Positions 1 to 64,000 of a stretch of DNA of 64,000 nucleotides are shown here, piece after piece. The notes under the pieces are model-generated. The model worked only from the letters and a program-made list of their open reading frames with translations. It was not told the DNA's origin and did not search any database. The stretch lies in the NCBI GenBank assembly GCA_958296285.1, contig OY282459.1, forward strand, positions 1,208,336 through 1,272,335, in the 5' to 3' direction. The DNA is from an uncultured Alphaproteobacteria bacterium (GTDB lineage: Bacteria; Pseudomonadota; Alphaproteobacteria; JAPOUT01; G958296285). The position numbers were made by a program, and so were the translations under genes. Positions within the stretch are counted from its first letter, which is position 1. Each line of letters begins with the position of its first letter.

Positions 1-447
1 GACTTTCTGCCAAATCAGATCGGCGCGGAGATGGTTGTGAAGAGTCGCCAGCGTCACCCCGTTATTCTCAAGAAGCGCGCGGAAGCGATCCATCCCCAAA
101 CCATTCCGCAGAACCAGCTGCCGAAGCGCCGCATCCACTTCCTCCTGCGGAACCTGAAGCGCCAAGCGCTTCGCCTCTTGAATCTGAAGCAGATCCTCAA
201 TCAGATGGGTCAGACTCCTCTCCTGAATCTTTTCCTTGTTCTGCGGCGTCAGCGGAATGTTGGAGGTCGCGATCAGAAGACGGCTATATTGATCCAAATC
301 ATAGCTGGAGATCGGCTCGTCATTGACGATGGCGGCGATCTTTTGAATTTCGCGCGCCGCCGATTCGCCGTGCCATAGCGGCAGGGCGAGAAGCATCGCG
401 GCGGCGAGACCGCTATGAAGCGCGCTTATTCTGAAGAGACGGCGCAT
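1..447 (-). CDS. surA: SurA-like periplasmic chaperone, N-terminal part (gene runs off left edge)
   Basis: Absent from the ORF track because there is no stop in the window. The reverse complement from the ATG at 447-445 reads MRRLFRISALHSGLAAAMLLALPLWHGESAAREIQKIAAIVNDEPISSYDLDQY... (signal peptide plus SurA N-domain-like sequence). The frame stays open to position 1. It lies directly downstream of lptD. Confidence 0.7.
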   Translation of the reverse strand, partial: MRRLFRISALHSGLAAAMLLALPLWHGESAAREIQKIAAIVNDEPISSYDLDQYSRLLIATSNIPLTPQNKEKIQERSLTHLIEDLLQIQEAKRLALQVPQEEVDAALRQLVLRNGLGMDRFRALLENNGVTLATLHNHLRADLIWQKV

Positions 448-539
448 TTCTGACCCTTCTTTGTCTTGTTCGGCGGCATGATCGTCCCCTGCGAATTCCT
501 TGCGGTTTATATAAACAGGATTGCCCATCGCGTCTAGCG

Positions 540-2729
540 TCAGCGCGCGAGGCTTCGCCTGCCGCCGCCCAAGCCTTTCAGCGATACGCGAAAACTGAGG
601 CTTCTCTCAGGACGCAAATCCCGATCCTCCGTTCTGTCGCTCTTATAGAGCAGATCCATCTGGAAGCACGGATCTTGATAGCGTATGCCGAGACTATAGC
701 CAATGCTCCGATTGTTCTCCAGATCGCGGCGCAGCGTCCCATAGACGCGCCAATTGTCAAAAAGACGCGCCACGCTCCCGGCGTGGATTTCGGAGCGAGG
801 GCTTTCCAAATCCGCGCCGAAGGAGGCGTCCAGCGCTCTGTAGCCGAGAAACACGGAAAGCCATTCATAGGAAAAATTCAAATCCACCTCATTGCGGCGC
901 AGTTCAAAACTTCTGTGGTTGAAGCGAAATTTATAGGCGAAGGCGAAACGGTCGCTTTGGATCAGCGCCACGCGCCCGACAACATCCGAAATATCCTGCT
1001 CCAGACCCGCCGCCGTCTGCGCCAAAGACGAATCCCGCGTCCGATAGCTCTGCCCGATCAGCAAGGAAAGACCCCAATCTTCCGTCTTGATGTCATAAAG
1101 CAGACCGGCGTTGAGGCGAAGCGAATCTTCCCAGCGATCAAAACCGGGAAAGCGATTCCGGCTGAAAAGATTCGTGTCGTCAAATTCAGGCGTGGGGCTG
1201 TCCTCATTCGGGATCGCTTTGTCGCCGAAGGAGTCGGAGTAGATGAATTGGAGTCTTGGTTCCAGCGTCTGCCGCAGCCCGCCTTCATCGCGCAGAAGGG
1301 GCAGACGCCACATGACCCCGGCGAGCGGCAGAAAGCGAGTCTGAAAGCGATCCTCTCTGGGACCGCCGCTGAAACTGTAGAGATCGCCGCGCATCTCGGC
1401 GAAAAACTCCAACACGCTGCCAAGCGGCGCGAAGCCGAAGCGCTCCCAGCTCATCCCTGCCGAGAAACGCTGAGAATCAATGCCGTTCCTTCGCGTCAGG
1501 GCGCGGAAACTCGCCGTCAGAGACCAGTCGCCGCCGAAGAAATCTCGCTGCGGCTGGTAGAGATATTCCATCAGCGGACCGGCGAAGGGCGTGCGCTCGG
1601 TGCCGGTGAGATCGGCGGGGCGCTGTTCAGGCACGAGCCTTTCAAAACGATACCCGCTCAAGAGAAAGCGATGGCGCGGCGCTGTCCATTCCACGAAAAG
1701 ACGCGAGGTGAGTTCGGTGCTGTCGTCCAGATTGTAGCTTTTCAGATAGGTGTCGTCGGAGGTGAAGCGCAGATCAAACCCCCACCGCGCCTGCTGCCCT
1801 ATATTGAAGCGCCCCTTTCCGAAAAAATGTCCGCGGAAGGCGCGCTCGCCTTCTCTCGGCCAAATCGCGCTGCCCCGGAGATCCACAAAGCCGCTCTTCA
1901 GCCGATGCCGATAGAGGAGATCAAACAAGACGCCTCTATCCGCGAAATAGGTTGGCTCAAAGGTCAGATTGGCCGAAGGCGTGATGCTCCAAAAGAAAGG
2001 CTGCTTATAGTAAAAGCCGAGCGTGCTGGAATTGCCGAGACTCGCCAGAAGGAATCCCGTCTTGCGCTCCACGTCCGGGCTGGGATGCCAAAAGACCGGC
2101 AGGTAGAGAACGGGAACGCCGAAAAATTCCAAAAAGGCGTTCCAATAGACGACAGTCTGGCTTTGCTCATAATGGATGACCTCGCTCGCGGTAATCTGCC
2201 AGAGGGGCGTGTCGCGCCCCCGTTTCGGACAGATCGGACAGGGGCTGTAGACGGCGGAGGTCAGGCGGCTCCTGTCGCCGGCGAGGCGGTCGGCGTAAGC
2301 CGCGGCGACGCGCGAGAGGTCTTTCCAGAGAATCGCCGGCGCTTCCAAAAAAGATTTCTCAAAGCCGTCCTCAAAAACGGCGTAATTGGCGGAAAGGACA
2401 GTCCCGCTGCCGTCATGCAGACGGACATCGCCCCAGACTTCCAAACGCGATTGCGTTTCGTCATAGCGGATTCGGTCGGCGGTGAGGGTGTATTTGCCGC
2501 GCGCCGCCTCCGCCGCGCCGACCGCTTCCATGACGCGGCTTTGGCTGTCATAGCGAATCTCTCGCGCTTGGATCAGATAGTCGCCGGACAGAAAAAAATC
2601 ATAGGCGCCGCGATCTTTCTCCTCTCCATGCGCCGCCGAGACAGACGCCGCCAACGGCAGAAGCCATAAAAAAAACGCCCACAGACGCCAGCGCCGATCT
2701 CGCTTATATGCCGGCGCGCGAGGATTCAT
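540..2729 (-). CDS. lptD: LPS-assembly outer membrane protein LptD
   Basis: Large ORF (track 540..2792) with an OstA-like N-domain and a long beta-barrel-like region. The likely start is MNPRAP at 2729, forming an ATGA overlap with the lptG stop. Synteny is lptG-lptD-surA. Confidence 0.85.
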   Translation of the reverse strand: MNPRAPAYKRDRRWRLWAFFLWLLPLAASVSAAHGEEKDRGAYDFFLSGDYLIQAREIRYDSQSRVMEAVGAAEAARGKYTLTADRIRYDETQSRLEVWGDVRLHDGSGTVLSANYAVFEDGFEKSFLEAPAILWKDLSRVAAAYADRLAGDRSRLTSAVYSPCPICPKRGRDTPLWQITASEVIHYEQSQTVVYWNAFLEFFGVPVLYLPVFWHPSPDVERKTGFLLASLGNSSTLGFYYKQPFFWSITPSANLTFEPTYFADRGVLFDLLYRHRLKSGFVDLRGSAIWPREGERAFRGHFFGKGRFNIGQQARWGFDLRFTSDDTYLKSYNLDDSTELTSRLFVEWTAPRHRFLLSGYRFERLVPEQRPADLTGTERTPFAGPLMEYLYQPQRDFFGGDWSLTASFRALTRRNGIDSQRFSAGMSWERFGFAPLGSVLEFFAEMRGDLYSFSGGPREDRFQTRFLPLAGVMWRLPLLRDEGGLRQTLEPRLQFIYSDSFGDKAIPNEDSPTPEFDDTNLFSRNRFPGFDRWEDSLRLNAGLLYDIKTEDWGLSLLIGQSYRTRDSSLAQTAAGLEQDISDVVGRVALIQSDRFAFAYKFRFNHRSFELRRNEVDLNFSYEWLSVFLGYRALDASFGADLESPRSEIHAGSVARLFDNWRVYGTLRRDLENNRSIGYSLGIRYQDPCFQMDLLYKSDRTEDRDLRPERSLSFRVSLKGLGGGRRSLAR

Positions 2730-3850
2730 CCTTCTTCCCGAAGGAGAAGGAAGCCAAGCCCGAAGCCCCAGCCGACAAAAACAGGCGTCCAAACCGACAC
2801 AAGCACCGGAATCTCGCCAGACTGTCCAAGCGCATGACTCGTCTCAATCAGAAAGTAAATCAGAATGCTCATGGCGAGACCAAAAAACGCCGTCAGCGCG
2901 AAACCCCGACCCCGATGCGCCGTGAAAAGACCGAAAACCGAACCCAAAAGAACCATCGCAGGCAGCAAAAAAGGCAGCGAAAGAAGACTATGAAAATAAA
3001 CGCTGTGCGTCTCCACCGAAAGACCGGTGGATTCCGCCAAATCTATGAAGCGCTTCAGCGCCAAAAGCGACATGGTCTTGGGGCGCGCGAAACTCTCGCG
3101 CACATGGTTCGGCGAGAGAGTCGTCGGATAGGAATCCGACTCGGCGAAAGACGCCGTCTCGCCCTTCGCCGAGCGCCGCCACGCATCACGCAGATTCCAG
3201 CGCCCCTCTTCCAGAAGAGCCTTGGCGGCGTCTATGCGTCCGACATAATTCTCTTCGCCGTCATAGAGAAAGATCGCCACATCGCTGAGCGCGTCTCCTT
3301 GCGGGTTGGCGCGGGCAGCGTGGAGAATCGCCTGTCCGCCGCCGCCCTCCTGATTCTGCGCGAGCCAAAGTCCGGTGTCCGAGACGGAAAATCGTCCGCC
3401 GGCGCGCTTCGCGATATGAGTCGCCTCCATCTCCTCAAAACGCGCCGTCAGAATGCTGGAGACAGGATTGTAAATCACGACATCCAAAAGACCGATCACG
3501 CCCCCCAAAAGAAGAGACGGCAGCAGAAACAGCCATAACGGAATCCCGCTCGTCTGAATCGCGATCACTTCACGATTCTTGGAGAAGGAGAAGGCCCAGC
3601 TCATCCCCCCGATGAAACAGGCGAAGGGAATGAAAATCTCGGCAAGCCCGGAACTGCTGAAAAACGCCATTTCCAAAACGCGTCCGAAGCCGACATCCTC
3701 TTTGGAACTGGTGCGGCGCAGAAGCTCGGTCAGGCTCAGCAGGAAGGTCATAAAAAAAAGCGCCCCGAAAACGCAGCCCGTATGGATTAGGAATTTCCGC
3801 GCCAAATAGCGCGAAAGCGTCCATGGGGGAAGAAGCGGGCGCATCGCCAT
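2726..3850 (-). CDS. lptG: LPS export ABC permease LptG
   Basis: 374-aa polytopic membrane protein of YjgP/YjgQ type. It is the second gene of a pair divergent from pepA, as in E. coli. Confidence 0.8.
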   Translation of the reverse strand: MAMRPLLPPWTLSRYLARKFLIHTGCVFGALFFMTFLLSLTELLRRTSSKEDVGFGRVLEMAFFSSSGLAEIFIPFACFIGGMSWAFSFSKNREVIAIQTSGIPLWLFLLPSLLLGGVIGLLDVVIYNPVSSILTARFEEMEATHIAKRAGGRFSVSDTGLWLAQNQEGGGGQAILHAARANPQGDALSDVAIFLYDGEENYVGRIDAAKALLEEGRWNLRDAWRRSAKGETASFAESDSYPTTLSPNHVRESFARPKTMSLLALKRFIDLAESTGLSVETHSVYFHSLLSLPFLLPAMVLLGSVFGLFTAHRGRGFALTAFFGLAMSILIYFLIETSHALGQSGEIPVLVSVWTPVFVGWGFGLGFLLLREEG

Positions 3851-5031
3851 TAGCCCGCGCCGGGGCGGAAAGACCCCGCCGAGAAACTTTTTAGACGGAA
3901 AGGATTCAGAATCATATAGAGGCGACTCAGAAGATAAATCACGATAGGCGTCAGATAAAGAAGAGGAATATAAAGGCTGTTCTTCTTCGCCTGCTGGACG
4001 AAAATCACGCCCAAAACCTGAATCGCCGCCATGACGAAGGAAAGAATCACGATGCGTCCGGCAATGTCATGACGGCTGCCGCGCGCCGGCGCGATCGCGT
4101 CCAGGGCGAGGAGCGTGAAGATCAGGCAGTGCAGGACGAGAACCAAATATCTATGCCCTGTCGCCAAGCGCAAGACCCGATCCTTCTCGCCAATCCCGTC
4201 AGGCGGAAAGAAAAGATCGCCGGGATAAAGTTCCCGCGCCTTGCGACTCACCCAATCCACCGGCCCCATCAGCGCCGAGAGATCGTAGGAATATTTGTCA
4301 AAAGAGAGAATCGTCAATCCGTTCTCGCGCGCGCGATCATTCTGTTGGATGATCCCGTTGAACATGACCAGACGCGCGCCGGTCTGGCTTCGCAGAAGCG
4401 CCCCCGTCTCGGCGATATAGGTCAGCGGACGATCGCGATCGCGCGAATCCTGAAACAGAATGCCGTGAATCTGTCCGTCCAAATCGTATTTCCGAATGAA
4501 TGCCGTGATCCCGTAAGCCGGATTGGTGAAAGCGCCGGCGCGCAGCATCGTGGAGGCGATGTCCGCCCGAACCTGATACAATTTCACGCGGCGCAAACGC
4601 TCGCTCCATGGACGCGGATAAAAAGCCACCAGCAAAGTCACGATCGCCACGAATAAGCCGAAAATCATCGCAGGACGCATCAGATTGCGGCGGCTGAAGC
4701 CCAGCGCGAACATCGCCGTGATCTCATTCTGCGAATCCAAATTGTAGAGCGCGTAAAGGAGCGCGATGAAAAGCGACAGCGGCAAAGCCATCGGCAGCGC
4801 CGCGATCAGCCAATAGGACAGAATCTCCAAATAGGTCGCGAAACTCTGCCCATTGATCACGATGATGTTCAAGACCTGAATCGCCGTCGGAAGCGTCAGC
4901 AGAATCGTCAGCGTGCAAGCCGTGATCGCGAAAGGCAGAAAAATCTGCGTCAGGATATAGCGCGTCAGACGCCGCATTTCAGGAAAGCGCATGGCGGCAA
5001 GACGCGCGGCTGAGAAAACCGAATAAACCAT
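3850..5031 (-). CDS. lptF: LPS export ABC permease LptF
   Basis: 393-aa YjgP/YjgQ-type membrane protein, first gene of the pair. Its stop overlaps the lptG start by 1 nt (TAATG). Confidence 0.8.
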   Translation of the reverse strand: MVYSVFSAARLAAMRFPEMRRLTRYILTQIFLPFAITACTLTILLTLPTAIQVLNIIVINGQSFATYLEILSYWLIAALPMALPLSLFIALLYALYNLDSQNEITAMFALGFSRRNLMRPAMIFGLFVAIVTLLVAFYPRPWSERLRRVKLYQVRADIASTMLRAGAFTNPAYGITAFIRKYDLDGQIHGILFQDSRDRDRPLTYIAETGALLRSQTGARLVMFNGIIQQNDRARENGLTILSFDKYSYDLSALMGPVDWVSRKARELYPGDLFFPPDGIGEKDRVLRLATGHRYLVLVLHCLIFTLLALDAIAPARGSRHDIAGRIVILSFVMAAIQVLGVIFVQQAKKNSLYIPLLYLTPIVIYLLSRLYMILNPFRLKSFSAGSFRPGAG

Positions 5032-5146
5032 CGCGCGGAAAATTTCTCCAAACGAAACGACATCTTATTCTATACATCGGCGCGGGGATTGCCAAAAGCC
5101 GCGCGAAGCTCTATCTCAAACGCCAAACGCCGAATCAGGAGCAGCT

Positions 5147-6682
5147 ATGCGAATCGCCTTTGACGCGAAAACGTGGGAATCGGGAAAAGCGGCAGAGACC
5201 GCCGCGCTTCCGGTCTGGGAAAAAAACCAACTGACGCCGACAGGGCGCGCGCTGGATAAAAAAACGAAAGGCGCTATCACAAGAGCCATGAAAGCGGCGG
5301 GCTTCACCGGCGCGCGAGGCTCTTTCGCCGACATTCTCGTCCCCGAAGGGCTGGGAATAGGACGTCTGATCTGCGCCGGTCTCGGAAAGAAAAAAGATTT
5401 CACAAGCCGCCGCGCCGAAAAAATGGGCGGCGCGATCGTCAGACGCCTCGCCCCGTCTTCGCCGAAAAAACTCGTCATCCTCCTCAAAGAGCTGGAGACG
5501 GGGAAAGAGAGCGCCGCTTCCGCCGCGGCGCATCTGGCTTTAGGCGCGAGGCTCGGCAGCTACCGTTTTGACGCCTACCGGACGAAGCTGAAACCGAAAG
5601 AAAAAGGAAAAGTCGGAGAGATCGTCATTATGTCTGACGATCCAGCCGGCGCGAAGCGCCTCTTCGCCGATATGGAGCGAATCGCCGAAGGAGTCGCTTT
5701 GGCGCGCGATTTGGTCAATGAGCCGCCCAACATCCTCTATCCCGAAGCTTTCGCCAAGCGCGCGCAGGAACTCGCCAAAAAGGGAGTCGCCGTCAAAACG
5801 CTCAACGAAGCGCAGATGAAAAAACTCAATATGAACGCCCTCCTCGGAGTCGGACAGGGAAGCGTCCGCGAAAGCCGTCTCGTCTCCATGCATTGGAAGG
5901 GCGGCGGCGAGAAAGACCCCGCCATCGCCATTGTCGGAAAGGGCGTCTGTTTTGACACGGGCGGAATCTCCATCAAGCCCGCCGGCGGCATGGGCGATAT
6001 GAAAGGCGATATGGGCGGCGCGGCGTGCGTGGTCGGTCTCATCCACGCTCTCGCGGCGCGGAAGGCGCGCCTCAATGTGATCGGCGTGATCGGACTGGTG
6101 GAGAATATGCCGGGCGGAAACGCGCAGCGCCCGGGCGACATCGTCCGATCCATGTCCGGCAAGACGATTGAAATCCTCAACACAGACGCCGAAGGACGTC
6201 TCGTCCTCGCCGATGCTCTCGCCTACGCCCAAAAGACTTTTAAGCCCGATATTCTGATAGACCTCGCCACGCTGACGGGCGCGATTCTGGTCGCGCTCGG
6301 GCAGGATCGCGCCGGACTCTTCTCCAATGACGACAAACTCGCCGCCCAGCTCCATCAAGCCGGCGAGGAAAGCGGCGAGAAAGTTTGGCGGCTGCCTCTG
6401 GGGCGCGCCTACGACAAAATGATCGATTCCAAAGTCGCCGATGTCAAAAATATCGGCGGCGGACGCTATGCCGGCTCCATCACCGCCGCGCAGTTCCTGC
6501 AGCGCTTCGTGGGGAAGGGCATGCGCTGGGCGCATTTGGATATCGCCGGAACCGCTTTCGCTTCGCCGCAATCGCCGATCAATCCGAGTTGGGGAAGCGG
6601 CTTCGGCGTGCGTCTTCTGCATCGCTTTCTCCAAACGCGCTTTGAGAAAAACGCCGCGCCTGACGGCAAGAGAACATCATGA
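5147..6682 (+). CDS. pepA: Leucyl aminopeptidase (M17)
   Basis: NTDAEGRL signature, the VGKGVCFDTGG motif, and pepA-holC synteny. Confidence 0.9.
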   Translation: MRIAFDAKTWESGKAAETAALPVWEKNQLTPTGRALDKKTKGAITRAMKAAGFTGARGSFADILVPEGLGIGRLICAGLGKKKDFTSRRAEKMGGAIVRRLAPSSPKKLVILLKELETGKESAASAAAHLALGARLGSYRFDAYRTKLKPKEKGKVGEIVIMSDDPAGAKRLFADMERIAEGVALARDLVNEPPNILYPEAFAKRAQELAKKGVAVKTLNEAQMKKLNMNALLGVGQGSVRESRLVSMHWKGGGEKDPAIAIVGKGVCFDTGGISIKPAGGMGDMKGDMGGAACVVGLIHALAARKARLNVIGVIGLVENMPGGNAQRPGDIVRSMSGKTIEILNTDAEGRLVLADALAYAQKTFKPDILIDLATLTGAILVALGQDRAGLFSNDDKLAAQLHQAGEESGEKVWRLPLGRAYDKMIDSKVADVKNIGGGRYAGSITAAQFLQRFVGKGMRWAHLDIAGTAFASPQSPINPSWGSGFGVRLLHRFLQTRFEKNAAPDGKRTS

Positions 6683-7131
6683 CTCGCGCCGCTTTCTACA
6701 ATCTTCAAACCGATTCCGTTGAGCGCGTCCTGCCTCTGCTTTTGGAAAAGAGTCTGAAGGAGGGCATGAAGGTTCTGCTCCGCGCCCCTTCCGAAGAGCG
6801 TCTGCGCGATTGGGACGCGCTCCTCTGGACCTATCGTCAGGAGAGTTTCATTCCCCACGGCGCGGCGGAGGACGGCAATGCCGAAAGGCAGCCCGTCTGT
6901 TTGACGACCGAGCCGGAAAATCCAAATGGCGCGGCGCTGCTGGCGCTCGCCGGCGGCGCCGAGCCTTTTGATGTCAGCGACTTCGCCCGCGCCATTTATC
7001 TCTATGACGGCGGAGACGAAGAATCCTGCCGTCTCGCCGAGCGCCATCAGGCGATCTTTAGAGACGCCGGCGCGGAGATTGTCGTCTGGCGGCAGACGCC
7101 TGACGGATGGCGCGAGGAGACCGCCCCATGA
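6679..7131 (+). CDS. holC: DNA polymerase III chi subunit
   Basis: 150-aa protein beginning MTRAAFYNL, chi-like. It overlaps the pepA stop and is followed by ndk. Confidence 0.75.
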   Translation: MTRAAFYNLQTDSVERVLPLLLEKSLKEGMKVLLRAPSEERLRDWDALLWTYRQESFIPHGAAEDGNAERQPVCLTTEPENPNGAALLALAGGAEPFDVSDFARAIYLYDGGDEESCRLAERHQAIFRDAGAEIVVWRQTPDGWREETAP

Positions 7132-7541
7132 AAGAGCGAACCCTTTCCATCGTCAAGCCTGAAGCCGTGCGGAAAGGTCTGACCGAGCCCATTGGCGAGA
7201 GGCTCAAGGCGGCGGGGCTGGAAATTGTCGCGCGGAAAAAAATGACGCTCACCGAAGCGCAGGCGCGCCGTTTCTACGACATCCATCGCGAGCAGCCTTT
7301 CTTTGAGAGCCTTGTCCTTTATATGGCGTCCGGAGAAATTGTCGCGCAGATTTTGGAAGGCGAGAACGCCGTCAAGCGAAACCGCGAAGCGATGGGCGCG
7401 ACCGATCCCGCCAAAGCGTCGGCCGGAACAATCCGCGCCGATTACGGAGAATCGGTGGAAGCCAACGCCGTCCATGGATCCGACAGCGCCGAGACCGCGC
7501 GACAAGAAATCGCCTTTTTCTTCGGCGCGGACAAGCCTTGA
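7128..7541 (+). CDS. ndk: Nucleoside diphosphate kinase
   Basis: MKERTLSIVKPEAV... with the NAVHGSDS active-site motif. The start at 7128 gives an ATGA overlap with holC. Confidence 0.95.
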   Translation: MKERTLSIVKPEAVRKGLTEPIGERLKAAGLEIVARKKMTLTEAQARRFYDIHREQPFFESLVLYMASGEIVAQILEGENAVKRNREAMGATDPAKASAGTIRADYGESVEANAVHGSDSAETARQEIAFFFGADKP

Positions 7542-7577
7542 AACTCGCCTCTCTCCCGCGTAAAAGTTGAAAGCGAA

Positions 7578-10268
7578 ATGACAGAATCCCCAACCCCCAT
7601 CGCCAACGGATCGGGCGGCGCGAGCGGCATCAGACCGATCGCGATAGAAGAGGAGATGAAGCGCTCCTATTTGGATTACGCGATGAGCGTGATCGTCTCG
7701 CGGGCGCTCCCGGACGTCCGAGACGGCTTAAAGCCTGTGCAGCGCCGAATCCTCTACGCCATGCTGGAGAGCGGCTATCTGTGGAATCGTCCTTATCGCA
7801 AGGCGGCGCGCATTGTCGGCGAGGTGATGGGGAAATACCACCCGCATGGCGATCAGTCCATCTATGACGCGCTGGCGCGTCTGACGCAGGATTTCTCGCT
7901 GCGGCTGCCTCTTTTGGACGGGCAGGGCAATTTCGGCTCTATGGACGGCGATCCTCCCGCCGCCATGCGCTACACCGAAACCCGTCTGACGCGCATCGCC
8001 GAAGAAGCCCTCCTCGCCGATATTGACCGCGATACTGTGGATTTCCAAACCAATTACGATTCCAGCGAATCCGAACCCGCCGTCCTGCCGGCGCTTCTGC
8101 CCAATCTGCTGATCAATGGGGCGGGAGGCATCGCGGTCGGCATGGCGACAAATATCCCGCCGCACAACCCCTCTGAGATTTTGGAAGCCTGTCTTGCTTT
8201 GCTGGAAGATCCCGAGATCAGCGCCGCGCAACTGCGAAAGATCGTCCCGGGGCCAGACTTCCCGACAGGCGGCATCATCATGGGAGACGAGGGAATCCGC
8301 GAAGCCTACGCCACAGGGCGCGGAGGGATTCTCGTCCGCGCCAAATTGGAAGTCCAAACGCCGAAGCGCGGCGGAGACGTCATCGTGCTGCGCGAACTCC
8401 CTTACCAAGTCAATAAAGCCGCGATGATTGAAAAAATCGCCGAACTCGTCCGATCGCGCCGCGTGGAAGGCATCGCGGCGCTCCGAGACGAATCCGATAG
8501 AGACGGCGTGCGAGTCGTCATAGAACTCAGGCGAGACGCCGAGACCGGAATCATCTTGAACCAACTTTATAAGCACACGCCCATGCAGAGCAGTTTCGGC
8601 GTCAATATGGTCGCGCTTTCGGGCGGACGCCCGGAGATTTTTGATCTCAAGACATTGATCCAAGAGTTCCTTTCCTTCCGCGAAGAGATTATCCGCCGCC
8701 GCACGCTCTTTCTGCTGGGCGAGGCGAGGCGGCGCGCGCATTTGCTGGCGGGGCTCTCCATCGCCGTCGTCCATATAGACAAGATTGTCGCGCTGATCCG
8801 CGCCGCCGAGGACGCCAAAGCCGCGCGAGACGCTCTGATGAAGCCCGAATGGGAGGCGCGTCAGGTCAAGCCGCTTTTGGAACTGATCGCCGATCCGCGC
8901 CACAGCGTTTCGGCGGAGGGGCGCTATCGGCTGTCGGAGGCGCAGGCGCGGGGCATTTTGGATCTCCGCCTCCAGAGACTCACCGCGCTCGGCCGCGAAG
9001 AAATAGAGAAGGAACTCGCCAAACTCAAAAAAGACATAGAGAGCAGCCTCGCCATTCTCCAAAAGCGCGAGAATCTGCTGCGCGTCATCAAGGAGGAACT
9101 GCAGGCGCTGCGCGAGCGTCTGACAAGCCCGCGCCGCACGCAGATCGCCGCCCGCGCCGAGCAGATTGACGATGAAGATCTGATCCAAAGCGAAGATATG
9201 GTCGTGATGGTCACCCATAGCGGCTATATCAAGCGCGTGCCGCTCTCGCGCTACAGGACGCAGGAGCGCGGCGGAAAAGGGCGCGCCGCGATAAAAATGC
9301 GAGACGAGGATTTCGTGACGACTCTCTTCACCGCCAGCACCCATGATTTGGTGCTGTTTTTCTCTTCGGCGGGGAAAGTCTATCAGATGAAAATTTGGAA
9401 CCTCCCCCTCGGACAGCCCCATACGAAAGGAAAGGCGCTCGTCAATCTTCTGTCGCTCGGCAAGCATGAGATCACCTCCTCCATCATGCCGATGCCGTCC
9501 GATGAGACGCAGTGGGAGAAAAAACAACTGATGTTCGCGACCAAAGGCGGACATGTCCGCCGCAACAAATTGGGCGATTTCGTCCGCGTCACCCGCGCCG
9601 GAAAAATCGCGATGAAACTGACCGCCGGCGACAAAATCATCGGAGTCGCCATTTGCGAGGAAGGGCGGGACGACATCCTGCTGACGAGCCGCAAAGGCAT
9701 GTGCGTGCGCTTTCCTGTCGGGGATGTTCGTCTTTTCGCCGGGCGCGGATCGCTGGGCGTGCGCGGCATGAGCCTCGCCCGAGACGACGCCGTCATCAGC
9801 ATGAGCGTGCTGCGTCATGCGATCGTTTCTCCCGAAGAGCGGGACGCCTATAAACGCCGCGAGGACAGCGAAGGCGAGCCGCCCGCCCTCGCCTTGACCG
9901 AAGAGCGCCGAACGGAAATGGCCGAATCCGAGCAATTCATCTTGGGCGTCAGTTCGCGCGGCTTCGGCAAGAGAACCTCGTCCCATGATTATCGCGTGAC
10001 GAAGCGCGGCGGAAAGGGCATTGTCGCCATGATCGCCAATGAGCGCAATGGCGATATCGCCGCCGCTTTCCCGGTTCATCGCAAAGATCAGATCATGCTC
10101 GTCACGAGCCGAGGGCAGACGATACGCCTCAATGTTGAGGGGAAAGAGAGGCCGATCCCGATCACGAGCCGCGCCACGCAAGGCGTCAACCTTTTCAAAC
10201 TTAAGGACGAAGATCAGGGCGATGTCGTTTCGGTCGCCCATATCCGCGAGATGGAGGAGGAGGCATGA
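7578..10268 (+). CDS. gyrA: DNA gyrase subunit A
   Basis: [25 protein letters not shown], a GyrA-box-like QERGGKG in the C-terminal domain, and a length of 896 aa. Confidence 0.9.
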
Positions 10269-10756
10269 GCGCGATTTGGCTCTATGCAGGGAGTTTTGAC
10301 CCCCTCACGCTCGGCCATATGGAGATCATCCGCCGCGCCCTCGCTTTGACCGACAAACTCATTGTCGCGACAGGGCAGCACGCCTCCAAAACCGCGCTTC
10401 TCTCGCCGCGAGAGCGCAAAGAGCTGATAGAGAAATCCGTCTCCGATCTGCCTGAAGCCAAAGACCGCGTGGAAGTCAGCCTCTTTGACGGACTTGTCGT
10501 GGATCACGCCCGAAAATGCGGCGCGAAGGCGATCCTCCGAAGCCTCCGAAACACCACCGATCACAATTACGAGGAAGGCATGGCGCAGATGAATAAGGTT
10601 CTAAACCCCGAACTGGAGACCGTCTTTTTGATGGCGTCCCCGCGCCATGCCGGCATATCCTCAACGCTCGTGCGGCAGATTTTCTCCATGGGGCGGGATG
10701 TCAAACCCTTCGTGCCGAAGCCTGTCGCCGAGCATCTTCAGGCGAAGCGCAGCTAG
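10265..10756 (+). CDS. coaD: Phosphopantetheine adenylyltransferase
   Basis: GSFDPLTLGHMEII nucleotidyltransferase motif, 163 aa, ATGA overlap with gyrA. Confidence 0.9.
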   Translation: MSAIWLYAGSFDPLTLGHMEIIRRALALTDKLIVATGQHASKTALLSPRERKELIEKSVSDLPEAKDRVEVSLFDGLVVDHARKCGAKAILRSLRNTTDHNYEEGMAQMNKVLNPELETVFLMASPRHAGISSTLVRQIFSMGRDVKPFVPKPVAEHLQAKRS

Positions 10757-10769
10757 GCGGAGACGAATC

Positions 10770-11402
10770 ATGCGAAAAACCCCAAAAATCCAAAAAACCA
10801 CAAAAGCCAAAAGCCCGATCATGGCAAGCCTGATGGCGATCCTCATGCCATGCTGGGCGGCGGCGCAGGAGGGCAATGTGGAAAACAGAATCCATATGGA
10901 GCTGGAAACAGGACTCGTCATCATAGAGCTGAACGACAAAAGCGCGCCGCTTCACGCGCAGCGCATTCGGCGGCTGGCGCGGGAGGGCTTTTATGACGGC
11001 GTCATATTCCACCGCGTCATAGACGGCTTCATGGCGCAGACAGGCGATCCGACAGGCACCGGCAGAGGCGGATCCTCTTACAAAGATCTGAAGGCGGAGT
11101 TCTCCAGCATTCCGTTTCGGCGCGGCACGGTCGGCATGGCGCGCGCCAACGATCCGGACAGCGCGAACAGCCAGTTCTTCATCTGCTTTCAGGACGCGCT
11201 CTTTCTGAACGGACAATACACAGTGATCGGGCAGGTCATCGCCGGCATGGATCGCGTGGACGCCATCGCCAGAGGCGAGCCGCCCGCCAATCCTGATAAA
11301 ATCTTGCGCCTCTATGTCGCTTCCGCCGCCGACAGCCAATCGCCTGAAAGCCCGCCAGCTGACGCGCCGCCGCCCGCCGCCCCAACGGAAGAGACTCCAT
11401 GA
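10770..11402 (+). CDS. Cyclophilin-type peptidyl-prolyl isomerase, secreted
   Basis: FHRVIDGFMAQTGDP and SQFFICF motifs. A signal peptide follows the start MRKTPK at 10770. Confidence 0.85.
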   Translation: MRKTPKIQKTTKAKSPIMASLMAILMPCWAAAQEGNVENRIHMELETGLVIIELNDKSAPLHAQRIRRLAREGFYDGVIFHRVIDGFMAQTGDPTGTGRGGSSYKDLKAEFSSIPFRRGTVGMARANDPDSANSQFFICFQDALFLNGQYTVIGQVIAGMDRVDAIARGEPPANPDKILRLYVASAADSQSPESPPADAPPPAAPTEETP

Positions 11403-12484
11403 TGGATATGGCGAGCGAAGCGCCTCCTGCCGCCTCGCCTCTTTCCCCCGATCTCTTTGATTTTGACGTCCCCGAAGATCGCATCGCGCTTCGCCCGGCG
11501 CGCCCCCGATCCTCGGCGCGCTTGCTTGTCGCGCCGTCCGAGGGCGCTTTCCAAGATCGGCGCGTAAAGGATCTGCCGGCGCTCCTTCCGCCCGGAATCG
11601 CCGTGCTGAACGATACGCGCGTCATCGCGGCGCGGCTTCGCGGAAAGAAATCCACAGGCGGCGCGGTGGAAGCGCTGCTCCTCAAGCGGCTCGGCCCCGA
11701 TTTTTGGCGCGTCATGCTCCGCCCTCAGAGGCGAATCAAACGGGGCGACAGGATTCTCTTCGCGGACGGGCTGGAAGCGATCCTCTCCGAAGATGCGAGC
11801 GCGGCGGGCGCGGCGCTTCGCTTCTCTCTGAAAGGCGCGGCGCTTCATCGCTGGATCGCGCGGCATGGCGAGACGCCTCTGCCGCCCTATATCCAAAAAC
11901 GCCGCCCCGCCGACAAGCGCGACAAGGAGGATTACCAAACCCTCCACGCCAAGACCGAAGGCGCGGTCGCCGCGCCGACCGCCGGGCTTCATATCACGCC
12001 GCAGCTTCTGTCCGCGCTCAAAAAAAAAGGCGTGGAGACGGCGTTCCTGACGCTCCACACCGGCGCGGCGAGTTTCGCGCCTGTGCGGGAGAAGAATGTC
12101 CGCGCGCATAAAATGGGGGCGGAGGAGGGCGTCCTTTCCGCCCAGACGGCGCGGCGCGTCAATGCGGCGCGGGCGCGGGGCGGGATCGTCCTCGCTGTCG
12201 GCACGACAGCGCTCCGCCTCTTGGAAAGCGCCGCGGACGATCAAGGCGCGCTCAGACCTTTTCAAGGAGAGACGGCGCTTTTTATTCTGCCGGGCTATCG
12301 GTTCAAGATCGTGGATGCGCTTTTGACGAATTTCCATCAGCCGCGCTCCACGCTTTTCATGCTGGTCGCGGCTTTCGGCGGTCTGCGGCGCATGGGCGAG
12401 GCTTACGCCCACGCGCTCAAAAACTCCTATCGCTTTCACTCCTATGGCGACGCCTGCCTCATCTTGCGCGATGGCGGCGTTTGA
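11399..12484 (+). CDS. queA: S-adenosylmethionine:tRNA ribosyltransferase-isomerase
   Basis: 361 aa, QueA-like throughout (PLPPYI, LTNFHQPRSTL), immediately upstream of tgt. Confidence 0.9.
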   Translation: MMDMASEAPPAASPLSPDLFDFDVPEDRIALRPARPRSSARLLVAPSEGAFQDRRVKDLPALLPPGIAVLNDTRVIAARLRGKKSTGGAVEALLLKRLGPDFWRVMLRPQRRIKRGDRILFADGLEAILSEDASAAGAALRFSLKGAALHRWIARHGETPLPPYIQKRRPADKRDKEDYQTLHAKTEGAVAAPTAGLHITPQLLSALKKKGVETAFLTLHTGAASFAPVREKNVRAHKMGAEEGVLSAQTARRVNAARARGGIVLAVGTTALRLLESAADDQGALRPFQGETALFILPGYRFKIVDALLTNFHQPRSTLFMLVAAFGGLRRMGEAYAHALKNSYRFHSYGDACLILRDGGV

Positions 12485-13595
12485 ATTCCAGCTGGAGGCG
12501 CAGGACGGCAAGGCGCGCGCCGCGCGGATGACAACGCCGCATGGCATTGTCCAAACGCCGCTCTTCATGCCTGTCGGGACGGTCGGCGCGGTCAAGGCGA
12601 TCATGCCGGAGCAGCTTGCCGCGAGCGGCGTCAAGATTCTCCTCGCCAACGCCTATCATCTTCTTCTGCGCCCGGGCATAGAGCGCGTGCGGCGTCTCGG
12701 AGGCTTGCGCCGATTCATGAACTGGAAGGGCGCGATCCTCACCGATTCCGGCGGCTTTCAGATCATGTCGCTCTCCAAAATGGTTAAAATAGACGAGGAC
12801 GGCGCGTCCTTCCGATCCCATATTGACGGAACGCTCCATCGGCTGACTCCGGAAAAATGCGCCGAAATCCAATGCGCCCTCGGATCCGACATCCAAATGC
12901 AGTTGGACGAATGCGTGGCGTGGCCGGCGCGCGAAAATCGCGCCGAAGAGGCGATGGCGCGATCTCTCCGATGGGCGGCGCGCGCGCGCGACGCCTTCAT
13001 CAACAGCCCGCAGAGACGGGAAGGGCAGGCGCTTTTCGGAATCGCGCAGGGCGGCGTCTATCCTTCGCTCCGCCGCGCTTCGGCAGAGGCGCTTTGCGAG
13101 ATGGGCTTTGACGGATACGCCATAGGCGGCTTGGCGGTCGGCGAAGGGCAGGAAATGATGCTCCAAACTCTCGCCGAAACGCTCCCCCATCTCCCCGAAA
13201 ACGCCCCGCGCTATCTGATGGGAGTCGGAACGCCAAGCGATCTGTTGGAAGCCGTCCGACTCGGCGTGGATATGTTTGACTGCGTTCTGCCGGCGCGCGA
13301 GGCGCGTCATGGGCATGTTTATTTGGGGGCGGCGCGCGTCAATCTCCGAAACGCCGCCTTCGCCGAAGACGCCGCGCCGCTGGACGCCAAAAGCGACTGT
13401 CCCGCATCTTCCGGCTACAGCCGCGCCTATCTGCATCATCTTCTGAAAATCGGCGAGCCGCTTGCGGCAACCCTCCTCACATGGCATAATATGGATAATT
13501 TCCAGAAACTGATGCGCCGCGCGCGTCAGGCGATCATGGAAGGGCGCTACGAATCCTATTGTCAGAGGCTTCTCTCAGGCGAGACCCTTTTATGA
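12471..13595 (+). CDS. tgt: Queuine tRNA-ribosyltransferase
   Basis: TPLFMPVGT, LTDSGGFQ and GGLAVGE motifs. The start MAAFEF at 12471 overlaps the queA end. Confidence 0.9.
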   Translation: MAAFEFQLEAQDGKARAARMTTPHGIVQTPLFMPVGTVGAVKAIMPEQLAASGVKILLANAYHLLLRPGIERVRRLGGLRRFMNWKGAILTDSGGFQIMSLSKMVKIDEDGASFRSHIDGTLHRLTPEKCAEIQCALGSDIQMQLDECVAWPARENRAEEAMARSLRWAARARDAFINSPQRREGQALFGIAQGGVYPSLRRASAEALCEMGFDGYAIGGLAVGEGQEMMLQTLAETLPHLPENAPRYLMGVGTPSDLLEAVRLGVDMFDCVLPAREARHGHVYLGAARVNLRNAAFAEDAAPLDAKSDCPASSGYSRAYLHHLLKIGEPLAATLLTWHNMDNFQKLMRRARQAIMEGRYESYCQRLLSGETLL

Positions 13596-14311
13596 ATATA
13601 AGAATCTCTTCCGCGATCCGCGCCGCCCTCCCAGCCGCTTTGCTGTTCCTGACGCTGACAGGCTGCGCGCCTTACGCATGGAGGCAGAGCGCTCTGATCT
13701 CTTCCGCCAAGAAAGGCGCGGCTTCGGGCGATCTCGCCTCCGCCATACGCCTCGCCGTCATGTATGAGACCGGCGCGCTCGTCAGGAAAGATCCGAAGCG
13801 CGCCGCCCATTGGCATCTGCAAGCCGCCGAGGCGGGCGATCCCGAATCGCAGCGTGTCGTGGCGCTTCTCTATCGCGAGGGGCGGGGCTTGGAGAAGAGC
13901 GAGACCAGCGCCGCGCGATGGATGCTCGCCGCCGCCAGACAAGGCGATCTCCTCGCCCAAAGAGAGATGGGGCTTTTCTACAAAAAGGGCGAGGGCATTC
14001 GCAAAGACATGAAAAAGGCGCTCTTCTGGCTGCGAAAGGCGTCTGAGGGCGGCGAGGCGGAGGCGCAATACGCGCTCGGCGCGATCTATGACGAGGGGCT
14101 GGACGGATCGCGCGATCCTTCCCGCGCTTATATTTGGTTCGCCCTCGCCGCTCTGAACGGGAAGGGCGGCGCGCTTTGGCGCGACCATCTGCGCGCGCGC
14201 GATCGGATCGCCCGCGAACTCAGCCCGATAGAATTCGTCCGCGCCGCCCATAAGGTTCGGACGCTCTGGCGGAATCAGCGAGCGAGAAAGCGAAATAAGG
14301 AGGGCGCGTGA
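13592..14311 (+). CDS. Sel1-repeat lipoprotein
   Basis: Lipobox LTGC. It has repeated Sel1-type units of the form A..WY.KAA..G...AQ..LG..Y..G. ATGA overlap with tgt. Confidence 0.8.
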   Translation: MNIRISSAIRAALPAALLFLTLTGCAPYAWRQSALISSAKKGAASGDLASAIRLAVMYETGALVRKDPKRAAHWHLQAAEAGDPESQRVVALLYREGRGLEKSETSAARWMLAAARQGDLLAQREMGLFYKKGEGIRKDMKKALFWLRKASEGGEAEAQYALGAIYDEGLDGSRDPSRAYIWFALAALNGKGGALWRDHLRARDRIARELSPIEFVRAAHKVRTLWRNQRARKRNKEGA

Positions 14312-14312
14312 A

Positions 14313-14729
14313 ATGAGACGATTCTTGATTGCCGCGGCGATGCTCGCGGGGCTTGCCGCTTGCGGCGAGATTTTTGACATTGCTCTGGATGAGGCGAAAA
14401 AGGGAGACGTGGAATCGCAGGCTGCTGTCGCCGGCATGTATTTCCATGGCTGGGGGGTGGAGAAAAACGAGACGCAAGCCTTCTTCTGGTATAAGAAAGC
14501 CGCGGATCAGGGTCATGTGGAGAGTTTGCATCTTGTCGGGCTTCTTTCGGCGAGGGGCGTCGGGACAAAGAAAGACGCAATTCGCGCCTATATCTATCTG
14601 ACTCTCGCCGAGGAGCGGGGCTATCAAGACGACAGCCGCGTCTTGGAGGCGCTGATAGCCGAGATGTCGCCGCAGGACATCGCGGAAGCGAAAACCGCGC
14701 TCGCGCGCCTCAAGGCGAGCGCCCTATGA
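14313..14729 (+). CDS. Sel1-repeat lipoprotein (short)
   Basis: Lipobox LAAC and two to three Sel1 units. Its stop overlaps the cysD start (ATGA). Confidence 0.75.
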   Translation: MRRFLIAAAMLAGLAACGEIFDIALDEAKKGDVESQAAVAGMYFHGWGVEKNETQAFFWYKKAADQGHVESLHLVGLLSARGVGTKKDAIRAYIYLTLAEERGYQDDSRVLEALIAEMSPQDIAEAKTALARLKASAL

Positions 14730-15520
14730 CGCCGATGGACGCTCTGGAAAGCCAGAGCATCTATATTTTCCGCGAGGCTTTCGCGAAAGTGAAGAATCTG
14801 GCGATGCTCTGGTCGCTGGGCAAGGATTCCAACGTCATGATCCATTTGGCGCGGAAGGCGTTTTTCGGGACAGTGCCTTTTCCGGCGCTGCATGTGGATA
14901 CAGGCAGGAAATTCCAAGAGATGTATGATTTTCGCGATCAATACGCCAAAGAGTGGCGGTTGAACTTCTTGCGCGAGACTTGTCCGCCTCTGGAAGAGAT
15001 GGACGAAACTCTGCCGCCGGCGGCCAGATCGGCGGCGCGGAAAACGGCGGGGCTGCGTCTCGCCATTCAGAAGCACGGCTTTGAAGCGCTCTTCGCGGGC
15101 ATCCGCCGCGATGAGGAAGCGACTCGCGCCAAAGAGCGCGTTTTTAGTCCGCGCGGTCTCGCCGGGCGCTGGGACTTTCGCGATCAGCCGCCGGAATTCT
15201 GGGATCAGTATAAGACCGAATTCCCGAAAGGGACGCATCTCCGAATTCATCCGATCCTGCATTGGACCGAGACCGACATATGGGAATATACGCTGCGCGA
15301 ATCTATTCCGGTGATCCCGCTCTATTTCGCGCGAGACGGCAAAAGATATCGCTCGCTCGGCGATCACGACATCACATTCCCGATGGAAAGCGAAGCCGCC
15401 ACAGTGGAAGAGATCATCGCCGAACTCCGAGACACCAAAACCGCCGAGCGCGCCGGACGCGCCATGGATCATGAAGAAGAAGGCGGTTTTGAACGGCTTC
15501 GCGCGGATGGCTATCTGTAA
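14726..15520 (+). CDS. cysD: Sulfate adenylyltransferase subunit 2
   Basis: PAPS-reductase-fold motif WSLGKDS, CysD-like throughout, followed by cysN. Confidence 0.9.
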   Translation: MTPMDALESQSIYIFREAFAKVKNLAMLWSLGKDSNVMIHLARKAFFGTVPFPALHVDTGRKFQEMYDFRDQYAKEWRLNFLRETCPPLEEMDETLPPAARSAARKTAGLRLAIQKHGFEALFAGIRRDEEATRAKERVFSPRGLAGRWDFRDQPPEFWDQYKTEFPKGTHLRIHPILHWTETDIWEYTLRESIPVIPLYFARDGKRYRSLGDHDITFPMESEAATVEEIIAELRDTKTAERAGRAMDHEEEGGFERLRADGYL

Positions 15521-15526
15521 GCGCCC

Positions 15527-17431
15527 ATGACAAAACGCCCGCCGAGCGCGCCGCGCCCTCCGCTCCCGATCGTCATTGTCGGACATGTGGATCACGGAAA
15601 ATCCACCGTCATCGGAAGACTCCTCTTTGAGACGAACAGTCTTCCGGAAGGCAAGGCGGAATCTGTCCGCGCCACCTCTGAAAAGCGCGGAATGCCCTTT
15701 GAGTGGGCTTTCGTCCTAGACGCTCTCCAAGCCGAGCGCGATCAGGGAATCACGATTGACACGACCCAAATCCGCTTCCAAACGAAAGCCAGACGCTACA
15801 TTCTGATAGACGCGCCGGGCCATGTGGAATTCTTGAAAAATATGATCACCGGCGCGGCGCAGGCCAAGGCGGCGCTTCTCGTCATGGACGCCGAAGAGGG
15901 CGCGCGCGACCAAACCCGACAGCACGCCTTCCTTCTCCATCTGATGGGATTGGAGACGATCGCCGTCATCATCAATAAGATGGATCGGGTCGGCTATCAG
16001 GAGCGGCGCTTTCAAGAACTGCGAGACAGCATCGGGCGGACGCTCCATGAGATGAATCTCAAAGTTTCGGGGGTCATTCCGGTCTCGGCGCGGGAGGGCG
16101 AGAATATCGCCGCGCCATCGGCTCATATGGCGTGGCATCGGGGCGAGACGCTGACGGCGCTGTTGGATTCTTTGCCTGACGCTCCATCGCAGAGCGAGAA
16201 GCCTCTGCGCTTTCCGATTCAGGACATCTACAAATTTGACGAGCGCCGCATCATCGCCGGGCGCATAGAGAGCGGGAGGCTGAAGGAGGGGGATCGTCTG
16301 CTGTTCTCGCCGTCCAATAAGAGCGCTGTCGTTTCCAGTTTGGAGAGCTGGCCGCCTCGTGAAGGGCGCGGATTCTCGGCGGAGGCGGGCGAGGCGGTTG
16401 GCGTCATGTTGGACAGGCAGCTTTTCTTGGAGCGCGGCGAGCTGGCGAGTCATCAGAGCGATCCGCCTTTTTTGAGCGATATCTTTCGCGCGCGGATTTT
16501 TTGGCTTGGCAGGCATCCGCTGACGCCTTCCGTTTCTTTGGTGATGAAGCGGGCGACTTCGGAGTTTTCTGTCGTTTTGCAGAGCGTGGAGCGCGTCATA
16601 GACGCGGCGTCGTTGGAGGAGGTTTCTGGCGAGAGGGTTTCGCGCAATCAGGTCGCGGACATTATTTTGCGCGCGCCGTCTTTGCAGGCGCTGGATTCTT
16701 TCGGCGAGAATGGTTTGATGGGGCGGTTTGTTTTGCTTGATGGTCGTGATATTGCCGGCGGCGGGGTTGTGTCGTTGGATGGTTATGCGGATCAGCGTCC
16801 TATTTTGGAGGCGCGGATGCGTGATGTCTCGCGCGTTTCGCACAAGGTTTCGCCGCGCGAGCGCGAGCTTCGCGCGCGTCATCGGGGCGGCGTTTTGTGG
16901 CTGACGGGCTTGTCGGGATCGGGGAAATCCACGCTTGCTTTCGCGTTGGAGAAGACGTTGTTTGATTTGGGTTATGGGGTTTATGTTTTGGACGGCGACA
17001 ATATTCGTCATGGGTTGAGCGAGGATTTGGGATTTTCGGTTGAGGATCGTTCTGAGAACATTCGGCGCGTGGCTGAGGCGGCGTCTCTTTTCGCGGATGC
17101 GGGGTTTGTGGCGCTTGTGTCGTTCATTTCGCCGATGCGGTCGGACAGGGCTCGGGCGCGGGGGATCATTCCGAATTTTCATGAGGTTCATGTCAGCGCG
17201 GATTTAGAGACGTGCGAGGCTCGTGATCCGAAGGGGTTATATAAGCGGGCGCGTGGGGGTGAGATTGAGGATTTTACGGGGGTATCGGCGGATTATGAGG
17301 TTCCTGAGGGGGCGGAGTTGGTTTTGGATACGGGGGTTGAGGGGGTTGAGGATTCTTTGCGGCGGTTGGTGGAGTATGTTGAGGGGCGGTTTCGGTTGGT
17401 TCCGGAGGGCGTTTCGGATTACGAGATTTGA
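15527..17431 (+). CDS. cysN: Bifunctional sulfate adenylyltransferase subunit 1 / adenylylsulfate kinase
   Basis: GTPase motifs [14 protein letters not shown] and NKMD. The C-terminal APS kinase has [18 protein letters not shown] and FISP. Confidence 0.9.
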
Positions 17432-17432
17432 T

Positions 17433-17633
17433 GGCTTGCTCCCGTTTTAGTGGCTTGCTCCCGTTGAGGGGGGTTTGGGGGGCTAGCCCCCCAAAAAAAG
17501 AGGGGGATCGGGGGGGAATCCCCCCCGAAAAGCGCGTGGGTGGGGTGGGGAAAAAGCATTTGCGAAGCGAGTGAAACGAGCAAGCAAATGCGACCCCACC
17601 CACGCGCCCCCTGCTAGAAGAGCTCTTGCGAGA
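17433..17633. repeat. Palindromic repeat family, locus R1 (left arm)
   Basis: GGCTTGCTCCCGTT (x2), then GGGGGGTTTGGGGGGCTAGCCCCCCAA, then GGGGGGGAATCCCCCCC. A nested hairpin follows: GCGTGGGTGGGGT...GCATTTGC...GCAAATGC...ACCCCACCCACGC. It ends with the centre CTGCTAGAAGAGCTCTTGCGAG. Confidence 0.9.
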
Positions 17634-17697
17634 AGACCTTCTTGCTTCGCGGCTTCGTCCGTGTCAGAATCAAATCACCTTCACAGGAGACCAAAAG

Positions 17698-17967
17698 ATG
17701 TGGGCGACCATCACGCAGGCGATAGGATCGGGGGGAACGGCTCTCGCTTTGATAGCCATCGGCATTGTTTTGGCTAAAGTCTTTCAGCACGACAGAGACA
17801 TTCACGCTCTGCAAGAGCAGGTGGCGACTCTCATCGCGCAGGTTCAGAAACTTGAGGTTTCCATTGCCAAACTGCAAGTTTCCATCGCCAATTTGAACGA
17901 TCTCGTCAGACAGACTTTGCAATCGCCGCAGAGTTCGGGGACAGAAAAACCGCCTCTTGACAGATAA
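17698..17967 (+). CDS. Small membrane-anchored coiled-coil protein (hypothetical)
   Basis: ATG at 17698 preceded by CAGGAGA. It has an N-terminal TM helix (GGTALALIAIGIVLAKVF) followed by heptad-like LQEQVATLIAQVQKLEVSIAKLQVSIANL. It sits between inverted arms R1 and R2. Confidence 0.5.
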   Translation: MWATITQAIGSGGTALALIAIGIVLAKVFQHDRDIHALQEQVATLIAQVQKLEVSIAKLQVSIANLNDLVRQTLQSPQSSGTEKPPLDR

Positions 17968-17970
17968 GAG

Positions 17971-18137
17971 CCTCTTGAAGAGCTCTTGCGAGCAGGGGGC
18001 GCGTGGGTGGGTCGCATTTGCTCGCTCGCTACTCTCGCTTCGCAAATGCTCTTTTCCCACCCACCCACGCGTTTTCGGGGGGATTCCCCCCGACCCCCCC
18101 TTTTCTCAAGGGGGGCAAGCCCCCCTTGACCCCCCTT
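17971..18137. repeat. Palindromic repeat family, locus R2 (right arm, inverted relative to R1)
   Basis: Reads as the reverse complement of the R1 modules: GAAGAGCTCTTGCGAGCAGGGGG, GCGTGGGTGGGTCGCATTTGC...GCAAATGC, GGGGGGATTCCCCCC, GGGGGGCAAGCCCCCC, CACGGGAG. Confidence 0.9.
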
Positions 18138-18224
18138 CACGGGAGCCCCCAATTGCAACATAGAGATAAAAAAATTGACCCCCACCCCTTTGCCCTATCC
18201 TAATCCCTCGCCTAATCTCAAATC

Positions 18225-19574
18225 ATGACACACATCACCATCATCATCCTCGCCGCAGGACAAGGCAAACGCATGGGAACCCAAACCCCCAAAGTCCTCA
18301 ACCCCATCGCAGGACAATCCATGCTCGCCCACACCCTCAACGCCGCCAAACACACCCCCAACGCCAAATATATCCTCGTCTCCCCACCCAACCAAAAAAC
18401 CATCACAGCCGAAGCCAAACGCGTCATCCCCCATATCGCCATCGCAACCCAAACAAACCCAAAAGGAACAGCCCACGCCGTCCAAATCGCGCTCCAATCA
18501 ACCCCAACCCCCCAAAACAAAGGACATATCCTCATCCTCTATGGCGACACCCCCCTGATCCAACAATCCACAATCGCCAAAATGCTACAAACCCTCAACG
18601 AAAACGCCGACTGCGCCATCTGCGCCTTCCACGAACCCCACGCCCCAGGCTACGGAAAACTCCTAGAAAACGCGAAGGGCGAAACCATCGCCATCGCCGA
18701 AGATGACGGCAGCCCCATCCCATCGCATCTCCGCGACACAGGATGGAAAAACGCAGGCTTCCTCGCTATCCACGCCGAAAAATTAACCCCGCTCCTCCCT
18801 AAAATCACCAGCGACAACCCCCAAAAAGAACGATACCTCACCGATCTTGTCGCCCTCGCCGCCGCGCGAGGCTTCTCATGCCGCCGCGTGGAATGCGAAA
18901 AATCCGAATCTCTCGGCGCGAACAACCTCGCCGAACTCGCCCAGCTGGAAGCCGTCTATCAAAACCGCCTCCGCCAAAAAATGATGCGAAACGGCGTCCG
19001 CCTCACAGCCCCCGACACCGTCCATTTCTCCTTTGACACCCGCCTGGAAAAAGGCGTCTCGGTCGCGCCCTATGTCGTCTTCGGGCGAGGAGTCCGGGCA
19101 GGGCAGGGCGCGACCATCCACGCCTTCTCCCATATTGAAGGCGCGGAAATCGCCGAAGGCGCGGAAATCGGCCCCTTCGCGCGGATTCGTCCGGGCGCGT
19201 CCATCGGCAAAGAGGCGCGCATCGGCAATTTCGTGGAAGTCAAAAACAGCGCGCTCGCCAAAGGCGTCAAAGCGAGCCACCTCGCCTATATCGGAGACGC
19301 CGAAATCGGCGCGGAAGCGAATATCGGCGCAGGCGTCATCACATGCAACTATGACGGCGCGGAGAAACATAAGACCAAAATCGGCGACAGCGCCTTTGTC
19401 GGCTCCAACAGCGCTCTGATCGCGCCTGTCCGCATAGGGGCGGGCGCTTATGTCGGCTCCGGCAGCGTCATAGAAGAGGATGTCGCCCCCGATTCTCTCG
19501 CCCTCGCCCGCGCCAAACAGATCGTCAAAACAGGCTGGGCGGCGAAATGGCGCAAGCGCCGCGGCTCGGCTTAA
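18225..19574 (+). CDS. glmU: Bifunctional GlcNAc-1-P uridyltransferase / GlcN-1-P acetyltransferase
   Basis: LAAGQGKRM N-terminal motif, C-terminal left-handed beta-helix hexapeptide repeats, followed by glmS. Confidence 0.9.
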   Translation: MTHITIIILAAGQGKRMGTQTPKVLNPIAGQSMLAHTLNAAKHTPNAKYILVSPPNQKTITAEAKRVIPHIAIATQTNPKGTAHAVQIALQSTPTPQNKGHILILYGDTPLIQQSTIAKMLQTLNENADCAICAFHEPHAPGYGKLLENAKGETIAIAEDDGSPIPSHLRDTGWKNAGFLAIHAEKLTPLLPKITSDNPQKERYLTDLVALAAARGFSCRRVECEKSESLGANNLAELAQLEAVYQNRLRQKMMRNGVRLTAPDTVHFSFDTRLEKGVSVAPYVVFGRGVRAGQGATIHAFSHIEGAEIAEGAEIGPFARIRPGASIGKEARIGNFVEVKNSALAKGVKASHLAYIGDAEIGAEANIGAGVITCNYDGAEKHKTKIGDSAFVGSNSALIAPVRIGAGAYVGSGSVIEEDVAPDSLALARAKQIVKTGWAAKWRKRRGSA

Positions 19575-19596
19575 TTGATCGGGGGCATGGGGGCTG

Positions 19597-21390
19597 ATGT
19601 GCGGCATTGTCGGCGCGATCGCGGATGGAGACGCGATCCCCTTCCTGATGAAGGGCTTGTCGCGTCTGGAATATCGCGGCTACGATTCGGCGGGTGTCGC
19701 CCTTCTGTCAGAAGGGACGATAGAGCGCCGCCGCGCCAAAGGCGATCTCTCGGCGCTCCGAGAATTGCTGCGGCGAAACCCTCCGCGCGGCGCGATCGGC
19801 ATCGGACATACGCGCTGGGCGACGCACGGCGCGCCAAGCGAGAAAAACGCCCATCCCCATATTGTCGGCGAAACCGCGATCGTCCATAACGGCATCATTG
19901 AGAATGGCGGCGCGCTGAAAAACGCGCTCCGCGAAAAGGGCGCGATCTTCACGAGCCAAACCGACAGCGAAGTCATCGCGCATCTCTTCCACGCCTTTCT
20001 GGCGGACGGTCTCGCGGCGGAAGACGCTTTCGCCAAAACGCTGGAATCGTTGGAGGGGGCGTTCGCCATCGCGGCTCTGACATGCTCCGCGCCGAACTCG
20101 CTTTTCGCGGCGGCGCGGCGATCGCCTCTCGTCATTGGGCGGGGCGGGGCGGGGGTCTATGTCGCCTCGGACGCCCTCGCGCTCGCCGCCGAAGCGGAGA
20201 GCCTCATCCATTTGGAAGATGGCGAGCGCGCGCGGCTGACGCGCGAGGGTTTTTCAATCCTCAACGCTGAAGGGCGCGCGGTCAAGCGCGTCCCAAAGAA
20301 GATGGCGCTTCAATCGGAGGAAGCGTCAAAAGGCGGACGCCGCTTCTTCATGGAAAAAGAGATTTATGAAACCCCGGAAGCCGCCGCCCGCGCGCTCGCC
20401 GTTCCGATCGGCGAGGAGGACGGCTTTTCGGCGGCGCGGATGCGGGACGCGCGGCAGATTTTCTTTCTCGGCTGCGGATCAGCCTTTTACGCCGGCTTGG
20501 CGGCGAGCTGCTGGATGGAGAAACTGGCGGGCGTTTCGGCGCGGGCTGAGATCGCGTCCGAGTTTCGGCATAGAGGCGCGGCGCTCTCCAAGCGCGATCT
20601 TGCCGTCTTCGTCTCGCAGTCCGGCGAGACTGCCGACACGCTCTCGGCGCTCCGCCATTGCGAGAGGGAGGGCGTCCCGACTTTGGCGCTCGTGAATGTC
20701 GTGGAATCCACGATGGCGCGTCTCGCCGACTGGACTTTGAGCATCGGCGCGGGGCCGGAGATCGGAGTCGCCTCCACGAAAACCCTGATATGCCAAATGA
20801 TCCTTTTGGCGCGTCTGGCGCTTTCTGTCGCCAAGCCTGCCGAAGCGAAGGAGGCGCGCGAGGATTTGTCGTCCCTCCCGCGCAAACTCCAAGAGGCGCT
20901 CGCTCTCAGCGAGGCTCTTCGCGCGATGGCGAAAGATTATCTCGCCCCTTCCGATTATGTTCTTTATTTGGGACGCGGCGCCGGCTACGCGGTCGCGCTG
21001 GAAGGGGCGCTCAAATGCAAGGAGATCGCTTATATTCCGTCAGACGGCGCGCCGGCCGGCGAGATGAAGCATGGGCCTATCGCTCTGATACAAGAGAAGA
21101 CGCCTGTCGTGGTCGTCGCGCCTTATGATCGGCTCTTTCCGAAAATGCTTTCCAATATGGAGGAGATCGCGGCGCGGGGCGGATATTTATGCCTCTTGAC
21201 GGACGCGGAAGGCGCGGCGGCGTCAAAAGATTTGACGCGCGCCTCTGTCGCCCTTCCCGCGGCGGGGGAGATTGGCGCGCCGATTCTTCACGCGCTCGCG
21301 GCGCAGATGCTCGCCTATCATTGCGCGGTGGCTCTAAAACATAATCCCGATCGCCCCCGCAATCTCGCCAAATCCGTGACTGTGGAATAG
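19597..21390 (+). CDS. glmS: Glutamine-fructose-6-phosphate aminotransferase
   Basis: MCGIVG N-terminal nucleophile, two SIS domains, C-terminus ...KSVTVE. Confidence 0.95.
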   Translation: MCGIVGAIADGDAIPFLMKGLSRLEYRGYDSAGVALLSEGTIERRRAKGDLSALRELLRRNPPRGAIGIGHTRWATHGAPSEKNAHPHIVGETAIVHNGIIENGGALKNALREKGAIFTSQTDSEVIAHLFHAFLADGLAAEDAFAKTLESLEGAFAIAALTCSAPNSLFAAARRSPLVIGRGGAGVYVASDALALAAEAESLIHLEDGERARLTREGFSILNAEGRAVKRVPKKMALQSEEASKGGRRFFMEKEIYETPEAAARALAVPIGEEDGFSAARMRDARQIFFLGCGSAFYAGLAASCWMEKLAGVSARAEIASEFRHRGAALSKRDLAVFVSQSGETADTLSALRHCEREGVPTLALVNVVESTMARLADWTLSIGAGPEIGVASTKTLICQMILLARLALSVAKPAEAKEAREDLSSLPRKLQEALALSEALRAMAKDYLAPSDYVLYLGRGAGYAVALEGALKCKEIAYIPSDGAPAGEMKHGPIALIQEKTPVVVVAPYDRLFPKMLSNMEEIAARGGYLCLLTDAEGAAASKDLTRASVALPAAGEIGAPILHALAAQMLAYHCAVALKHNPDRPRNLAKSVTVE

Positions 21391-21467
21391 TCCCCTCGCT
21401 TGACGACAGACCTAAGCGCGAGATACAAGAGGGTCTGTAAATCTTTCACGGAGAGGGAGAGAGCGTC

Positions 21468-22994
21468 ATGCGCCGCCGCAGATTTCTTAAAAACGCCGCC
21501 GCGACCGTCGCCGGCGTCTCATTTCTTCCGATGCTCGGCAGAAGCGCCGCCTTCGCGTTGAGCGATCCTTTCGTCAAAATGGACGCGACCGAGCAGGCGA
21601 GACGCGTCCGAGCAGGCGAGATTGATCCTGTGGAACTGCTGGAAGCCGCGATCAGACGAATAGAAGCGCTGAACCCGGCGCTTAACGCTGTCATTCATAA
21701 AATCTACGACAAAGCCCGCGAACTCGCGCGATCGGGCAGCCTTCCCGAAGGCGCGTTCCATGGCGTTCCCTATCTGATCAAGGATTTGGCGGAACTTGAA
21801 GGCGAGCCTCTGACGATGGGGTCTCGTCTTTTTGGCTTTGGCAATATCGCCGAATTTGATGTCGGGAGCGTCATGCGCGCGAAAGAGGCGGGTCTCGTCA
21901 TTCTCGGCAAGACGAACACGCCGGAATTCGGTCTGACCAGCACGACAGAATCGGTGCTTCTCGGCGCGGCGCGGAATCCATGGAACCCCGAATATCATAC
22001 AGGCGGATCGTCGGGGGGCGCGGCGGCGGCGGTCGCGTCCGGCATGACGCCGATCGCCCACGCTTCGGACGGCGGCGGCTCTATACGGATTCCGGCGTCC
22101 ATTTGCGGGCTTGTCGGCTTAAAACCGAGCCGCGGACGCCTCCATGTCGCCGAGGGCGAAGAGTTTCTAGGCGACATTGTCGTCCGTCTCGGCGTCAGCC
22201 GATCGGTGCGCGACACGGCGCGCCTCCTAGACATTGGCGAGCGGAAGGGATTCCGCGCGCATCTGCCGCCTGTCGGCATGGTGGAAAGACCATCGCGCGC
22301 GCGGCTCAAAATCGCCCTCCACACCAAGACCTATGTCGGAACGGAACCCCATCCGGACGTCAAAGCCGCGATTGAGAAAACCGCCCAACTCTGCGCCCGA
22401 TTGGGGCATGAAGTCACCGAGGCGCGTCCGCGCTACAATGGAGAGGAATTTCTGGAACACTTCATGGCGATCTGGACGACAACCCCTCTGGAACTCGCCG
22501 ACAATGCATGGATCATCGGCTTGGCGCAGGGACGGCTGCTCTCGGCGGAAGGCGCGCTGGAACCATGGACGCTCGGCTTGGCGGAATGGCATCGGAAGCG
22601 CGAGGAGGCGAAGCCCGGAATCGTCAAGCGCGCGCTGGACTATTTGGACAAATTCACCCGCCTCTATGACGACTATTTTCAGCGCTTTGACGCAGAGCTG
22701 ACTCCCGTCCTCCGACTGCCTCCGCGAAAACTCGGCGAGCAGGCGCCGACATTGGACTTTGAGACCGTCTATGATCGCGTGCTGGATTATGTCTCCTACA
22801 CGCCGCAGCATAACGCCGCCGGAACGCCGGCGATCTCGCTTCCCCTCTTTATGAGTCCTGACGGCCTCCCGATCGGAAGCCAATTCGCCGCGCGGCGAGG
22901 GCGCGAGAAGACCCTCCTAGAACTCGCTTATGAGCTGGAGCAGGCGCGACCATGGGCAGAGCGCTGGCCGGACATCTCCGCCGTCAATCTCTGA
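21468..22994 (+). CDS. Amidase-signature family amidase with Tat-type signal
   Basis: N-terminus MRRRRFLKNAAATVAG and amidase signature GGSSGGAAAAVA...DGGGSIRIPA. Confidence 0.85.
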   Translation: MRRRRFLKNAAATVAGVSFLPMLGRSAAFALSDPFVKMDATEQARRVRAGEIDPVELLEAAIRRIEALNPALNAVIHKIYDKARELARSGSLPEGAFHGVPYLIKDLAELEGEPLTMGSRLFGFGNIAEFDVGSVMRAKEAGLVILGKTNTPEFGLTSTTESVLLGAARNPWNPEYHTGGSSGGAAAAVASGMTPIAHASDGGGSIRIPASICGLVGLKPSRGRLHVAEGEEFLGDIVVRLGVSRSVRDTARLLDIGERKGFRAHLPPVGMVERPSRARLKIALHTKTYVGTEPHPDVKAAIEKTAQLCARLGHEVTEARPRYNGEEFLEHFMAIWTTTPLELADNAWIIGLAQGRLLSAEGALEPWTLGLAEWHRKREEAKPGIVKRALDYLDKFTRLYDDYFQRFDAELTPVLRLPPRKLGEQAPTLDFETVYDRVLDYVSYTPQHNAAGTPAISLPLFMSPDGLPIGSQFAARRGREKTLLELAYELEQARPWAERWPDISAVNL

Positions 22995-23090
22995 AAGCGA
23001 TAGTTTTAACGCTTGCCTTTCGCCGAAGATTTCATCAGAATTCCGCCCAACTCCAAGCGGGAGAGCAGGAGAGCAGGAGAGCAGGAAAGT

Positions 23091-23825
23091 ATGAGAGACG
23101 CCGAACAGGAAGCGCGCGTGGAACTCGCGGCAACCTATCGCCTTGTCGCCCATTATGGATGGGACGACCTCATCTACACCCATATTTCGGCGCGCGTGCC
23201 GGACGAGGATGGGCGATTCCTCATCAATCCCTATGGCATGGGCTTTGACGAAATCACCGCCTCCAATCTCATCAAAATAGATGTGGAGGGGAACAAAATC
23301 TCCGAATCCGATTATGACGTCAATCCTGCCGGCTTCACGATCCACAGCGCCGTCCATATGCACGACACGGAGGCGCATTGCGTCATTCATACCCATTCCA
23401 ATGACGGAGTCGCGGTCTCGGCGCAAGCCGAAGGGCTGCTGCCTCTGTCGCAGACGGCGATGATTATCCTCGGCGATCTCGCCTATCACGATTATGAGGG
23501 CATCGCGCTGGAACATGGCGAGCGCGAGCGTCTCGTCAAAGACCTCGGCGACAATCATTGCATGATCCTCCGCAACCACGGACTGCTGACGACAGGCGCC
23601 GATTGCGCTGACGCCTTTCTGCGTCTCTTCTTCATGGAGCGCGCCTGCACGATGCAAGTCAGAGGGCTGTCGGCGGGGCGCGAGCGCGTCAATATGCCGA
23701 ATCAGGGGGTCGCCGAAAAAACCGCCAGCCAAGCGAACTTCCGCGAGAGCAGAGGCTTCGGACAGATGGCATGGCCCGCCCTGATGCGGAAATTGGACAA
23801 AATAGACCCTTCTTTCAGGAACTGA
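23091..23825 (+). CDS. Class II aldolase/adducin-domain protein
   Basis: ELAATYRLVAHYGWDDLIYTHISARV... and HTHS motifs. The start at 23091 is preferred over the track start at 23013. Confidence 0.75.
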   Translation: MRDAEQEARVELAATYRLVAHYGWDDLIYTHISARVPDEDGRFLINPYGMGFDEITASNLIKIDVEGNKISESDYDVNPAGFTIHSAVHMHDTEAHCVIHTHSNDGVAVSAQAEGLLPLSQTAMIILGDLAYHDYEGIALEHGERERLVKDLGDNHCMILRNHGLLTTGADCADAFLRLFFMERACTMQVRGLSAGRERVNMPNQGVAEKTASQANFRESRGFGQMAWPALMRKLDKIDPSFRN

Positions 23826-23830
23826 CCCCG

Positions 23831-24853
23831 ATGCCGAAACTCATCCACAGCAATGACGAATTGATGGCGGAGCATGATTACGCCCGTCCGCATCAGGAAG
23901 GCGGCTATCGTCTGCATGGCGGCTTTGACGAGGCGGGGCGCTATATTTCGCCGCGCACGCTGCGCCGCGCGCCGGCGCTTCAAGCATGGGAGGAGGCGCT
24001 GAAGGCGCGAGGCGGAACGCTTTTGGACGCTTCCAAAGCGCTTCTCGCGCGAGGAACCTATCCCAATCAGCATCAGCAGCTCTTCCTTCTTGGGAACGGG
24101 TTCGGGCAGAGTTTTTGGAACTCGCTGACGATCACCGGCGTCATTGAGGCGCGAGGGCAGGCGCTCGTGGAATATCCCGCGCCGAAGATGCAGAAGATCT
24201 TCCATGAGGATATTTCCGCCATGTGCGTTGGACATTTGGAGAAGGGTCTTCTCGCGGCGCATGGCATGGATGAAGGCGGCGATCCCGCCCGTCCCGAAAT
24301 CGGCGCCCATGACGCCATGTGGTTCGCCGTCCGCGACATGATCTTCGGCGAAGACGCCTATCCCCGCCCCGAAGTCCCACAGAGCATCGGGCGTCCGAAA
24401 GAGGCGGCGTTCTTTCCCGATCTGCCCCCGCAATATGACGCTCTCTTGACGCTGCTGATGGACGTGCTGATGATTGAAGTCCGCGCGATCGCTTTCTTTG
24501 ATTTCTGCGTGAATATCTTGCGCGCGCCCGAATCTTTTCGCGGCAAGAACGCGGAGAAAGAACGCGCGGCTGTTCTCGTGGATCGCATTCGTCAAGATGA
24601 GATGGTTCATATCGGCTATCTCAGAATCGCCATGTCGGAAATGCGGCATTTGACGTTTCGGACAGTGTCCGGCGGCTCTCTTGACGGCAAGAGCGTCATA
24701 GATCCCGTTTGGCGGGATATGGTTCTGTGGCATGGCGAGACGCAGTTTGATCTGTTGCGCGAGCGCGCCCGCGCCTCGTTTCAAGAAAGAATGCCGGCGG
24801 CGCTCCTCAAGCAGTTTGACGCGCTGGAAGACGAAACCCCTCGCGCCGCCTAA
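23831..24853 (+). CDS. Hypothetical protein (340 aa), family not recognised
   Basis: Clean ORF starting MPKLIH, 5 nt after the aldolase stop. Codon usage matches its neighbours. I cannot name a motif with confidence. Confidence 0.55.
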   Translation: MPKLIHSNDELMAEHDYARPHQEGGYRLHGGFDEAGRYISPRTLRRAPALQAWEEALKARGGTLLDASKALLARGTYPNQHQQLFLLGNGFGQSFWNSLTITGVIEARGQALVEYPAPKMQKIFHEDISAMCVGHLEKGLLAAHGMDEGGDPARPEIGAHDAMWFAVRDMIFGEDAYPRPEVPQSIGRPKEAAFFPDLPPQYDALLTLLMDVLMIEVRAIAFFDFCVNILRAPESFRGKNAEKERAAVLVDRIRQDEMVHIGYLRIAMSEMRHLTFRTVSGGSLDGKSVIDPVWRDMVLWHGETQFDLLRERARASFQERMPAALLKQFDALEDETPRAA

Positions 24854-24879
24854 TCCCTTTAATGACAGGAGGATAGACA

Positions 24880-26169
24880 ATGAAATTCGGAATCTTTTAT
24901 GAGCATCAGCTTCCGCGCCCTTGGAAAGAGGGCGAGGAGCTGCAACTGTTTCAGGACGCGCTGGATCAGGTGGAACTCGCCGACAAACTCGGCATTGATT
25001 ACGCGTGGGAAGTGGAGCATCACTTTTTGGAGGAGTATTCGCATTCCTCCGCGCCCGAAGTTTTCCTCGCCGCCTGCTCGCAGAGGACAGAGCGGATTCG
25101 TTTGGGGCATGGGATCGTCCTGATGCCGCCGGGCTACAACCATCCGGCGCGAGTCGCCGAGCGCATCGCCACATTGGATTTGGTCTCCAAGGGCCGCGTG
25201 GAGTGGGGGACAGGCGAATCTTCCGCCATCTTGGAACTGGGCGGATACGGCGTCCCGGTGGAAGAGAAGCGCGATCAATGGCACGAGACTGTGGAGCAAG
25301 CCGCCAATATGCTCGCGATGGATCCTTATCCGGGCTTTGACGGGAAATATTTCTCCATGCCGTGCCGCAACATCGTTCCGAAGTCGGTGCAGAAGCCGCA
25401 TCCGCCGATCTGGGTCGCCTGCTCCAACCGCGAGACGATCAAACTCGCCGCCAAACTCGGCATTGGCGCGCTGACCTTCGCCTTCATTGATCCGAAGGAT
25501 GCGCGGCAGTGGGTCGGCGATTATTACCGCATTCTCAAAGAGGAATGCGTGCCGATTGGCCATGCGATCAATCCGAACATCTGCATGGTGAGCGGCTTCT
25601 CCATCCACGCGGACGCGCGGGAAGCCGTCCGCCGCGGCTTGGACGGCTTCCGCTTCTTCGGCTACGCGCTCGGGCATCATTATATTTTCGGCGAGCATAA
25701 GCCGGGGCGCACCGACATCTGGGCGAATTATGAGAAGACGCGCCAAGAAGGCGACATGGGCGAAGACGCCGGAATCGGCACGCCCGATGATCTCCGCCAG
25801 CATCTGCGCAAATTCTCGGGTTCCGGCGTGGATCAGGTCGCCTTCATTCAGCAGGGCGGACGCAACAAGCATCAGCATATTTGCGATGCGCTGGAACTTT
25901 TCGCCGAAGAGGTCATGCCGGAGTTCCATGAAGGCGAGGAGGAGCGCCAAGAGAAGAAGATAAAGGAACTCGCCCCTTATCTGGACGCCGCGATGGAGCG
26001 GAAGGATAAGATGCGTCCGCTTTCTGACGGTGAGATTCCGACTTTTGAGGCGCTTGGTCGTCAGATTGCCGAGCAGAAACTCACTCCCGAAGAAGAGAAA
26101 GCGCGCGATGAGTTTCTGAAAGCCTCGCATGTGCCGTTGGAGGATCCGACAAAAACGGCGGCGGAATGA
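24880..26169 (+). CDS. Luciferase-like (LLM class) flavin-dependent oxidoreductase
   Basis: MKFGIFYEHQLPRPW...GIDYAWEVEHHF...RIRLGHGI, typical of the LLM family. RBS GGAGG lies upstream. Confidence 0.8.
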   Translation: MKFGIFYEHQLPRPWKEGEELQLFQDALDQVELADKLGIDYAWEVEHHFLEEYSHSSAPEVFLAACSQRTERIRLGHGIVLMPPGYNHPARVAERIATLDLVSKGRVEWGTGESSAILELGGYGVPVEEKRDQWHETVEQAANMLAMDPYPGFDGKYFSMPCRNIVPKSVQKPHPPIWVACSNRETIKLAAKLGIGALTFAFIDPKDARQWVGDYYRILKEECVPIGHAINPNICMVSGFSIHADAREAVRRGLDGFRFFGYALGHHYIFGEHKPGRTDIWANYEKTRQEGDMGEDAGIGTPDDLRQHLRKFSGSGVDQVAFIQQGGRNKHQHICDALELFAEEVMPEFHEGEEERQEKKIKELAPYLDAAMERKDKMRPLSDGEIPTFEALGRQIAEQKLTPEEEKARDEFLKASHVPLEDPTKTAAE

Positions 26170-26894
26170 TGAAGAAGCCGATCGCGATTGTTTTGGGCGT
26201 TGGCGCGTCTGACGGTTTGGGCGCGGCGCTGGCGAGGCGCTTCGCTTCGGGCGGCATGGAGGTCGTCATTTCGGGTCGGACGGAGGAGAGGATCGCCAAA
26301 ATCGCCGAGGAGATCGGCGCGTCAGGGGGGAAGGCGCATTTTCATGCCGCCGATACCACTGATGCGGGGTCGGTAAGGTCTCTTTTTGAGATGGCGAGCG
26401 GGAAGGGCGGCATTGGCGCGGTTCTTTACAATGTTGGGAACAATATGCCTCTTCCTTTCGCTGATTTGACGCAGGAGATGTTTGAGGATTTTTGGCGCGT
26501 TTGTTGTTTCGGCGGATTCATCACGGCGAAGGCGGCGCTTCCCTTTTTGGAGGATGGCGGGGGGAGTTTATTTTTCACTGGGGCTTCGGCTTCCATGCGG
26601 GGTCGCGCGATGTTCGCGCATTTTGGATCGGCGAAGGCGGCGCTCAGGACTTTGGCGCAGGCTTTGGCGAAGGAATATGGGCCGCGGGGCGTTCATGTTG
26701 GTCATGTTGTTGTGGATGGGGCGATTGACGGGTCTAGGGTTCGCGAGCATTTTGCCGAGTATTTGGAGGGGTTGGGCGAGGATGGGTCGTTGAAGCCTGA
26801 TCATATTGCGGAGGCTTTTTGGATGATGCATAATCAGCATCGGAGCGTTTGGACGTTTGAGTTGGATGTTCGTCCGTTTAAGGAGAGTTGGTGA
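26166..26894 (+). CDS. Short-chain dehydrogenase/reductase
   Basis: N-terminal glycine-rich GVGASDGLGAALA, about 240 aa, ATGA overlap with the LLM gene. Confidence 0.8.
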   Translation: MMKKPIAIVLGVGASDGLGAALARRFASGGMEVVISGRTEERIAKIAEEIGASGGKAHFHAADTTDAGSVRSLFEMASGKGGIGAVLYNVGNNMPLPFADLTQEMFEDFWRVCCFGGFITAKAALPFLEDGGGSLFFTGASASMRGRAMFAHFGSAKAALRTLAQALAKEYGPRGVHVGHVVVDGAIDGSRVREHFAEYLEGLGEDGSLKPDHIAEAFWMMHNQHRSVWTFELDVRPFKESW

Positions 26895-26895
26895 G

Positions 26896-27114
26896 TCTCC
26901 CGTTAAGGGGGGTTTGGGGGGCTTAGCCCCCCAAGAAAACCAAGCGGGCGTAGCCCGCTACAGGTCGGCGGGCGTGGCGCAACGAAGCAAGCGAGGCGAG
27001 CATAGCGAGACGAGCTTGCGAGAAGCCCGCCGACCCCCCTGCTAGAAGAGCTGATAGGCGGGCTTGCGCCCGCCTTGTTTTTCGTGGGGGGCATAATGCC
27101 CCCCACACCCCCCT
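26896..27114. repeat. Palindromic repeat family, locus R3 (left arm plus short right arm)
   Basis: CTCCCGTTAAGGGGGGTTTGGGGGGCTTAGCCCCCC, AGCGGGCGTAGCCCGCT, the GTCGGCGGGC...GCCCGCCGAC long hairpin, a truncated centre, the GGCGGGCTTGCGCCCGCC hairpin, and GGGGGGCATAATGCCCCCC. Confidence 0.9.
27057..27084 (+). terminator. Intrinsic-terminator-like hairpin inside R3
   Basis: GGCGGGC-TTGC-GCCCGCC followed by TTGTTTTTCG, downstream of the SDR operon on the same strand. Confidence 0.5.
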
Positions 27115-27160
27115 TTTTTAAATCTTGACAAAACTCTTCGCCCAACCTAAAAGCAAAACC

Positions 27161-27472
27161 ATGACTGAGAGAACAAAAAGATTCTTCATCATCGCGCTCG
27201 CGGGAATCTTCCTGACCGCCTGCGCGAAACAGCAAGCGGGAATCACCGTCTCGCAATATGCCTCTGGAACGCCTGCCTTTGAGGAATCGCAATTCTTCTT
27301 CCTGTCAGGCATTGGACAAACAAAACATATCAACGCCGCAGAGATATGCAAAGGAGTGAGCAAAGTCCAGCGCGTGGAGTCGCAGCGGACGGGATGGGAT
27401 ATTGTTATTAGCGTTCTGACAGTGGGTATTATCACGCCCTGGACAGCCCGAGTTTATTGCGCAGGGAGATGA
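27161..27472 (+). CDS. Bor/Iss-family lipoprotein
   Basis: Lipobox LTAC. FFFLSGIGQTKHINAAEIC...TPWTARVYC matches the lambda Bor pattern (FFVSGIGQ...AAKIC...YTP..ARVYC) as recalled from memory. Confidence 0.75.
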   Translation: MTERTKRFFIIALAGIFLTACAKQQAGITVSQYASGTPAFEESQFFFLSGIGQTKHINAAEICKGVSKVQRVESQRTGWDIVISVLTVGIITPWTARVYCAGR

Positions 27473-27777
27473 AAATGACACGACTCGGCAAAATGATCCT
27501 TCCGTTCGCATGCATTCTTCTTCTTGCCTCATGCACGACACAGCGCTACGTCCTGCAGGAAAAGAAAATCGCGGATTTCGCTAATTATGAAAGCGGGCAA
27601 ACTTTCTTTCTTCAGGGGATCGGACAGACACAGCACATTGATGCCGCGCAAGTGTGCGGCGGCAAAAATAAAGTCGCGGCGGTAGAATTCCATCAAAGCG
27701 TGTTGGACATCCTTTTGGCGGTTTTGACCAATGGGCTTTATACTCCTCGGACAGTCGGGGTTTATTGCGCCCGCTAG
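27469..27777 (+). CDS. Bor/Iss-family lipoprotein (tandem paralog)
   Basis: Lipobox LASC and FFLQGIGQTQHIDAAQVCGG...YTPRTVGVYC. ATGA overlap with the first copy. Confidence 0.75.
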   Translation: MKMTRLGKMILPFACILLLASCTTQRYVLQEKKIADFANYESGQTFFLQGIGQTQHIDAAQVCGGKNKVAAVEFHQSVLDILLAVLTNGLYTPRTVGVYCAR

Positions 27778-27790
27778 CCGATAATCGGCT

Positions 27791-28522
27791 CTAGCCGATA
27801 AGAGTCTCTATCTCCTTTAGACACTCCGCCAACAGCTTCGGATGCGAGAAAAACGGCGAATGCGCCGAAGGCAAATCATAACGCCTCTCACAGCCGGCGC
27901 GCTCAACCATCCGAATCTGATTGGAATAACGGATCGCCTTGTCTTCCTTGCAAGCGATGTAATAGCGCTTCAGCCGACCAAAACGCTCCTCGCTCAAAGA
28001 CACTGCCTCCCGAAAAGGCGGCATCGCTTGCGGACGCAAATGCCGCTTGGCGAGAGCGATATCCTCGGCGGAGCAGTCTTCGTAGAAGCCGGGGACAAGA
28101 GCCTCGTCTTGGATTGTGAACTCTCCGCGAAGGTGATGAATCTTCAGGAAATCGGCAGGCTCGTCGGCAGGGATGAGGCTCATCAGGCTGTCGCCATTTT
28201 GAGGGAGAAACGCCGCCAAATAGATCAGCGCCCGAAAGCGATGCGGCGATCGCTCCGCCGCGGACGAAATCACAAGCCCTCCCATGGAATGTCCGACAGG
28301 CACGACATCGCCCTTTATGTTTTTGGCGAAATCGGCGACCGCGCGCCCATATTCTGCCATGCTGATTCGCCAGCCCCAGCGTTTTTGTGATTGTCCGAGT
28401 CCGGGCAGGTCTGGCGCCTGCCATTGCAGGCCGAGTTTTTTGAGTTCTGGCGTCAGACGCTGCCAGCACCATGCGCCGTGCCATGCGCCATGCACCAGCA
28501 AGAATGTTGGCGAGTTTGTCAT
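27791..28522 (-). CDS. Alpha/beta-fold hydrolase (esterase-like)
   Basis: FLLVHGAWHGAWCW N-terminus and the GHSMGG nucleophile elbow, 243 aa. Confidence 0.8.
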   Translation of the reverse strand: MTNSPTFLLVHGAWHGAWCWQRLTPELKKLGLQWQAPDLPGLGQSQKRWGWRISMAEYGRAVADFAKNIKGDVVPVGHSMGGLVISSAAERSPHRFRALIYLAAFLPQNGDSLMSLIPADEPADFLKIHHLRGEFTIQDEALVPGFYEDCSAEDIALAKRHLRPQAMPPFREAVSLSEERFGRLKRYYIACKEDKAIRYSNQIRMVERAGCERRYDLPSAHSPFFSHPKLLAECLKEIETLIG

Positions 28523-28561
28523 GGTTCTCCCCCTGATGTTCCGCCTGTTTTTGATTTCCGG

Positions 28562-28634
28562 TGCCGGCGGAGGGATTTGAACCCCCGACCCCCTGATTAC
28601 AAATCAGATGCTCTACCGACTGAGCTACACCGGC
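28562..28634 (-). tRNA. tRNA-Thr (anticodon UGU)
   Basis: The reverse complement folds by hand. Acceptor GCCGGTG/CGCCGGC (one G-U), D stem GCTC/GAGC, anticodon arm TCTGA-TTTGTAA-TCAGG, T arm GGGGG-TTCAAAT-CCCTC, discriminator A. Confidence 0.85.
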
Positions 28635-28646
28635 GCGAGAGCGGTT
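28572..28646. repeat. 75-bp direct repeat, left copy (tRNA-Thr positions 1-63 plus 12 nt of leader)
   Basis: Character-by-character identical to 30670..30744. Confidence 0.9.
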
Positions 28647-28715
28647 CTCTTCTTTGAACAACCTATACTCTATTGCGAGGGGCGGTCAAAGGCAGGAATG
28701 GCTTCGGGGCAGATA

Positions 28716-29759
28716 TCAACCAATTTGACGCATTCTAATCTGAAAGTTGTTTTTCTGCGCTTCTTCTTTAAGAAGAGTCAATGTCTTTTCCTGAATGACG
28801 CTCAAACGCGCCAAAGGCTTTCCGACGGTCAACTTCAAAACCGCTTTGGCGTTTAATTTTTTCCCATCCGCTTCCACATCCTGCAGGTTTGTGTACAGAA
28901 GCATCTTGATAAGGGCGTCTTTGATATCATCAATTGACGGTAATGCGTTTCTCGCGTGCTTTGCCTCTATCAAATGAATATCGGTTCCTTTCAGTTCCAC
29001 TTCATCTGCTGTGAAATAATAAAGGCCGCCAAGATAGTTCTTGATGGTTACGCTTGCCTTAGTTCCCGCAAGACGTTCTTTAGGCTGAACCGTAACAATT
29101 TCTCGCATTTGGGCATCTTTTGCCAATTGACGAGATAGATTCCTGAATTCCTCCGCACCCTTGCGCAATTTCGTGATCCTTCTCTCAAAAGTTTTGTGAG
29201 AATGCATCTCAACCCCGGTCTTCTTTGAAATGGTTTCATAATTTTCCAACGCTCTCTGAACATAAGAGCCGACCCTGTCAATTTCAGACAAATTCCAATG
29301 CAGCGCATCAGATTGATATGACAATATCTCCCTGATTCTCTTCTTTAGGTATCGCGCGTCAAATTGCTGATTTGTGATTTTGTCCGGATGGCGCGCGTTT
29401 CGCTCCGCGCTAGTGTAATAGCCAATGATCGCATATATGCCGATTAAGCTCATCAGTGAAATTGTGTCCCATTGCAAAAAATCTCTGTCTCCCCTTTTGC
29501 CTTCGTCTTTAACGATCGGAATGATCGTGATTCTCCTTCCGGAAAAGGAAAGAGTGTCATACACCCTCGCATAGGGATATGAGCGGGTGCGTTTTGGAGA
29601 CACCCAGCGGCTTACGGCGATTTTATGATCTTTGCCCGCATTCAGATTAAAGACTGAGTTCTTGAGAGCCTCTTCCAAATCCTTGAACGCATAATCCCTC
29701 CGCTCCGCGCAAAGAAGCGGCTTATAGCTAAGCCCTTTGATTTGCGCGGAGATATTCAT
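28716..29759 (-). CDS. Putative type II restriction endonuclease
   Basis: Overlaps the 3' end of the methyltransferase gene. It has a C-terminal PD-(D/E)XK-like motif (FTADEVELKGTDIHLIEAKH). GC is low relative to the flanks. The start MNISAQ at 29759 is assumed; the track ORF extends to 29789. Confidence 0.55.
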   Translation of the reverse strand: MNISAQIKGLSYKPLLCAERRDYAFKDLEEALKNSVFNLNAGKDHKIAVSRWVSPKRTRSYPYARVYDTLSFSGRRITIIPIVKDEGKRGDRDFLQWDTISLMSLIGIYAIIGYYTSAERNARHPDKITNQQFDARYLKKRIREILSYQSDALHWNLSEIDRVGSYVQRALENYETISKKTGVEMHSHKTFERRITKLRKGAEEFRNLSRQLAKDAQMREIVTVQPKERLAGTKASVTIKNYLGGLYYFTADEVELKGTDIHLIEAKHARNALPSIDDIKDALIKMLLYTNLQDVEADGKKLNAKAVLKLTVGKPLARLSVIQEKTLTLLKEEAQKNNFQIRMRQIG

Positions 29760-30600
29760 AATTGTCTGTCTGCCTCGTGATAATCTCAAATTGATCGTTT
29801 CTGTTGCTGAACAAATTGCCTTGTCCGCCGTGGAAGCCCAATTTTTCCTTAATGATGGGCAGGAGAGATTTTTTTATTTCAAAGCCGACGCTGTTTCTTT
29901 CCAGCTCGCGCGCCTTTTTCATGGTCGTGCCGCTGCCCGCGAAGGGATCCAGCACGGTTTCGCCCTTATAGGAGAAGAGTTTGATTGCCCGATAGGGCAG
30001 TTCTTCAGGGAAAGCGGCGATGTCCTTCTCAAGAGGCGAGCCGGGCATGACATTGTTCATTTCCCAAAGCGTCATATACCACTTCTTTTCTTGAAACTCT
30101 TTCGTATCCACTTTGGACGCTTCTCTCACAGATTGAGGAATAGAGCGGTAATTGAATTTCCCCTTCTGGAAGATGATGATGCTTTCAAGCAGGTTGTCGG
30201 GATAAAAATACATAGGATAAGGGTTCTGCAAAACGACTCCGCTACGACGGCTGATTCTCAGATAGCCGTCGGGTTTTTTCCAAATGATTCTATCCCTGTA
30301 TCGGAAGCCTGCCTCTTGAAAGATTTTTGTCGCGTCCGCGACGATCGGAAATTTCTCGCCATCAATCAGCATGTCATCTATGTTCAGCACGACGATCCTG
30401 CCGCTCTGCAGGACGCGGTGCGTTTCTTGGGCGAAATGCCGCAATATGTTGAGATATTGCTCGTAGCTCTTGAACAAGCCCTTATAGTCAAAGGGCGCGT
30501 TGAAGTAGGGGGGCGAGGTCACCATCAGATGGACGCTTCCGCTAGAAAGTTCCGCCATGCTGGTACAGCTGCCGAGAATAAGTTTATGATTCGTTCCCAT
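29728..30600 (-). CDS. Beta-class DNA methyltransferase (N4-cytosine or N6-adenine)
   Basis: Motif IV SPPY lies near the N-terminus and motif I DPFAGSGTT near the C-terminus (IV-before-I order). SPPY favours N4-cytosine. Confidence 0.85.
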   Translation of the reverse strand: MGTNHKLILGSCTSMAELSSGSVHLMVTSPPYFNAPFDYKGLFKSYEQYLNILRHFAQETHRVLQSGRIVVLNIDDMLIDGEKFPIVADATKIFQEAGFRYRDRIIWKKPDGYLRISRRSGVVLQNPYPMYFYPDNLLESIIIFQKGKFNYRSIPQSVREASKVDTKEFQEKKWYMTLWEMNNVMPGSPLEKDIAAFPEELPYRAIKLFSYKGETVLDPFAGSGTTMKKARELERNSVGFEIKKSLLPIIKEKLGFHGGQGNLFSNRNDQFEIITRQTDNYEYLRANQRA

Positions 30601-30669
30601 CTCTGCCGACCGTAGAGATTTTTAAAACTTTCGCAAGAAGAAACCGCATAGTTTGCTGTCGGGGATTGT

Positions 30670-30744
30670 GGGATTTGAACCCCCGACCCCCTGATTACAA
30701 ATCAGATGCTCTACCGACTGAGCTACACCGGCGCGAGAGCGGTT
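30670..30744 (-). pseudogene. Truncated duplicate of tRNA-Thr (positions 1-63 plus 12-nt leader), the right copy of the 75-bp direct repeat
   Basis: Identical to 28572..28646. The sequence that would form the 3' acceptor strand (AATCCCC) cannot pair with GCCGGTG, and the T stem has a mismatch. Confidence 0.8.
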
Positions 30745-31146
30745 TCATCCGGGCAGACGCTCATAACTTGCCACGCCTTCGGGGATTGTATGGAAGGTCT
30801 GTTTGTCTAGCGTGAAGATTGCCATATCCGGCATTCCGAAGATGCTGGGATCGTCCAGCGTTCCGACTTTGATGAAGACGAGCGGCATATTTGGCACACG
30901 CGAGACGATATGGGTTCCGCATGTTCCGCAGAATTCGCGGGTGCTGCCGTTTTCAAGGTCGGCTCGTTTGAAGTGTTTGGGTTCGCCTTTTGTGTATGCG
31001 AAGGAGTCTTCTGGGACGCCCATCAAGACGTTGGGTGATCCGCCTGAGATATATTGGCATTCGCGACAGTGGCATTGTCCTTTCATTGCGGGGTCTCCTG
31101 CTTTGTATTGGAGTTCGCCGCAATAGCATCGTCCTGTGGTTCCCAT
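30745..31146 (-). CDS. GFA (glutathione-dependent formaldehyde-activating / CENP-V-like) family protein
   Basis: Cys-rich pattern CYCGELQY...CHCRECQ...FCGTCGTHI, 133 aa. Confidence 0.8.
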   Translation of the reverse strand: MGTTGRCYCGELQYKAGDPAMKGQCHCRECQYISGGSPNVLMGVPEDSFAYTKGEPKHFKRADLENGSTREFCGTCGTHIVSRVPNMPLVFIKVGTLDDPSIFGMPDMAIFTLDKQTFHTIPEGVASYERLPG

Positions 31147-31302
31147 GATGTTTCCTTTTCTTATAGGGGTTTGATTGAGTGGGGTTATTATTCATGGGGG
31201 TTGCGTTTGATGTCAAGGCGGGCGGCGAGCCGCCGCGGGCATCTTTTGCATGGAGTGGAGTTTGTTTTTGCCGCAGGGGAACTAATGCATAGAAGCTAGA
31301 GG

Positions 31303-31514
31303 TGAAGGGGGGTTTGGGGGGCTAGCCCCCCAAGAAAAACCAAGCGGGCGTAAGCCCGCTATAGTCGGCGGGCGTGGCGCAACGAAGCAAGCGAGGCGAG
31401 CATAGCGAGACGAGCTTGCGAGAAAGCCCGCCGACCCCCCCTGCCGCTTGCATGAGTGGCGGGCTTCGCCCGCCTTGTTTTTTCGCGGGGGGTGTCGCAC
31501 CCCCCGCACCCCCC
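31303..31514. repeat. Palindromic repeat family, locus R4 (near-identical to R3, same orientation)
   Basis: It shares with R3 even the variable loop GTGGCGCAACGAAGCAAGCGAGGCGAGCATAGCGAGACGAGCTTGCGAGAA. Confidence 0.9.
31334..31360 (-). terminator. Intrinsic-terminator-like hairpin inside R4 (minus-strand sense)
   Basis: On the minus strand it reads AGCGGGC-TTAC-GCCCGCT followed by TGGTTTTTCTT. It lies downstream of the minus-strand Sel1 gene. Confidence 0.45.
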
Positions 31515-32111
31515 TTATTTGTCAGAATTTGCGTTAGGTTGCCAGTTCCGCGACAATCTCTGACCTTCGGCAATCTGTTCCTGCGTCATGGACTGTTCCA
31601 GTAAGTTAAGACATACGAGGGCGGATTCATGCCCTCGCGCCGATGCCAAATTGCACCACTTGTAAGCCTTCACATAATCCTTCGGAACGCCCCATCCTAG
31701 ATGATACATCAAGCCGAGAACACCCTGCGCCCATGCGTCGCCCTGATCGGCAGCCTTGCGGTACAAGCGCGCGGCTCTTTGATAATCCTTCGGAACGCCT
31801 TTGCCTTCGTAATACATTCTGCCGAGAAGAACTTGCGCCGATGCGTTGCCCTGATCCGCAGCTTTGTAATACCAGAGCAGAGCTTTCCGATAATCCTTCC
31901 CAACGCCCCAGCCATTGGCATACATCCAGCCGAGAAAGCCCTGCGCCGATGCCTCGCCCTTCTCGGCAAGAGGCAGGCATAAACGATAGGCGGTTTTATA
32001 GTCCTTGCGAACAGCTGCCGCCTCGCAGGAGTCGGCTGAAGCAGGAGGCGCGGCATGAAAAAACGCCAACGCGAAGAGACCCATAAAGAGCGCCGCCCGC
32101 TTATTCATCAT
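31515..32111 (-). CDS. Sel1-repeat protein, secreted
   Basis: Signal peptide and four Sel1 units. It is a close paralog of the N-terminal half of 39533..40906. The stop codon abuts R4. Confidence 0.8.
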   Translation of the reverse strand: MMNKRAALFMGLFALAFFHAAPPASADSCEAAAVRKDYKTAYRLCLPLAEKGEASAQGFLGWMYANGWGVGKDYRKALLWYYKAADQGNASAQVLLGRMYYEGKGVPKDYQRAARLYRKAADQGDAWAQGVLGLMYHLGWGVPKDYVKAYKWCNLASARGHESALVCLNLLEQSMTQEQIAEGQRLSRNWQPNANSDK

Positions 32112-32253
32112 CGCCCTCTTCCATTAACCCTAGCCTAGCCAAGATTATAGCACCTTTTCTCAGCAAGAACTCTTTAGGATTGCGCGAAAAGCCTAGAACA
32201 TCTATTGTCATCAAGACCCTACCATCGCCTCTGGCGCAAAAGAGGAGCGAGAC

Positions 32254-32475
32254 ATGAAGAATCGCGGAGCGACCCTTAAGGATAAGCGGAAAGCAAGCCT
32301 CTTAATCCGATTCTTGAAAGAGTTTGATGCTCATCCTTTGGTGCTTTTTGATCTTGGAGGTGGGAGTTTTGGGCGCTTTGGCAGAGATCACGCTGACGCG
32401 GACGCTTTAACATCGGACATGGCAGCCATCGGACGCGATATGCATAAGGTTCTTGAGAGAATTGACCGAGGATAA
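32254..32475 (+). CDS. Hypothetical 73-aa protein
   Basis: ORF only, with no recognisable motif. It overlaps the next ORF in another frame. Confidence 0.3.
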   Translation: MKNRGATLKDKRKASLLIRFLKEFDAHPLVLFDLGGGSFGRFGRDHADADALTSDMAAIGRDMHKVLERIDRG

Positions 32476-32878
32476 AAATAAAGATCCTTCGGGCGAGAAT
32501 ATCGCGCCATCTTCTCGCAAGGAAGATGGCGTTCCTGCGGTTGTTCGTCAGAGCGCTCATTTTTCGGGCCCCATTCCGCCTCCTCAAATTCTAAAGCAGT
32601 ATGGGGACGTCATGCCCGGCTTGCCTGAAAAGATTGTCGCGAGTTGGGAGGCGGAGCAGAGGCATCGTCGGGGCATGCAGAGCAAAGCGCAGATCATGGC
32701 GTTTATTTTGGTTTTGCTAGCTTTCGGGATCACTGTGTTGTTGATTTTTGAGAGGCAATATATTGCGGCGGGCGTATTTGGGAGTTTTTCCACGTTATTT
32801 GTTGTTCTCGGCGCGGGGTTGTTTAATTATTTCGTTCATCTGCTTCGGGGACGCAGAGCAGCCGACAATGAGGAATGA
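32453..32878 (+). CDS. DUF2335-like membrane protein
   Basis: IPPPQILKQYGDVMPGLPEKIVASWEAEQRHRR followed by two TM helices, the DUF2335 pattern as I recall it. The start codon (TTG) is uncertain. Confidence 0.6.
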   Translation: MRELTEDKNKDPSGENIAPSSRKEDGVPAVVRQSAHFSGPIPPPQILKQYGDVMPGLPEKIVASWEAEQRHRRGMQSKAQIMAFILVLLAFGITVLLIFERQYIAAGVFGSFSTLFVVLGAGLFNYFVHLLRGRRAADNEE

Positions 32879-32905
32879 ATTTTCGCTGTTCCTCTCTGCT
32901 CGCTT

Positions 32906-33052
32906 GAGCTCTTGCGAGCAGGGGGTCGGCGGGCTTCTCGCGGGCTTGCCTACGGCTTCGCCCGCTTCGTTGCGCCACGCCCGCCGACTATTCGGGGGGA
33001 TTCCCCCCGATCCCCCCTTCTTCGCGGGGGGCTTCGCCCCCCACACCCCCCC
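32906..33052. repeat. Palindromic repeat family, locus R5 (right arm only)
   Basis: GAGCTCTTGCGAGCAGGGGG, the GTCGGCGGGC...GCCCGCCGAC hairpin, GGGGGGATTCCCCCC, GGGGGGCTTCGCCCCCC. Confidence 0.9.
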
Positions 33053-33118
33053 TTGACCAAAAACATATTCCCTCCTAACTATATGCAAATCATTCTCACT
33101 CGCAAATAAAGCAACCCC

Positions 33119-33418
33119 ATGCCCCGAACCCTCGCCTACGCCCTCTGCGCCGCGACAACAATCGCCCTCGCCTCGCACGCCCAGGCAGAGGAAGACTGCC
33201 TCGTCCCATACAAAGCCTTCCAAAAATATACCCCCAGCATCGCCCTCCAAACATGCCCCGATTGGACAGACGCCGACAACGGTTTCTGCCGACTCACCCT
33301 AGAAGATGGACGCGCGACAATGTATATCTTTGAGAAAGACAATGGCGAAGCCTGTCTGAAGCGCGCGCGATCATGGTCTGTGGAAGCCTTCTTCAAACGC
33401 TTCGCCGAAGGCTTCTAA
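33119..33418 (+). CDS. Small secreted cysteine-containing hypothetical protein
   Basis: Signal peptide MPRTLAYALCAATTIALASHAQA, four Cys in the mature part, 99 aa. Confidence 0.45.
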   Translation: MPRTLAYALCAATTIALASHAQAEEDCLVPYKAFQKYTPSIALQTCPDWTDADNGFCRLTLEDGRATMYIFEKDNGEACLKRARSWSVEAFFKRFAEGF

Positions 33419-33446
33419 CGACAGAGCGACAGAAGGGGAGGGCAAA

Positions 33447-34907
33447 ATGGCAAAAGAAACGGGAATCTCCGCCTTCGGAGCCTATATTCCGCGTCTGCGT
33501 CTGAAACGACAGGCGGCGGCCATGGCAAACGCATGGCTCGCGCCGGCGCTTATCGCCAAAGCCAAGGGCTTCCGAAGCATGGCGAACTGGGACGAAGACA
33601 GCCTCACCATGGCCGTGGAAGCATGCCGCGATCTCCTCGGACCCGACGACAATCGCGAGCACGTGGATTCGCTCGCCTTCGCCTCCACGACCATGCCCTT
33701 CGCCGACAGACAAAATAGCGCGATTGTCGCCGCCGCGCTGACGCTCAAAGAGGATATGCGCTCTTGGGACGCCAGCGCCTCCATGCGCGCCGGAACGAGC
33801 GCGCTCATCCAAGCCTTCGTCTCAGCGAGGGCGGGCGAGGGCAGCGCGCTTGTCGTGGCGTCTGACAAAAGACGCGCCCGCGCCGCCAGCGCGCAAGAGC
33901 TGGATTACGGCGACGGCGCCGCGGCGTTCTTGGTCGGGCAGGGCGAGGGAATCGCCAAATTTCTCGGATCCCACACGCTCACCGTGGATTTCGCCGATCA
34001 CTTTCGCGGCGCGTCAGAAGAGTTTGATTATCACTGGGAGGAGCGATGGATACGCGATGAGGGTTTCGCCAAACTTGTCCCGCAGACAGTCGGCGCGCTT
34101 TTCAAGAAAACGGGCGCGAAGCCTTCGGACGTGAAGCATTTTATTCTGCCTTGTCCGTTTCCGAGGATTGTCGGGGGGCTGGCGAAAAGCTGCGGCGTTT
34201 CTCCTGACGCGGTTCGGGATTCTTTGGCGGAGGAGGTCGGCGCGACAGGCGCGGCGCATCCGTTTCTGATGCTGGCGCATGCGTTGGAGGAGGCGAAGCC
34301 GGGCGAGAAGATTCTGTTGGCGCAGTTCGCGTCTGGCTGTGATGCGCTTCTTTTTGAGGCGACAAAGGACATAAAGGCGAAAGTTTCGCATCGGCGGGGC
34401 GTATCGGGGCATTTGTCGGAGCGGCAGGAGGAGGAGAACTATATGAAGTTCTTGGTCTTCAATGGTCTCATTGAGTGGGAGAAGGGGATGCGCGCCGAGC
34501 AGGATCGCAAGACGGCTTTGACCACTTTATATCGGAACAGGGAGGCGATTTTGGGTTTGGTGGGCGGCAAATGTTCCAAGACGGGGACGATACAGTTTCC
34601 TCGCACGCGGATATCGGTCAATCCGAATGATCCTGCTGTGGATACGCAGGAGCCTTATAAGTTCGCGGAGCGGAGGGCGAAGATTTTGTCGTGGTCGGGG
34701 GATTATTTGTCGTTTGGGGTCAATCCGCCGAATCACTATGGGATGATGGTTTTTGACGAGGGCGGACGGATTATGATGGACATGACGGATGTTTCGCCGG
34801 GGGAGGTTGAGACGGGGATGTTGGTTCGGATGGTTTTTCGGGTGAAGGATGTTGATGAGAAGCGGGGTTTCACGCGGTATTTTTGGAAGGCTGTGCCTGT
34901 GCGGTAG
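33447..34907 (+). CDS. HMG-CoA-synthase-like (thiolase-fold) domain fused to DUF35-type Zn-ribbon/OB-fold domain
   Basis: The N-terminus GISAFGAYIPRLRL...DEDSLTMAVEA resembles archaeal-type HMGCS. The C-terminus (GGKCSKTGTIQFP...MVFR) resembles DUF35. Confidence 0.7.
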   Translation: MAKETGISAFGAYIPRLRLKRQAAAMANAWLAPALIAKAKGFRSMANWDEDSLTMAVEACRDLLGPDDNREHVDSLAFASTTMPFADRQNSAIVAAALTLKEDMRSWDASASMRAGTSALIQAFVSARAGEGSALVVASDKRRARAASAQELDYGDGAAAFLVGQGEGIAKFLGSHTLTVDFADHFRGASEEFDYHWEERWIRDEGFAKLVPQTVGALFKKTGAKPSDVKHFILPCPFPRIVGGLAKSCGVSPDAVRDSLAEEVGATGAAHPFLMLAHALEEAKPGEKILLAQFASGCDALLFEATKDIKAKVSHRRGVSGHLSERQEEENYMKFLVFNGLIEWEKGMRAEQDRKTALTTLYRNREAILGLVGGKCSKTGTIQFPRTRISVNPNDPAVDTQEPYKFAERRAKILSWSGDYLSFGVNPPNHYGMMVFDEGGRIMMDMTDVSPGEVETGMLVRMVFRVKDVDEKRGFTRYFWKAVPVR

Positions 34908-34929
34908 TTAGGCTCGGCGTTTTGACGCG

Positions 34930-35090
34930 CTCCCGTTAAGGGGGGTTTGGGGGGCTAGCCCCCCAAAAAAAACCAAGCGGGCGAAGCCCGCTATAGTCGG
35001 CGGGCGTGGCGAAACGAAGCGGGCGCAGCGCGTAGCGCAAGCCCGCGAGAAAGCCCGCCGACCCCCCTGAACGCCAAGAGCTCTTGCGAG
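34930..35090. repeat. Palindromic repeat family, locus R6 (left arm)
   Basis: CTCCCGTTAAGGGGGGTTTGGGGGGCTAGCCCCCC, AGCGGGCGAAGCCCGCT, the GTCGGCGGGC...GCCCGCCGAC hairpin, and the centre CAAGAGCTCTTGCGAG. Confidence 0.9.
34965..34992 (-). terminator. Intrinsic-terminator-like hairpin inside R6 (minus-strand sense)
   Basis: On the minus strand it reads AGCGGGC-TTC-GCCCGCT followed by TGGTTTTTTTT. It lies downstream of the minus-strand small ORF 35112..35435. Confidence 0.5.
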
Positions 35091-35111
35091 CGGGGAAATC
35101 TTGTTGAGGCT

Positions 35112-35435
35112 TCACCCGAACATGATTCGGATGAAAGCCATCGCCATAAGACCCAATATCCCTCCGCACATCCATTTTAGCAGGGTGATGTCGGCTCGGA
35201 CTTCTCCGAGGCCTTTTTGCATCTCGGCTCGGAGTTCTCCGGAGTTTTTTTCCATTTCGGCTCGGATTTCTCCGAAGCCTTTTTCCATGTCGGCTCGGAG
35301 TTCTCCGATTTGCACTTCCATACGCCGCAACCGCGCTTCTTCGCGGACGTTTTCTATGGCTTCTACGGCGGCGGTGGCTTTGGCGTCATCCACATTCGCG
35401 GCTTTGAGCGCGTCATAGACTGCGACAAGGCTCAT
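35112..35435 (-). CDS. Small tail-anchored coiled-coil protein (DUF1640-like, from memory)
   Basis: Repetitive LRADMEKGFGEIRAEMEKNSGELRAEMQKGLGEVRADI followed by the C-terminal TM WMCGGILGLMAMAFIRIMF. It sits between inverted arms R6 and R7. Confidence 0.55.
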   Translation of the reverse strand: MSLVAVYDALKAANVDDAKATAAVEAIENVREEARLRRMEVQIGELRADMEKGFGEIRAEMEKNSGELRAEMQKGLGEVRADITLLKWMCGGILGLMAMAFIRIMFG

Positions 35436-35535
35436 GGTTTTCTCCTTCGAATGGTATCTGTGTAGCAGTTTTCTGTCTCACCCGCAATTTCCTAACGAGA
35501 GAAAGAGAAAAAAGCGCCCCACGCGCCCCATGCCG

Positions 35536-35705
35536 CAAGAGCTCTTTTAGCAGGGGGGTCGGCGGGCTTTCTCGCGGGCTTGCGCTGTCGCGCTTCGCCC
35601 GCTTCGTTGCGCCACGCCCGCCGACTTTTCGGGGGGGATTCCCCCCCGATCCCCCTCTTTTTTTGGGGGGCTAGCCCCCCAAACCCCCCTCCACGGGAGC
35701 AAGCC
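35536..35705. repeat. Palindromic repeat family, locus R7 (right arm)
   Basis: CAAGAGCTCTTTTAGCAGGGGGG, the long hairpin, GGGGGGGATTCCCCCCC, GGGGGGCTAGCCCCCC, CACGGGAGCAAGCC. Confidence 0.9.
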
Positions 35706-35728
35706 AAAACTCCTATAATCATAAAACT

Positions 35729-36775
35729 ATGAAAGAAAATATCCGCCCAGCCCTCCTCACCCTCTCCATCAGCGCATTCCTCTGCGCCGCGCCATCCGCC
35801 CGCGCCAACCCCTGCTCAGAGGCCTATGAAAGCGACAAACGCAAAGAAACAAAAAAAGCCTACAGCCTCTGCCTGCCCCTCGCCGTGGAAGGAGACGCCG
35901 AAGCCCAAAAAAACCTCGGATGGCTCCACGCCCACAGCAACCTCGTAACCCAAGATGACGACGTCGCCGTCTATTGGCTCCGCAAAGCCGCGAAGCAAGG
36001 CAATGCGACGGCAGAATATCTCCTCGGCGGAATGTATGAGGACGGCAGAGGAGTCCCGAAAAATAACGAGAAAGCCATGCGATGGTATCTCAAAGCCGCG
36101 AAACAAGGCCAGGCTCTCGCGGAAAATGAACTTGGCTGGATCTATCATAAAGGCACGATCGCCCCGCAAGATTACGCGAAAGCCCTGCGATGGTATCGCA
36201 AAGCCGCCAAGCGTGGCGATGAATGGGCGCAATTTCATCTGGGCAAGATGCTTGAAGAAGGCGAAGGCGTGGAGCAAGATTTCGCCGAAGCCGCGCGCCT
36301 CTATCGCCAAGCGGCGAAGCAGGGCTTGGCATGGGCGCAGTTTCATCTGGGCATGATGTATCAAAAAGGCAAGGGCGTTCCAAAAGACGCGGCGAAAGCC
36401 ATCTTCTGGTATCACGAAGCCGGCAATAAAGGGTGGTCGGAGGCGATCCACGCCCTAGGCGCGATGCACGACAAAGGAGACGGCGTCAAACAGGACAAGG
36501 AGAAAGCCCTTGAATGGTATGGGATAGCCGCTCAGCGAGGCTACGCGGAGTCGCAATATGCGCTCGGCGTGATGCATCGGGACGGCGAGAGCGTGGAGCA
36601 AGATTTGGTGGAAGCGCATAAGTGGATCGGGCTCGCGTCTCCGCACATGAAAAAGGCTCTCAAGGAACTCCTCCTCCTGCAAAAGCAAATGACGCGCGCC
36701 CAAATCGCCGAAGCGCAAGCTCTCGCCCGCGAATGGCACAAAGGTCGGAATGGCAAAGGAAGCGAACCTCCATAA
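35729..36775 (+). CDS. Sel1-repeat protein, secreted (348 aa)
   Basis: Signal peptide and about eight Sel1 units (..A..WY.KAAKQG.A.A...LG.MY..G.GV..D). Confidence 0.85.
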   Translation: MKENIRPALLTLSISAFLCAAPSARANPCSEAYESDKRKETKKAYSLCLPLAVEGDAEAQKNLGWLHAHSNLVTQDDDVAVYWLRKAAKQGNATAEYLLGGMYEDGRGVPKNNEKAMRWYLKAAKQGQALAENELGWIYHKGTIAPQDYAKALRWYRKAAKRGDEWAQFHLGKMLEEGEGVEQDFAEAARLYRQAAKQGLAWAQFHLGMMYQKGKGVPKDAAKAIFWYHEAGNKGWSEAIHALGAMHDKGDGVKQDKEKALEWYGIAAQRGYAESQYALGVMHRDGESVEQDLVEAHKWIGLASPHMKKALKELLLLQKQMTRAQIAEAQALAREWHKGRNGKGSEPP

Positions 36776-36858
36776 ACAGATCGCCTCTTGCCACGATCGC
36801 AAAAAATGCTAGACTCCTCGCCACCCGAACCCTGCCAAAACAAAGAGGGAGAAACATC

Positions 36859-38061
36859 ATGGCTACAGGAATCAAAGATAAAGTCGCCATTCTCGGAATG
36901 GGCTGCTCCAAATTCGGCGAAAGATGGGACTCAAACCCCGAAGACCTCATGGTGGAAGCCTATCTGGAAGCCATGAAAGACGCCGCCATTGAACCGTCGC
37001 AAATAGACGCCGCCTGGTTCTCTCACCACATTGACGAAGTCGGAGTCGGAAAAGGCGGAACGCCTCTCTCTAACGCGCTCCGCCTGCCCAATATCGCCGT
37101 CACCCGCGTGGAAAATTTCTGCGCGTCAGGATCGGAATCCTTCCGCGGCGCGGTCTATGCGGTCGCGGCAGGCGCGGCGGACATCGCGCTCGCGCTCGGC
37201 GTGGAAAAACTCAAAGACACAGGCTACGGAGGACTCCCGACAAGCAATATGGGAACCTACTCCCCGCAAGTCGCCCCAAACGGATCCGCCCCCGGAAGTT
37301 TCGCGCAACTCGCCTCAGCCTATCGCGCGAAACATAAAGTCTCCAAAGACGACCTCAAACGCGCCATCGCGCATGTCTCCGTCAAGAGCCACGCCAATGG
37401 CGCGAAAAATCCGAAAGCGCATCTTAGACGCGAAGTCTCAGAAGAGCAGGTCATGAACGCGCCGATGATCGCCGAGCCGCTCGGACTCTTTGACTGCTGC
37501 GGCGTTTCAGACGGCGCGGCGGCGGCGATTGTCACAACCCCGGAGATCGCAAAATCCATGGGGAAAGAGAACATCATCACCGTCAAGGCGCTCCAGCTCT
37601 CGCTCTCCAACGGGCTGGAAAGCCAGCACAATAGCTGGGACGGCTCTTATTTCCACACGGCGAGAATCGCCGCCAAGAAAGCCTATAACGAGGCAGGCAT
37701 CACCAAGCCGCGCGAGGAAATCAGCATGATGGAAGTCCATGATTGCTTCTCCATCACGGAAATGGTCACGATGGAGGATCTTTTCATCTCGCCGGAAGGC
37801 GGCGCGGTCAAGGACGTCATGGATGGCTTTTACGATTCGGACGGCAAAGTGCCGTGCCAAATTGACGGCGGTCTGAAATGTTTTGGACACCCGATTGGCG
37901 CGAGCGGATTGCGCATGCTTTATGAGATGTATCTTCAGCTGCAGGGACGGGCTGGAGATCGTCAGTTGGAGAACCCGAAGATTGGTCTGACGCATAATTT
38001 GGGCGGCGCGCCATCGCAGAATGTTTGCTCGGTGGCGATTGTCGGCTCTTCTGATGTCTGA
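36859..38061 (+). CDS. Thiolase-like protein (SCP-x / nonspecific lipid-transfer type)
   Basis: Begins MATGIKDKVAILGMGCSKFGE, has the nucleophile motif ENFCASGS and HPIGASG near the C-terminus. RBS GAGGGAG lies upstream. The track ORF start at 36622 is too early. Confidence 0.85.
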   Translation: MATGIKDKVAILGMGCSKFGERWDSNPEDLMVEAYLEAMKDAAIEPSQIDAAWFSHHIDEVGVGKGGTPLSNALRLPNIAVTRVENFCASGSESFRGAVYAVAAGAADIALALGVEKLKDTGYGGLPTSNMGTYSPQVAPNGSAPGSFAQLASAYRAKHKVSKDDLKRAIAHVSVKSHANGAKNPKAHLRREVSEEQVMNAPMIAEPLGLFDCCGVSDGAAAAIVTTPEIAKSMGKENIITVKALQLSLSNGLESQHNSWDGSYFHTARIAAKKAYNEAGITKPREEISMMEVHDCFSITEMVTMEDLFISPEGGAVKDVMDGFYDSDGKVPCQIDGGLKCFGHPIGASGLRMLYEMYLQLQGRAGDRQLENPKIGLTHNLGGAPSQNVCSVAIVGSSDV

Positions 38062-39013
38062 CGCCGCTTTCGGCGCCGTTGAGGGAAACAGCCAGAGCGC
38101 CGCCTTTAAGGCGCAGGGGCGCATCGCGGCGCTCGTCCGCCAGAGGGCGGAGGCGAAGGCTTGGAGCGAAGCCGCCTCTGAGAAGGAGGGAATCGCCTTC
38201 ACGCCCTTGTCGCCGGCGATTGGCGCGGAGGTGTCGGGCGTTCATCTCTCAGAGCCGTTGGACGAGGCTCGCAAGGCGGTTCTTTATGATGGTCTTTTGG
38301 AGCATAAGGTTCTTTTTTTCCGCGATCAGGACATCACGACCGATCAGCATATCGCCTTCGCTAGGCGTTTTGGGACTTTGGAGAAGCATCCTTTCGCGGC
38401 TGTGAAGGAGGGTTATCCTGAGGTCATTCCGATCACGCATGACGCGGAGAATCCGGGGCGCGAGAATGCGTGGCATAGTGATGTCACGTGGCGGAAGGAG
38501 CCGTCTTTGGGGTCTATTTTGCGTTTGTTGGAGGTGCCGGAGACTGGAGGCGACACGCTTTTCGCTGACATGTATGCGGCGTATGATGGTCTTTCTGACG
38601 AGGTGAAGGAGAAGATTGAGGGTCGCGTGGCGATTCATGATTTCGCGGTATTTCGGGAGCGTTTGAAGAAGCGGGGCGCGTCTGAGGCTGAGATTGAGGC
38701 GTTTAACAGGGAGTATCCGAGGGTGGAGCATCCGATTGTTCGGACGCATCCTGATACGGGTCGGCGGGGGTTGTATGTGAATGTTGCGTTCACGGAGGCG
38801 ATTAGGGACATGGATGATTTGGAGGCTCAGCCTTTGTTGCGGCATTTATATGGGCAGGCGGCGATTCCGGAGTATCAGTGTCGGTTTCGGTGGCGGAGGA
38901 ATTCGGTAGCGTTTTGGGACAATCGTTGCACGCAGCATTATGCGGCGGCGGATTATTGGCCTCGTCGGCGTGTTGCGGAGCGGGTGACGATTGAGGGGGA
39001 TGCGCCTTACTGA
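38054..39013 (+). CDS. TauD/TfdA-family Fe(II)/2-oxoglutarate dioxygenase
   Basis: WHSDVTW (HxD) and ETGGDTLFADM motifs. The start MSDAAF overlaps the thiolase stop. Confidence 0.8.
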   Translation: MSDAAFGAVEGNSQSAAFKAQGRIAALVRQRAEAKAWSEAASEKEGIAFTPLSPAIGAEVSGVHLSEPLDEARKAVLYDGLLEHKVLFFRDQDITTDQHIAFARRFGTLEKHPFAAVKEGYPEVIPITHDAENPGRENAWHSDVTWRKEPSLGSILRLLEVPETGGDTLFADMYAAYDGLSDEVKEKIEGRVAIHDFAVFRERLKKRGASEAEIEAFNREYPRVEHPIVRTHPDTGRRGLYVNVAFTEAIRDMDDLEAQPLLRHLYGQAAIPEYQCRFRWRRNSVAFWDNRCTQHYAAADYWPRRRVAERVTIEGDAPY

Positions 39014-39017
39014 CATG

Positions 39018-39182
39018 CTCCTGTGAAGGGGGGGTTGGGGGGCTAGCCCCCCAAGAAAAGGGGGTTCGGGGGAAACCCCCGAAAAGTCGGCGGGCGTGGC
39101 GAAACGAAGTCCACAAGCCCGAAGGGCGCAGTGAAACGAAGCGGGCGAAGCCGAAGGCAAGCCCGCGAGAAAGCCCGCCGAC
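39018..39182. repeat. Palindromic repeat family, locus R8 (left arm, no centre)
   Basis: CTCCTGTGAAGGGGGGTTGGGGGGCTAGCCCCCC, GGGGGAAACCCCC, and the GTCGGCGGGC...GCCCGCCGAC hairpin with an enlarged loop. Confidence 0.85.
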
Positions 39183-39532
39183 CTTCCCTTATCCTATCTA
39201 AATAGGAGCGCTAACAAGGGGGACTTCTGCGATGAGATTTAACCTTGACTGGCTTTGGACCAGGCTTATTGCCCTTCCGCACAACGCGAGATACGGGCTT
39301 TTTGGGAGGGCATTTACTGCTTTTCTTTGCCATAATAATTGTCTCCTGTGAGGTTAGTTGTGGCGAGAGCGCCATGATCGTCTATATATGGGGTGGAACC
39401 CCCAGATTTTCAATGACTATTAAACAAAATAAACAAAAATTCTCATTGCCTCGTAGAGGCGAGCGCACAAGAAGACCACCGCCATCGCCCTGCATCGCGT
39501 GAATTCATGCTTTTCTGTCGATTTTTCGTATA

Positions 39533-40906
39533 ATGGACGCTATGGGAAAGGATAAGAAAAACGCCGCGATAAAATGGAAGGCTTGCGCCGCCATCTTTTC
39601 TCTATGCGCGGGGATGTTATTTCATGCCGTGCCTCCTGCTTCAGCCGACTCTTGCAAGGCGGCAACTGTTCGTGGGGACTATGAAACCGCCTATCGTTTA
39701 TGCCTGCCTCTTGCCGAGAACGGAGACGCATTGGCGCAGGGCCTTCTCGGCTGGATGTATGAGAATGGCGAGGGCGTTCGGAAGGATTATCAGAGGGCCG
39801 CGCGCTGGTATCGCAAAGCCGCCGATCAGGGAAACGCATCGGTACAGGTCAAACTCGGCTTGATGTATGACGAGGGCAAGGGCGTTCCGAAAGATTATCA
39901 GGAAGCCGCATACTGGTATCGCAAAGCCGCCGATCAGGGCGAGGCACGGGCACAATTCAATCTCGGCATTATGTATCTTAAAGGCGATGGCGTTCCGAAG
40001 GATTATCAGCAAGCCCTGCGCTGGTTTCGCAAAGCCGCCGATCAGGGCGAGGCACGGGCGCAGTACAATCTCGGCGTGATGTATGACTTCGGCAAAGGCG
40101 TTCCGAAGGATTATCAGGAAGCTTACAAGTGGTATAGTTTGGCGGGGGCAAAAGGGCATAAGAGCGCTCGTCATAATCTTAACCTGTTAGAGCGATCCAT
40201 AACGGGGGGGCAGATTGCCGAAGGTCAGAGATTGGCGCGGAACTGGAAGCCTGGCGCAAGCTCCGATGCGGAAAAGTCTCCTGGCAAGAGGCCTCCCTCC
40301 GGCAACGGATCCGGATTTCTTGTCAGCGATAAAGGTCATATTCTCACGAATGAGCATGTCGTCTCCGATTGTCGTTCTTTTCGTGTTTCGCCCCCTGGCG
40401 ATCCCGCCATTTTGCGCGGGCGCGATAAAGCCAACGATTTGGCGTTGTTGCAAGTGCCTCCGCATAAATCCATGCGCCCCGTTTCCTTTCAGGAGCGATC
40501 GGCGCAGCTCGGCAGCGATGTTCTCGCCGTGGGCTACCCTTTGCGCGGAAAGGCAGGACGCGGCTTGAATATCACAAAAGGCACAATAAGCGCTCTTTCG
40601 GATGGCGATGGCGACTCGCGCCTTCTCCAATTCACAGCCCCCGTTCAGCCCGGCAATAGCGGCGGGCCTTTGCTGGACGAGTCGGGACTAGTCGTTGGCG
40701 TCATTGTGAGCCGATTGGAGGAAACGGCGGGCGGGCGTCCTGTGCAGAATGTTAACTTCGCTATCCGCGCTAAAGTGGCGCGCGCATTTCTAGACAGCAA
40801 CTCTGTCCTCTATGAAAGCGGAAAAGGCGGTTGGCTGTCGCCAAAAGCAGAGACGGTCGCCGAGAATGCCCGCGCCCATACCGTCATGGTGGAGTGCTAT
40901 CAATAA
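39533..40906 (+). CDS. Secreted Sel1-repeat / trypsin-like (S1, DegP-type core) serine protease fusion
   Basis: The N-terminal half has Sel1 units, paralogous to 31515..32111. The C-terminal half has GSGFLVSDKGHILTNEHVV (His), NDLALLQV (Asp) and GNSGGPLLD (Ser). Confidence 0.8.
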   Translation: MDAMGKDKKNAAIKWKACAAIFSLCAGMLFHAVPPASADSCKAATVRGDYETAYRLCLPLAENGDALAQGLLGWMYENGEGVRKDYQRAARWYRKAADQGNASVQVKLGLMYDEGKGVPKDYQEAAYWYRKAADQGEARAQFNLGIMYLKGDGVPKDYQQALRWFRKAADQGEARAQYNLGVMYDFGKGVPKDYQEAYKWYSLAGAKGHKSARHNLNLLERSITGGQIAEGQRLARNWKPGASSDAEKSPGKRPPSGNGSGFLVSDKGHILTNEHVVSDCRSFRVSPPGDPAILRGRDKANDLALLQVPPHKSMRPVSFQERSAQLGSDVLAVGYPLRGKAGRGLNITKGTISALSDGDGDSRLLQFTAPVQPGNSGGPLLDESGLVVGVIVSRLEETAGGRPVQNVNFAIRAKVARAFLDSNSVLYESGKGGWLSPKAETVAENARAHTVMVECYQ

Positions 40907-40921
40907 GCCACTCGCTCGCAT

Positions 40922-41060
40922 GAGCTCTTGCGATGCAGGGGGGTCGGCGGGCTTCTCGCCTCGCTACGCTCGGCTTCGTTGCGCCACGCCCGCCGACCTT
41001 TCGGGGGGATTCCCCCCGACCCCCCCTTTCTCAAGGGGGGCAAGCCCCCCTTGACCCCCC
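40922..41060. repeat. Palindromic repeat family, locus R9 (right arm)
   Basis: GAGCTCTTGCGATGCAGGGGGG, the long hairpin, GGGGGGATTCCCCCC, GGGGGGCAAGCCCCCC. Confidence 0.9.
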
Positions 41061-41419
41061 TATTTTTGGTGCTTCCCATAGCGAGGCTGATCCACAGCAA
41101 CCTTATCCAAAACAGTCTCCCAAAGATGATCCTTAAGCGTCTCAAGAGAAATCTCGCCAGCCTCAATTTTCTTGCAAAGACGGCGATTCGCCTCCTCCAG
41201 CGACAGCCCATCCTCTAACCCCAAAAGGCGTTGAAGACGCGCCTTCTCCCTCTCCCGCGCCGCCTCGCCCGAAACAATCTCGCGCATGACAATCTCTAAA
41301 ACATTGACGGCAACCAGCGCATGAAAACGACTCTGATCCTTAAGATCAGGTATCAATTTCTCTTTGATGAAATCACGCGCCGCTCTAAGAAGCGCTTCGG
41401 AAGAAGGCGGATCAAACAT
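41060..41419 (-). CDS. Small helical hypothetical protein partnered with the upstream phosphotransferase
   Basis: 119 aa. It overlaps the stop of 41412..42398. I recall similar small proteins (DUF6285-like) downstream of APH-type kinases, but this is unverified. Confidence 0.5.
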   Translation of the reverse strand: MFDPPSSEALLRAARDFIKEKLIPDLKDQSRFHALVAVNVLEIVMREIVSGEAAREREKARLQRLLGLEDGLSLEEANRRLCKKIEAGEISLETLKDHLWETVLDKVAVDQPRYGKHQK

Positions 41420-42398
41420 CGCCGCCGCCCCCGCGCGGCGCGAGCAGATTCAGAAGATTGATCTCCGTCTCCGAAACGCGCCTGCCAATCGCCGCCTGCT
41501 CCAAAGCGCCAGACTCGTTGAACGCCGCCATCATCGCGCAAATGACGCCCCATTTCAACGTTCCCAAAAGACGCCAAAAATCAAGACGCTTCCGATCCAC
41601 CATCTCACCGCGCGCGCGCTCATAAGAAGCAATCAGAGAAGGCAGATCGCCAAAGCCTCCCACAATTTTCTCCATCACGCCAAAACGCCAAGACGCGCCG
41701 CAGAGCCAGCCCAAATCCTCCAACGGATCGCCGAAATGCGCGAGCTCCCAATCCAAAACAGCGCGAATCCCCTCCTCGCCGACAATGAAATTCCCATTGC
41801 GGAAATCTCCATGCACGAGACGCGGCGGCGTCTCTTCGGGCATATTCTCCTCAAGCCATCGGAAAGCGAGCGCCATGACAGGGCGCGGATGCCCGATCGC
41901 GTCATGAATCTCCCGATATTTGCGCGCCTCCTCGCGCGCGCCGGAGACAGGCAGAGGCGGCATATTTTCAGGCGTCAGCTGATGGATCTTGGCAAGAATC
42001 TCGGCGCATTGTCCTGTCATCTCGCGCCGCGCGCGCCGATATCGCGGATCGCGCAAGATTTTCCGCGCGATCGTCTCGCCTTCAATCCGCGCCATGATGA
42101 AGCCCGAACCCTGCTCCGAAGATTGAAGCCGATGACGCAATGTCGGAACGGGAATCGCGGTATCAGAGAGCGCTTCAAGAAGGACGGCTTCCTCGTCCAG
42201 CGAAAGAGACGCGCCGCTCCCGGCATGAGAGGCGCGGCGAAGGATCAAGCGCTCGCGCTTGCCGTTTTGGCAGGCGTCAAAAGCGACGGTCTCCTTGCTC
42301 GCGCCCCCGGAAAGACGGCGCAGATTCGCCACTGTCGCTCCCTTCATTTCCTCCTCCAGCAGGAGGCGGAGGGAATCGGAATCGCTGTCCTGCCCCAT
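41412..42398 (-). CDS. Aminoglycoside-phosphotransferase-fold (APH/ChoK family) kinase
   Basis: VHGDFRNGNFIV catalytic loop and the DWELAHFGDPLEDL motif. The long + strand ORF 41364..42422 is its antisense shadow. Confidence 0.8.
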   Translation of the reverse strand: MGQDSDSDSLRLLLEEEMKGATVANLRRLSGGASKETVAFDACQNGKRERLILRRASHAGSGASLSLDEEAVLLEALSDTAIPVPTLRHRLQSSEQGSGFIMARIEGETIARKILRDPRYRRARREMTGQCAEILAKIHQLTPENMPPLPVSGAREEARKYREIHDAIGHPRPVMALAFRWLEENMPEETPPRLVHGDFRNGNFIVGEEGIRAVLDWELAHFGDPLEDLGWLCGASWRFGVMEKIVGGFGDLPSLIASYERARGEMVDRKRLDFWRLLGTLKWGVICAMMAAFNESGALEQAAIGRRVSETEINLLNLLAPRGGGGDV

Positions 42399-42512
42399 CT
42401 CTTTACAGAGCCTTTCCTCTGACGGCGTTTTTTGTCATATAGTTGTCGTCCCAACCCTCTATGCGATTCGCATGATCCGAGAAGCCTCCGCGATAATAGA
42501 TAAAAGGTCTCC

Positions 42513-43247
42513 ATGAGGAAAGATGCCGCGAAGGGCGCGCGCGCCCCCAAATCCGAAACTGTTCTGGTGAGCAATCCGCGACAGGCTCGCTTCATTGAGG
42601 GTTTTTTGCGCCGTCTGCGCCGCTATTTTCTTACGGGGCTTGTCGTGGCGGCGCCTCTCGGCATCACGCTCTATCTGACGGTCTGGTTCATAGACTTCGC
42701 CGACGGGACGGTGCGCGTTTTTCTGCCGCCCGAATATCATCCCGAAAATCTGCTGCCGGTGGAAATCCCTGGTTTGGGTTTGATGCTCGCTGTCGGCGGG
42801 CTGATTTTGCTGGGCGCGCTCGTCACGAATTTTGTCGGCAGAGCCTTTATGAATTATGGCGAGCAGCTTTTGGGAAGAATGCCGATCGTCCGAACCCTTT
42901 ATGGCGGCCTCAAGCAGATTTTTGAGACGGCGCTCTCCGGCGACAACCACACTTTTCGGCAGGCGGCGCTGCTGGAATATCCGCGCAAGGGGATTCACGC
43001 GCTCGTTTTCGTGACGATGAACTCGCAGGGCGAAGTCGCGCGAAAATTGCGCGGCGGCAAGGAGGTGATCGGCGTTTTTCTGCCGACAACGCCCAATCCG
43101 ACCTCCGGCTTCCTGCTCTTCGTTCCGGAAGAGGAACTCATTTTGCTGGATATGGATATTGAAGATGCCGCGAAAATGATCGTCTCGGCGGGGATTTTGG
43201 AGCCGCCAATCTCCAAGCCTCGTATTTTGGAAAAAAGGCTAGCCTGA
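42513..43247 (+). CDS. DUF502-like membrane protein
   Basis: RRYFLTGLVVAAPLGITLYL...GRMPIVRTLY...PTTPNPTSGF pattern, 244 aa. Confidence 0.7.
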   Translation: MRKDAAKGARAPKSETVLVSNPRQARFIEGFLRRLRRYFLTGLVVAAPLGITLYLTVWFIDFADGTVRVFLPPEYHPENLLPVEIPGLGLMLAVGGLILLGALVTNFVGRAFMNYGEQLLGRMPIVRTLYGGLKQIFETALSGDNHTFRQAALLEYPRKGIHALVFVTMNSQGEVARKLRGGKEVIGVFLPTTPNPTSGFLLFVPEEELILLDMDIEDAAKMIVSAGILEPPISKPRILEKRLA

Positions 43248-43252
43248 ACAGG

Positions 43253-45358
43253 CTAGCCTGAGCGGAGGGTTCGCGCGGCTTCGTCTCGTCCGAAAAGATA
43301 GAGCAGAAGACGCAGCGCTTCGCCGCGCTCGGATTTTAGTTGCGGATCCTCTTGGAGAATGCGAGCCGCCTCGTCATGCGCCCGCGCGAAGAGATCGCTT
43401 TGGGCGGCTGGGTCTCCGAGCAGAAAACTGACCGCGCCGCTCTGCTTCGTTCCGAGAATCTCGCCGCCGCCCCTGAGGCGCAAATCCTCTTCGGCGATGC
43501 GGAATCCGTCTTCGGTCTCGCGCATGATGTCCAAACGCGCCCGCGCCGTTTCGCCGAGCGGCGCGCGGTAAAGCAGAAGGCACGCCGAATCCTTCTCGCC
43601 CCGCCCGACCCGCCCCCGCATCTGATGCAGCTGCGCCAAGCCGAAGCGCTGCGCGTCCTCTATGACCATCACGGTCGCTTCCGCGACATCCACGCCGACC
43701 TCTATGACGCTTGTCGCGACAAGGAGCTGGATTTTTCCCTGCTGAAAAGCGGTGAGCGTTCGGTCTTTTTCGTCTCCCGCCATGCGTCCATGCACGAGAC
43801 CCGCGCCGCAATCCAAGATCGCCGACAAATGCCGATGCCGATCGCTGGCGGCGGTGAGGGCAAGCGCCGCATCCGCGCCTTCCTCGCCCTCCTCCCCGAC
43901 AAGAGGGCATATCCAATAGACGCGCCGCCCTTGGCTCGCGGCGCGGCGGACGGCTTCCACGACATCGTCCAAACGCTCTAGCGGAAGCGCCCGAGTCGCG
44001 ACAGGACGCCGCCCCGGCGGCTTCTCGCGCAGCGCCGACATATCCATATCGCCATAATGGGCGAGCGCCAAGGTTCGCGGGATCGGGGTCGCCGTCATGA
44101 CGAGCATATCCACGCTTTTGCGCCCTTTGCCGGAGAGCGTCAGCCTCTGATGGACGCCGAAGCGATGCTGCTCGTCAATGACGCAGAGACCCAAATCGCG
44201 GAACGCGACATGTTTTTGGAAAAGACTATGGGTGCCGGCGACAAGCCGCGCCATGCCGGTCTGAATGTCGGTCAGGACGCGGCGCTTCTCCGCCGCCGAT
44301 TGTCGCGCCGTCAGGAGCGTGAGAGGCGCGCCGATCTTTTGGCAGAGCGGCAGAAGCGTCTTAAAATGCTGACGCGCGAGGATTTCGGTCGGCGCCATAA
44401 TCGCCGCCTGCGCTCCGGCTTCCACGGCGTTGAGCATCGCCAAAAAGGCGACGATTGTCTTGCCGCTTCCGACATCCCCTTGCAGAAGACGAAGCATCCG
44501 CATTGGCTGTCCCATATCGCCGTCTATTTCGGCGATCGCCGCCTCTTGCGCTGATGTCAGCGCGAAGGGGAGGGCGCTCATCGCTTTCTCCCGAAGCGCC
44601 GCCGCTTTCGGGAAAATCCGCCCCGGCAGACGGCGCATCCATTGCCGCGTCAGGATAAGCGCGAGCTGGCTCGCCAAATACTCATCATAGGCGAGGCGCT
44701 CGCGCGCCGGCGAGGAGGGCGACAAATCCTCTTCATCTTGAGGCTCATGCGCTTTCAAGACGGCCTCTTTCCATGGCGGCCATTTCTTTTCGCTCATCCA
44801 ATCCGCCGAGAGCCATTCGGGAAGATCGGGCAGGGATTTCAGCGCTCCCCGCGCGATCTTCGCATAGTGCCGAGAGGTGATCCCTGCCGTCACGCGATAG
44901 ACGGGCTCAAAGGCGGGCATTTCGTCATATTCTTGGCGGGTTAGAATATAGTCGGGATGCGCCATTTGTCGGCGTTCTTGGTAGGCTTGAATTGTTCCTG
45001 ATATGAAGCGCGTTTTGCCTGGCGGCAGGACGCGGCGCAGATAATCGGCATGGGCGCGGAAGAAGACGAGTTCCATTTCGCCGGTTTCGTCATGGCATGA
45101 GACGCGATAGGGTTGGCGTCCGAAGGGGCGGGGGGTTTTATGCGCGCCGACTTCCACTTCCAGCGTGGCGAGGGTGCCGGGCTCGGCGTCCGCGATTTTC
45201 ACGCGCCGCGATCGGTTGATGAATCCTGTTGGCAGGCGCCAGCATAGTGAGATCAGGGTTTCGCCTGCCAGTTCGGCGATAATTTTTTTCGCGCGGGGGC
45301 CGATGCCGGGGAGGCTTTGGGTTGGGGTATAGAGTGGGAAGAGGATTTGGGGGCGCAT
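43253..45358 (-). CDS. recG: ATP-dependent DNA helicase RecG
   Basis: GDVGSGKT, DEQHRFG and TATPIPRT motifs. The preferred start is MRPQILF at 45358; the track ORF runs on into repeat R10 (to 45541). Confidence 0.9.
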   Translation of the reverse strand: MRPQILFPLYTPTQSLPGIGPRAKKIIAELAGETLISLCWRLPTGFINRSRRVKIADAEPGTLATLEVEVGAHKTPRPFGRQPYRVSCHDETGEMELVFFRAHADYLRRVLPPGKTRFISGTIQAYQERRQMAHPDYILTRQEYDEMPAFEPVYRVTAGITSRHYAKIARGALKSLPDLPEWLSADWMSEKKWPPWKEAVLKAHEPQDEEDLSPSSPARERLAYDEYLASQLALILTRQWMRRLPGRIFPKAAALREKAMSALPFALTSAQEAAIAEIDGDMGQPMRMLRLLQGDVGSGKTIVAFLAMLNAVEAGAQAAIMAPTEILARQHFKTLLPLCQKIGAPLTLLTARQSAAEKRRVLTDIQTGMARLVAGTHSLFQKHVAFRDLGLCVIDEQHRFGVHQRLTLSGKGRKSVDMLVMTATPIPRTLALAHYGDMDMSALREKPPGRRPVATRALPLERLDDVVEAVRRAASQGRRVYWICPLVGEEGEEGADAALALTAASDRHRHLSAILDCGAGLVHGRMAGDEKDRTLTAFQQGKIQLLVATSVIEVGVDVAEATVMVIEDAQRFGLAQLHQMRGRVGRGEKDSACLLLYRAPLGETARARLDIMRETEDGFRIAEEDLRLRGGGEILGTKQSGAVSFLLGDPAAQSDLFARAHDEAARILQEDPQLKSERGEALRLLLYLFGRDEAARTLRSG

Positions 45359-45390
45359 GGTGTTATCATAGTGCATAGGAGCTTGAAGGT

Positions 45391-45694
45391 GCAGGGGGGT
45401 GTGGGGGGCTAGCCCCCCGCGAAAAGGGGGTTCGGGGGAAACCCCCGAAAAGCGCGTGGGTGGGGTGGGGAAAAAAGCATTTGCGAGCAAACGCAGTGCA
45501 GCGAGCAAATGCGACCCCACCCACGCGCCCCCTGCTCGCAAGAGTTTTTGCGATGCAGGGGGGTCGGCGGGCTTTCTCGCGCACTTGCGCTACGCGCTTC
45601 GTGCGCTTCGTTTCGCCACGCCCGCCGACTATTCGGGGGGATTCCCCCCGACCCCCCCTTTTTCGCGGGGGGTCTCCGACCCCCCACACCCCCC
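45391..45694. repeat. Palindromic repeat family, locus R10 (complete element, both arms)
   Basis: Left arm with a W-type core hairpin (GCGTGGGTGGGGT...), the centre CTGCTCGCAAGAGTTTTTGCGATGCAG, and a right arm with a G-type core hairpin (GTCGGCGGGC...). Confidence 0.9.
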
Positions 45695-45724
45695 TCTTTT
45701 GGAGCTTCAATGGTAAAATGCACC

Positions 45725-46009
45725 ATGGAACCTCTCCGAAAACGCCTCCGCTACAGAGCAGCCCGCCGCGGAACAAAAGAAATGGACCTGATCCTCAACA
45801 ACTTCGCCAACAAAAACCTCGCCAACATGAACCCAACCCAACTCCGCGCCTTTGACGACCTCCTCGCAATCGCCGACCCAGATTTGGAAAACTATCTCAA
45901 AAAAAACCTCCTCCCCCCTTCCATAAAAACAGAGAACCACGCCCTCAAAACAATGCTCCAATCGCTCAAGAAAGATTATCTGTCAGGAGACTTCGCCAAA
46001 AATGTCTGA
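45725..46009 (+). CDS. sdhE: FAD assembly factor SdhE (DUF339)
   Basis: LRYRAARRGTKEMDLIL contains the RGxxE motif. The recG / sdhE-mfd neighbourhood supports it. An alternative start lies at 45710. Confidence 0.75.
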   Translation: MEPLRKRLRYRAARRGTKEMDLILNNFANKNLANMNPTQLRAFDDLLAIADPDLENYLKKNLLPPSIKTENHALKTMLQSLKKDYLSGDFAKNV

Positions 46010-49000
46010 CGCGCCGCTCTCATGGTCTGATCTGACAGGAGAAGCTTTTCCTAATCTGCCCAATGAAGGCGCTCTGAAAATCGGCGGCGCGGCGCAGCCT
46101 CTGGACGCGCTCTTTGTCGCCGAAGCGCTGAAAACCAACAGAATCACAAGCGCGCTCTGGATCGTCAGCGGCAACGCCAGACTCGCCGCGCTTGCCAAAA
46201 CGCTGGACATCCTCGCCCCCAATCTCCAAAAAATCACGATCCCCGCCTGGGACTGCCTCCCCTATGATCGCGTCTCGCCCGATCCGACAAGCGCCGCCGA
46301 AATCGCCGCAGCCCTCGCCGAAATCGCGCAGGACGCCAAGACCGCTCCGCTTATCCTCGCCGCCGCCCCGATGGTCTCGCGGAAGATTCCGCCCAAAAAC
46401 ATCATGGCGGAAGGCTCTCTGACGATAAGAAAAGGCGAGAGGCAGGACAGAGCCTCCATCATCCGCTTTCTTGAGCGATGGGGTTTTAGGCGCGCGGCGT
46501 CTGTCGCGCAGCTCGGAGACTATGCCCTTCGCGGGAGCATCATAGACGTCTATCCGCCCCGCGCCGCGCCGACACGGATAGATTTCTTCGGCGATGAGGC
46601 GGAGACCCTCCGCCATTTTGACGTGGCAAGCCAGCGCACGCTCGCCGAAACGGAGAGAATCACAATCCGCGCCGCCAGCGAAGTCAGGCTGGACGAAGAA
46701 ACCGCCAAAAACTTTCGGACAGCATGGCGCGAGATTTTCGGCGTCAAGGCGGCGCGCGAAACTTTTCCGACAGCGATCGGCGAGAGAATCCGCGAACCGG
46801 GCATGGAGCATAATCTCCCTCTTTTCTATCAAACCATGACGACGATCTTCTCCTATATCCCTCAAAATGCCGCGATTTTTCTAGATCCCGACAGCGAAGA
46901 GGCGGCAGAGCGGCATCGCGATCTCATCCGCTCCTGCCATGACGAGCGCGCGCGACTCGCCAAACACGCCGAAGAAGAGGAGGCATGGCGACCCCTTCCT
47001 CCCAAAAAACTCTGGCTGGACGAAAAACTATGGCGGCAGGCGCTTCAAGCGCGGCGCGGTCTGACGTTCAGCCCTTTCGCCGCGAGAGACGGAATCGCCG
47101 ATTTGGGAGGGCGAGCCGTTCCGGATTTCTCCGCGCATCGCATAAAGAGGGAAGGGCTTCTTCAAGCGCTCCGCGAGCGCGCCCAAGAAATTTGGAAAAC
47201 AGGCGGGATGGTTCTCCTCGCGGCGCGAGACGAGGCGGCATTGAATCGTCTTGAAAACACGCTGGAAAAAGAAGCCGCGCTCCCATCGGCGCGGACGGAT
47301 TGGACGCGCCTCGCCTCTCTGCCTCCGAAAACTGTCGGTCTGATCGCGATCCCGCTAGAAACAGGCTTTCGCGTCAGGCGTCTGACGCTGCTGACGGAAG
47401 GCGATCTCTTCGGACATAAAAGACGCCGCCCTATCGCGATCTCGCGCGCGGACGCGAAAGACGTTCTCCGCCGCTTTCAATCGCTGATGCCCGGCGATCT
47501 GATCGTCCATCTGGAACATGGAGTCGGACGCTTCCACGGACTCCGCCGCCTCCGCGTCTCCGAAGACGAGCATGAATGTTTTGAACTCGTCTATCAGAAT
47601 GACGACCGCCTGCTGCTGCCTGTGGAAAACGCCGAACTCCTCTCGCGCTATGGCGGAGACGGCGAAGCCCCGCTGGACAAACTCGGCGCGGCGGGATGGC
47701 AGGCGCGTCATGCGCGAGTGAAAAAGCGCGTCCGCGAGATGGCAGGGGAGCTTATTCGGTTGGCGGCGGAGCGCAGCGCCTCGCAGGCGGCGCGCTTGAC
47801 CCCGCCCCAAGGACTCTATGACGAATTCCGCGCCCGCTTCCCCTATGACGAAACCCCCGATCAGGCGCGAGCCGAAGAAGAGATGATCGCCGATCTCTCG
47901 GCAGGAAAGCCGATGGATCGTCTGATTTGCGGGGATGTCGGCTTCGGCAAGACCGAGCTCGCGCTCCGCGCCGCCTTCATTGTGGCGATGGCGGGGCGGC
48001 AGAGCGCTATCATCACGCCAACGACCCTCCTCTGCCGACAGCATCTGGAGACGTTCCGCCTCCGTTTTGAAGGCTTGCCGATGAAAATCGGCCATGTGTC
48101 CCGACTCGTCTCGCGCAAGGAGATTGACGCCGCCCGCCGTCAATGCCGAGACGGAACGATGGACATCGTCATCGGAACCCATGCGCTTTTGTCGGAAGAG
48201 ACGGCGTTCCGCGATCTGGGGCTTCTTGTCGTGGATGAAGAGCAGCATTTCGGGGTCGCCCATAAAGAGAGGCTGAAGGCGCTCAAGGAGAAGAAGGAGA
48301 ATGTCCATGTGCTGACGCTGACGGCGACTCCGATCCCGCGCACGCTGCAGCTGGCGCTCTCCGGAGCGCGGGATATGTCCCTGATTGGGACGCCGCCGCG
48401 CGACCGCATCTCGGTGCAGAGTTTCGTCGGCCCCTTTGACGCGATGACGCTCCGCCGCGCCATGATCCGCGAGAAGGCGCGGGGAGGGCAGAGTTTTATT
48501 GTCGTCCCGCGCATATCCGATCTGCCTCGGATGGAGCGCTTTTTAGAAACCCATCTCGCCGACCTCAAGAGAATCGCGCTTCACGGACGCATGCCCCCTA
48601 AAGAGATGGAGCGCGGCATCGGCGCGTTCTATGACGGAAACGCCGATATTCTCCTCTCCACCCATATTGTGGAATCCGGGCTGGACATCCCCGCCGCCAA
48701 CACGATCATCATTTATCGGTCGCATATGTTTGGCTTGGCGCAGCTGCATCAGCTGCGGGGGAGGGTCGGGCGATCCGATCGGCAAGCCTATGCCTATTTC
48801 ACGCTGCCGGCAGGCGCTCTGACAGGCAATGCCGAGCGCAGATTGTCGGCGCTTCAGGCGGTCGATTCTTTGGGCGCGGGCTTCTCATTGGCGGCGCAGG
48901 ATTTGGATCTGCGCGGCGCAGGGAATCTCCTCGGCGCCGAGCAGTCCGGACATATCCGCGAAGTCGGCTATGAACTCTATCAGCAGATGCTGGAAGACGC

Positions 49001-49607
49001 CGTCCGAAATCTTCGCCAAAATGGCGTTCGCCAAAATGGCGTGCGCCAAAATGGCGTTCGCCAAAATGGCGTCCGCAAAGAGGGCGAAAGCCCGAAAGAC
49101 GCCGAAGCGCCGTTCTCCCCGACGATGAGGATTGGCGTCACGGCGCTCATTCCCGAAGATTACGCGCCGGATTTGGCGCTCCGCCTGCGTCTCTATCGCC
49201 GCCTCGCCGATATGACCCGCGATTCGGAGATAGAGGAATTCCGCGAGGAACTGCGAGACCGTTTCGGCGCGACTCCTCCGCCTTTGGAGAATCTGCTCAA
49301 ACTCGCCTCTTTGAAGAATCTCTGCCGCCGCGCGAATATCGCTTCGGTGGAGGCGGGCGCGGGCGGCGGACGTTTCACGTTCCATCGCGGGCGGTTCGCC
49401 AATCCCGAAGGTCTGGCGCGCTTTCTGATGGAGGGGGCGGGCGCGTCTCTTTCGCCGGATCATGTCCTTTCCGTCCGAAGAGATTGGCGCGAGAATCGCA
49501 TGGAGGCGCTGCAGGATTTCCTTGCGCGTCTTGTCAAGATTGCCGAAAATACAAATACAGCCAACAATGGAGCGACAAGAGAAAGCGATGCTAAAACCCC
49601 TCTCTGA
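46002..49607 (+). CDS. mfd: Transcription-repair coupling factor
   Basis: 1201 aa, with GDVGFGKTE, DEEQHFGV, TATPIPRT and the central CarD-like region HLEHGVGRF. Confidence 0.95.
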   Translation: MSDAPLSWSDLTGEAFPNLPNEGALKIGGAAQPLDALFVAEALKTNRITSALWIVSGNARLAALAKTLDILAPNLQKITIPAWDCLPYDRVSPDPTSAAEIAAALAEIAQDAKTAPLILAAAPMVSRKIPPKNIMAEGSLTIRKGERQDRASIIRFLERWGFRRAASVAQLGDYALRGSIIDVYPPRAAPTRIDFFGDEAETLRHFDVASQRTLAETERITIRAASEVRLDEETAKNFRTAWREIFGVKAARETFPTAIGERIREPGMEHNLPLFYQTMTTIFSYIPQNAAIFLDPDSEEAAERHRDLIRSCHDERARLAKHAEEEEAWRPLPPKKLWLDEKLWRQALQARRGLTFSPFAARDGIADLGGRAVPDFSAHRIKREGLLQALRERAQEIWKTGGMVLLAARDEAALNRLENTLEKEAALPSARTDWTRLASLPPKTVGLIAIPLETGFRVRRLTLLTEGDLFGHKRRRPIAISRADAKDVLRRFQSLMPGDLIVHLEHGVGRFHGLRRLRVSEDEHECFELVYQNDDRLLLPVENAELLSRYGGDGEAPLDKLGAAGWQARHARVKKRVREMAGELIRLAAERSASQAARLTPPQGLYDEFRARFPYDETPDQARAEEEMIADLSAGKPMDRLICGDVGFGKTELALRAAFIVAMAGRQSAIITPTTLLCRQHLETFRLRFEGLPMKIGHVSRLVSRKEIDAARRQCRDGTMDIVIGTHALLSEETAFRDLGLLVVDEEQHFGVAHKERLKALKEKKENVHVLTLTATPIPRTLQLALSGARDMSLIGTPPRDRISVQSFVGPFDAMTLRRAMIREKARGGQSFIVVPRISDLPRMERFLETHLADLKRIALHGRMPPKEMERGIGAFYDGNADILLSTHIVESGLDIPAANTIIIYRSHMFGLAQLHQLRGRVGRSDRQAYAYFTLPAGALTGNAERRLSALQAVDSLGAGFSLAAQDLDLRGAGNLLGAEQSGHIREVGYELYQQMLEDAVRNLRQNGVRQNGVRQNGVRQNGVRKEGESPKDAEAPFSPTMRIGVTALIPEDYAPDLALRLRLYRRLADMTRDSEIEEFREELRDRFGATPPPLENLLKLASLKNLCRRANIASVEAGAGGGRFTFHRGRFANPEGLARFLMEGAGASLSPDHVLSVRRDWRENRMEALQDFLARLVKIAENTNTANNGATRESDAKTPL
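49024..49083 (+). repeat. In-frame 15-bp tandem repeat x4 (plus a partial fifth) inside mfd
   Basis: CGCCAAAATGGCGT(T/G/C) repeated, encoding (RQNGV)x4. Confidence 0.9.
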
Positions 49608-50943
49608 AACGATCCGCCCCGAAAAAGGGGGATACAAACCCGCCTACGGCATAAAATATCCGAACAAGCCCGGCGGCTTTGATCTCTCCGACATGGTGCA
49701 GTTCAAACAGGGGCAGCCCTATGACTATTTCCATAAATTGAGAAAGGCGGCGCCGGTCTCATGGTGGGAACTGCCTGAAGGCGTGGAAATGGCGGGCTAT
49801 TGGTCGCTGACGCGCTATGAGGACGTCAAAGCCTGCGACTCGGACGCCAAGCGCTTCTCGTCCCAAAAAGGCGGAATCCTGATGGGCTATATGGAAGACG
49901 AAAATTTCGTCTCCAATCTCCGCCCCGTCAAGAGATTGAGCGCGGCGAGTCTGAACAGCATGATCAATCTGGATCAGCCTTTTCATATTCCGCTGCGGAT
50001 GGAGCATCGTCCTTTTTTCACGCCGGACTTCGTCAAAAAATTGCGGGGCAGCGTGGAAGCGGAGGTGGATCGCCTCTTGGACAAGATGGAGGCAATCGCC
50101 AAGACGCAAAACGGCTATGTGGATATGGTGCCGCATTTCTCGGAGCGGCTGCCTCTTTTCACCGTGTGCGAGATGCTCGGCGTGGATCAGAAAGATCGCC
50201 CGAAAATCGTCCGATGGATGCATTATTTGGAACTCGCCGGCTATATCCTCGCCGATCCTGAAAGTTCGGTCAGTCCGTTGTTTGTCGGGAAATTCCTATG
50301 GAACGTCAGGCAGATGTTCCGCTTCGGCGAGAAAATCCTGCAAGAGCGCCGCGACAATCCCCGTGACGATCTCCTAACGCTGATCGCCAACGCCAAACTG
50401 GACGGCAAGCCGATGGAGCAGAACTATCTGGACGGATCATGGCTTCTGATCGTCTTCGCCGGGAACGACACGACCCGAAACTCTCTCTCAGGCACGATGA
50501 AACTCCTGACGCAGTTCCCCGATCAAAAGCGAATGCTGACAGAAGACCCCGCGCTGATGCCAAAAATGACGCCTGAGGCGCTCCGCCTCGTCTCGCCTGT
50601 CATGTATATGCGCCGCACGGCTCTGGAAGACGCCGAATTCTCCGAACAAAAAATCGCCAAAGGCGAGAAAATCGTCATGTGGTATGGCGCGGCGAACCGC
50701 GATCCCGAAATCTTCGCCGATCCCGATCGGATGGACATCCATCGCAACAACGCCGCCGATCATCTCGCCTTTGGGACGGGACCGCATGTCTGTCTCGGGC
50801 AGAGGATCGCTATCATGCAGCTGGAAGCCGCCTATGCGAGGATTCTCGCGCGCTTCCCAAAGATCCGATGGACAGGGCGGGTCAATCATGCGCCGAGCAA
50901 TTTCGTTCATGCGATCTCCAGCCTCACTGTCAAACTGCATTGA
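49588..50943 (+). CDS. Cytochrome P450
   Basis: Heme-thiolate loop [11 protein letters not shown] and ExxR (EALR). The start is 49588 or 49567, and both overlap the mfd 3' end. Confidence 0.85.
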
Positions 50944-50959
50944 AGGAAAAGGAGAAACA

Positions 50960-52111
50960 ATGGGACAGGGACCTCTCTCAGGCATAAAAATGCTGGAATT
51001 CGCCGGGATCGGCCCCGGCCCTTTCTGCGCGATGCTGCTCGCCGATATGGGCGCGGAGATCATTCGGATTGACAGAAAAACGGGCGAGCTCGGCGGATCG
51101 GCGGCGCGCGGACAGCATGACATCATGCGGCGCGGACGGCGATCTCTGGCGATCAATCTGAAAAAACCGGAGAGCGTGGAGACTTGTCTGCGTCTGATGG
51201 AAAAAGCGGACGCGATTATGGAAGGCTTTCGCCCCGGCGTCATGGAAAGACTCGGATTGGGGCCGGAGGTCGCCCTCAAGCGGAATCCATCGCTCGTCTA
51301 TGGGCGCATGACGGGATGGGGGCAGACAGGCCCGCTCGCCCTCGCCGCCGGCCATGACATCAATTATATCGCGCTCACCGGCGTCCTCCACGCGATGGGC
51401 AGGGAAGGGGAGAAGCCCTATCCGCCGCTCAATCTGACAGGCGATTTCGGAGGCGGCGCGCTCTATTTGGCGATGGGCATTTGCGCCGCGCTGTTGGAGG
51501 CGAAGCGGTCGGGGAAGGGGCAGGTCGTGGATTGCGCCATGACGGACGGCTCGGCATCCCTAATGGCGATGTTCTTCGGCATGAAAGCGGCGGGCATCTG
51601 GGACGCCGAGACGCGCGGCGTCAATGTCTTGGACGGCGGCGCGCATTTTTACGACTCTTACGAAACCGCAGACGGCAAATGGATTTCCATCGGCTCTATA
51701 GAGCCGCAATTCTACGCGATCCTCCGCGAAAAGACCGGTCTCGCCGAAGATAAAAATTTTGATGCGCAAATGTCCCGCGAGGATTGGCGCGACATGCGCG
51801 GCAAACTGACCGCAATCTTCAAAACAAAAACGCGCGAGGAATGGAACGAAATCTTGGAGGGCAGCGACGCCTGTTTCGCCCCCGTTCTTTCCATGGAAGA
51901 GGCGGCGAATCATCCGCATAATAAGGCGCGCGAAACCTTCGTGGAGCTGGACGGCGTCATGCAGCCGAATGTCGCGCCGCGCTTCAGTCGGACGCCGAGC
52001 GCGATTCAGCATCCGCCTCCCTCGCAGGGCGCGGACGGCAGGACGATCCTCAAAGATTGGGGCTTCTCCAAGGACGAAATCACCGCGCTGGAGAAAACCG
52101 AATCCATCTAA
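50960..52111 (+). CDS. Family III CoA-transferase (CaiB/BaiF / alpha-methylacyl-CoA racemase-like)
   Basis: N-terminus [32 protein letters not shown] with RBS GGAGAA upstream. The track ORF start at 50684 is too early. Confidence 0.85.
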
Positions 52112-52869
52112 TCCTGTCGGCGCTTTTCGGTCTGACGGCGCTTGTCTATGCGAGCGTGGGCTTTGGCGGCGGATCCACCTATATCGCGCTTCTGGCGATC
52201 AGCGGCGCGGATTATCGGATGATTCCGATTGTCGCGCTCTCCTGCAACCTTTGCGTTGTCGCCGGAGGCGTCATGCGCTTCGCCGCCGCAGGGCATTTGG
52301 ATATTTTGAAGATTCTGCCGCTTGTGATCGTCTCGGCGCCGATGGCGTGGGCCGGCGGCTCTCTCATTGTCTCGGAGGCGCTTTTTCTCGGTCTCTTGGG
52401 GTGGACGCTTCTCGCCGCGTCTCTTTTAACATGGCGGGGCGGGGCGCTTGATAGATCGCCGATTGTTAAAGGCGGCAAGACGGCTCTTCTTCTTGCGAGC
52501 GGCGGGGTTGGGTTTTTGTCGGGACTTGTCGGGATTGGCGGCGGGATTTTCCTCAGCCCTCTCCTTCATATCGCGCGGTGGGCGAAGCCGAAGGAGATTG
52601 CCGGAACGGCGGCGCTCTTTATTTTTGTCAATTCGGCGGCGGGGTTGATCGGACAGATCGGGAAAGGGTCTGGCGCGATTTATGGCGAGGCTCTGGGTTT
52701 CGCGCCTTTGCTGATCGCGGTGATTGTCGGCGGACAGATCGGCGCATTGTGGGGGGCGCGCCGCGCCGCGCAGGCGCGTCTCCGCAAGATCACGGCGGCG
52801 CTTGTTTTTCTCGTCTCTTTGCGCTTATTGTGGCGGTGGGGCGGACTCATCGGAATCTCGGCGTTATGA
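52057..52869 (+). CDS. TauE/SafE-family anion exporter-like membrane protein
   Basis: Polytopic, with two GxGGG-type motifs (VGFGGGS, VGIGGGI). The start is uncertain; TTG at 52057 overlaps the upstream gene. Confidence 0.65.
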
Positions 52870-53849
52870 AGAGGCTGACAGACAATTTCGGTCGCCGCAT
52901 TGATTATTTGCGTCTTTCGGTCACGGATCGCTGCAATTTGCGATGCGTGTATTGCATGCCGAAGAGGATGCGATTTCTTCCGAAGAGGGATGTTCTATCC
53001 ATTGAGGAGTTGGAGGCGCTGGCTTCGGCTTTCATTCGGCGGGGCGTCAGGGCTGTGCGGATCACCGGCGGCGAGCCTTTGATGCGCGGCGGCGTGATGC
53101 GATTGTTTCGCGCTTTGTCCCGTCATTTGCGCCGAGGGGATTTGGACGAGATCGCTTTAACGACGAATGGGTCGCGTCTTGCGTCTTTTGCCGGCGCTTT
53201 GAGGGATTGCGGCGTGGAGCGCGTCAATGTTTCTTTGGACACGTTGAAGCCTGATATTTTTTCGGCGCTGACGCGGGGCGGGTTGCTTTCGGAGGTTTTA
53301 TCGGGGCTTGAGGCTGCTGACAAAGCGGGGTTGAGGGTTAAGATTAATCTTGTTGTTCTTGGCGATGCGAATCTTGATGAGGTTCCGGAGGTTATTATGT
53401 GGGCGCATGGTCGGGGTTATGCGGTTTCGTTGATTGAGGTTATGCCGTTGGGGGATGTGGGCGAGGATCGTTTGGCGCAATATGTTCCGTTGGATTTTGT
53501 TCGGCGGCGTTTGTCTGAGCGATGGGTTTTGGAGGCGGAGGGTTATCGGAGTTTGGGGCCGTCGCGTTATGTTCGGGTGAGGGAGACGGGGGGGTTATTG
53601 GGTTTTATCACGCCGTTGACGGAGAATTTTTGCGCTTCGTGCAATCGGGTTCGGGTGAGTTGTGTTGGGGAGTTTTTTGGGTGTTTGGGTCGCGGGGTTT
53701 CTGTGGATTTGCGCGGGGCGTTGCGCGGGGGATTTTTGGATGAGGCGATAGACAGGGCGTTATTGGGGAAGATGTGGGGTCATGATTTTCGGATTGGTGG
53801 GGGAGTTGGGGTGCCTGTGGCGCGGCATATGTCGGTGACGGGGGGCTAG
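52866..53849 (+). CDS. moaA: GTP 3',8-cyclase (molybdenum cofactor biosynthesis)
   Basis: Radical-SAM CNLRCVYC motif and a C-terminal CASCNR cluster motif. ATGA overlap with the upstream gene. Confidence 0.9.
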   Translation: MKRLTDNFGRRIDYLRLSVTDRCNLRCVYCMPKRMRFLPKRDVLSIEELEALASAFIRRGVRAVRITGGEPLMRGGVMRLFRALSRHLRRGDLDEIALTTNGSRLASFAGALRDCGVERVNVSLDTLKPDIFSALTRGGLLSEVLSGLEAADKAGLRVKINLVVLGDANLDEVPEVIMWAHGRGYAVSLIEVMPLGDVGEDRLAQYVPLDFVRRRLSERWVLEAEGYRSLGPSRYVRVRETGGLLGFITPLTENFCASCNRVRVSCVGEFFGCLGRGVSVDLRGALRGGFLDEAIDRALLGKMWGHDFRIGGGVGVPVARHMSVTGG

Positions 53850-53890
53850 GCGGCTCCCGTTGAGGGGGGTTTGGGGGGCTAGCCCCCCAA

Positions 53891-53916
53891 GAAAAACCAA
53901 GCGGGCGAAGCCCGCT
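53891..53916 (-). terminator. Intrinsic-terminator-like hairpin in the R11 left arm (minus-strand sense)
   Basis: On the minus strand it reads AGCGGGC-TTC-GCCCGCT followed by TGGTTTTTC. It would end transcripts of the SBP gene after they cross the element. Confidence 0.45.
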
Positions 53917-54088
53917 ATAGTCGGCGGGCGTGGCGAAACGAAGCGAGCGTTAGCGAGCGAGAAAGCCCGCCGACCCCCCTGCTAGAAGAGCTCTTGTAAG
54001 CAGGGGCGGTTGGGGGGTGGGTCGCTTTTCCTCGTTTCGCTACGCTTCACTCGGAAAAGCTTTTTTCCCACCCCACCCCCCAACCTAT

Positions 54089-54118
54089 AGGCTGCCTTAC
54101 GGCAGCCTTGGTTTTTTT
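54089..54118 (+). terminator. Intrinsic-terminator-like hairpin in the R11 right arm
   Basis: AGGCTGCC-TTAC-GGCAGCCT followed by TGGTTTTTTT, downstream of moaA on the same strand. Confidence 0.5.
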
Positions 54119-54143
54119 GGGGGGCAAGCCCCCCAAACCCCCC

Positions 54144-55916
54144 TCAACGGGAGCCCCCCTCAAGCCACCACAAATCCGCCGCCGTCCCATATAACGAACC
54201 CCTCTCAGGAAACCCAACCCAATCCCATGCCGCTAACCACTGATCCCCCGAATAAAACAACGGAATCACATAAAACCCCGACAACAAAACCCGATCCAAC
54301 GCCCTCACCGCATCCCGAAAACCCCCACGATCCTCAGCCCCAACCAACGCCCCTATCAAAAAATCCACAGCCCCAGACCGAACCCCCGCATAATTCCTGC
54401 TCCCCTCAAACCCCGCCGCCTCACTCCCCCAATAAAAAGCCTGCTCATTCCCAGGCGACAACGATACCCCCCAACGATAAAAAATCATGTCAAAATCAAA
54501 ATCCCTCATCCGACGCTCCCCCTGCGCCGAATCCACAAAACGAACCCGAGCCTCCACCCCCGCCAACCGCAACTGCCGCGCGAAAACTAAAGCCAACCGC
54601 TCCTCATGACGCCGAACACACAAAATCTCAAAACGAAAAACCTCGCCCCCAACATCCCGAAGAACGCCGCCCTCTAAAAACCACCCCGCCTCCCCAAAAA
54701 GCGCGAGCGCCGCCCTCCGACCCGCCCGATTGTGCCGACCCTCCGAAACAGGCGGACGATAACCGCCCTCCAAAATCTCCGGCGCAACCTCATCAGCAAA
54801 AGACGCAAGCAAAGCGCGCTCGCCAGCGCTCGCCCCCAACCCATGAGACGATAAATCCGAATTGGCGAAAAAACTCCCAATCCGCCGATACTTCCCATGA
54901 AAAAGATGCGCATTAATCCACTCAGCATCCAACAAAAGCGAAAGAGCCTCGCGGACGCGCCTGTCCGAAAAAATCCCCCGCCGCGTGTTGAAAACAAGAC
55001 CCCACATGCCAGACGGCGACCCCGTCGGAATCTCCTTCAACAGAATGCGTCCGCGATCCCTCGCCGGCGCGTCATATTGAACAGCCCAGCGCGAAACATC
55101 TCGCTCCGCGCGCGCGTCAATCTCGCCCGCCTTAAAAGCCTCAAAAGCCGAACCCTCATCACGAAAATAACGATACAAAACCCGATCCGCATTAAATCGC
55201 CCGCGATTGACAGGCAAATCCTTCCCCCAATAATCCAAATCGCGCTGATAAAGAATCTTCTCGCCCGGCGCGATCTCGGCAACCCGATACGCCCCGCTCC
55301 CTAAAGGCGTTTTAAGAGAGGTCTCGTCAAACCTATGCTTCGTGAAATAAGCCCGCGACAAGATCGGCATCAAACCCATAATGAGCGGCATCTCCCTGTC
55401 GCTCCCCGCCTTGAAAACAAAACGGACGCCCCGCGCGCCAACCTTCTCCATCCGAGCGATCTTGCCATAATAAAAACGATGATTCGGACGACCCTTCTCC
55501 CGAAGCGTCCGCGCCGAAAACAAAACATCCTCCGCGCGGACAGGAGAGCCGTCAGAAAAACGCGCCTTCGGATGAAGCGTGAAAAGAACGGAGCTTCTGT
55601 CCGGCGGCGTCTCAATCGTCTCGGCAAGAAGACCATAAAGCGTGAAAGGCTCGTCCCATCCGCGCGCCATCAGACTCTCATAGACAAATTCGCGCAAGCC
55701 GGCGGCAGGCTTCCCCCGAATGATGAAAGGATTGACGCTGTCAAACGTCCCGCTGCGCGAAAGATGAAGCGTCCCGCCTTTCGGCGCGTCAGGACGAACA
55801 TAGGGAAAATGAGAGAAGCCTCTCTGATAAAGCGGCGCGCCATGCATGGCGATCGCGTGAGAATCGGCGAGAGCGCCCCCGGCGTCCGCCGTCAGAAAAG
55901 CGCAGGCGAGCGCCAA
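54144..55916 (-). CDS. Family-5 extracellular solute-binding protein (orphan ABC SBP, YejA-like)
   Basis: 590 aa, SBP_bac_5-like throughout. No permease or ATPase gene is adjacent. The last codons and the stop lie inside the R11 terminal repeat. Confidence 0.8.
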   Translation of the reverse strand: MALACAFLTADAGGALADSHAIAMHGAPLYQRGFSHFPYVRPDAPKGGTLHLSRSGTFDSVNPFIIRGKPAAGLREFVYESLMARGWDEPFTLYGLLAETIETPPDRSSVLFTLHPKARFSDGSPVRAEDVLFSARTLREKGRPNHRFYYGKIARMEKVGARGVRFVFKAGSDREMPLIMGLMPILSRAYFTKHRFDETSLKTPLGSGAYRVAEIAPGEKILYQRDLDYWGKDLPVNRGRFNADRVLYRYFRDEGSAFEAFKAGEIDARAERDVSRWAVQYDAPARDRGRILLKEIPTGSPSGMWGLVFNTRRGIFSDRRVREALSLLLDAEWINAHLFHGKYRRIGSFFANSDLSSHGLGASAGERALLASFADEVAPEILEGGYRPPVSEGRHNRAGRRAALALFGEAGWFLEGGVLRDVGGEVFRFEILCVRRHEERLALVFARQLRLAGVEARVRFVDSAQGERRMRDFDFDMIFYRWGVSLSPGNEQAFYWGSEAAGFEGSRNYAGVRSGAVDFLIGALVGAEDRGGFRDAVRALDRVLLSGFYVIPLFYSGDQWLAAWDWVGFPERGSLYGTAADLWWLEGGSR

Positions 55917-55947
55917 AACAACGCCGCAAGGCGAAGGCGCGAGAGAA

Positions 55948-56280
55948 TTAGTGCAAATAATTCTGCCTTATCCGATAAGCGCCCTTCTCCAACGCGCCGA
56001 AAAGCTCGCCCACCTTCGGATGACGGATAGGCTCGCCGCTCTCGTCCGGCAGAAGATTCTGCTCGGAAACATAGGCGATGTAATCGCTCTCGGCATTCTC
56101 GGCAAGAAGGTGGTAAAAGGGCTGATCCTTGTGAGGCCTAATCTCGGCAGGAATGGACTGCCACCACTCCTCCGTATTGTTGAAAACGGGATCTACGTCA
56201 AAAATCACGCCCCGAAACGGATAAATGCGGTGGCGGACGACCTGTCCGATTTTGAATTTCGCGCTGCGCGTCTCAGACAT
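55948..56280 (-). CDS. hspQ: Heat-shock protein HspQ (YccV-like hemimethylated-DNA-binding domain)
   Basis: KFKIGQVVRHRIYPFRGVIFDVDP...PFYHLL pattern, 110 aa. Confidence 0.8.
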   Translation of the reverse strand: MSETRSAKFKIGQVVRHRIYPFRGVIFDVDPVFNNTEEWWQSIPAEIRPHKDQPFYHLLAENAESDYIAYVSEQNLLPDESGEPIRHPKVGELFGALEKGAYRIRQNYLH

Positions 56281-56467
56281 AATGCGCCCCCTTCCATAGC
56301 GGTTGGCATGACGGGAAAACTCACAGATTATCCCCTATTTAACCAATTTAGAAAAATTATGAAAATCAAACCTTGAAAAAATCAAGAAAAAAAGGTAATT
56401 CATTAGGAGAAAAGGGGCATGCAAACCACGAAGCACGTTGACTTCACCTTGTTCTAACGTAGGCTGA

Positions 56468-58486
56468 ATGATGAGCGCAAATGCAGTCCATACATCGCGC
56501 CCGCTTTCCCGATGGATGAAGCTGATCTACGGCTCAGGCGCTATGGCGTTTGGCGTCAAGGATGCCGCTTTGGCTTATCTGCTGCTCCTCTATTACAACC
56601 AAGTCCTCGGGCTGGACGCGAAATTGGTCGGAATCGCGCTGCTGCTCTCTTTCCTGCTGGACGGCATCTCCGATCCCATAGTCGGCTATATTTCCGACAA
56701 TATCCAAACCCGATGGGGCAGACGGCATCCCTTTATGTATGTCTCGGCGATTCCCGCCTTCATCTGCTTCTACTATCTGTGGAATCCGCCGGCGGGACTC
56801 TCGCAGACGGATCTCTTCGTCTATCTGCTGACCTTCACAATCCTGACGCGTCTCGTGATCACCTTCTACGAAACGCCGAGCTCGGCTCTGATCGCCGAAA
56901 TCACCGATTCCTACCATCAGCGCACAAACCTTCTCACCTATCGCCTTGTCTTCGCATGGGTCGGCGGATTGCTGCTCTCGCTTCTCGCCTATGGCGCGCT
57001 GCTTGTCCCAACGCCCGAATATCCGGTCGGACAGCTCAATCCGGAAGGCTATCAAACGATGGGGCTCATCGGCAGCGCGGCAATTCTTTTCACGATCCTG
57101 ATCTCCTCTCTCGGAACCCATCACTACATCCCCCGCCTCAAAACCCCCACCTCCATCACAAAAATCGGAAGCGGACGCGCCTTCCGCGAAGCCTTTGAGA
57201 GTTTGTCCAATCCGTCCTTCGTCTATCTTTTCGCTTACGCCATGTTTTCCGCCGTGGGTTTCGGAATCGTCACCGGGCTCAATATCTATATCAACACCTA
57301 TTTTTGGGAACTCAGCGCGAAGCAGATCTTCCTGGCGAATCTCGCGCTTTTGCTCTCCGCCGCGATCGCCGCGATCATCACGACTCCCATGTCGCGCGTC
57401 ATCGGCAAGAAAACAGCCGCGATAGGAACCTCTTTCCTATCCTTCCTGCTCATTCCGCTTCCGATCATTCTGCGGCTGTTGGACGTGCTGCCGCCCAATG
57501 GCGGCGAGCCGGTCTATGAAATTCTCGGCATCGGCGTCACGTCTATCATGATCTACGTCATGGGCTTCCAGATTGTGGATGTCGTCATGATCATCGCGTC
57601 CAACATTCTGCTCGCCTCCATGATCGCCGATATTGTGGAAGATAATCTCGTGCAGACCGGAAGACGCTCGGAGGGTTTGTTTTTCGCGTCCCGCACCTTC
57701 ATTCTGAAATGCGTCACGGGTTTGGGCGGTTTGCTCTCGGCTTTCGTGATCGCGGCGGCAGGGTTTCCTGAAAACGCCAAGCCGGGGGAGGTGGAGCCGG
57801 AAGTCGTGCGGAATCTCGGAATTCTCTACGCGCCTCTCTTAGTCGGCCTCTTCGCGATCGCCATGTTTTTCCTCAGAGGATATGGGATTGACAAGGTCAA
57901 GCATGAAATGAATCTCAAAATCATAGGCGGAATGACGAACCGTCATAAGGGCGGCGTCATTTGGCTGACAGGCTTGTCCGGAGCCGGAAAATCCACTCTG
58001 GCGGCGGAGCTGGAAAGAAACCTCGCCGATTCGGGATATTCCGCCTATGTCGTGGATGGCGACAAAATCCCGATTGCCCAGAACCCCAAATCTGAATATT
58101 CCAGCGAAGATTACGCGCGCGAAGCCAAGCGCGTCCGTGAAATCGCCGCGCTCTTCGCCGAGTCCGGACTCGTCACGATCGCCGCTTCCATCTCGCCCGA
58201 TCGCTTTGACAGAGTCCTCGCCAGAGACATATGCCCCAACTTCCACGAAGTCTATGTCAAGGCGAATATCACGGTGTGCGTGGCGCGCGACCCCAACAAT
58301 TTGTATAAAAAGGCTCGCGCCGGAGAAATCCAAGACTGTCCAGGAATCTCCGCGACCTATGAGGAGCCGAAAGAAGCCGATCTTGTCGTGGACACCAATA
58401 CGGATGACGTTGAGACATGCGCCGCGAAACTCGTCCAATATGTCAAATCGCATTTCCCTCTTATCCCTCAAGCCGCGCCGGCGTGA
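56468..58486 (+). CDS. GPH/MFS_2-type transporter fused to a divergent adenylylsulfate-kinase-like P-loop domain
   Basis: The first roughly 480 aa are 12-TM MelB-like (DGISDPIVGYISD...RWGRRHPF). The C-terminal roughly 185 aa have GLSGAGKST, DGDK, SISP and ARDPNNLYKKARAGE, paralogous to the CysNC C-terminus. Confidence 0.8.
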   Translation: MMSANAVHTSRPLSRWMKLIYGSGAMAFGVKDAALAYLLLLYYNQVLGLDAKLVGIALLLSFLLDGISDPIVGYISDNIQTRWGRRHPFMYVSAIPAFICFYYLWNPPAGLSQTDLFVYLLTFTILTRLVITFYETPSSALIAEITDSYHQRTNLLTYRLVFAWVGGLLLSLLAYGALLVPTPEYPVGQLNPEGYQTMGLIGSAAILFTILISSLGTHHYIPRLKTPTSITKIGSGRAFREAFESLSNPSFVYLFAYAMFSAVGFGIVTGLNIYINTYFWELSAKQIFLANLALLLSAAIAAIITTPMSRVIGKKTAAIGTSFLSFLLIPLPIILRLLDVLPPNGGEPVYEILGIGVTSIMIYVMGFQIVDVVMIIASNILLASMIADIVEDNLVQTGRRSEGLFFASRTFILKCVTGLGGLLSAFVIAAAGFPENAKPGEVEPEVVRNLGILYAPLLVGLFAIAMFFLRGYGIDKVKHEMNLKIIGGMTNRHKGGVIWLTGLSGAGKSTLAAELERNLADSGYSAYVVDGDKIPIAQNPKSEYSSEDYAREAKRVREIAALFAESGLVTIAASISPDRFDRVLARDICPNFHEVYVKANITVCVARDPNNLYKKARAGEIQDCPGISATYEEPKEADLVVDTNTDDVETCAAKLVQYVKSHFPLIPQAAPA

Positions 58487-58549
58487 TGGAGCGAATCGCC
58501 ATGGCAAGATGGAAAAGATAGCCTCCTGAAAAGGGGAGCAGGGGATACA

Positions 58550-60028
58550 ATGACAAGCGAGGAAGTCCAAACCACGCGTCCCGTCCCGCGATGGCTGAAG
58601 TTCTGCTATGGATTAGGATCCGTCGCCTATGGCGTGAAGGATAATGGTCTCTCTTTCTTTCTGCTGATTTATTACAACCAGATTCTCGGACTGCATGCGA
58701 CTTTGGTCGGTTTGGCGCTGCTGATCTCGCTGCTGATAGACGGCGTGTCCGATCCGATCGTCGGCTATGTCTCTGACAGAATCAAGACGCGCTGGGGCAG
58801 ACGACATCCTTTCATGTATTGCTCGGCTGTTCCGGCGCTGCTCTGCTATTTTTATCTTTGGAATCCGCCTTTGGGGCTTTCGCAGGCGGCGCTTTTCGCC
58901 TATCTGATCACGCTGACGGTGACAGTGCGCCTCGCCCTGACCTTCTACGAGACGCCAAGCACGGCTCTGGTCGCCGAAATCACCGATTCCTACCATCAGC
59001 GCACCAATCTGCTGAGTTTCCGCTTTTTCTTCGGTTGGTGGGGCGGATTGACGATGGCGCTGCTCTCTTACGGCGTTCTCTTGGCGCCGACCGAAGCCTA
59101 TCCGGACGGACAGCTCAATCCGGAAGGCTATCAGGCGATGGGTCTTATTGGGGGCGGCATCATTGTCTCGGCGATTCTGATTTCGGCGCTCGGGACGCAT
59201 CCCTATATCAAGCATCTGAAGAAGCCGCCGCCGCCTGTCGGAGGATTCGCCATCACGCGAATGTGGCGCGAGGTCAAGGAGAGTCTGTCCAACCCGTCCT
59301 TTCTCTATCTTTTCATCGCGGCGATCTTTTCGGCGATGGCGGCGGGAATCGTGACCGGCTTAAACATTTACATCAACACCTATTTTTGGGAGTTCTCGTC
59401 TCAGCAGATTTTTCTGACGGTCACCACCAATTTTCTCTCCGCCGCGATCGCGGTGTCCATCGCCACGCCTTTGTCGCGTCTTTTGGGGAAGAAACTGGCG
59501 GCGATTCTCTCTTCCCTTGTCGCCTTCACGCTTCTGCCTCTGCCCGTTCTGCTGCGCCTGATGGACGTCCTTCCCGCCAATGGGGGCGAGCCTCTTTACA
59601 TGCTGCTCGGCATTCCTGTCACGCCGATCCTGAACGTCATTCTCATCACGAACATGATAGACGTCATTCTGATTATCGCCTCCAGCATTCTCTTGACGTC
59701 CATGATCGCGGATCTGGTGGAGGACAGCCAAATTGAAACGGGGCGGCGATCGGAGGGTTTGTTTTTCGCGGCGCGCACATTCATTCTGAAGGCGATGTCG
59801 GGCTTGGGGGGCATGATCTCCACGATCATCCTCGTCCTGTCCGGCTTTCCGAGAGACGCCAAGCCCGGCGAGGTCGCGCCCGAAATTTTATGGAATTTGG
59901 GGATTCTCTACGCGCCGCTGCTCCTCTGTCTCTACGCGATCGCCATCTTCTTCCTGACAGGCTACAGAATCAATCAGCAGAAGCACGAGAGCAATCTGCG
60001 AATTCTCTCGGCGAGAGCCAAAGCCTAG
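58550..60028 (+). CDS. GPH/MFS_2-type transporter (unfused paralog)
   Basis: Collinear with the transporter part of 56468..58486 (DGVSDPIVGYVSD...RWGRRHPF), 492 aa. Confidence 0.85.
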   Translation: MTSEEVQTTRPVPRWLKFCYGLGSVAYGVKDNGLSFFLLIYYNQILGLHATLVGLALLISLLIDGVSDPIVGYVSDRIKTRWGRRHPFMYCSAVPALLCYFYLWNPPLGLSQAALFAYLITLTVTVRLALTFYETPSTALVAEITDSYHQRTNLLSFRFFFGWWGGLTMALLSYGVLLAPTEAYPDGQLNPEGYQAMGLIGGGIIVSAILISALGTHPYIKHLKKPPPPVGGFAITRMWREVKESLSNPSFLYLFIAAIFSAMAAGIVTGLNIYINTYFWEFSSQQIFLTVTTNFLSAAIAVSIATPLSRLLGKKLAAILSSLVAFTLLPLPVLLRLMDVLPANGGEPLYMLLGIPVTPILNVILITNMIDVILIIASSILLTSMIADLVEDSQIETGRRSEGLFFAARTFILKAMSGLGGMISTIILVLSGFPRDAKPGEVAPEILWNLGILYAPLLLCLYAIAIFFLTGYRINQQKHESNLRILSARAKA

Positions 60029-60047
60029 GGCTAGGGCGCGAGACCCA

Positions 60048-60138
60048 TGGCGGATGGGGTGGGATTCGAACCCACGAGACGCGATAAACGTCTGCTGGTT
60101 TTCAAGACCAGTGCCTTCAACCGCTCGGCCACCCATCC
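60048..60138 (-). tRNA. tRNA-Ser (anticodon UGA)
   Basis: Reverse complement GGATGGGTGGCCGAGCGGTTGAAGGCACTGGTCTTGAAAACCAG... with a long variable arm, T arm GTGGG-TTCGAAT-CCCAC and an encoded CCA. Confidence 0.9.
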
Positions 60139-60274
60139 CAGTCGGGACGACTTAAAATCTCATATTCCGTTTCGCGGCGCATGGCAAGCATGGCAAGAAA
60201 GGGCGCGAAAAATCGTGCTAATCTCCGCCTAGGTTGAGATTCGTTCGCGGAATGAGACATCAGGAGAGAAGGGA

Positions 60275-61231
60275 ATGCGGCAGAGCCTCCCAAGGCGCAG
60301 CGTCTTTGTCGGTCTTTGCGAGGCGCTGCTTTTGGGGGTTTTCGCCGCTTGCGCCGCTCCGCAGGACGAGCCTTATTTGGAAGGGCAGGGCGGGAGTTTC
60401 AAAATCGGCGAGCCATACACCATCAACGGCAAAAGCTACAGACCAAAACGCCCCGCCGCCTCCTTCATCCAGACAGGAGTCGCCTCATGGTATGGCGAGG
60501 ATTTCCACGGACGAAAAACCGCCAATGGCGAAATCTTTGACATGAATAAAGCCTCCGCCGCCCATCGCACTCTGCCGCTTCCGTCCTATGTGCAGGTTCG
60601 CAATCTTGAGAATGGGCGCGAATTGACAGTCCGCGTCAATGACAGGGGGCCTTTCACGAAAGATCGCGTCATAGATCTGTCGCGCCACGCGGCGGAGGTT
60701 TTGGGTTTTAAGGAGGAGGGGACAGCGAGAGTGGAGCTGCGCTTTATCCGTCTCGCCCGCCTGCAAGAGCATCAAACTCCGAAGATCTATGACAAACCTC
60801 CGCGAGGCGAGCCTCTCGGAGGCAAACCTCTCCGAGGCAAGCCTCGCAAAGAGACTCGCCCCGGAGAGGCTCGCCCCGCCCCGCCGACCGCGAAAACGCC
60901 CCCAGCCCCCGAAACCCCCTTCTATGTGCAGGCGGGAAGTTTCTCGTCTCGCCAAAGAGCCGAAGCCGTCGGCGAAACGCTGCTTGAGTTCGGAAAAGCG
61001 CAAATCATTCAGCGGAAAAGCGGAGACGAGACGCTTTATGCCGTCAGACTTGGCCCTTTCTTCGGACGCCTTGTGGCCGAAGCCATCCGCGCCAATCTGC
61101 GAGCCAAAGGCGTCTCGGACGCTTTCATCACCGAAAAAGGGTCTCGCCCCGCAAGGGCTCGCCCCTTAGAGTCTCGCCCCGCAGGGGCTCGCCCCGGAGA
61201 GTCTCGCCCCGCAAAAGACGAAACATCGTAA
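60275..61231 (+). CDS. rlpA: Septal-ring lytic transglycosylase RlpA (DPBB plus SPOR domains)
   Basis: GVASWYGEDFHGRKTANGEIFD...VRVNDRGPF (DPBB) and FYVQAGSFSSRQRAE (SPOR). Low-complexity repeats lie between and after the domains. Confidence 0.85.
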   Translation: MRQSLPRRSVFVGLCEALLLGVFAACAAPQDEPYLEGQGGSFKIGEPYTINGKSYRPKRPAASFIQTGVASWYGEDFHGRKTANGEIFDMNKASAAHRTLPLPSYVQVRNLENGRELTVRVNDRGPFTKDRVIDLSRHAAEVLGFKEEGTARVELRFIRLARLQEHQTPKIYDKPPRGEPLGGKPLRGKPRKETRPGEARPAPPTAKTPPAPETPFYVQAGSFSSRQRAEAVGETLLEFGKAQIIQRKSGDETLYAVRLGPFFGRLVAEAIRANLRAKGVSDAFITEKGSRPARARPLESRPAGARPGESRPAKDETS

Positions 61232-61321
61232 GAGAATTTGAGTCTATGCGATATGACATAGGCGGGCAGAATATGATATGAGATTGTCGGCAAGGGCAAA
61301 AAGGGCAAGGAGGACGCTCTG

Positions 61322-62491
61322 ATGAAGGCGAATTTTTTTGGACGATCACGCCTCGCGGCGATGCTGTTCGCGGCTTTGCTGTTCGCGGCTCTGCCGGCGC
61401 GCGCCTTCTTGGAAATCGGAACGAAAGCCCCCTACGCTCTGCTGATGGAGGTGGAGACAGGCGCGATCCTCTTTGAGAAAAACGCCGACACGCTGATGGA
61501 ACCCGCCAGCATGACGAAAATTGTCACGCTGACGCTCCTCTTTGAGGAAATCCGAAAGGGGCGCGTTTCGCTGGACGACAAAATCTATATCAGCCGCAAC
61601 GCTTGGGAGAGGGGGGGTCCGCCGTCAGGCTCTTCCACGATGTTTTTGGAGCCTGAGTCGCTGGTGTCGGTGGGCGATCTGATTATGGGGGTCGCCGTGC
61701 AGTCCGGGAATGACGCCACGATCGCCATCGCCGAGCATCTCGCCGGCACCGAAGAGGATTTCGCCCGAGCCATGACGCGTCATGCGCGCGCGCTCAATCT
61801 CAAGCGCTCGCTCTTTCTCAACGCCTCGGGATGGCCGCAGTCGGGACACGAGACCACCGCGCGCGAAATCGCGCAATTGGCGCTCTATCAAATCCGCAAT
61901 TACCCCAAACTCTACGCCTTCTACGGCAATAAGGAATTTGTCTGGAACGGAATCTCGCAGAGAAACAGGAACAATCTTCTGAGTCTCAATCTGGGCGTGG
62001 ATGGCATAAAGACCGGACACAGCAAATCGGCGGGTTATGGGATTGTCGTCTCGGCGGAGCGGCAGGGGCGGCGTCTTCTTCTTGTCGTCAGCGGCTTGCC
62101 CTCTGAGCGCGCCCGAACCGCCGAGGCGAAACGACTCTTGGAATGGGGTTTTAAGGCTTTCCGACCCTATCGGCTGTTTGAGCCGGGCGATTCGGTGGAG
62201 CCTGCCGTCGTCTGGCATGGGAGGCGTCCGCGCGTTCCTCTGACCGTGGATGAGCCGCTCGCCGTCACGATCACCGACAAAATGCGGAGCGAAATGCGCG
62301 TCCGAATCTCTTATACGACTCCTCTCATCGCCCCTCTGGAGCGCGGGCAGAAAGTCGGAAAAATTGAAGTGCTGGACGGCGAGGGCAGAATTCTCGCCCA
62401 GACTCATTTGGTCACCGGACGAGAAGTCGTTCAGGAAGGGCTGTTCGGGCGCGCTTTCAACACGCTGGAGCATCTGCTCTTTGGCGGATGA
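61322..62491 (+). CDS. D-alanyl-D-alanine carboxypeptidase (S11, PBP5-type)
   Basis: SMTK (SxxK), SGND (SxN) and KTGHS (KTG) motifs, with a signal peptide. Confidence 0.85.
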   Translation: MKANFFGRSRLAAMLFAALLFAALPARAFLEIGTKAPYALLMEVETGAILFEKNADTLMEPASMTKIVTLTLLFEEIRKGRVSLDDKIYISRNAWERGGPPSGSSTMFLEPESLVSVGDLIMGVAVQSGNDATIAIAEHLAGTEEDFARAMTRHARALNLKRSLFLNASGWPQSGHETTAREIAQLALYQIRNYPKLYAFYGNKEFVWNGISQRNRNNLLSLNLGVDGIKTGHSKSAGYGIVVSAERQGRRLLLVVSGLPSERARTAEAKRLLEWGFKAFRPYRLFEPGDSVEPAVVWHGRRPRVPLTVDEPLAVTITDKMRSEMRVRISYTTPLIAPLERGQKVGKIEVLDGEGRILAQTHLVTGREVVQEGLFGRAFNTLEHLLFGG

Positions 62492-62510
62492 GGCAGACGA
62501 GGCGAACAGA

Positions 62511-63161
62511 ATGGCAGGCGCGGGTCTCTTCCTGACTTTTGAGGGCATTGAGGGCGCCGGCAAGACGACCCAAATCGCTCTCTTAAAACCCCGAATCGCC
62601 GCCATCGGGCGCGAGCTTCTCACGACAAGAGAGCCGGGCGGAACCCCGATTGGCGATCTCATCAGGAAGCATTGTTTTCAAGACGCGCAGGACGAACTCG
62701 CGCCCCTGACCGAAACCCTTCTTTTGGGGGCGGCGCGCGCCGAGCATATGCGCCGCGTCATTTTGCCGGCGCTGGCGCGAGGCGCATGCGTCTTATCCGA
62801 TCGCTTCGCCGATTCCACGATCGCCTATCAGCATCACGCGCGGGGGCTCGCCAAGGAGACGGCGGAGCGCGTCAATCGCTGGGCGACTTATGACAGAATG
62901 CCGGACAAAAGTTTCATCTTCATCCTGCCGCCGAACAGAGTCGCCGAAAGGACGGCGAAAAGAGCGCGCGGCGGCGAAACCCCAAGCCGATACGATCTCC
63001 AATGCGCTGAATTTCATCAAAAAGTCCAAAATGGCTTTTTGGCGATCGCCCGCGAGAATCCAAAACGCTGCGTTCTGTTGGACGCCGCCCTCCCAAAAGA
63101 GATTCTCGCCGAAAAATTGTGGGATCATGCGCGTCCGCTCCTAAAGGGAGAAAGAGGATGA
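62511..63161 (+). CDS. tmk: Thymidylate kinase
   Basis: FLTFEGIEGAGKTTQ P-loop. The start at 62511 is preferred over the track start at 62250. Confidence 0.9.
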   Translation: MAGAGLFLTFEGIEGAGKTTQIALLKPRIAAIGRELLTTREPGGTPIGDLIRKHCFQDAQDELAPLTETLLLGAARAEHMRRVILPALARGACVLSDRFADSTIAYQHHARGLAKETAERVNRWATYDRMPDKSFIFILPPNRVAERTAKRARGGETPSRYDLQCAEFHQKVQNGFLAIARENPKRCVLLDAALPKEILAEKLWDHARPLLKGERG

Positions 63162-64000
63162 ACGAGACGCAAGACTCGCCCCGTCTGCCCCATCCGCGCG
63201 AGCATCAGCGCTTTTTCGGCCATCAAGAGGCCGAGGCGGCGTTCCTTCAGACCCTCCATGCCGGGCGGATTCATCATGGCTGGATGATCACCGGCCCGAG
63301 AGGCGTTGGGAAGGCGACTCTCGCTTTTCGTCTCGCGCGGTTTCTTCTGAAATATCGCGGTCAGACCCCGCCTTCGCAATCTTTGACGATGGACGAGAAA
63401 GATCCGATTTTCAAACAGGTCGCCGCCCTGAGCCATCCCGATCTTCTCGTCATTGAGAGCGCCGCCGAAACGGCGCTCCCGATCATCAAATTGGAGGAGG
63501 CGCGGGAAATGCGCGGCTTCTTCGCCAAGACCGCCGCCTTTAGCGGATGGCGCGTCTGCGTCATAGACGCCGCGGACGACATGAACATCCACGCCGCCAA
63601 CGCCCTCTTAAAAACGCTGGAAGAGCCGCCGCCCCGCGCGATTGTCCTGCTGATCGCCCACAGACCCCATCTCCTGCCGGCGACAATGCGATCGCGCTGT
63701 CGGGCGCTGGCGCTGAAACCTCTGCCGCCGGAGACTGTCCGCCGCATCGCCGCGCCCGCCCTCGCCGATGCCGACCCCGCCGCGACAGACCGCGCCTGTC
63801 GTTTCGCCGAAGGATCGCCGGGCTTGGCGATGGACTATCTCCTGATGGGCGGCGATGATCTTTATAGGATCGCCTCCGCCTTCCTCTCATCTCTCCCCGA
63901 TCCCGACCCGCAGCGCCTCCATGAGATCGGCGCGCGTTTCACGAAGAAGGGCGGGAATCCTCGTCTCTGGAGCCTCTTTTTGGAAATCCTGACAGACGCG
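63158..64000 (+). CDS. holB: DNA polymerase III delta-prime subunit (3' end beyond window)
   Basis: Absent from the ORF track because there is no stop. ATG at 63158 (ATGA overlap with tmk) reads MNETQDSPRLPHPREHQRFFGHQEAEAAFLQTLHAGRIHHGWMITGPRGVGKATLAFRLARFLL. tmk-holB synteny supports it. Confidence 0.8.
   Translation, partial: MNETQDSPRLPHPREHQRFFGHQEAEAAFLQTLHAGRIHHGWMITGPRGVGKATLAFRLARFLLKYRGQTPPSQSLTMDEKDPIFKQVAALSHPDLLVIESAAETALPIIKLEEAREMRGFFAKTAAFSGWRVCVIDAADDMNIHAANALLKTLEEPPPRAIVLLIAHRPHLLPATMRSRCRALALKPLPPETVRRIAAPALADADPAATDRACRFAEGSPGLAMDYLLMGGDDLYRIASAFLSSLPDPDPQRLHEIGARFTKKGGNPRLWSLFLEILTDA

Follow-up and report, generated by a model that had tools for sequence, protein, structure and literature searches.

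Two neighboring genes read from the same strand, cysNC and glmU, have opposite third-position preferences on the two sides of a pair of inverted repeats (R1 and R2), and the question is what sets these preferences. An earlier note on this locus had proposed that codon usage switches with the side of the repeat pair and with the distance from it, and had ascribed the switch to local mutation pressure rather than to a domain of foreign origin. We analyzed a window of 64,000 nt (contig OY282459.1, positions 1,208,336-1,272,335, forward strand, of assembly GCA_958296285.1 from an uncultured Alphaproteobacteria bacterium), counting third-position bases in 30-codon windows along both genes and measuring keto skew (G+T-C-A; keto3 at third codon positions).

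The last ~1.1 kb of cysNC is G+T-rich, and the + strand there is depleted of C and A. Toward the repeat, counts per 30 codons fall from 12-15 to 0-1 for C3 and from 5-7 to 0 for A3, while G3 rises to 17-19 and T3 to 10-15. The first ~270 codons of glmU have the opposite bias (G3 1-3 and T3 0-2 per 30 codons), with partial recovery by ~19.05 kb. Thus, the opposite bias on one coding strand stands as described, with C3 and A3 near 0 in cysNC and G3 and T3 near 0 in glmU, and the two hand counts given for it were exact: 30 G against 5 C at 17341-17400 (G30/C5/A5/T20) and 23 C against 11 G at 18241-18300 (C23/G11/A19/T7). In windowed composition, GC skew reaches +0.49 and AT skew -0.45 at 16.3-17.5 kb, and the signs are reversed at 18.1-19.0 kb (GC skew -0.62, AT skew +0.49). 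The 300-nt keto values of +0.43 (left) and -0.55 (right) lie 6-9 sd off the background, taken both from the window at >2 kb from any element and from a syntenic relative, L081. Keto in the left flank is +0.2 to +0.54 per 100 nt over ~1.1 kb; on the - strand of the right flank it is +0.36 to +0.58 over ~900 nt, spanning ~the first 290 codons of glmU and its promoter region, of which the non-coding stretch 18153-18224 is skewed as well.

The dependence on distance is monotonic in both genes: the Spearman correlation of keto3 with distance was -0.93 in cysNC (p=8e-10) and +0.90 in glmU (p=1e-5), and shuffling synonymous codons within each gene gave 0 of 5000 permutations as extreme as the observed gradient. 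In two-fold codons, where transitions alone are synonymous, C:T is 9:24 and A:G 2:29 in the left flank and 26:6 and 28:1 in the right flank, against a baseline of 49:44 and 42:55 in glmS; this is a near-complete shift from C to T and from A to G on the strand that is putatively exposed (see below). Four-fold sites have G:T of 64:36 and C:A of 73:27, where transitions alone, starting from the baseline, would yield ~46:54; a further factor must therefore favor C and G as well, be it selection, transversions, or biased gene conversion. Keto skew at codon positions 1, 2, and 3 is +0.39, +0.03, and +0.69 in the cysNC flank and -0.31, -0.30, and -0.81 in the glmU flank.

A family of palindromic repeats with polar flanks

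The R1/R2 pair is real, and it belongs to a family of modular, hairpin-rich, palindrome-forming intergenic repeats. Each element consists of two inverted half-elements, in some copies with cargo between them, and the window contains 13 half-elements (see the table). The modules of R1 are, in order, a terminal GCTCCCGTTGAGGGGGG, a G6CTAGC6 hairpin, a G7AATC7 hairpin, and a ~75-nt 'type A' hairpin that begins GCGCGTGGGTGGGG and ends CCCCACCCACGCGC. As single-stranded DNA, R1 folds at -55.7 kcal/mol (z=-6.6) and the whole 53.8-kb element at -123.6 kcal/mol (z=-13.4); R1 has a terminator-like hairpin on the - strand directed outward, and the 53.8-kb element has outward-directed terminators in both halves. 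In all 13 half-elements the own strand is slightly more stable as single-stranded DNA than its complement. No canonical G-quadruplex motif was found in the half-elements, and the 64-kb window has no nuclease, transposase, or RAYT gene. The ORF in the central insert (17698-17967) encodes one TM segment and a coiled coil, with no match at gathering score in a Pfam search; the insert has keto ~0, and cargo and inserts in general are without strand skew. Both the multi-copy family and a mechanism were absent from the earlier note, and the observation itself turned out to be stronger than it had claimed.

Table. Features of the 17.4-kb site and other elements of the family, in window coordinates
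Feature	Coordinates	Strand	Remarks
cysNC (CysN GTPase fused to CysC APS kinase), 634 aa	15527..17431	+	ORF; Pfam GTP_EFTU, APS_kinase
G+T-rich outward flank of left half-element, inside cysNC	16300..17440	+	keto, third-position loss
Left half-element (R1)	17441..17615	+	modular hairpins
Central insert, 17.4-kb element	17616..17990	+	89-aa ORF
Right half-element (R2)	17991..18152	-	reverse complement of left architecture
Outward flank of right half-element	18153..19100	-	C+A-rich on + strand, G+T-rich on - strand
glmU, 449 aa	18225..19574	+	
Left half-element, then short terminator-like right end	26895..27115	+	
Element with ~1.5 kb cargo	31300..33055	.	Sel1 gene (- strand) and DUF2335 membrane protein
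Element with ~450-nt insert	34925..35702	.	107-aa coiled-coil/TM ORF on - strand
Element with Sel1 + trypsin-like protease cargo gene (39533-40906)	39018..41060	.	
Compact element between divergent recG(-) and sdhE/mfd(+)	45395..45692	.	
Compact ~310-nt palindromic element between convergent moaA(+) and SBP_bac_5(-)	53850..54158	.	

An outward G+T excess on the own strand is present at all 13 half-elements, so the proposed switch with side and distance holds for the whole family in the window. In aggregate, flank skew peaks at the element boundary (GC skew +0.46, TA skew +0.24 to +0.37) and fades over ~1-1.5 kb, being zero by ~1.2-1.5 kb; left and right flanks are equally strong, with a mean integrated skew of ~2.6 each (summed per-flank values). 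Genes directed at an element (cysNC, SDR, ChsH2-like, TauD, moaA, and SBP on the - strand) have G+T-rich sense 3' ends, and genes directed away (glmU, Sel1, recG on the - strand, and sdhE/mfd) have C+A-rich sense 5' ends: the sign tracks the side of the element regardless of gene orientation. For example, the element at 34925 lies between the G+T-rich 3' end of a ChsH2-like gene and the C+A-rich 5' end of a Sel1 gene, and that at 39018 between the 3' ends of TauD and DUF6285(-). The element at 45395, whose two long hairpins differ in type (A left, B right), is flanked by the 5' ends of recG and sdhE/mfd, both with C+A-rich sense strands. The half-element at 26895 has a G+T-rich flank at ~26200-26894 and, on its right, an unskewed strain-variable block; the outward flanks of the 31300 element are weakly skewed. 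The strongest and longest flanks are those of the 53.8-kb element (52100-53849 G+T-rich and 54159-55500 C+A-rich on the + strand), where keto3 on the sense strands of the two flanking genes is +0.79 and +0.83. The two strongest sites, at 53.8 and 17.4 kb, are compact palindromes with homologous arms.

Overall GC content in the flanks is nearly unchanged; the effect is strand-polar.

Comparison with an element-free relative and among strains

The relative L081 is without elements and without skew at six orthologous gene ends. Keto3 is +0.78 at the APS-kinase end of cysNC here versus +0.12 in L081, and -0.83 at the start of glmU versus +0.32; the contrast is unchanged at codons for identical amino acids. 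The APS-kinase end is thus ordinary where the repeat is absent, which speaks for local mutation pressure over a foreign domain, as the earlier note had argued. Weakly constrained residues have shifted as well. Among variable residues of CysNC 300-634, those coded by G/T and those coded by C/A number 45 and 12 here versus 18 and 45 in L081, and in GlmU 1-270 the counts are 17 and 59 here versus 32 and 30 in L081. Conserved columns do not diverge more than those of L081, and both proteins align end to end with homologues and with L081. Thus, the skew is derived in this lineage and linked to the elements. The magnitude of the shift follows codon position (third > first > second), which, together with the side-dependent sign and the drift of residues, indicates pressure on DNA and not codon selection: the skew acts at the DNA level, on neither translation nor transcription.

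The skewed flanks are common to three strains, in which they are 97.6-99.5% identical, and element interiors vary at all five loci compared. The differences include inversion of the central segment, replacement of the long-hairpin module, and gain or loss of cargo. For example, the central insert of the 17.4-kb element is inverted in strain L082 and absent from strain L096; in strain B, the element at 34925 has an additional HTH gene inside, and the site at 39018 has a compact ~385-nt element without cargo. The elements therefore recombine often.

We polarized polymorphisms with the three strains and folded them onto the putatively exposed strand. Per-base rates on this strand were 0.0164 for C>T and 0.0147 for A>G versus 0.0104 for G>A and 0.0061 for T>C, with a background of ~0.0095; C>T and A>G accounted for 32 of the 68 transitions, with 33% of the bases as their source (z ~2.5). 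This 1.8-fold asymmetry agrees with the roughly 2:1 composition, so the flanks are keeping their skew. Recent flux is lower for A>G (13) than for G>A (25), and overall SNP density in the flanks is only ~1.15x background. There is no sign of strong current hypermutation in the flanks, which would be masked by the saturation of synonymous sites and the constraint on leftover C/A sites.

Possible causes of the skew

The reading that we prefer, and for which we put the chances at about even, is that the DNA is repeatedly broken or nicked at the palindromic elements, that 5'-3' resection follows, and that the single-stranded 3'-ending flank accumulates C>T and A>G changes. The cut could come from a structure-specific nuclease cleaving the extruded hairpin, as SbcCD does at E. 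coli palindromes, or from transposase-type cleavage at element ends. Resection would then proceed outward and leave the 3'-ending strand (the + strand left of the element, the - strand right of it) single-stranded for up to ~1-1.5 kb, where cytosine would be converted to U and adenine to hypoxanthine. When the gap is refilled and repair is templated by the sister chromosome, the copy would have T and G in place of these bases. In the long run of evolution, each flank would be driven to G+T on its exposed strand, most of all beside the element; synonymous sites would saturate and weakly constrained residues would follow, with conserved ones kept by selection. If this is true, the flanks are a permanent footprint of one strand repeatedly exposed and damaged beside a repeat.

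On the one hand, resection of a two-ended break should leave 3' tails with the polarity seen here, outward G+T on the own strand, and equally strong left and right flanks are what one would expect of a two-ended, strand-symmetric event. Single-strand exposure gives the same G+T signature in mtDNA and in replication skew. At a chromosomal palindrome, SbcCD introduces a double-strand break in each replication cycle, with the sister as repair template (PMC3315005, PMC4213011), and resected double-strand breaks give strand-coordinated mutation clusters with a strand switch at the break (PMC6786661). On the other hand, simple breakage at each half should leave the inner sides exposed as well, which the unskewed cargo and inserts do not fit; cargo is polymorphic between strains and may be young, so this neither helps nor hurts much. 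Adenine deaminates spontaneously far more slowly than cytosine, yet two-fold sites have gone from A to G no less completely than from C to T, which counts against damage as the source. No bacterial precedent for such skew beside elements was found in the literature.

The same damage could arise without a double-strand break if hairpins on the template stall the polymerase and leave a persistent gap 5' of the block, a possibility that we consider rather unlikely. The gap would reach the next Okazaki fragment or repriming site. Such gaps would have the same polarity (+ strand left, - strand right), a decay over ~1-1.5 kb corresponds to the length of roughly one Okazaki fragment, and the elements are very stable as single-stranded DNA, with the own strand slightly favored throughout. 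However, a lagging-strand block on one side and a much rarer leading-strand block with repriming on the other should give unequal flanks, and they are equal. The inner sides of widely spaced halves should block as well, yet the cargo (possibly young) is unskewed, and the missing G-quadruplex motif does not help.

Breakage with resection is a mutational process, and selection might instead maintain the bias if a GT-rich 3'-ending strand aided repair at a fragile site or kept flanks and transcripts unstructured; this we regard as improbable. A strand of only G+T, or only C+A, cannot fold. Chi-like strings such as GCGCGTG and GAAGCGG, which we take to match Chi sequences of other species, occur on the half-elements' own strand. 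RecA prefers TGG/GT-rich single-stranded DNA, which Chi resembles (PMC3763553, PMC5587095), and the near-equal polymorphism fluxes would suit any stationary process, selection included. However, selection would have to override codon preference and alter many residues in at least 10 unrelated housekeeping proteins, the order of codon positions with smooth decay is the classical mark of mutation pressure filtered by selection, and no such need is apparent in L081 or beside the 25-nt hairpin motif where this occurs in other bacteria.

No more probable than selection is error-biased repair synthesis, in which the 3'-ending strand would escape damage while single-stranded but would repeatedly be degraded and resynthesized toward the element, with mainly G.T mispairs that evade mismatch repair, giving C>T and A>G. 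Polymerases err most often by T.dGTP and G.dTTP mispairing, so this would account for an A>G shift no weaker than that of C>T. RecBCD-type enzymes degrade the 3' strand ahead of Chi (PMC10025158). However, it needs one strand alone to be resynthesized in an error-prone way, and double-strand break repair replaces both near the break.

Asymmetry arising from transcription, or gene-specific codon or translational selection, is very improbable. Non-template strands of highly transcribed genes turn G+T-rich, as the sense strands of cysNC, moaA, and TauD are, but those of glmU, the Sel1 gene at 35.7 kb, recG, and sdhE/mfd are C+A-rich beside elements, the switch occurs inside single genes and depends on distance, and non-coding DNA before glmU is skewed; independence from gene orientation contradicts this explanation. 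A foreign segment, insertion of elements at pre-existing skew switches, or an assembly or sequencing artifact is less credible still: that the cysNC gradient has its start in the CysN part and extends over the CysC domain is all that favors the first, and these explanations are contradicted by the end-to-end alignments with homologues and unskewed L081, by consistent polarity at 13 of 13 half-elements, and by skew with intact ORFs in three independent assemblies, including a 1.72-Mb circular contig (named as HiFi-assembled).

Relation to known systems

Replication GC/AT skew and the mitochondrial H-strand gradient, which tracks the duration of the single-stranded state, have a G+T excess on the exposed strand in proportion to exposure, and the flanks have the same excess, with a gradient, on the putatively exposed strand. 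However, these known skews extend over whole chromosomes, switch once at the origin and once at the terminus, and have amplitudes of ~0.02-0.1, whereas here there are at least 7 switches in 64 kb, each ~1 kb, with an amplitude of 0.5-0.6, and their polarity (plus to minus) is opposite to that of an origin. In fungi, RIP leakage from a repeat family degrades the composition of adjoining unique genes over ~1 kb, a range also seen here. RIP, however, is premeiotic and limited to fungi, changes C>T on both strands, and lowers GC, whereas here GC is nearly unchanged and the effect is strand-polar.

We know of no flank skew reported for REPs. In other respects the elements resemble REP/BIME/REPIN repeats and MITEs (PMC3733652): they are multi-copy, intergenic, and non-autonomous mosaics in which hairpin modules form inverted pairs, located for the most part at the 3' ends of genes, with terminator-like hairpins. 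They differ in that each half spans 125-175 nt and combines three or four different hairpins (REPs are 20-40 nt), no GTAG or CGTC tag was recognized in them, and they may enclose 0.4-2 kb of cargo genes. GT-rich islands around Chi, matching RecA preference (cited in PMC3763553, PMC5587095), likewise have G+T on the prospective 3'-tail strand, but the enrichment in E. coli Chi regions is slight, statistical, and read as selection, whereas that described here is extreme, forms a gradient, and accompanies a repeat family.

The SbcCD palindrome break of E. coli, with RecBCD/RecA sister repair (PMC3315005, PMC4213011, PMC6061781), also involves a long interrupted chromosomal palindrome and is a tolerated recurrent two-ended break with both flanks processed outward; here, cleavage is putative. 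That palindrome was engineered and no compositional consequence is described for it, whereas the present elements are natural and multi-copy. In the kataegis-like clusters of yeast and cancer (PMC6786661, PMC3521656), there is a fixed point at which the mutated strand changes, as here, and damage falls on a 3'-ending single strand in a tract set by resection, as may also be the case here. Those clusters, however, are single somatic or experimental events and mostly C-only (APOBEC, bisulfite), whereas the flanks described here represent a steady state on the evolutionary scale, in the germ line of a bacterium and at fixed sites, with synonymous sites saturated and C>T and A>G equally involved.

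Opposite composition gradients in cysNC and glmU

An earlier note on this DNA had claimed that synonymous codon usage in cysNC and glmU, two genes read on the same strand, is biased in opposite directions according to distance from the inverted repeat pair R1/R2 that lies between them. Its hand counts are exact on recounting (30 G against 5 C at 17341-17400; 23 C against 11 G at 18241-18300). In sliding windows along the + strand, composition is ordinary up to ~16.2 kb, GC skew reaches +0.49 and AT skew falls to -0.45 at 17.1-17.5 kb, both are about zero in the interior at 17.55-18.0 kb, GC skew is -0.62 and AT skew +0.49 at 18.3-18.6 kb, and skew is about zero again by 19.05 kb, close to where the note had placed the return to normal. 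The proposed third-position shift is equally clear in 30-codon windows: along cysNC (15527-17431), C drops from 12-15 to 0-1 and A from 5-7 to 0 as G and T rise, and over the first ~270 codons of glmU (18225-19574) there are 1-3 G and 0-2 T per 30. The dependence on distance that the note had suspected is monotonic (Spearman -0.93, p=8e-10, for cysNC; +0.90, p=1e-5, for glmU). The observed gradients were reached in 0 of 5000 synonymous-codon shuffles, and 300-nt values lie 6-9 sd beyond background.

Two-fold codons can change synonymously by transition only. At these codons, C:T is 9:24 and A:G is 2:29 in the left flank, 26:6 and 28:1 in the right flank, and, for comparison, 49:44 and 42:55 in glmS. 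Four-fold sites have G:T ratios of 64:36 and C:A ratios of 73:27, where transitions alone would give roughly 46:54; therefore, a general preference for G and C acts besides transitions. The size of the shift ranks third over first over second codon positions: skews in the first 200 codons of glmU are -0.31, -0.30, and -0.81 at positions one to three, as against +0.16, -0.09, and +0.05 in glmS.

A modular repeat family with skewed outward flanks

R1/R2 are inverted arms (17441-17615 and 17991-18152) whose motifs recur through the window, in elements built from inverted half-elements. From its outer end inward, a half-element begins with the terminal GCTCCCGT(T/G)(G/A)AGGGGGG, followed by a G6CTAGC6 hairpin and another short G/C hairpin. 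Next comes a long hairpin of 70-80 nt, either type A (GCGCGTGGGTGGGG...) or type B (GTCGGCGGGCGTGGCG...GCCCGCCGAC); the right half at 54.0 kb has a third variant of the stem. The inner part carries CCCCCTGC and then a central palindrome around AGAGCTCT, and the second half repeats the first as its reverse complement. Inverted arms of 54-78 nt show 72-100% complementarity. Folded as single-stranded DNA, the left half at 17.4 kb reaches -55.7 kcal/mol (z=-6.6) and the whole element 53845-54160 reaches -123.6 kcal/mol (z=-13.4), with paired termini and an outer stem of >40 bp. Each half contains an intrinsic-terminator-like hairpin pointing outward, so a full element would be expected to terminate transcription arriving from both sides. 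On its own strand (the strand carrying the half-element), each half is rich in purines; a regex search of both strands of all halves returned no canonical G-quadruplex pattern, and an Rfam search returned three tRNAs only, no known RNA family fitting the elements.

Elements in the window, the DNA between their halves, and differences among close strains (L082 and L096, contigs of close strains; B, a compared close strain; W, the window copy)
Element	Between halves or form	Difference among strains
17.44-18.15 kb	375-nt insert	17.4 kb: segment 17607-18066 inverted in L082 (9239-9690); in L096, insert absent, left-half long hairpin type B instead of A, extra ~67-nt outer module
26.9 kb	left half and short right end	
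31.3-33.06 kb	1.5 kb cargo	
34.93-35.70 kb	450-nt insert	35 kb: additional HTH gene in strain B
39.02-41.06 kb	cargo of Sel1 and trypsin-like protease	39-41 kb: protease cargo missing in strain B; element compact, ~385 nt
45.40-45.69 kb	compact	45.4 kb: B copy ~83% identical to W copy; flanks 98-99% identical
53.85-54.16 kb	compact	53.85 kb: long-hairpin types exchanged between strains; extra module

When each flank is folded onto the half-element's own strand, all 13 half-elements show a G+T excess in the outward flank. The affected strand switches at the element, the + strand being G+T-rich left of left halves and the - strand right of right halves. Aggregate skew peaks at the boundary (GC +0.46, TA +0.24 to +0.37) and is zero by 1.2-1.5 kb. 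Left and right flanks are equal in strength, the strongest being those of the 17.4/18.15-kb and 53.85/54.16-kb sites, which extend 1.1-1.7 kb. Within 64 kb, skew switches from plus to minus at least seven times, fading each time within ~1.5 kb. Two observations once taken as signs of action on one side have lost weight: the cargo is unskewed and is also polymorphic between strains, and the "solo" half at 26.9 kb has a strain-variable block to its right, so neither is strong evidence for one-sided or outward-only action. The halves at 31.3 and 33.0 kb are better read as a single cargo element than as two separate solo halves. The sole strong outlier in keto skew (G+T-C-A) more than 2 kb from any element lies at 2600-2900 (-0.25 to -0.32, chiefly AT skew); it falls within - strand genes with no element motif near, so it probably reflects ordinary gene composition.

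Some cargo ORFs encode Sel1-repeat proteins, one a Sel1-protease, one a DUF2335 membrane protein, and others small TM/coiled-coil proteins; there is no transposase or nuclease among them, and no transposase or RAYT gene was assigned within the 64-kb window. Sel1-repeat genes recur in or beside elements (31515-32111, 35729-36775, 39533-40906), in one case as a fusion with a trypsin-like protease, and they are missing at the same junctions in a syntenic relative. Elements may carry secreted or effector-like genes in this 1.7-Mb genome. Some half-elements have a further module of ~70-85 nt outside the G6CTAGC6 hairpin (GGCGGCGAGCCGCC...GGCATCTTTTGCATGGA...TTTTTGCCGCAGGGGAACTA.TGCATAGAAGCT), found at 31217-31300 in the window, at 9745-9830 in L096, and at 4660-4745 and 18150-18235 in L098, another close-strain contig; it shifts between loci from strain to strain. 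The left half has its outer terminus in tandem duplicate (TGGCTTGCTCCCGTT twice) immediately 3' of the cysNC stop, at 17432-17470; L096 shows this duplication too, with a shorter spacer.

The window differs from both strains with which it was compared, one represented by L082 and L097 (ERZ19489054) and the other by L096 and L098 (from a 1.72-Mb circular contig of ERZ19489113). Across strains, flank identity is 97.6-99.5% and the skew is common to all. Element interiors differ at all five loci compared, which, next to near-identical flanks, marks the elements as hot spots of inversion and of inter-copy conversion. At the cysNC/glmU element, the central segment is inverted in one strain of 98-99% identity and absent in another, which makes the inverted arms mediators of inversion. 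The inverted segment holds a small ORF and the inner right-arm hairpin, and inversion may act as a switch for the 89-aa TM/coiled-coil ORF at this element. The start of L097 (contig_12) falls at the 45.4-kb element, ~290 nt upstream of mfd, and assemblies seem to be broken by elements.

Flanking genes and a relative lacking the elements

The skew acts at the DNA level and does not depend on gene direction, its sign being set by the side of the element. Genes pointing at an element (cysNC, SDR, ChsH2-like, TauD, moaA, and SBP_bac_5 on the - strand) have a G+T-rich sense strand at the 3' end; those pointing away (glmU, a Sel1 protein, recG on the - strand, and sdhE/mfd) have a C+A-rich sense strand at the 5' end, gene identities being those assigned by Pfam. 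Gene calling is distorted in skewed DNA. The recG ORF (43253-45541, - strand) continues across the 45.4-kb element, long spurious antisense ORFs occur (e.g., 15716-17191 on the - strand), and the public call for glmU in L082 starts 32 codons 3' of the likely start (18225), within the skewed zone. Elsewhere, a 672-aa protein encoded at 56468-58486 joins an MFS transporter to a second APS-kinase domain, with a partial paralogue downstream; the fusion is unusual, as cysNC already provides APS kinase.

The sole relative closer than ~50% identity is L081, a 470-kb ENA contig (GlmU 59%, CysNC 62-64%); a GlmS search of genome contigs returned distant relatives only (<=46% identity), of no use for polarising changes. 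Exact look-ups gave no record of the window's GlmU or of the members P0245 and P0241 (1.733-Mb genome). L081 is syntenic in two blocks, cysH-cysNC-(two small genes)-glmU-glmS and ChsH2-like-thiolase-TauD-DUF502-recG(-)-Sdh5-mfd. No element is present in L081, whose skew never exceeds +/-0.26 across 21 kb. Six orthologous gene ends lie next to elements in the window. There, third-position keto skew is +0.73 to +0.83 (3' ends) and -0.27 to -0.83 (5' ends), against -0.17 to +0.32 at the same ends in L081, and this contrast is unchanged when restricted to codons with identical amino acids. The earlier note had weighed local mutation pressure against a foreign origin of the C-terminal APS-kinase domain of cysNC; that end of the gene has ordinary composition in the repeat-less relative, which argues for local pressure. 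Relative to L081, the window carries insertions at three junctions, comprising the elements plus Sel1, Sel1-protease, and DUF6285+APH genes. Within an evidence base of one lineage, i.e., three close strains and one distant relative, the skew is derived in this lineage and accompanies the elements.

The note had also asked whether protein sequence is conserved as synonymous sites diverge directionally. At strongly conserved columns, CysNC and GlmU have diverged no further than in the nearest relative. A relative-rate test at these columns gave no excess divergence, and degeneration of the flanking proteins was set aside as an explanation. At columns that differ from L081, residues go along with the nucleotide bias: G/T-coded against C/A-coded residues number 45 vs 12 here and 18 vs 45 in the relative for CysNC 300-634, and 17 vs 59 here and 32 vs 30 in the relative for GlmU 1-270. 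No comparable reversal occurs in the distal parts of either protein; in distal GlmU, it is the relative that has more C/A-coded residues (22 vs 8). Single-step changes from the GlmU consensus are led by G>A (7) and T>C (3), a noisy set with transversions too and 21 multi-step changes. The pattern at conserved and differing columns looks like nucleotide-level pressure filtered by protein constraint.

An exact element 25-mer, GGGGGGTTTGGGGGGCTAGCCCCCC, has no match in viral contigs and 13 in metagenome contigs (L083-L095) from unrelated bacteria with a GC content of 37-67%. None of these 13 matches has flank skew; therefore, the outer hairpin alone is insufficient for it. The 25-mer spans phyla, is frequently preceded by (A)AATCCT, and is at times in tandem (L083).

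Candidate mechanisms and known systems

Geometry is the main constraint on mechanism: on each side, the strand whose 3' end faces the element has lost C and A. A break or nick at the element followed by 5'-3' resection outward would expose exactly this strand on both sides, and damage to the exposed single strand would convert C to U and A to hypoxanthine. We infer such damage by analogy with replication skew, mtDNA, and hypermutation of single-stranded DNA in yeast (PMC6786661, PMC3521656). At two-fold codons, the A>G shift is unexpectedly as strong as C>T, which biased repair synthesis, an alternative to damage of single-stranded DNA, would explain more easily.

Gaps left by replication are another way to expose the same strand, as a polymerase blocked at the element would leave a gap 5' of the block on the template. 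However, leading- and lagging-strand gaps should differ, yet left and right flanks are equal; flanks are strongest at compact palindromes whose arms are homologous; and recombination is abundant in element interiors. Together, these points lead us to favour a two-ended break over replication gaps, and a block by G-quadruplexes in particular is not supported, no half having a canonical motif. Transcription into the element, or transcription-associated asymmetry, conflicts with the C+A-rich sense strands of glmU, recG, Sel1, and sdhE/mfd beside elements. Ordinary replication skew predicts single switches at origin and terminus, and seven in 64 kb are impossible on that account; outward strand displacement or nick translation, fixed priming sites (ssi), and outward transcription predict the opposite polarity and were rejected. 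A diversity-generating retroelement is dismissed, as four bases are affected strand-polarly over ~1 kb in a manner that is not adenine-specific, and neither a template/variable repeat pair nor a reverse transcriptase was seen within the window.

The favoured two-ended break could arise by SbcCD-type hairpin cleavage, for which cleavage at palindromes provides a precedent (PMC3315005, PMC4213011), or by a transposase acting in trans, through excision or 3'-end nicking of TIR-bounded, cargo-carrying, apparently inserted elements. One might speculate that Chi-like sequences on the half-element's own strand would let a RecBCD/AddAB-type enzyme start sparing the 3' strand only once past the half, which would fit an outward-only pattern. 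The 64-kb window contains no SbcCD or RecBCD/AddAB-RecA genes.

Recent polymorphism retains the asymmetry. With SNPs polarised by the majority of three strains over 33.5 kb and flanks folded onto the putatively exposed strand, per-base rates are 0.0164 for C>T (19/1162), 0.0147 for A>G (13/885), 0.0104 for G>A (25/2400), and 0.0061 for T>C (11/1802), against ~0.0095 for background transitions. C>T and A>G make up 32 of 68 transitions from 33% of bases (z ~2.5, normal approximation). The asymmetry is 1.6-2.4-fold per base and 1.8-fold overall, matching the ~2:1 flank composition, and changes that raise or lower G+T are about equal (37 vs 43). These figures place the skew at or near steady state, still being fed, and fit mutation or selection alike. 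Flank SNP density is not clearly raised, at 1.15 times background, with no burst visible among the three strains. This is expected once synonymous targets are exhausted, the leftover C/A sites being mostly constrained.

We tentatively consider, as a reading that is possible but rather less than probable, that palindromic cargo-carrying elements are hundreds of fixed, recurrently processed break sites, each imposing a heritable strand-polar hypermutation zone of ~1 kb on neighbouring housekeeping genes of a 1.7-Mb genome, an evolutionary form of kataegis. If true, the sequence would naturally record the polarity and symmetry of end resection and the length of its tracts, and the GT-rich 3' tails may have been co-opted to speed RecA-mediated repair. 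In a less likely version of this reading, half-elements would recruit a dedicated strand-specific nickase or deaminase. The elements would represent a repeat family that reshapes adjacent essential genes through side effects of DNA repair, with synonymous sites almost wholly skewed and weakly constrained residues going along, and hence a source of local heterogeneity in mutation rate and composition currently not considered in bacterial genome evolution. They would also give a sequence-only readout, in an uncultured organism, of break or gap sites and of the extent of single-stranded DNA, making natural resection or gap length testable. In practice, such zones distort analyses of codon usage, horizontal transfer, GC skew, and dN/dS, and confuse gene callers. 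Full-text literature searches returned no account of a bacterial repeat family flanked by strand-polar compositional gradients of kilobase scale. Asymmetry from exposure of single-stranded DNA is itself known; we rate scale, cause, and location as what would be new.

Among known systems, REP/BIME/REPIN sequences resemble the elements, as MITE repeats do, in being intergenic, multi-copy inverted doublets of mosaic hairpin modules. They are, however, short imperfect palindromes of 20-40 nt with a conserved GTAG or CGTC tag and a cognate RAYT gene, whereas the halves here are multi-hairpin and 125-175 nt long. No such tag was seen in the aligned halves and no RAYT gene in the window, and classification as REP failed on size and tag. 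Like MITEs and TIR transposons, the elements have terminal inverted repeats with shared termini (GCTCCCGT(T/G)(G/A)AGGGGGG, inverted); no target-site duplication is visible by eye, and flank mutation in opposite directions would erase one. Like the palindromes cleaved by SbcCD, an element is a long inverted repeat that can form a hairpin or cruciform. The flank signature is alike in kind to replication skew and mtDNA gradients, and alike in geometry to break-associated strand-coordinated clusters, in which the strand switches at the break.

Follow-up and report, generated by a model that had tools for sequence, protein, structure and literature searches.

REP and BIME units have been linked to transcription termination, mRNA 3'-end stabilisation and recombination. 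Membership of the BIME/RIME class would further show in homology to its described palindromic units or the RIME consensus and in binding of gyrase, IHF or DNA polymerase I. In alphaproteobacteria, RIMEs and the Sinorhizobium REPs form intergenic mosaics of large palindromes, and in Sinorhizobium transcripts of some REPs and repeats are known. In Neisseria, Correia elements have inverted repeats of 26 bp and an IHF site, and they duplicate a TA target; like NIME/dRS3, they are inverted repeats that affect transcription of neighbouring genes, and modular arrays of this sort occur where gene content varies. As for recombination sites, attC carries RYYYAAC ... GTTRRRY core sites and forms arrays of directly oriented sites beside intI, dif-type sites consist of two inverted recombinase-binding arms of ~11 bp with a 6-bp spacer and are acted on by XerC/D, and modules bounded by inverted pdif sites can invert. 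By definition, a REP is an imperfect palindrome of 20-40 nt with a conserved GTAG (or CGTC) at one end (PMC3733652). The basic element of REPIN-RAYT and TIRtron systems is an inverted doublet of hairpin-forming units that persists vertically at the same loci in related strains, and published systems link RAYT-like genes to families of long inverted repeats with partial self-complementarity (PMC3116915; PMC3733652). RIME and the Sinorhizobium REPs are cited in PMC2873474.

The window, that is, the whole 64-kb stretch of DNA analysed here, comes from an uncultured alphaproteobacterium with a small genome and contains a repeat family that is previously undescribed, of a general kind (REP/BIME/MITE) that is already known. 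A preliminary description had reported shared modules at 11 loci. Word positions, a profile census and shuffles all bear this out: every module word was found where it had been placed, and nhmmer with arm profiles returned 15 repeat arms at the 11 loci (7 on the + strand and 8 on the - strand, span 17452-54157, all within 17.4-54.2 kb) and zero further arms in the rest of the 64 kb. The terminal word CTCCCGT lies at 17439, 17458, 26897, 34930 and 53854, and its complement at 18139, 35693 and 54147. There are 21 G6-loop-C6 hairpins, with the loops already quoted; W cores are found at 17534, 18001 and 45454, and AGAGCTCT centres at 17619, 17979, 35077, 35538 and 53987. The G-core word occurs nine times and the hairpin-1 word seven times in the window, and neither appeared in 100 dinucleotide-preserving shuffles. 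An arm is 130-190 nt long and reads, in order, T1 or T2, G6, hairpin 1, hairpin 2 (two types), core (G, W, W' or W'') and centre, its head being GCTCCCGTT(A/G)A or the T2 module followed by G6. T2, an alternative terminal module of ~95 nt (e.g. 31222-31296), is among the modules that extend the earlier list. Module combinations vary by locus and by strain, and the G core has a conserved unpaired motif, GTGGCG(A/C)AACGAAGC.

Seven left arms and eight right arms alternate strictly. Four elements (B, C, F and G) are closed palindromes, and four arm pairs (A, C-C2, D and E) surround cargo, with 0.3-1.7 kb of lower-GC accessory genes inside. The loci taken earlier for single arms turned out to be paired inverted arms around cargo at A (17433-18146), D (34916-35713), E (39011-41060) and C/C2. 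The two ~300-bp palindromes already recognised were confirmed by their folding energies, -218 kcal/mol (z = -15) for 45389-45694 and -213 kcal/mol (z = -14) for 53853-54154; the terminal inverted repeats of the latter, given as ~26 bp, measure ~59 nt at 86%. Terminal inverted repeats, a mark of MITEs, are seen in I16 and I17 (56-59 nt at 86-89%); the four closed doublets are inverted doublets of two units, as in REP/REPIN-RAYT systems; and the whole is an extragenic mosaic of alternating palindromic units and other motifs, of the BIME/RIME type. These features agree with the initial assignment to a dispersed, modular, palindrome-forming family related in kind to REPs, REPINs and MITEs, whose members exceed classic REPs in size and modularity.

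The left arm of Element A (17433-17632, +) starts 2 nt past the cysNC stop codon and runs through two T1 copies (GGCTTGCTCCCGTT), G6, hairpin 1 (G6-CTAG-C6), a G7-AAT-C7 mini-hairpin, a W core and the centre CCCCCTGCTAGAAGAGCTCTTGCGAG. Its cargo (17633-17964, +; GC 0.52), an 89-aa ORF (17698-17967) that has a Shine-Dalgarno sequence of its own, encodes a coiled-coil protein with a membrane anchor, and its right arm (17965-18146, -) comprises two centres, a W core, a mini-hairpin, hairpin 1 (loop CAAG), C6 and T1. Element B (26895-27113), a closed asymmetric palindrome starting 1 nt past an SDR stop codon, joins a left arm of the full G-core type (26895-27056) to a short right arm made of a terminator hairpin with a T-run (27056-27075), G6-CATAATG-C6 and C6. 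In Element C (31222-31514), T2 (31222-31296) and a full G-core left arm precede a short right arm (terminator 31458-31474, G6-TGTCGCA-C6, C6) that abuts the stop codon of a Sel1 gene (31515-32111, -). This gene opens the C-C2 cargo (31515-32894), which encodes the Sel1 protein (-), a 73-aa ORF and a DUF2335 membrane protein (+) and has a centre-like remnant at 32163. The right arm C2 (32895-33052, -) follows with a centre, a G core of inner stem GCGGGC/GCCCGC, a mini-hairpin, G6-CTTCG-C6 and C7.

Element D begins 9 nt past a stop codon with a left arm (34916-35095, +) composed of an extended T1 repeat GGCGTTTTGACGCGCTCCCGTT, hairpin 1, a terminator-type hairpin 2, a G core and a centre. The cargo (35096-35520, -) encodes a 107-aa tail-anchored coiled-coil protein (35112-35435, - strand), whose family has at least 13 paralogs in each of two ~1.7 Mb contigs; the right arm (35521-35713, -), with a centre, G core, terminator-like mini-hairpin with T7 (35631-35657), hairpin 1, C6 and T1, ends 16 nt ahead of the next Sel1 gene. 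The left arm of Element E (39011-39182, +) overlaps the TauD stop codon and has a T1 variant GCTCCTGTGAA, hairpin 1, a G5-AAA-C5 mini-hairpin and a G core with an internal duplication, and no centre. It is followed by a cargo (39183-40906, +; GC 0.54) encoding a 457-aa protein with Sel1 repeats and a trypsin-like peptidase (39533-40906), and by a right arm (40907-41060, -) with a centre, G core, mini-hairpin, hairpin 1 (loop CAAG) and C6, touching the stop codon of ORF 41060-41419 (-). Element F (45389-45694) is a closed palindrome with a W-core left arm, the centre AAGAGTTTTT and a G-core right arm (inner stem GCGCAC/GTGCGC), located in the gap between recG and sdhE-mfd, which diverge from it and have their start codons 16-32 nt away. 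Element G (53849-54158), also closed, has a G-core left arm and a W'-core right arm, with terminator-like hairpins at 53916-53900 on the - strand and 54089-54108 on the + strand, and lies between the convergent moaA and SBP_bac_5, both of which end inside it.

The family had been described as intergenic, and this is mostly the case, except that the stop codons of four ORFs fall within an element end or right at it: 31515-32111(-), 41060-41419(-), 52578-53849(+) and 54144-55916(-). Downstream of cysNC, SDR and the ACP-synthase-III-like gene, an element starts 1-9 nt past the stop codon; the stop codons of TauD, moaA, SBP, Sel1 and ORF 41060 are themselves overlapped by elements; closed copies in another genome region (L090) likewise lie between convergent genes. 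Each arm carries an outward-facing hairpin with a T-run that resembles an intrinsic terminator. Hairpin-2 modules of arms account for 10 of the highest-ranking terminator-like hits in the 17-56 kb interval; their stems have 7-10 pairs, and all ten point outwards from the centre (on the - strand in left arms, on the + strand in right arms). The pattern, a GC-rich hairpin directly before a T-run, is that of a putative intrinsic (Rho-independent) terminator. Two features count against this reading: T-runs are weaker in mini-hairpin arms than in arms with a terminator-type hairpin 2, and Element F lies between divergent genes, where a terminator is not needed. Since it leaves only 16-32 nt before the start codons, Element F must in addition permit or provide promoters.

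The folds of full elements reach z = -14 to -16 with RNA and DNA parameters alike. RNAalifold on 10 arms yielded a clamp and three hairpins common to G- and W-type arms; in this model the arm is a self-contained four-way junction, in which a G6:C6 clamp surrounds the G6-loop-C6 hairpin, a second hairpin and the long core. The strand running from the outer end to the centre folds better than its complement in 22 of 22 arms, and G.T wobbles in the hairpin-1 stem extension fall 21 times on this strand and never on the other. Every compensatory stem variant quoted in the preliminary description is present. Inner stems show double changes at 5 pairs, against 2.4 +/- 0.8 in shuffles, and the covariation score of 0.054 (0.025 in shuffles) was matched by 0 of 500 shuffles, so the covariation exceeds chance, although only about 3-4 independent variants lie at its origin: the compensatory changes are real but few. 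The view that structure is conserved more than sequence gains only partial support, from the inner stems with double changes; the outer stems are invariant in sequence. In DNA palindromes, template-switch correction can also yield compensatory changes without selection on the fold.

We compared the loci between strains. Their flanks are 96-98% identical, yet 8 of 8 loci differ in arm type, orientation or cargo, a count drawn from metagenome assemblies, one of them fragmented and breaking at elements, so that some consensus chimerism is possible. The cargo of A is inverted in a sister strain (L081). Core order is reversed at F and at G, the latter having W on the left and G on the right in a sister strain; B and D each have a left arm that is G-type or W-type depending on the strain; and a hairpin loop is flipped (CATAATG vs CATTATG). 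The E cargo, carried by one strain, is missing from another, where an empty ~300-bp palindrome is found. The C-C2 cargo is replaced in sister strains, where a 236-aa ORF and an N6/N4 methyltransferase are present instead and C2 pairs directly with the left arm of C. At D, sister strains have an additional HTH-gene cassette in the cargo region, with direct repeats of the half-centre on both sides. The T1 word is present in one or two copies depending on the strain, and the T2 module (~100 nt) has a duplicated GGTGAAGGGGGGTTTGGGGGG on both sides and stands at both ends of a cargo-bearing element in L090. Cargo has a GC of 0.52-0.54, lower than the 0.57-0.63 of housekeeping genes. Each strain compared has an element at all 8 loci, and the three strains showed neither a recent insertion nor an unoccupied site. 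Nor was there any sign of a target-site duplication, the flanks of A, D and G having no common direct repeat, with true element ends uncertain because there is no empty site for comparison. Arm pairing around cargo, outward terminator-like modules and rearrangement between strains are all points absent from the preliminary description.

The family is not confined to one region. It occurs in at least three distant regions of the ~1.7 Mb genome, which is known from three assemblies, with copies ~190 kb and ~600 kb away in the sister genome (L083, L090); its distribution is patchy, L082, L085 and L086 being free of copies. The outer hairpin alone recurs in Rhodobacterales, cyanobacteria and Helicobacter plasmids, and phage and JGI metagenome data gave no match to the repeat family. 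The repeats match no known Rfam family: in the window, only three tRNAs scored at or above the gathering threshold of their family, and the best sub-threshold matches of the repeats were generic long-hairpin miRNA models (36 bits vs 168). As initially stated, no RAYT, transposase or integrase is encoded in the window (Pfam). Y1_Tnp and other transposase domains were absent from the window (Pfam) and from the gene tables of L081-L087 and L090, and the ~140 kb of non-redundant DNA sampled (the 64-kb window plus L081-L087 and L090) contained no transposase, RAYT or recombinase gene and no insertion sequence.

On balance, we favour the reading that these are members of one lineage-specific, non-coding palindromic mosaic repeat family, similar to REP, BIME, RIME, BOX and MITE elements, that would act as two-way terminators and recombination hot spots. 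Like REPs and BIMEs, they are extragenic high-copy palindromic units of alternating orientation, in mosaics with other short motifs, placed just past stop codons or between convergent genes. They differ in having three or four hairpins under a G6:C6 clamp where a REP has one 35-nt hairpin, in bracketing genes and in having no apparent sequence similarity to REP/BIME; with arms of 130-190 nt and no GTAG or CGTC beside the hairpins, the arm was rejected as a REP unit. As in REPIN-RAYT and TIRtron systems, the basic element is an inverted doublet kept at the same loci in related strains (PMC3116915; PMC3733652), but here the elements are three to five times larger, the cargo is not a transposase, and the sampled DNA holds no RAYT/TIRYT gene and no GTAG/CGTC tag. 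Compared by description only, RIMEs are the alphaproteobacterial counterpart, being intergenic mosaics built from large palindromes. The repeats here bracket variable genes and carry G6/C6 clamps, neither of which, to our knowledge, has been reported for RIMEs. With Correia elements and NIME/dRS3 they share inverted-repeat modules at sites of strain-variable gene content and, presumably, an effect on transcription; the 26-bp inverted repeats, TA duplication and IHF site of Correia elements were not seen in them.

In this favoured reading, the building block would be the arm, two of which, head to head through the palindrome CCCCCTGCTCGCAAGAGCTCTTGCGAGCAGGGGG, would make up a ~300-bp element. 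In RNA, a polymerase arriving from either neighbouring gene would stop at the outward hairpin and U-run of the far arm, and it is proposed that the element is thereby a two-way terminator and insulator; the clamped multi-hairpin arm at the mRNA 3' end may also shield it from exonucleases. We infer both termination and mRNA protection, as their basis is consensus scans. In DNA, near-identical, inverted and dispersed modules should recombine readily, the G6TTTG6 runs, hairpin stems and centre being candidate sites. The polymorphisms themselves are observed; template switching, gene conversion or some enzyme could produce them. Such recombination would flip loops, cores and cargo, exchange modules between copies and, at the centre, let accessory genes enter, leave or be swapped.

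Other explanations were weighed against this one. It is very unlikely that the arms are structured RNA genes or cis-regulatory RNAs (sRNAs, 3'-UTR elements) under fold selection, the DNA repeats being a by-product. The compensatory inner-stem changes, the four-way junction kept across G- and W-type arms, the strand bias in stability and G.U pairs and the unpaired G-core motif would suit such RNAs, but the covariation comes from few independent events, Rfam gave no match, near-identical hairpins occur on both strands, an independent transcript has no evident promoter, and modules are swapped wholesale between strains, unlike in a conserved RNA gene. Moreover, the two arms of an element are opposite in polarity, so that a single transcript always has one arm in the less favourable orientation. 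We also consider improbable a selfish element of the REPIN/MITE type, whose arms would be ends recognised, as ssDNA hairpins or terminal inverted repeats, by an in-trans transposase, a RAYT/TIRYT-like HUH tyrosine or DDE enzyme encoded once elsewhere; closed palindromes would then be non-autonomous derivatives and terminator activity incidental. The absence of target-site duplication at A, D or G, of any locus-level presence/absence difference among the three strains and of a transposase in the ~140 kb sampled argues against it, as do arms far exceeding REP units in size and devoid of GTAG or CGTC heads. It would account for the terminal inverted repeats, for the hairpins at both ends and inverted doublets, for the patchy dispersal over three genome regions and for a T1 copy number that varies between strains in a footprint-like manner, and RAYT-like genes beside long, partly self-complementary inverted-repeat families are on record (PMC3733652).

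Doubtful, though less so, is a role of the palindromic centre, in which GAGCTC is flanked by inverted arms of 11 bp or more, as crossover site of a dedicated site-specific recombinase, at which accessory cassettes integrate, excise and invert, with the arms as built-in transcriptional insulators of the site. The geometry of the centre, TGCTCGCAA-GAGCTC-TTGCGAGCA, matches an Xer/dif-type site, without apparent resemblance to the E. coli dif sequence, and its symmetric spacer would permit inversion as well as excision. Consistent with this, the A and D cargos have a full AAGAGCTCTT centre at both sides, the inversion breakpoints of the A cargo fall in centres, and the HTH cassette, in L081 and L084 and missing from the window, sits exactly at the centre, bounded by the direct repeat (C/T)CCTGCTCGCAAGA; however, slippage or homologous recombination also leaves short direct repeats at the ends of deletions and insertions. 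E is an empty palindrome in one strain and holds 1.7 kb of cargo in another, cargo GC is below that of housekeeping genes, and arms elsewhere bracket cargo too, namely a TPR gene (L083) and two small genes (L090); yet the E left arm has no centre, an L083 arm beside P0002 and a restriction-modification system has no partner arm, and the two Sel1 cargos are homologous only in coding sequence, not site to site. The arms themselves differ between strains, which argues against clean site-specific events, and neither the window nor the ~75 kb of additional loci encodes a recombinase, a difference from pdif modules. Features common to attC, pdif and the elements are a structure better conserved than the sequence, palindromic sites at the cassette boundaries and strain-variable cassette content. 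An integron attC was rejected, the ends GTTAAGG ... CCTTAAC being in the opposite order with a misfit in the last base; the elements are moreover dispersed among housekeeping genes, with no integrase in the window.

With low probability, the ~300-bp palindromes may be insulated docking sites of an undescribed gene-cassette exchange system, its recombinase encoded elsewhere. If this were true, the promoter-bearing cassettes would be Sel1/TPR proteins, small membrane proteins, methyltransferases and HTH regulators, the four-way-junction arms with their outward terminators would shield neighbouring housekeeping genes, and a reduced genome would have achieved an integron-like function via dispersed palindromic sites.

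The modules of the preliminary description were all recovered at the positions claimed for them when the window was scanned with regular expressions, and a repeat search of the window recovered the repeat families directly. Two diagnostic words, GGGGGGNNNGGGGGGCWAGCCCCCC and GTCGGCGGGCGTGGCGMAACGAAG, occur seven and nine times in the window and are missing from all of 100 dinucleotide-preserving shuffles, so a chance origin was rejected. Profile HMMs built from the arms (multi-hairpin halves of ~130-190 nt) and run over the 64-kb window detected 15 arms, seven on the plus strand (left arms) and eight on the minus strand (right arms). Their positions fall within 17452-54157, and the remaining 27 kb contained none. 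Two closed ~300-bp copies folded as RNA at -218 and -213 kcal/mol (z = -15 and -14), and one folded as DNA at -120 kcal/mol (z = -16). The repeat family is genuine, and it is richer than first described.

Every arm follows a single module grammar. From the outer end inward, it starts with one of two alternative terminal modules, T1, (GGCGTTTTGACGC/GGCTT)GCTCCCGTT(A/G)A, or T2, a ~95-nt unit with the end ...GCCGCAGGGGAACTAATGCATAGAAGCTNNAGGTGAA. A G6 run, hairpin 1 (N3-4, G6, loop, C6, N3-4'), an A-rich run and hairpin 2 follow, the latter either a mini-hairpin G5-7-AAT/AAA-C5-7 with G5-7 before it, or CCAAG-CGGGCG-AAG-CCCGC. Inward of hairpin 2 come a long core of G, W, W' or W'' type, a C6 run and the innermost module, the centre palindrome TGCTCGCAAGAGCTCTTGCGAGCA, which joins the arms. 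RNAalifold analysis of ten arms with both core types yielded one consensus, a G5:C5 clamp around hairpin 1, hairpin 2 and the core; the arm is thus a self-contained four-way junction, and two such arms, head to head, make up the ~300-bp palindrome.

Several loci had been described as single arms, but the arms proved to be paired, in the order LR, LR, LR, R, LR, LR, LR, LR. Four elements are closed: F (45389-45694), G (53849-54158), and B (26895-27113) and C (31222-31514), in both of which the left arm is full and the right arm short. The four open pairs, A, D, E and C-C2 (C2 being a lone right arm paired with C), have genes inside. The cargo is an 89-aa membrane-anchored coiled-coil ORF in A, a 107-aa tail-anchored coiled-coil ORF in D, a 457-aa Sel1 plus trypsin-like protein in E, and a Sel1 protein, a 73-aa ORF and a DUF2335 protein in C-C2. 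The GC content of the enclosed segments is 0.52-0.54, against 0.57-0.63 in the adjoining housekeeping genes, and in A and D the centre palindrome is complete on each side of the cargo. Four Sel1-repeat secreted proteins are encoded within 26 kb (14313-14729, 31515-32111, 35729-36775 and 39533-40906), two of them as element cargo. The Sel1 copies of C-C2 and E are paralogous (81% over ~400 nt) and oppositely oriented; a recently moved Sel1 cassette common to both cargos was rejected, since the homology is restricted to coding sequence.

Comparison with sister strains was the most informative result. Two ENA assemblies, ERZ19489054 and ERZ19489113, the second including a contig of 1,723,605 bp, were reached by exact-protein look-up; a caveat to the differences described here is that both come from metagenome assembly and that ERZ19489054, which is fragmented, breaks at elements. 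In these assemblies the flanking genes match those of the window at 96-98% identity, yet all eight element loci differ between strains. The sister strain has the A cargo in the opposite orientation (93% match in reverse), between two arms whose module types are not those of the window. The left arms of B and D have a G core in the window and a W core in ERZ19489113, and the right-hairpin loop of B reads CATAATG in one strain and its reverse complement, CATTATG, in the other. Sel1 and DUF2335 genes in the C-C2 cargo of the window are replaced in both sister strains by a 236-aa ORF and an N6/N4 methyltransferase gene. In D, the sister strains have an extra ~0.5-kb HTH cassette exactly at the centre, bounded by the direct repeat (C/T)CCTGCTCGCAAGA, and E, with 1.7 kb of cargo in the window, is an empty ~300-bp palindrome in ERZ19489113. 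F and G each have their W and G cores in one order in the window and in the opposite order in a sister strain. Terminal modules also vary, T1 being single or tandem double by strain and T2 being absent from a given site in some strains and present in others, flanked there by duplicated GGTGAAGGGGGGTTTGGGGGG. An element-free locus was found in none of the strains compared. The element is unusually large and ordered, brackets variable genes and is rearranged at every locus compared. The repeats also limit assembly. In ERZ19489054, contig_12 starts immediately to the right of element F (L087 1-20), and another break lies at the right end of L081.

The gene content of the window is that of an ordinary alphaproteobacterial chromosome (including lptD/F/G, pepA, gyrA, cysH, cysNC, glmU, glmS, recG, sdhE, mfd and moaA). 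The low-GC (0.50) interval between B and C, 27100-31300, contains genes for two Lambda_Bor-like lipoproteins, a hydrolase, a 357-aa ORF without family match and an N6/N4 methyltransferase, together with tRNA genes at 28562-28634 and 30660-30732, and resembles the remnant of an island. At 56468-60028 lie two paralogous MFS_2 transporter genes in tandem, with the repeats D4, D5 and D12 (spacing 2079-2082 bp, 71-74% identity); the first of the two is fused to an APS-kinase domain. Tandem repeats of 15 nt are present within coding sequence near the 3' end of mfd (TTCGCCAAAATGGCG x5, 48997-49101) and within a DPBB/SPOR protein gene (AGRGNCTCGCCCCGS units, 60850-61212).

The elements sit tightly against gene ends. 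They begin 1-9 nt past the stop codons of cysNC, an SDR gene and an ACP-synthase-III-like gene, and other element termini abut or contain the ends of TauD, moaA, the SBP_bac_5 gene, ORF 41060-41419 and the Sel1 gene at 31515. Element termini supply the last codons and stops of moaA (53840-53849; GGGGGGCTAG) and of the SBP_bac_5 gene (54144-54158; GCTCCCGTTGA). A different terminus in the sister strain goes with a different MoaA C-terminus (L087 8110-8125). When we scanned for the intrinsic-terminator consensus, ten of the strongest matches between 17 and 56 kb were arm hairpin-2 modules, and all ten face outward, left arms on the minus strand and right arms on the plus strand. Transcripts entering an element or arising inside it would thus face a terminator-like hairpin and a U-run before they exit. 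Element F, located between the divergent recG and sdhE-mfd at 16-32 nt from their start codons, is an exception that restricts this two-way terminator reading. A promoter reading of the T1/T2 ends (e.g. TATAAT 9 nt before the Sel1 ATG, 35729) is left as speculation. T2 is the terminal module found at both ends of one element, and a promoter module common to all cargos was rejected, because it is present at some paralogs only.

Structure had been proposed to be conserved over sequence, and this stood in part: the compensatory changes in the inner stems are real, but few independent events are behind them and the outer stem is invariant. We compared 16 distinct G cores with 500 shuffles. The 10-bp outer stem does not vary and is thus uninformative on covariation. 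In the inner stems, five pairs were changed on both sides, against 2.4 +/- 0.8 in the shuffles, a count reached by three of the 500; the covariation score (0.054 versus 0.025) was reached by none, and slid controls gave 0-2 two-sided pairs. The inner-stem variants are GCGGGC/GCCCGC, GCAAGC/GCTTGC and GCGCAC/GTGCGC, with GCAAAC/GTTTGC in another strain; some stems carry tandem G.A pairs, and W cores show matching changes in outer and inner stems alike. In DNA palindromes, template-switch correction can make paired changes in one step (quasipalindrome mutagenesis), so selection on the fold is not required.

The arms also have a strand polarity: all 22 arms examined are more stable when folded on the outer-to-centre strand, and G.T wobbles extending hairpin 1 number 21 on that strand and 0 on the other, in four sequence types. 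Such polarity would be expected if the relevant fold formed in transcripts that enter the element from one flank or the other, and could be explained also by shared descent of the copies. That the elements are primarily structured RNA genes would sit well with these folds, yet we consider it very improbable: at the gathering threshold, Rfam found only tRNAs in the whole window, and the matches in E-value scans of F and G were to generic hairpins, all of them sub-threshold.

Two further readings concern movement. One is a dedicated cassette-docking system with the centre as its site of action; it would accommodate the HTH cassette in D, and is possible but doubtful, with no transposase, integrase or recombinase domain in the 64-kb window, where the preliminary description too had seen no RAYT, transposase or integrase. 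That same observation bears on a REPIN or MITE moved by a transposase in trans, which we regard as unlikely. The inverted-doublet logic is common to our elements, to REPINs and to the long inverted-repeat families that occur around RAYT-like genes (PMC3733652), but the unit has no GTAG or CGTC head and is four to five times too long for a REP, and target-site duplications, a MITE hallmark, were not seen at the elements. Membership in attC was rejected, its core motifs being in the wrong order. In its working the family is closest to REP/BIME and other intergenic mosaics (rhizobial RIME, BOX, Correia/NIME). A literature search (16-mer; REP/RIME/MITE) found no description of it, and we assign it to no named family, though it is of a known general kind.

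In our preferred reading, the repeats are a non-coding mosaic family whose two roles are linked. Their architecture, their placement at gene ends and the outward terminator-like modules are established; the elements would stop transcripts in both directions, and the clamped junction would shield transcript 3' ends. It is equally established that the elements bracket accessory genes of lower GC, that they are rearranged locus by locus between strains and that direct repeats of the centre lie at cargo borders. The common G-runs, hairpin stems and centre would be sites of recombination, by which modules could be flipped and swapped and cargo gained, lost or exchanged.

Within the lineage, arms were found well away from the window. 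In a sister genome, locus L083 (~190 kb away) has about five arms, one pair of which encloses a TPR gene, and at locus L090 (~600 kb away) convergent genes flank two closed elements, and a further T2-ended pair encloses two small genes; segmental duplication limited to one region was rejected, as these copies lie hundreds of kb off. Three other sister-genome loci of 16-20 kb had no arms, so the distribution is patchy. About 26 arms were counted in the ~138 kb examined, a biased sample in that loci were picked via a cargo protein family, and rough extrapolation from it suggests ~10^2 arms per genome. The closest Mfd outside the related assemblies is only 46-47% identical; the lineage is thus isolated, which accounts for the absence of matches in JGI metagenome scans with the G-core word and with the hairpin-1 plus mini-hairpin pattern. 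The cargo protein of D (35112-35435, minus strand) belongs to a small tail-anchored coiled-coil family with 11-residue repeats (P0001-P0034). Each of the two ~1.7 Mb contigs has 13 or more paralogs, and the rest of the database almost none. Arms flank some of these paralogs (D, L090), one in L083 has just a left arm, and those in L082/L085 and L086 have no arms. In L083, a half-centre plus TTGAATCTCGTCCGAGCG precedes each of three TPR-protein genes (15864, 16880, 20295), which suggests a shared cassette 5' end.

Hairpin 1 is the only module that recurs beyond the lineage; matches of the arm profiles to outside sequences were confined to it. A scan of species-representative genomes for G6-N3-G6-CWAG-C6 gave at least 80 matches, and 51 of the 80 listed are one repeat that is dispersed in many Rhodobacterales, ccTTCtTct...AAATAtcCT-G6-TNN-G6CTAGC6-N'N'. 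This conserved ~50-nt unit, ccTTCtTct...AAATAtcCT-GGGGGG-TNN-GGGGGGCTAGCCCCCC-N'N', also written AAATATCCT-G6-TNN-G6CTAGC6 (e.g. L004 5767-5791, L015 5146-5170, L069 7195-7219), has two co-varying stem-extension pairs and no Rfam entry, and often lies 25-45 nt upstream of the starts of unrelated genes, on the opposite strand. An Rfam scan of hairpin-1 sites in 15 other loci gave no match. Distinct versions of the hairpin occur in cyanobacteria, a planctomycete and Helicobacter plasmids. In cyanobacterial loci (L029, L046, L048, L041, L019, L001, L066, L075), hairpin 1 comes after another hairpin and extra G-runs, and the four G-tracts could in principle form a candidate G-quadruplex; a Planctomycetaceae contig has seven G6-CTTG/CAAG-C6 hairpins in 1.1 kb (L073 4093-5210). 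BLAST with the element sequence found no match in phages and, in plasmids, only Helicobacter matches to hairpin 1. In these low-GC plasmids (L088 1500-1560, sp. NHP19-012; L089 1500-1565, H. suis pHS_2), GGGGGTTTGGGGGGCTTGCCCCCCAAGAAAAATCC is followed by a CCAAGC-GCAA-GCTTGG hairpin; the GGGGGTTTGGGGGGCTTGCCCCCCAAGAAAAATCC unit is 94% identical to hairpin 1 and the A-run of the window elements and lies upstream of the replication initiation gene (by ~0.5 kb in L088).

No new principle has so far been demonstrated from this repeat family. In practical terms, the elements break metagenome assemblies and give adjoining ORFs their stop codons, and so are relevant for annotation. One repeat module is common across phyla, which raises the question of the role of the G6-N3-G6-CTAG-C6 hairpin in Rhodobacterales, cyanobacteria and Helicobacter plasmids. 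The family is a natural system for the persistence and diversification of palindromic repeats, and a test case for whether repeats can supply portable homology, or docking sites, in gene exchange. If our reading is true, an isolated alphaproteobacterial genome of ~1.7 Mb would have some hundred or more sites of an unusually elaborate repeat, by rough extrapolation from biased sampling, and the repeat would unite a two-way transcription stop with a marker of accessory-gene turnover, roles usually studied apart.

Follow-up and report, generated by a model that had tools for sequence, protein, structure and literature searches.

How does a restriction-modification (R-M) gene pair come to be bracketed, with no recombinase at hand, by two identical copies of most of a tRNA gene? 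The question is raised by the tRNA-Thr(UGU) locus of an uncultured alphaproteobacterium, which we analysed in a contig stretch of 64,000 nucleotides (the window); the features of the locus are collected in Table 1. The best explanation, which we regard as reasonably probable, is an integrase-independent 'insertion with long target duplication' of the R-M cassette into tRNA-Thr(UGU), in which the repeats would represent duplicated target sequence.

Table 1 Features of the tRNA-Thr(UGU) locus and of the cassette inserted in it (window coordinates).
Feature	Position	Strand	Evidence and remarks
alpha/beta-hydrolase gene	27791..28522	-	Pfam Abhydrolase_6, 2e-23; 37 nt separate its start from the intact tRNA upstream
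Intact tRNA-Thr(UGU)	28562..28634	-	Rfam tRNA 73.8 bits; ARAGORN; MFE cloverleaf -29.9 kcal/mol
Left 75-bp direct repeat	28572..28646		tRNA positions 1-63 + 12-nt upstream spacer; 100% identical to 30670-30744
Orphan spacer, 69 nt	28647..28715	-	Separates the left repeat from the R stop codon
R, type II restriction endonuclease gene (347 aa)	28716..29759	-	PADLOC REase_II PDLC03572, E 1.3e-88
M, beta-class N6/N4 DNA methyltransferase gene (290 aa, SPPY motif)	29728..30600	-	PF01555 4e-44; PADLOC MTase_II 1.2e-72; PDB 2zie 1.7e-25
Orphan spacer, 69 nt	30601..30669	-	Separates the M start codon from the pseudo-tRNA
Pseudo-tRNA	30660..30732	-	5' 63 nt of tRNA-Thr, then unrelated sequence
Right 75-bp direct repeat	30670..30744		Right edge abuts the GFA stop codon
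GFA-family gene	30745..31146	-	Pfam GFA, 8.5e-25; directly upstream of the native tRNA, 12-nt spacer between
Best sigma-70-like site of the region	31187..31216	-	TTGACA-18-AATAAT, 11/12 matches, upstream of GFA; consensus match only

The repeats are identical at 75 of 75 positions and are present in the window in these two copies only; in mononucleotide shuffles of the window the longest exact repeat reached only 14-16 nt. On the minus strand, each copy comprises the 12-nt upstream spacer and positions 1-63 of tRNA-Thr(UGU), and the right edge of the right copy is the first base past the GFA stop codon. Because the repeat spans 12 nt of non-tRNA spacer and ends exactly at this stop codon, it fits a duplicated local sequence and not an imported att site. 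The insert (2,023 bp, of which 1,885 bp correspond to M and R) holds these two genes alone, its size leaving no room for a third, and terminal inverted repeats are absent from it. Its composition is foreign, with a GC content of 46.5% compared to 58.2% in the window and 57% in the 5-kb flanks. No integrase or transposase domains were found in Pfam scans of the genes lying at approximately 13.5-43.2 kb (within about 13 kb of the cassette). These results bear out what an earlier sequence-only reading of this DNA had observed, and in all its details: the perfect 75-bp repeats, their content of a 12-nt leader plus tRNA positions 1-63, the low GC of the cassette (22 G+C at 28741-28800) and the lack of an accompanying integrase or transposase.

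In blastn searches against 80 cassette loci and the window, the spacer at 28647..28715 was homologous neither to other cassettes nor to the host. An 11-nt sequence, TCGGGGATTGT, which the right junction (30659-30669) shares with the 3' end of GFA (30779-30789), was judged a chance match, given that approximately 14 further 10-11-mers occur repeatedly within this 2.9-kb region and that its blast E value against the window was 0.72. The T-arm edge of the repeat also has short matches to the cassette ends (GGGATT, TTTGAAC), which were not relied on.

The two tRNA copies are not equivalent, as the sequence-only reading had recognised in considering only the left one valid. Every stem pair of the left copy is canonical, whereas the right copy reaches 46.6 bits in Rfam, has three of its seven acceptor pairs and one T-stem pair broken, and adopts a minimum free energy fold that is not a cloverleaf (z -1.4); it thus lacks the cloverleaf with intact acceptor and T stems of a canonical tRNA. 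The only native 3' end (positions 64-73) is located on the left, indicating that the left copy is the working tRNA and the right copy a dead 5' fragment. ARAGORN calls both copies, its call of the right one being due to the leniency of the program. A dead tRNA fragment that is called tRNA by both ARAGORN and Rfam is a caution for annotation.

The insert carries a type II R-M pair, whose enzyme activities are predicted from the sequence; the methyltransferase and endonuclease proposed earlier were both recovered (PADLOC MTase_II and REase_II, PF01555). The genes overlap by 32 nt at the R start, which is the ATG at 29759 and not the TTG at 29789. Among solved structures, M is closest to the T. 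thermophilus methyltransferase TTHA0409 (PDB 2zie, residues 5-254); with it and with other beta-class N6/N4 methyltransferases M has the PF01555 fold in common, the relationship being only distant. Motif IV reads SPPY in M instead of DPPY, presumably a sign of N4-cytosine methylation. The R sequence had no match in Pfam, NCBIfam or PDB, and PDB profile searches were also empty. R has 3504 homologues, and its residues D252, E265 and K267 (D252...E265-x-K267) are invariant. Its AF2 model was poor (pLDDT 54), and Foldseek gave weak, sub-threshold fold matches to PD-(D/E)XK nucleases; R is probably an endonuclease of the PD-(D/E)XK kind.

At least 293 species representatives, from bacteria and archaea, carry the same M-R pair. 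The complete pair, adjacent and overlapping, was found in 66 of the 80 bacterial and archaeal loci fetched, most of the others being cut by contig ends; M and R are in this way linked, as the genes of a type II R-M system are. The DNA homology shared with the other cassettes has its start precisely at the ATG of M and stops within R. In the three genomic contexts inspected, the neighbours of the pair were housekeeping or defence genes, without integrases, and searches of PLSDB plasmids, GenBank phages and IMG/VR gave no match to the R protein. Long flanking repeats are not a general habit of the family: a few loci do have them (L116, 45 bp; L131, 53 bp; L127, 46 bp; L142, 82 bp at the contig ends), but the controls revealed no enrichment, the longest direct match between the flanks at 52 loci equalling the inverted-orientation control (median 9 nt each), and the window-shift control giving 2/42 real against 1/39 pseudo cases. 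Palindrome avoidance in the 80 carrier loci gave no specific signal of a recognition site, only generic avoidance of GGCC, GATC and CTAG. TCGA is nearly absent from the host window (5 sites versus 317 expected).

The native genes around the insert probably form one transcription unit. GFA, the tRNA and the hydrolase gene lie on one strand with tight spacing (12 and 37 nt), and the only strong promoter-like site is upstream of GFA, which places the cassette in line in a probable operon whose last member is probably the hydrolase gene. This site is a candidate promoter for GFA, the pseudo-tRNA, M, R, the tRNA and the hydrolase. As an internal promoter for the intact tRNA, we considered a weak TTGACC-N16-TATAGG in the spacer 28647..28715, which failed the promoter-scan criteria. 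Dependence of the intact tRNA on read-through, as suggested by the sequence-only reading, is plausible.

In the mechanism that we favour, a minimal, promoter-less foreign M-R cassette would have entered the host tRNA-Thr(UGU) gene without a site-specific recombinase, duplicating 75 bp of target (the 12-nt GFA-tRNA spacer and tRNA positions 1-63). Placed co-directionally inside the probable GFA-tRNA-hydrolase unit, M and R would probably be expressed from the GFA promoter, and read-through followed by processing would probably reach the intact tRNA and the hydrolase. If the perfect repeats recombined through RecA, the cassette would be lost as a 2,098-bp circle with one repeat and the original locus restored.

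Insertions of this type, a class that the sequence-only reading did not name, have precedents. The repeats of published R-M insertions with long target duplication measure approximately 26-420 bp (Nobusato et al. 2000, Gene 259:99; Furuta, Abe & Kobayashi 2010, PMC2853133), and the criteria of the latter authors were R and M in the insert, an insert of less than 20 kb, a repeat of more than 30 bp and no mobility genes (PMC2853133). Here, R and M lie inside an insert of 2,023 bp without other mobile genes, and the repeat is longer than 30 bp and non-dispersed. Repeats spanning stop or start sites and insertions into operon-like structures were also described (Furuta 2010, PMC2853133). The present locus shares with this class an insert of R and M only, long direct repeats, no mobility genes, a GC content below that of the host, a repeat abutting a stop codon so that the neighbours stay intact, and an operon-like insertion site; it differs in having a tRNA as target, in the duplication of the 5' part plus leader, and in leaving the working tRNA downstream of the cassette.

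Elements flanked by att-like direct repeats around cargo without its own recombinase are also known as cis-mobilisable elements (CIMEs) from the Streptococcus thermophilus literature. CIMEs and the present locus are alike in this, but the analysis revealed neither a cognate integrative element nor an integrase. In the case of tRNA-integrated islands, the Islander algorithm explicitly permits a 5' fragment upstream of the tDNA (PMC4383910). The sequence-only reading had regarded the geometry of this locus as the reverse of that usual for islands at tRNA genes; it is indeed the rarer form, but it is not unprecedented. As in Islander islands, the intact tDNA and a co-oriented displaced fragment (the 5' fragment upstream, both on the minus strand) bracket foreign DNA, with a length (>2 kb) that passes the filters. 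The differences are the lack of an integrase, the defining filter of Islander (the island here consists of M and R only), the non-tRNA spacer in the repeat, and a 2-kb insert with two cargo genes.

These likenesses bring up the alternative that the repeats are attL and attR of a tRNA-targeting element which carried the 5' part of the tRNA and whose integrase was lost or acts in trans from another part of the genome, as for a cis-mobilisable element. tRNA genes are a classic integration target, and the left repeat edge falls in the T arm, reportedly a crossover sublocation (Williams 2002); a 5' fragment upstream of a regenerated tDNA is, moreover, accepted by Islander. Against this, no integrase was found out to about 13 kb from the cassette and none fits in the insert, the identity runs through the 12-nt non-tRNA spacer despite the compositionally foreign cassette, in none of the three inspected contexts of homologous cassettes was the naked M-R pair accompanied by an integrase, and the tRNA-linked R-M cases of Furuta 2010 all have an integrase and a duplicated 3' end (PMC2853133). 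We therefore consider an integrase-mediated island unlikely. Tandem tRNA genes are common, and the repeats might also derive from two former tandem tRNA-Thr genes, the upstream one of which would have lost its 3' end, together with the inter-tRNA spacer, to the cassette through illegitimate recombination. One of the three classes of repeat-flanked R-M systems in Furuta 2010 is indeed that of 'chance insertions between repeated sequences' (PMC2853133), but such a history needs two events and 100% identity between the copies, including a leader of exactly 12 nt coinciding with the GFA end, and no remnant of a second 3' end or spacer is present at the locus, all of which makes it quite improbable.

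The metagenomic data bear on the remaining readings. The cassette is present in essentially all cells of the sampled population: in four metagenome runs the cassette/flank depth ratio was 1.06-1.19 and the repeat unitig had approximately 2-fold the depth of the flanks, values which derive from Logan k=31 De Bruijn contigs that break at the repeat, so that they show no excision or empty-site joint and no circle junction, and in which the integrated form and an empty site plus an equimolar circle look alike. The contig could accordingly be an assembly artefact, in which a separate 2.1-kb circle (cassette plus one repeat) was mis-threaded into a chromosome with a single intact tRNA, since the k=31 unitigs give the same junction words for both configurations. 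Depth ratios this close to one in four independent runs and two strains are nevertheless unlikely for an episome, the circle would have no replication gene, and the source contig of approximately 1.73 Mb implies an assembly that resolves a 75-bp repeat; an artefact is very unlikely. The second strain, in run X4, has the cassette at the same site, with a divergence of 0.14% (3/2086) in the cassette compared to 1.8% and 1.0% in the adjacent flanks (regional mean 0.70%); at 30742 it departs from the window in the right repeat, the left copy having retained the window allele. A cassette less diverged than its flanks hints at lateral spread within the population, a contrast that is not decisive because the region 25122-26895 is also only 0.23% diverged. 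Both X4 observations would suit a Campbell-type re-insertion, in which a circle with one 75-bp copy, excised from the same locus of a sister strain, entered the intact tRNA-Thr by a RecA single crossover, the duplication having arisen elsewhere; 75 bp of perfect identity suffices for RecA, and the L142 contig, which measures 2,361 bp and has identical ends of 82 bp, may represent such a circle. This only shifts the question of how the duplication arose to an earlier step and is weakened by the low divergence of 25122-26895, and we hold it to be rather unlikely as an account of the locus.

Empty sites were sought by protein-anchored scans (hydrolase and GlmS) of GTDB representatives and JGI metagenomes, which returned nothing closer than 46% identity; the closest relatives found had up to 44% identity in the hydrolase and up to 46% in GlmS. 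Neither the genome nor the metagenome contigs searched contained the exact tRNA, and look-ups of the exact proteins gave no hits.

Insertion with long target duplication being the preferred reading, the locus is a clean but fairly ordinary example of known R-M cassette mobility. A further idea, that the tRNA piece works as a portable homology address, with a 2.1-kb circle of the cassette and 63 nt of a conserved tRNA being re-inserted by RecA into any matching tRNA-Thr, seems to us a long shot. If true, it would provide integrase-free, scarless and reversible movement for a naked R-M pair, it could help to explain the occurrence of the M-R pair in hundreds of bacterial and archaeal species despite the lack of plasmid, phage or viral matches to R, and the position of the cassette, wired in between the promoter and the essential tRNA that it serves, would also act against imprecise loss. 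As it stands, the locus is an unusually clean case of integrase-independent R-M mobility (perfect repeats, minimal insert, exact junctions) in a lineage without sequenced relatives. With a working tRNA downstream of a selfish cassette, it offers a natural test case of how long target duplications arise and of how an essential tRNA tolerates a 2-kb displacement from its promoter.

Two perfectly identical 75-bp direct repeats bound an insert of 2,023 bp (46.5% GC vs 58.2% for the window); the longest exact repeat in the shuffled window was at most 16 nt. Both copies comprise, on the minus strand, a 12-nt upstream spacer and then positions 1-63 of tRNA-Thr(UGU), as the sequence-only reading had described. 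It had also recognised the left copy as the only valid tRNA, which was confirmed: in this copy the T stem and the acceptor strand are correct (Rfam tRNA 73.8 bits, no non-canonical pairs) and the minimum-energy fold is a cloverleaf, whereas the right copy runs into unrelated sequence (46.6 bits; pairing lost at three acceptor positions and one T-stem position) and does not fold into a cloverleaf, so it is not a complete tRNA. Both copies are called by ARAGORN and exceed the Rfam gathering score, a caution for annotators. There was no second tRNA-Thr(UGU) besides this locus within the 64-kb window.

The insert contains two ORFs on the minus strand, overlapping by 32 nt: a methyltransferase (M) and an endonuclease (R). 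M matched the PADLOC type II MTase model (1.2e-72), with PDB 2zie as its best solved relative; R matched the REase model, and its sequence had zero matches in Pfam, NCBIfam and PDB. Among the matches listed from the 3,504 R homologues, the best are ~60-65% identical, and every source with a real name calls them 'hypothetical'. D252, E265 and K267 are invariant in the R alignment, a PD-(D/E)XK-type motif; the AlphaFold model is poor (pLDDT 54) and its fold matches are all sub-threshold, several being PD-(D/E)XK nucleases. The proposed low-GC type II pair is thus borne out, both ORFs having R-M homologues.

Features of the tRNA-Thr(UGU) locus and its surroundings (window coordinates)
Feature	Position	Strand	Description
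Left repeat	28572-28646		75 bp
Intact tRNA	28562-28634	-	tRNA-Thr(UGU)
Right repeat	30670-30744		75 bp
Pseudo-tRNA	30660-30732	-
M	29728-30600	-	290 aa; PF01555 N6/N4 methyltransferase, SPPY motif
R	28716-29759	-	347 aa; PADLOC type II REase model PDLC03572, 1.3e-88
Insert ends	28647-28715, 30601-30669		69 nt, non-coding
Hydrolase	27791-28522	-	alpha/beta-hydrolase
GFA	30745-31146	-	GFA family
Promoter-like site	31216-31187		11/12 consensus matches
Bor-family genes	27125-27472, 27457-27777		PF06291; tandem, overlapping
33-nt tandem repeat	35188-35307		encodes repeated RAEMEKxxGE peptide
Small ORF	35112-35435	-	contains the 33-nt repeat
108-nt tandem repeats	31674-31997, 35950-36378		Sel1 repeats
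Dispersed repeat copies	26897-27009, 31308-31512, 32955-33051, 34916-35041, 35591-35713		intergenic
TCGA sites	6423, 35447, 39518, 48862, 60066

The absence of an integrase or transposase was upheld: the insert ORFs are M and R, and Pfam scans found no recombinase among the genes at ~13.5-43.2 kb of the window, all of which have metabolic or envelope functions (CysNC, GlmU, GlmS, amidase, luciferase-like oxygenase, SDR, two Bor-like lipoproteins, the hydrolase, GFA, Sel1 proteins, thiolase and TauD). The first base beyond the GFA stop codon is the right edge of the repeat, and 37 nt separate the intact tRNA from the start codon of the hydrolase downstream. Since GFA, tRNA and hydrolase share a strand and are tightly spaced, and the sole strong promoter-like site in 3 kb lies upstream of GFA, we infer that the native locus was a single transcription unit, GFA-tRNA-hydrolase. 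The cassette would have entered it co-directionally; the host promoter would transcribe M and R, and read-through would reach the tRNA and the hydrolase. The intact tRNA is now ~2.6 kb from the putative promoter, formerly ~0.5 kb.

Several other features were observed nearby. The lambda Bor-family lipoprotein genes lie next to the hydrolase, and GC is lower there (0.50-0.55). The dispersed repeat family, GC-rich, palindromic (GGGGGGCTAGCCCCCC cores) and present in both orientations, is REP- or MITE-like; in one metagenome run (X4) its depth is hundreds-fold versus ~16 for unique sequence, with copies linked by numerous contig joints. The Bor-hydrolase-tRNA-cassette-GFA block lies between two copies in direct orientation.

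R relatives are encoded at at least 293 loci in a scan of GTDB species representatives. The 80 loci fetched come from Patescibacteria, Omnitrophota, Dehalococcoidia, Hydrogenobacter, Pseudothermotoga, DPANN archaea, Archaeoglobus and others, and a complete M homologue lies directly upstream of, and overlaps, R in 66 (M mostly 70-83% and R 52-65% identical to the window cassette), most of the rest being cut off by contig ends. Nucleotide homology sets in precisely at the M start codon, stopping inside the R 3' end; the non-coding insert ends had no match in the fetched cassette loci or the window, and no terminal inverted repeats of the insert were found. At three loci with a longer, gene-called context, the neighbours of the pair are housekeeping or other defence genes, none of them an integrase, and searches with the R protein gave no hit among 72,556 plasmids, 50,697 phage records and 2.9 million viral contigs. 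By these comparisons, the M-R cassette is a naked, chromosome-borne two-gene unit that has been transferred very widely. Long flanking repeats occurred at only a handful of loci, with no enrichment over controls, and are not typical of this cassette family.

A 2,361-bp Altarchaeum contig (L142) carries the pair and a 5' portion of a glycosyltransferase gene; its ends (1-82 and 2280-2361) are identical over 82 bp. Either this molecule is circular, or long direct repeats flanking the cassette were collapsed by the assembler. A same-strand tRNA (Val, Leu) lies ~50-100 nt past the cassette end in Hydrogenobacter (L128 6095-6169) and an Elusimicrobia MAG (L123 6143-6232), with no tRNA fragment on the opposite side; co-oriented tRNAs occur within 600 bp at several further loci. 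In Rosettibacter (L322 4951-5154) a 67-aa controller-protein-like HTH_3 gene, absent from the window cassette, precedes the pair, and a ThsB-TIR gene follows. One Hydrogenobacter R homologue (L151 5001-6029) has no detectable M homologue upstream, and in Poribacteria (L150, L155 4146-4970) a far more distant MTase (32% identity) occupies that position.

[quoted passage not shown] Agreement with this class was found on every operational criterion tested. The strongest internal argument favouring duplication in situ is that the identity includes the non-tRNA spacer and ends at the GFA stop, despite the foreign composition of the cassette. An integrase-mediated tRNA island with the repeats as its ends fails on its defining feature, no integrase having been found in the insert or within ~13 kb; a 5' fragment upstream of the tDNA, as here, is still a configuration accepted by the tRNA-island finder Islander (PMC4383910), but the tRNA-linked R-M cases in Furuta 2010 all have an integrase and a 3' fragment (PMC2853133), in keeping with the earlier remark that duplication of the 5' part reverses the usual geometry. 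An 11-mer common to the junction and GFA, and GGGATT and TTTGAAC junction matches to the T arm, were at chance level. Protein identity to the host did not exceed ~45% among GTDB representatives and JGI metagenomes, and the host tRNA sequence did not occur elsewhere in the genomes and metagenomes searched.

The region is present in four metagenome runs, all of one sample. Depths of the two flanks, the cassette and the repeat unitig were 5.4/8.2, 7.5 and 13.4 (X1); 11.5/9.5, 11.6 and 23.4 (X2); 7.2/10, 9.1 and 19.4 (X3); and 16.3/16.6, 19.6 and 40.3 (X4), so practically every cell carries about one cassette per genome; the k=31 contigs fit integration and an equimolar circle alike. A second strain dominates X4. 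Over 22000-37000 its mean divergence is 0.70% (range 0.23-1.8%), with a 19-nt insertion after 24840, and T replaces G at 30742 in the right repeat, G being kept in the left copy. Its cassette is far less diverged (3/2,086, 0.14%) than the adjoining flanks (21/1,150 and 5/510), which suggests, without proving, that after its insertion the cassette passed from strain to strain by homologous recombination.

TCGA is the most depleted of the 256 tetramers in the window (5 observed vs 317 expected, ratio 0.016), uniformly along the 64 kb. Deamination was excluded as the cause because neither TTGA nor TCAA is in excess. GGCC (0.13), GGWCC (0.13), GGCGCC (0.18), CGWCG (0.19) and CCWGG (0.22) are also strongly depleted. 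Judging from composition, the host lineage seems to have long been under TCGA- and GGCC-specific restriction. The window cassette has no TCGA, versus 2-9 in homologous cassettes of comparable GC, and the incoming cassette thus seems to conform to the host filter.

Recombination between the repeats would restore the tRNA locus precisely, freeing a 2,098-bp circle, and post-segregational killing by the R-M system may oppose such loss. The observation is real and its original interpretation is supported; the cassette is probably a tidy further case of an already known class rather than a new one, with slight added interest in the tRNA target, the displacement of an essential tRNA and the very broad distribution of the cassette without a vehicle.
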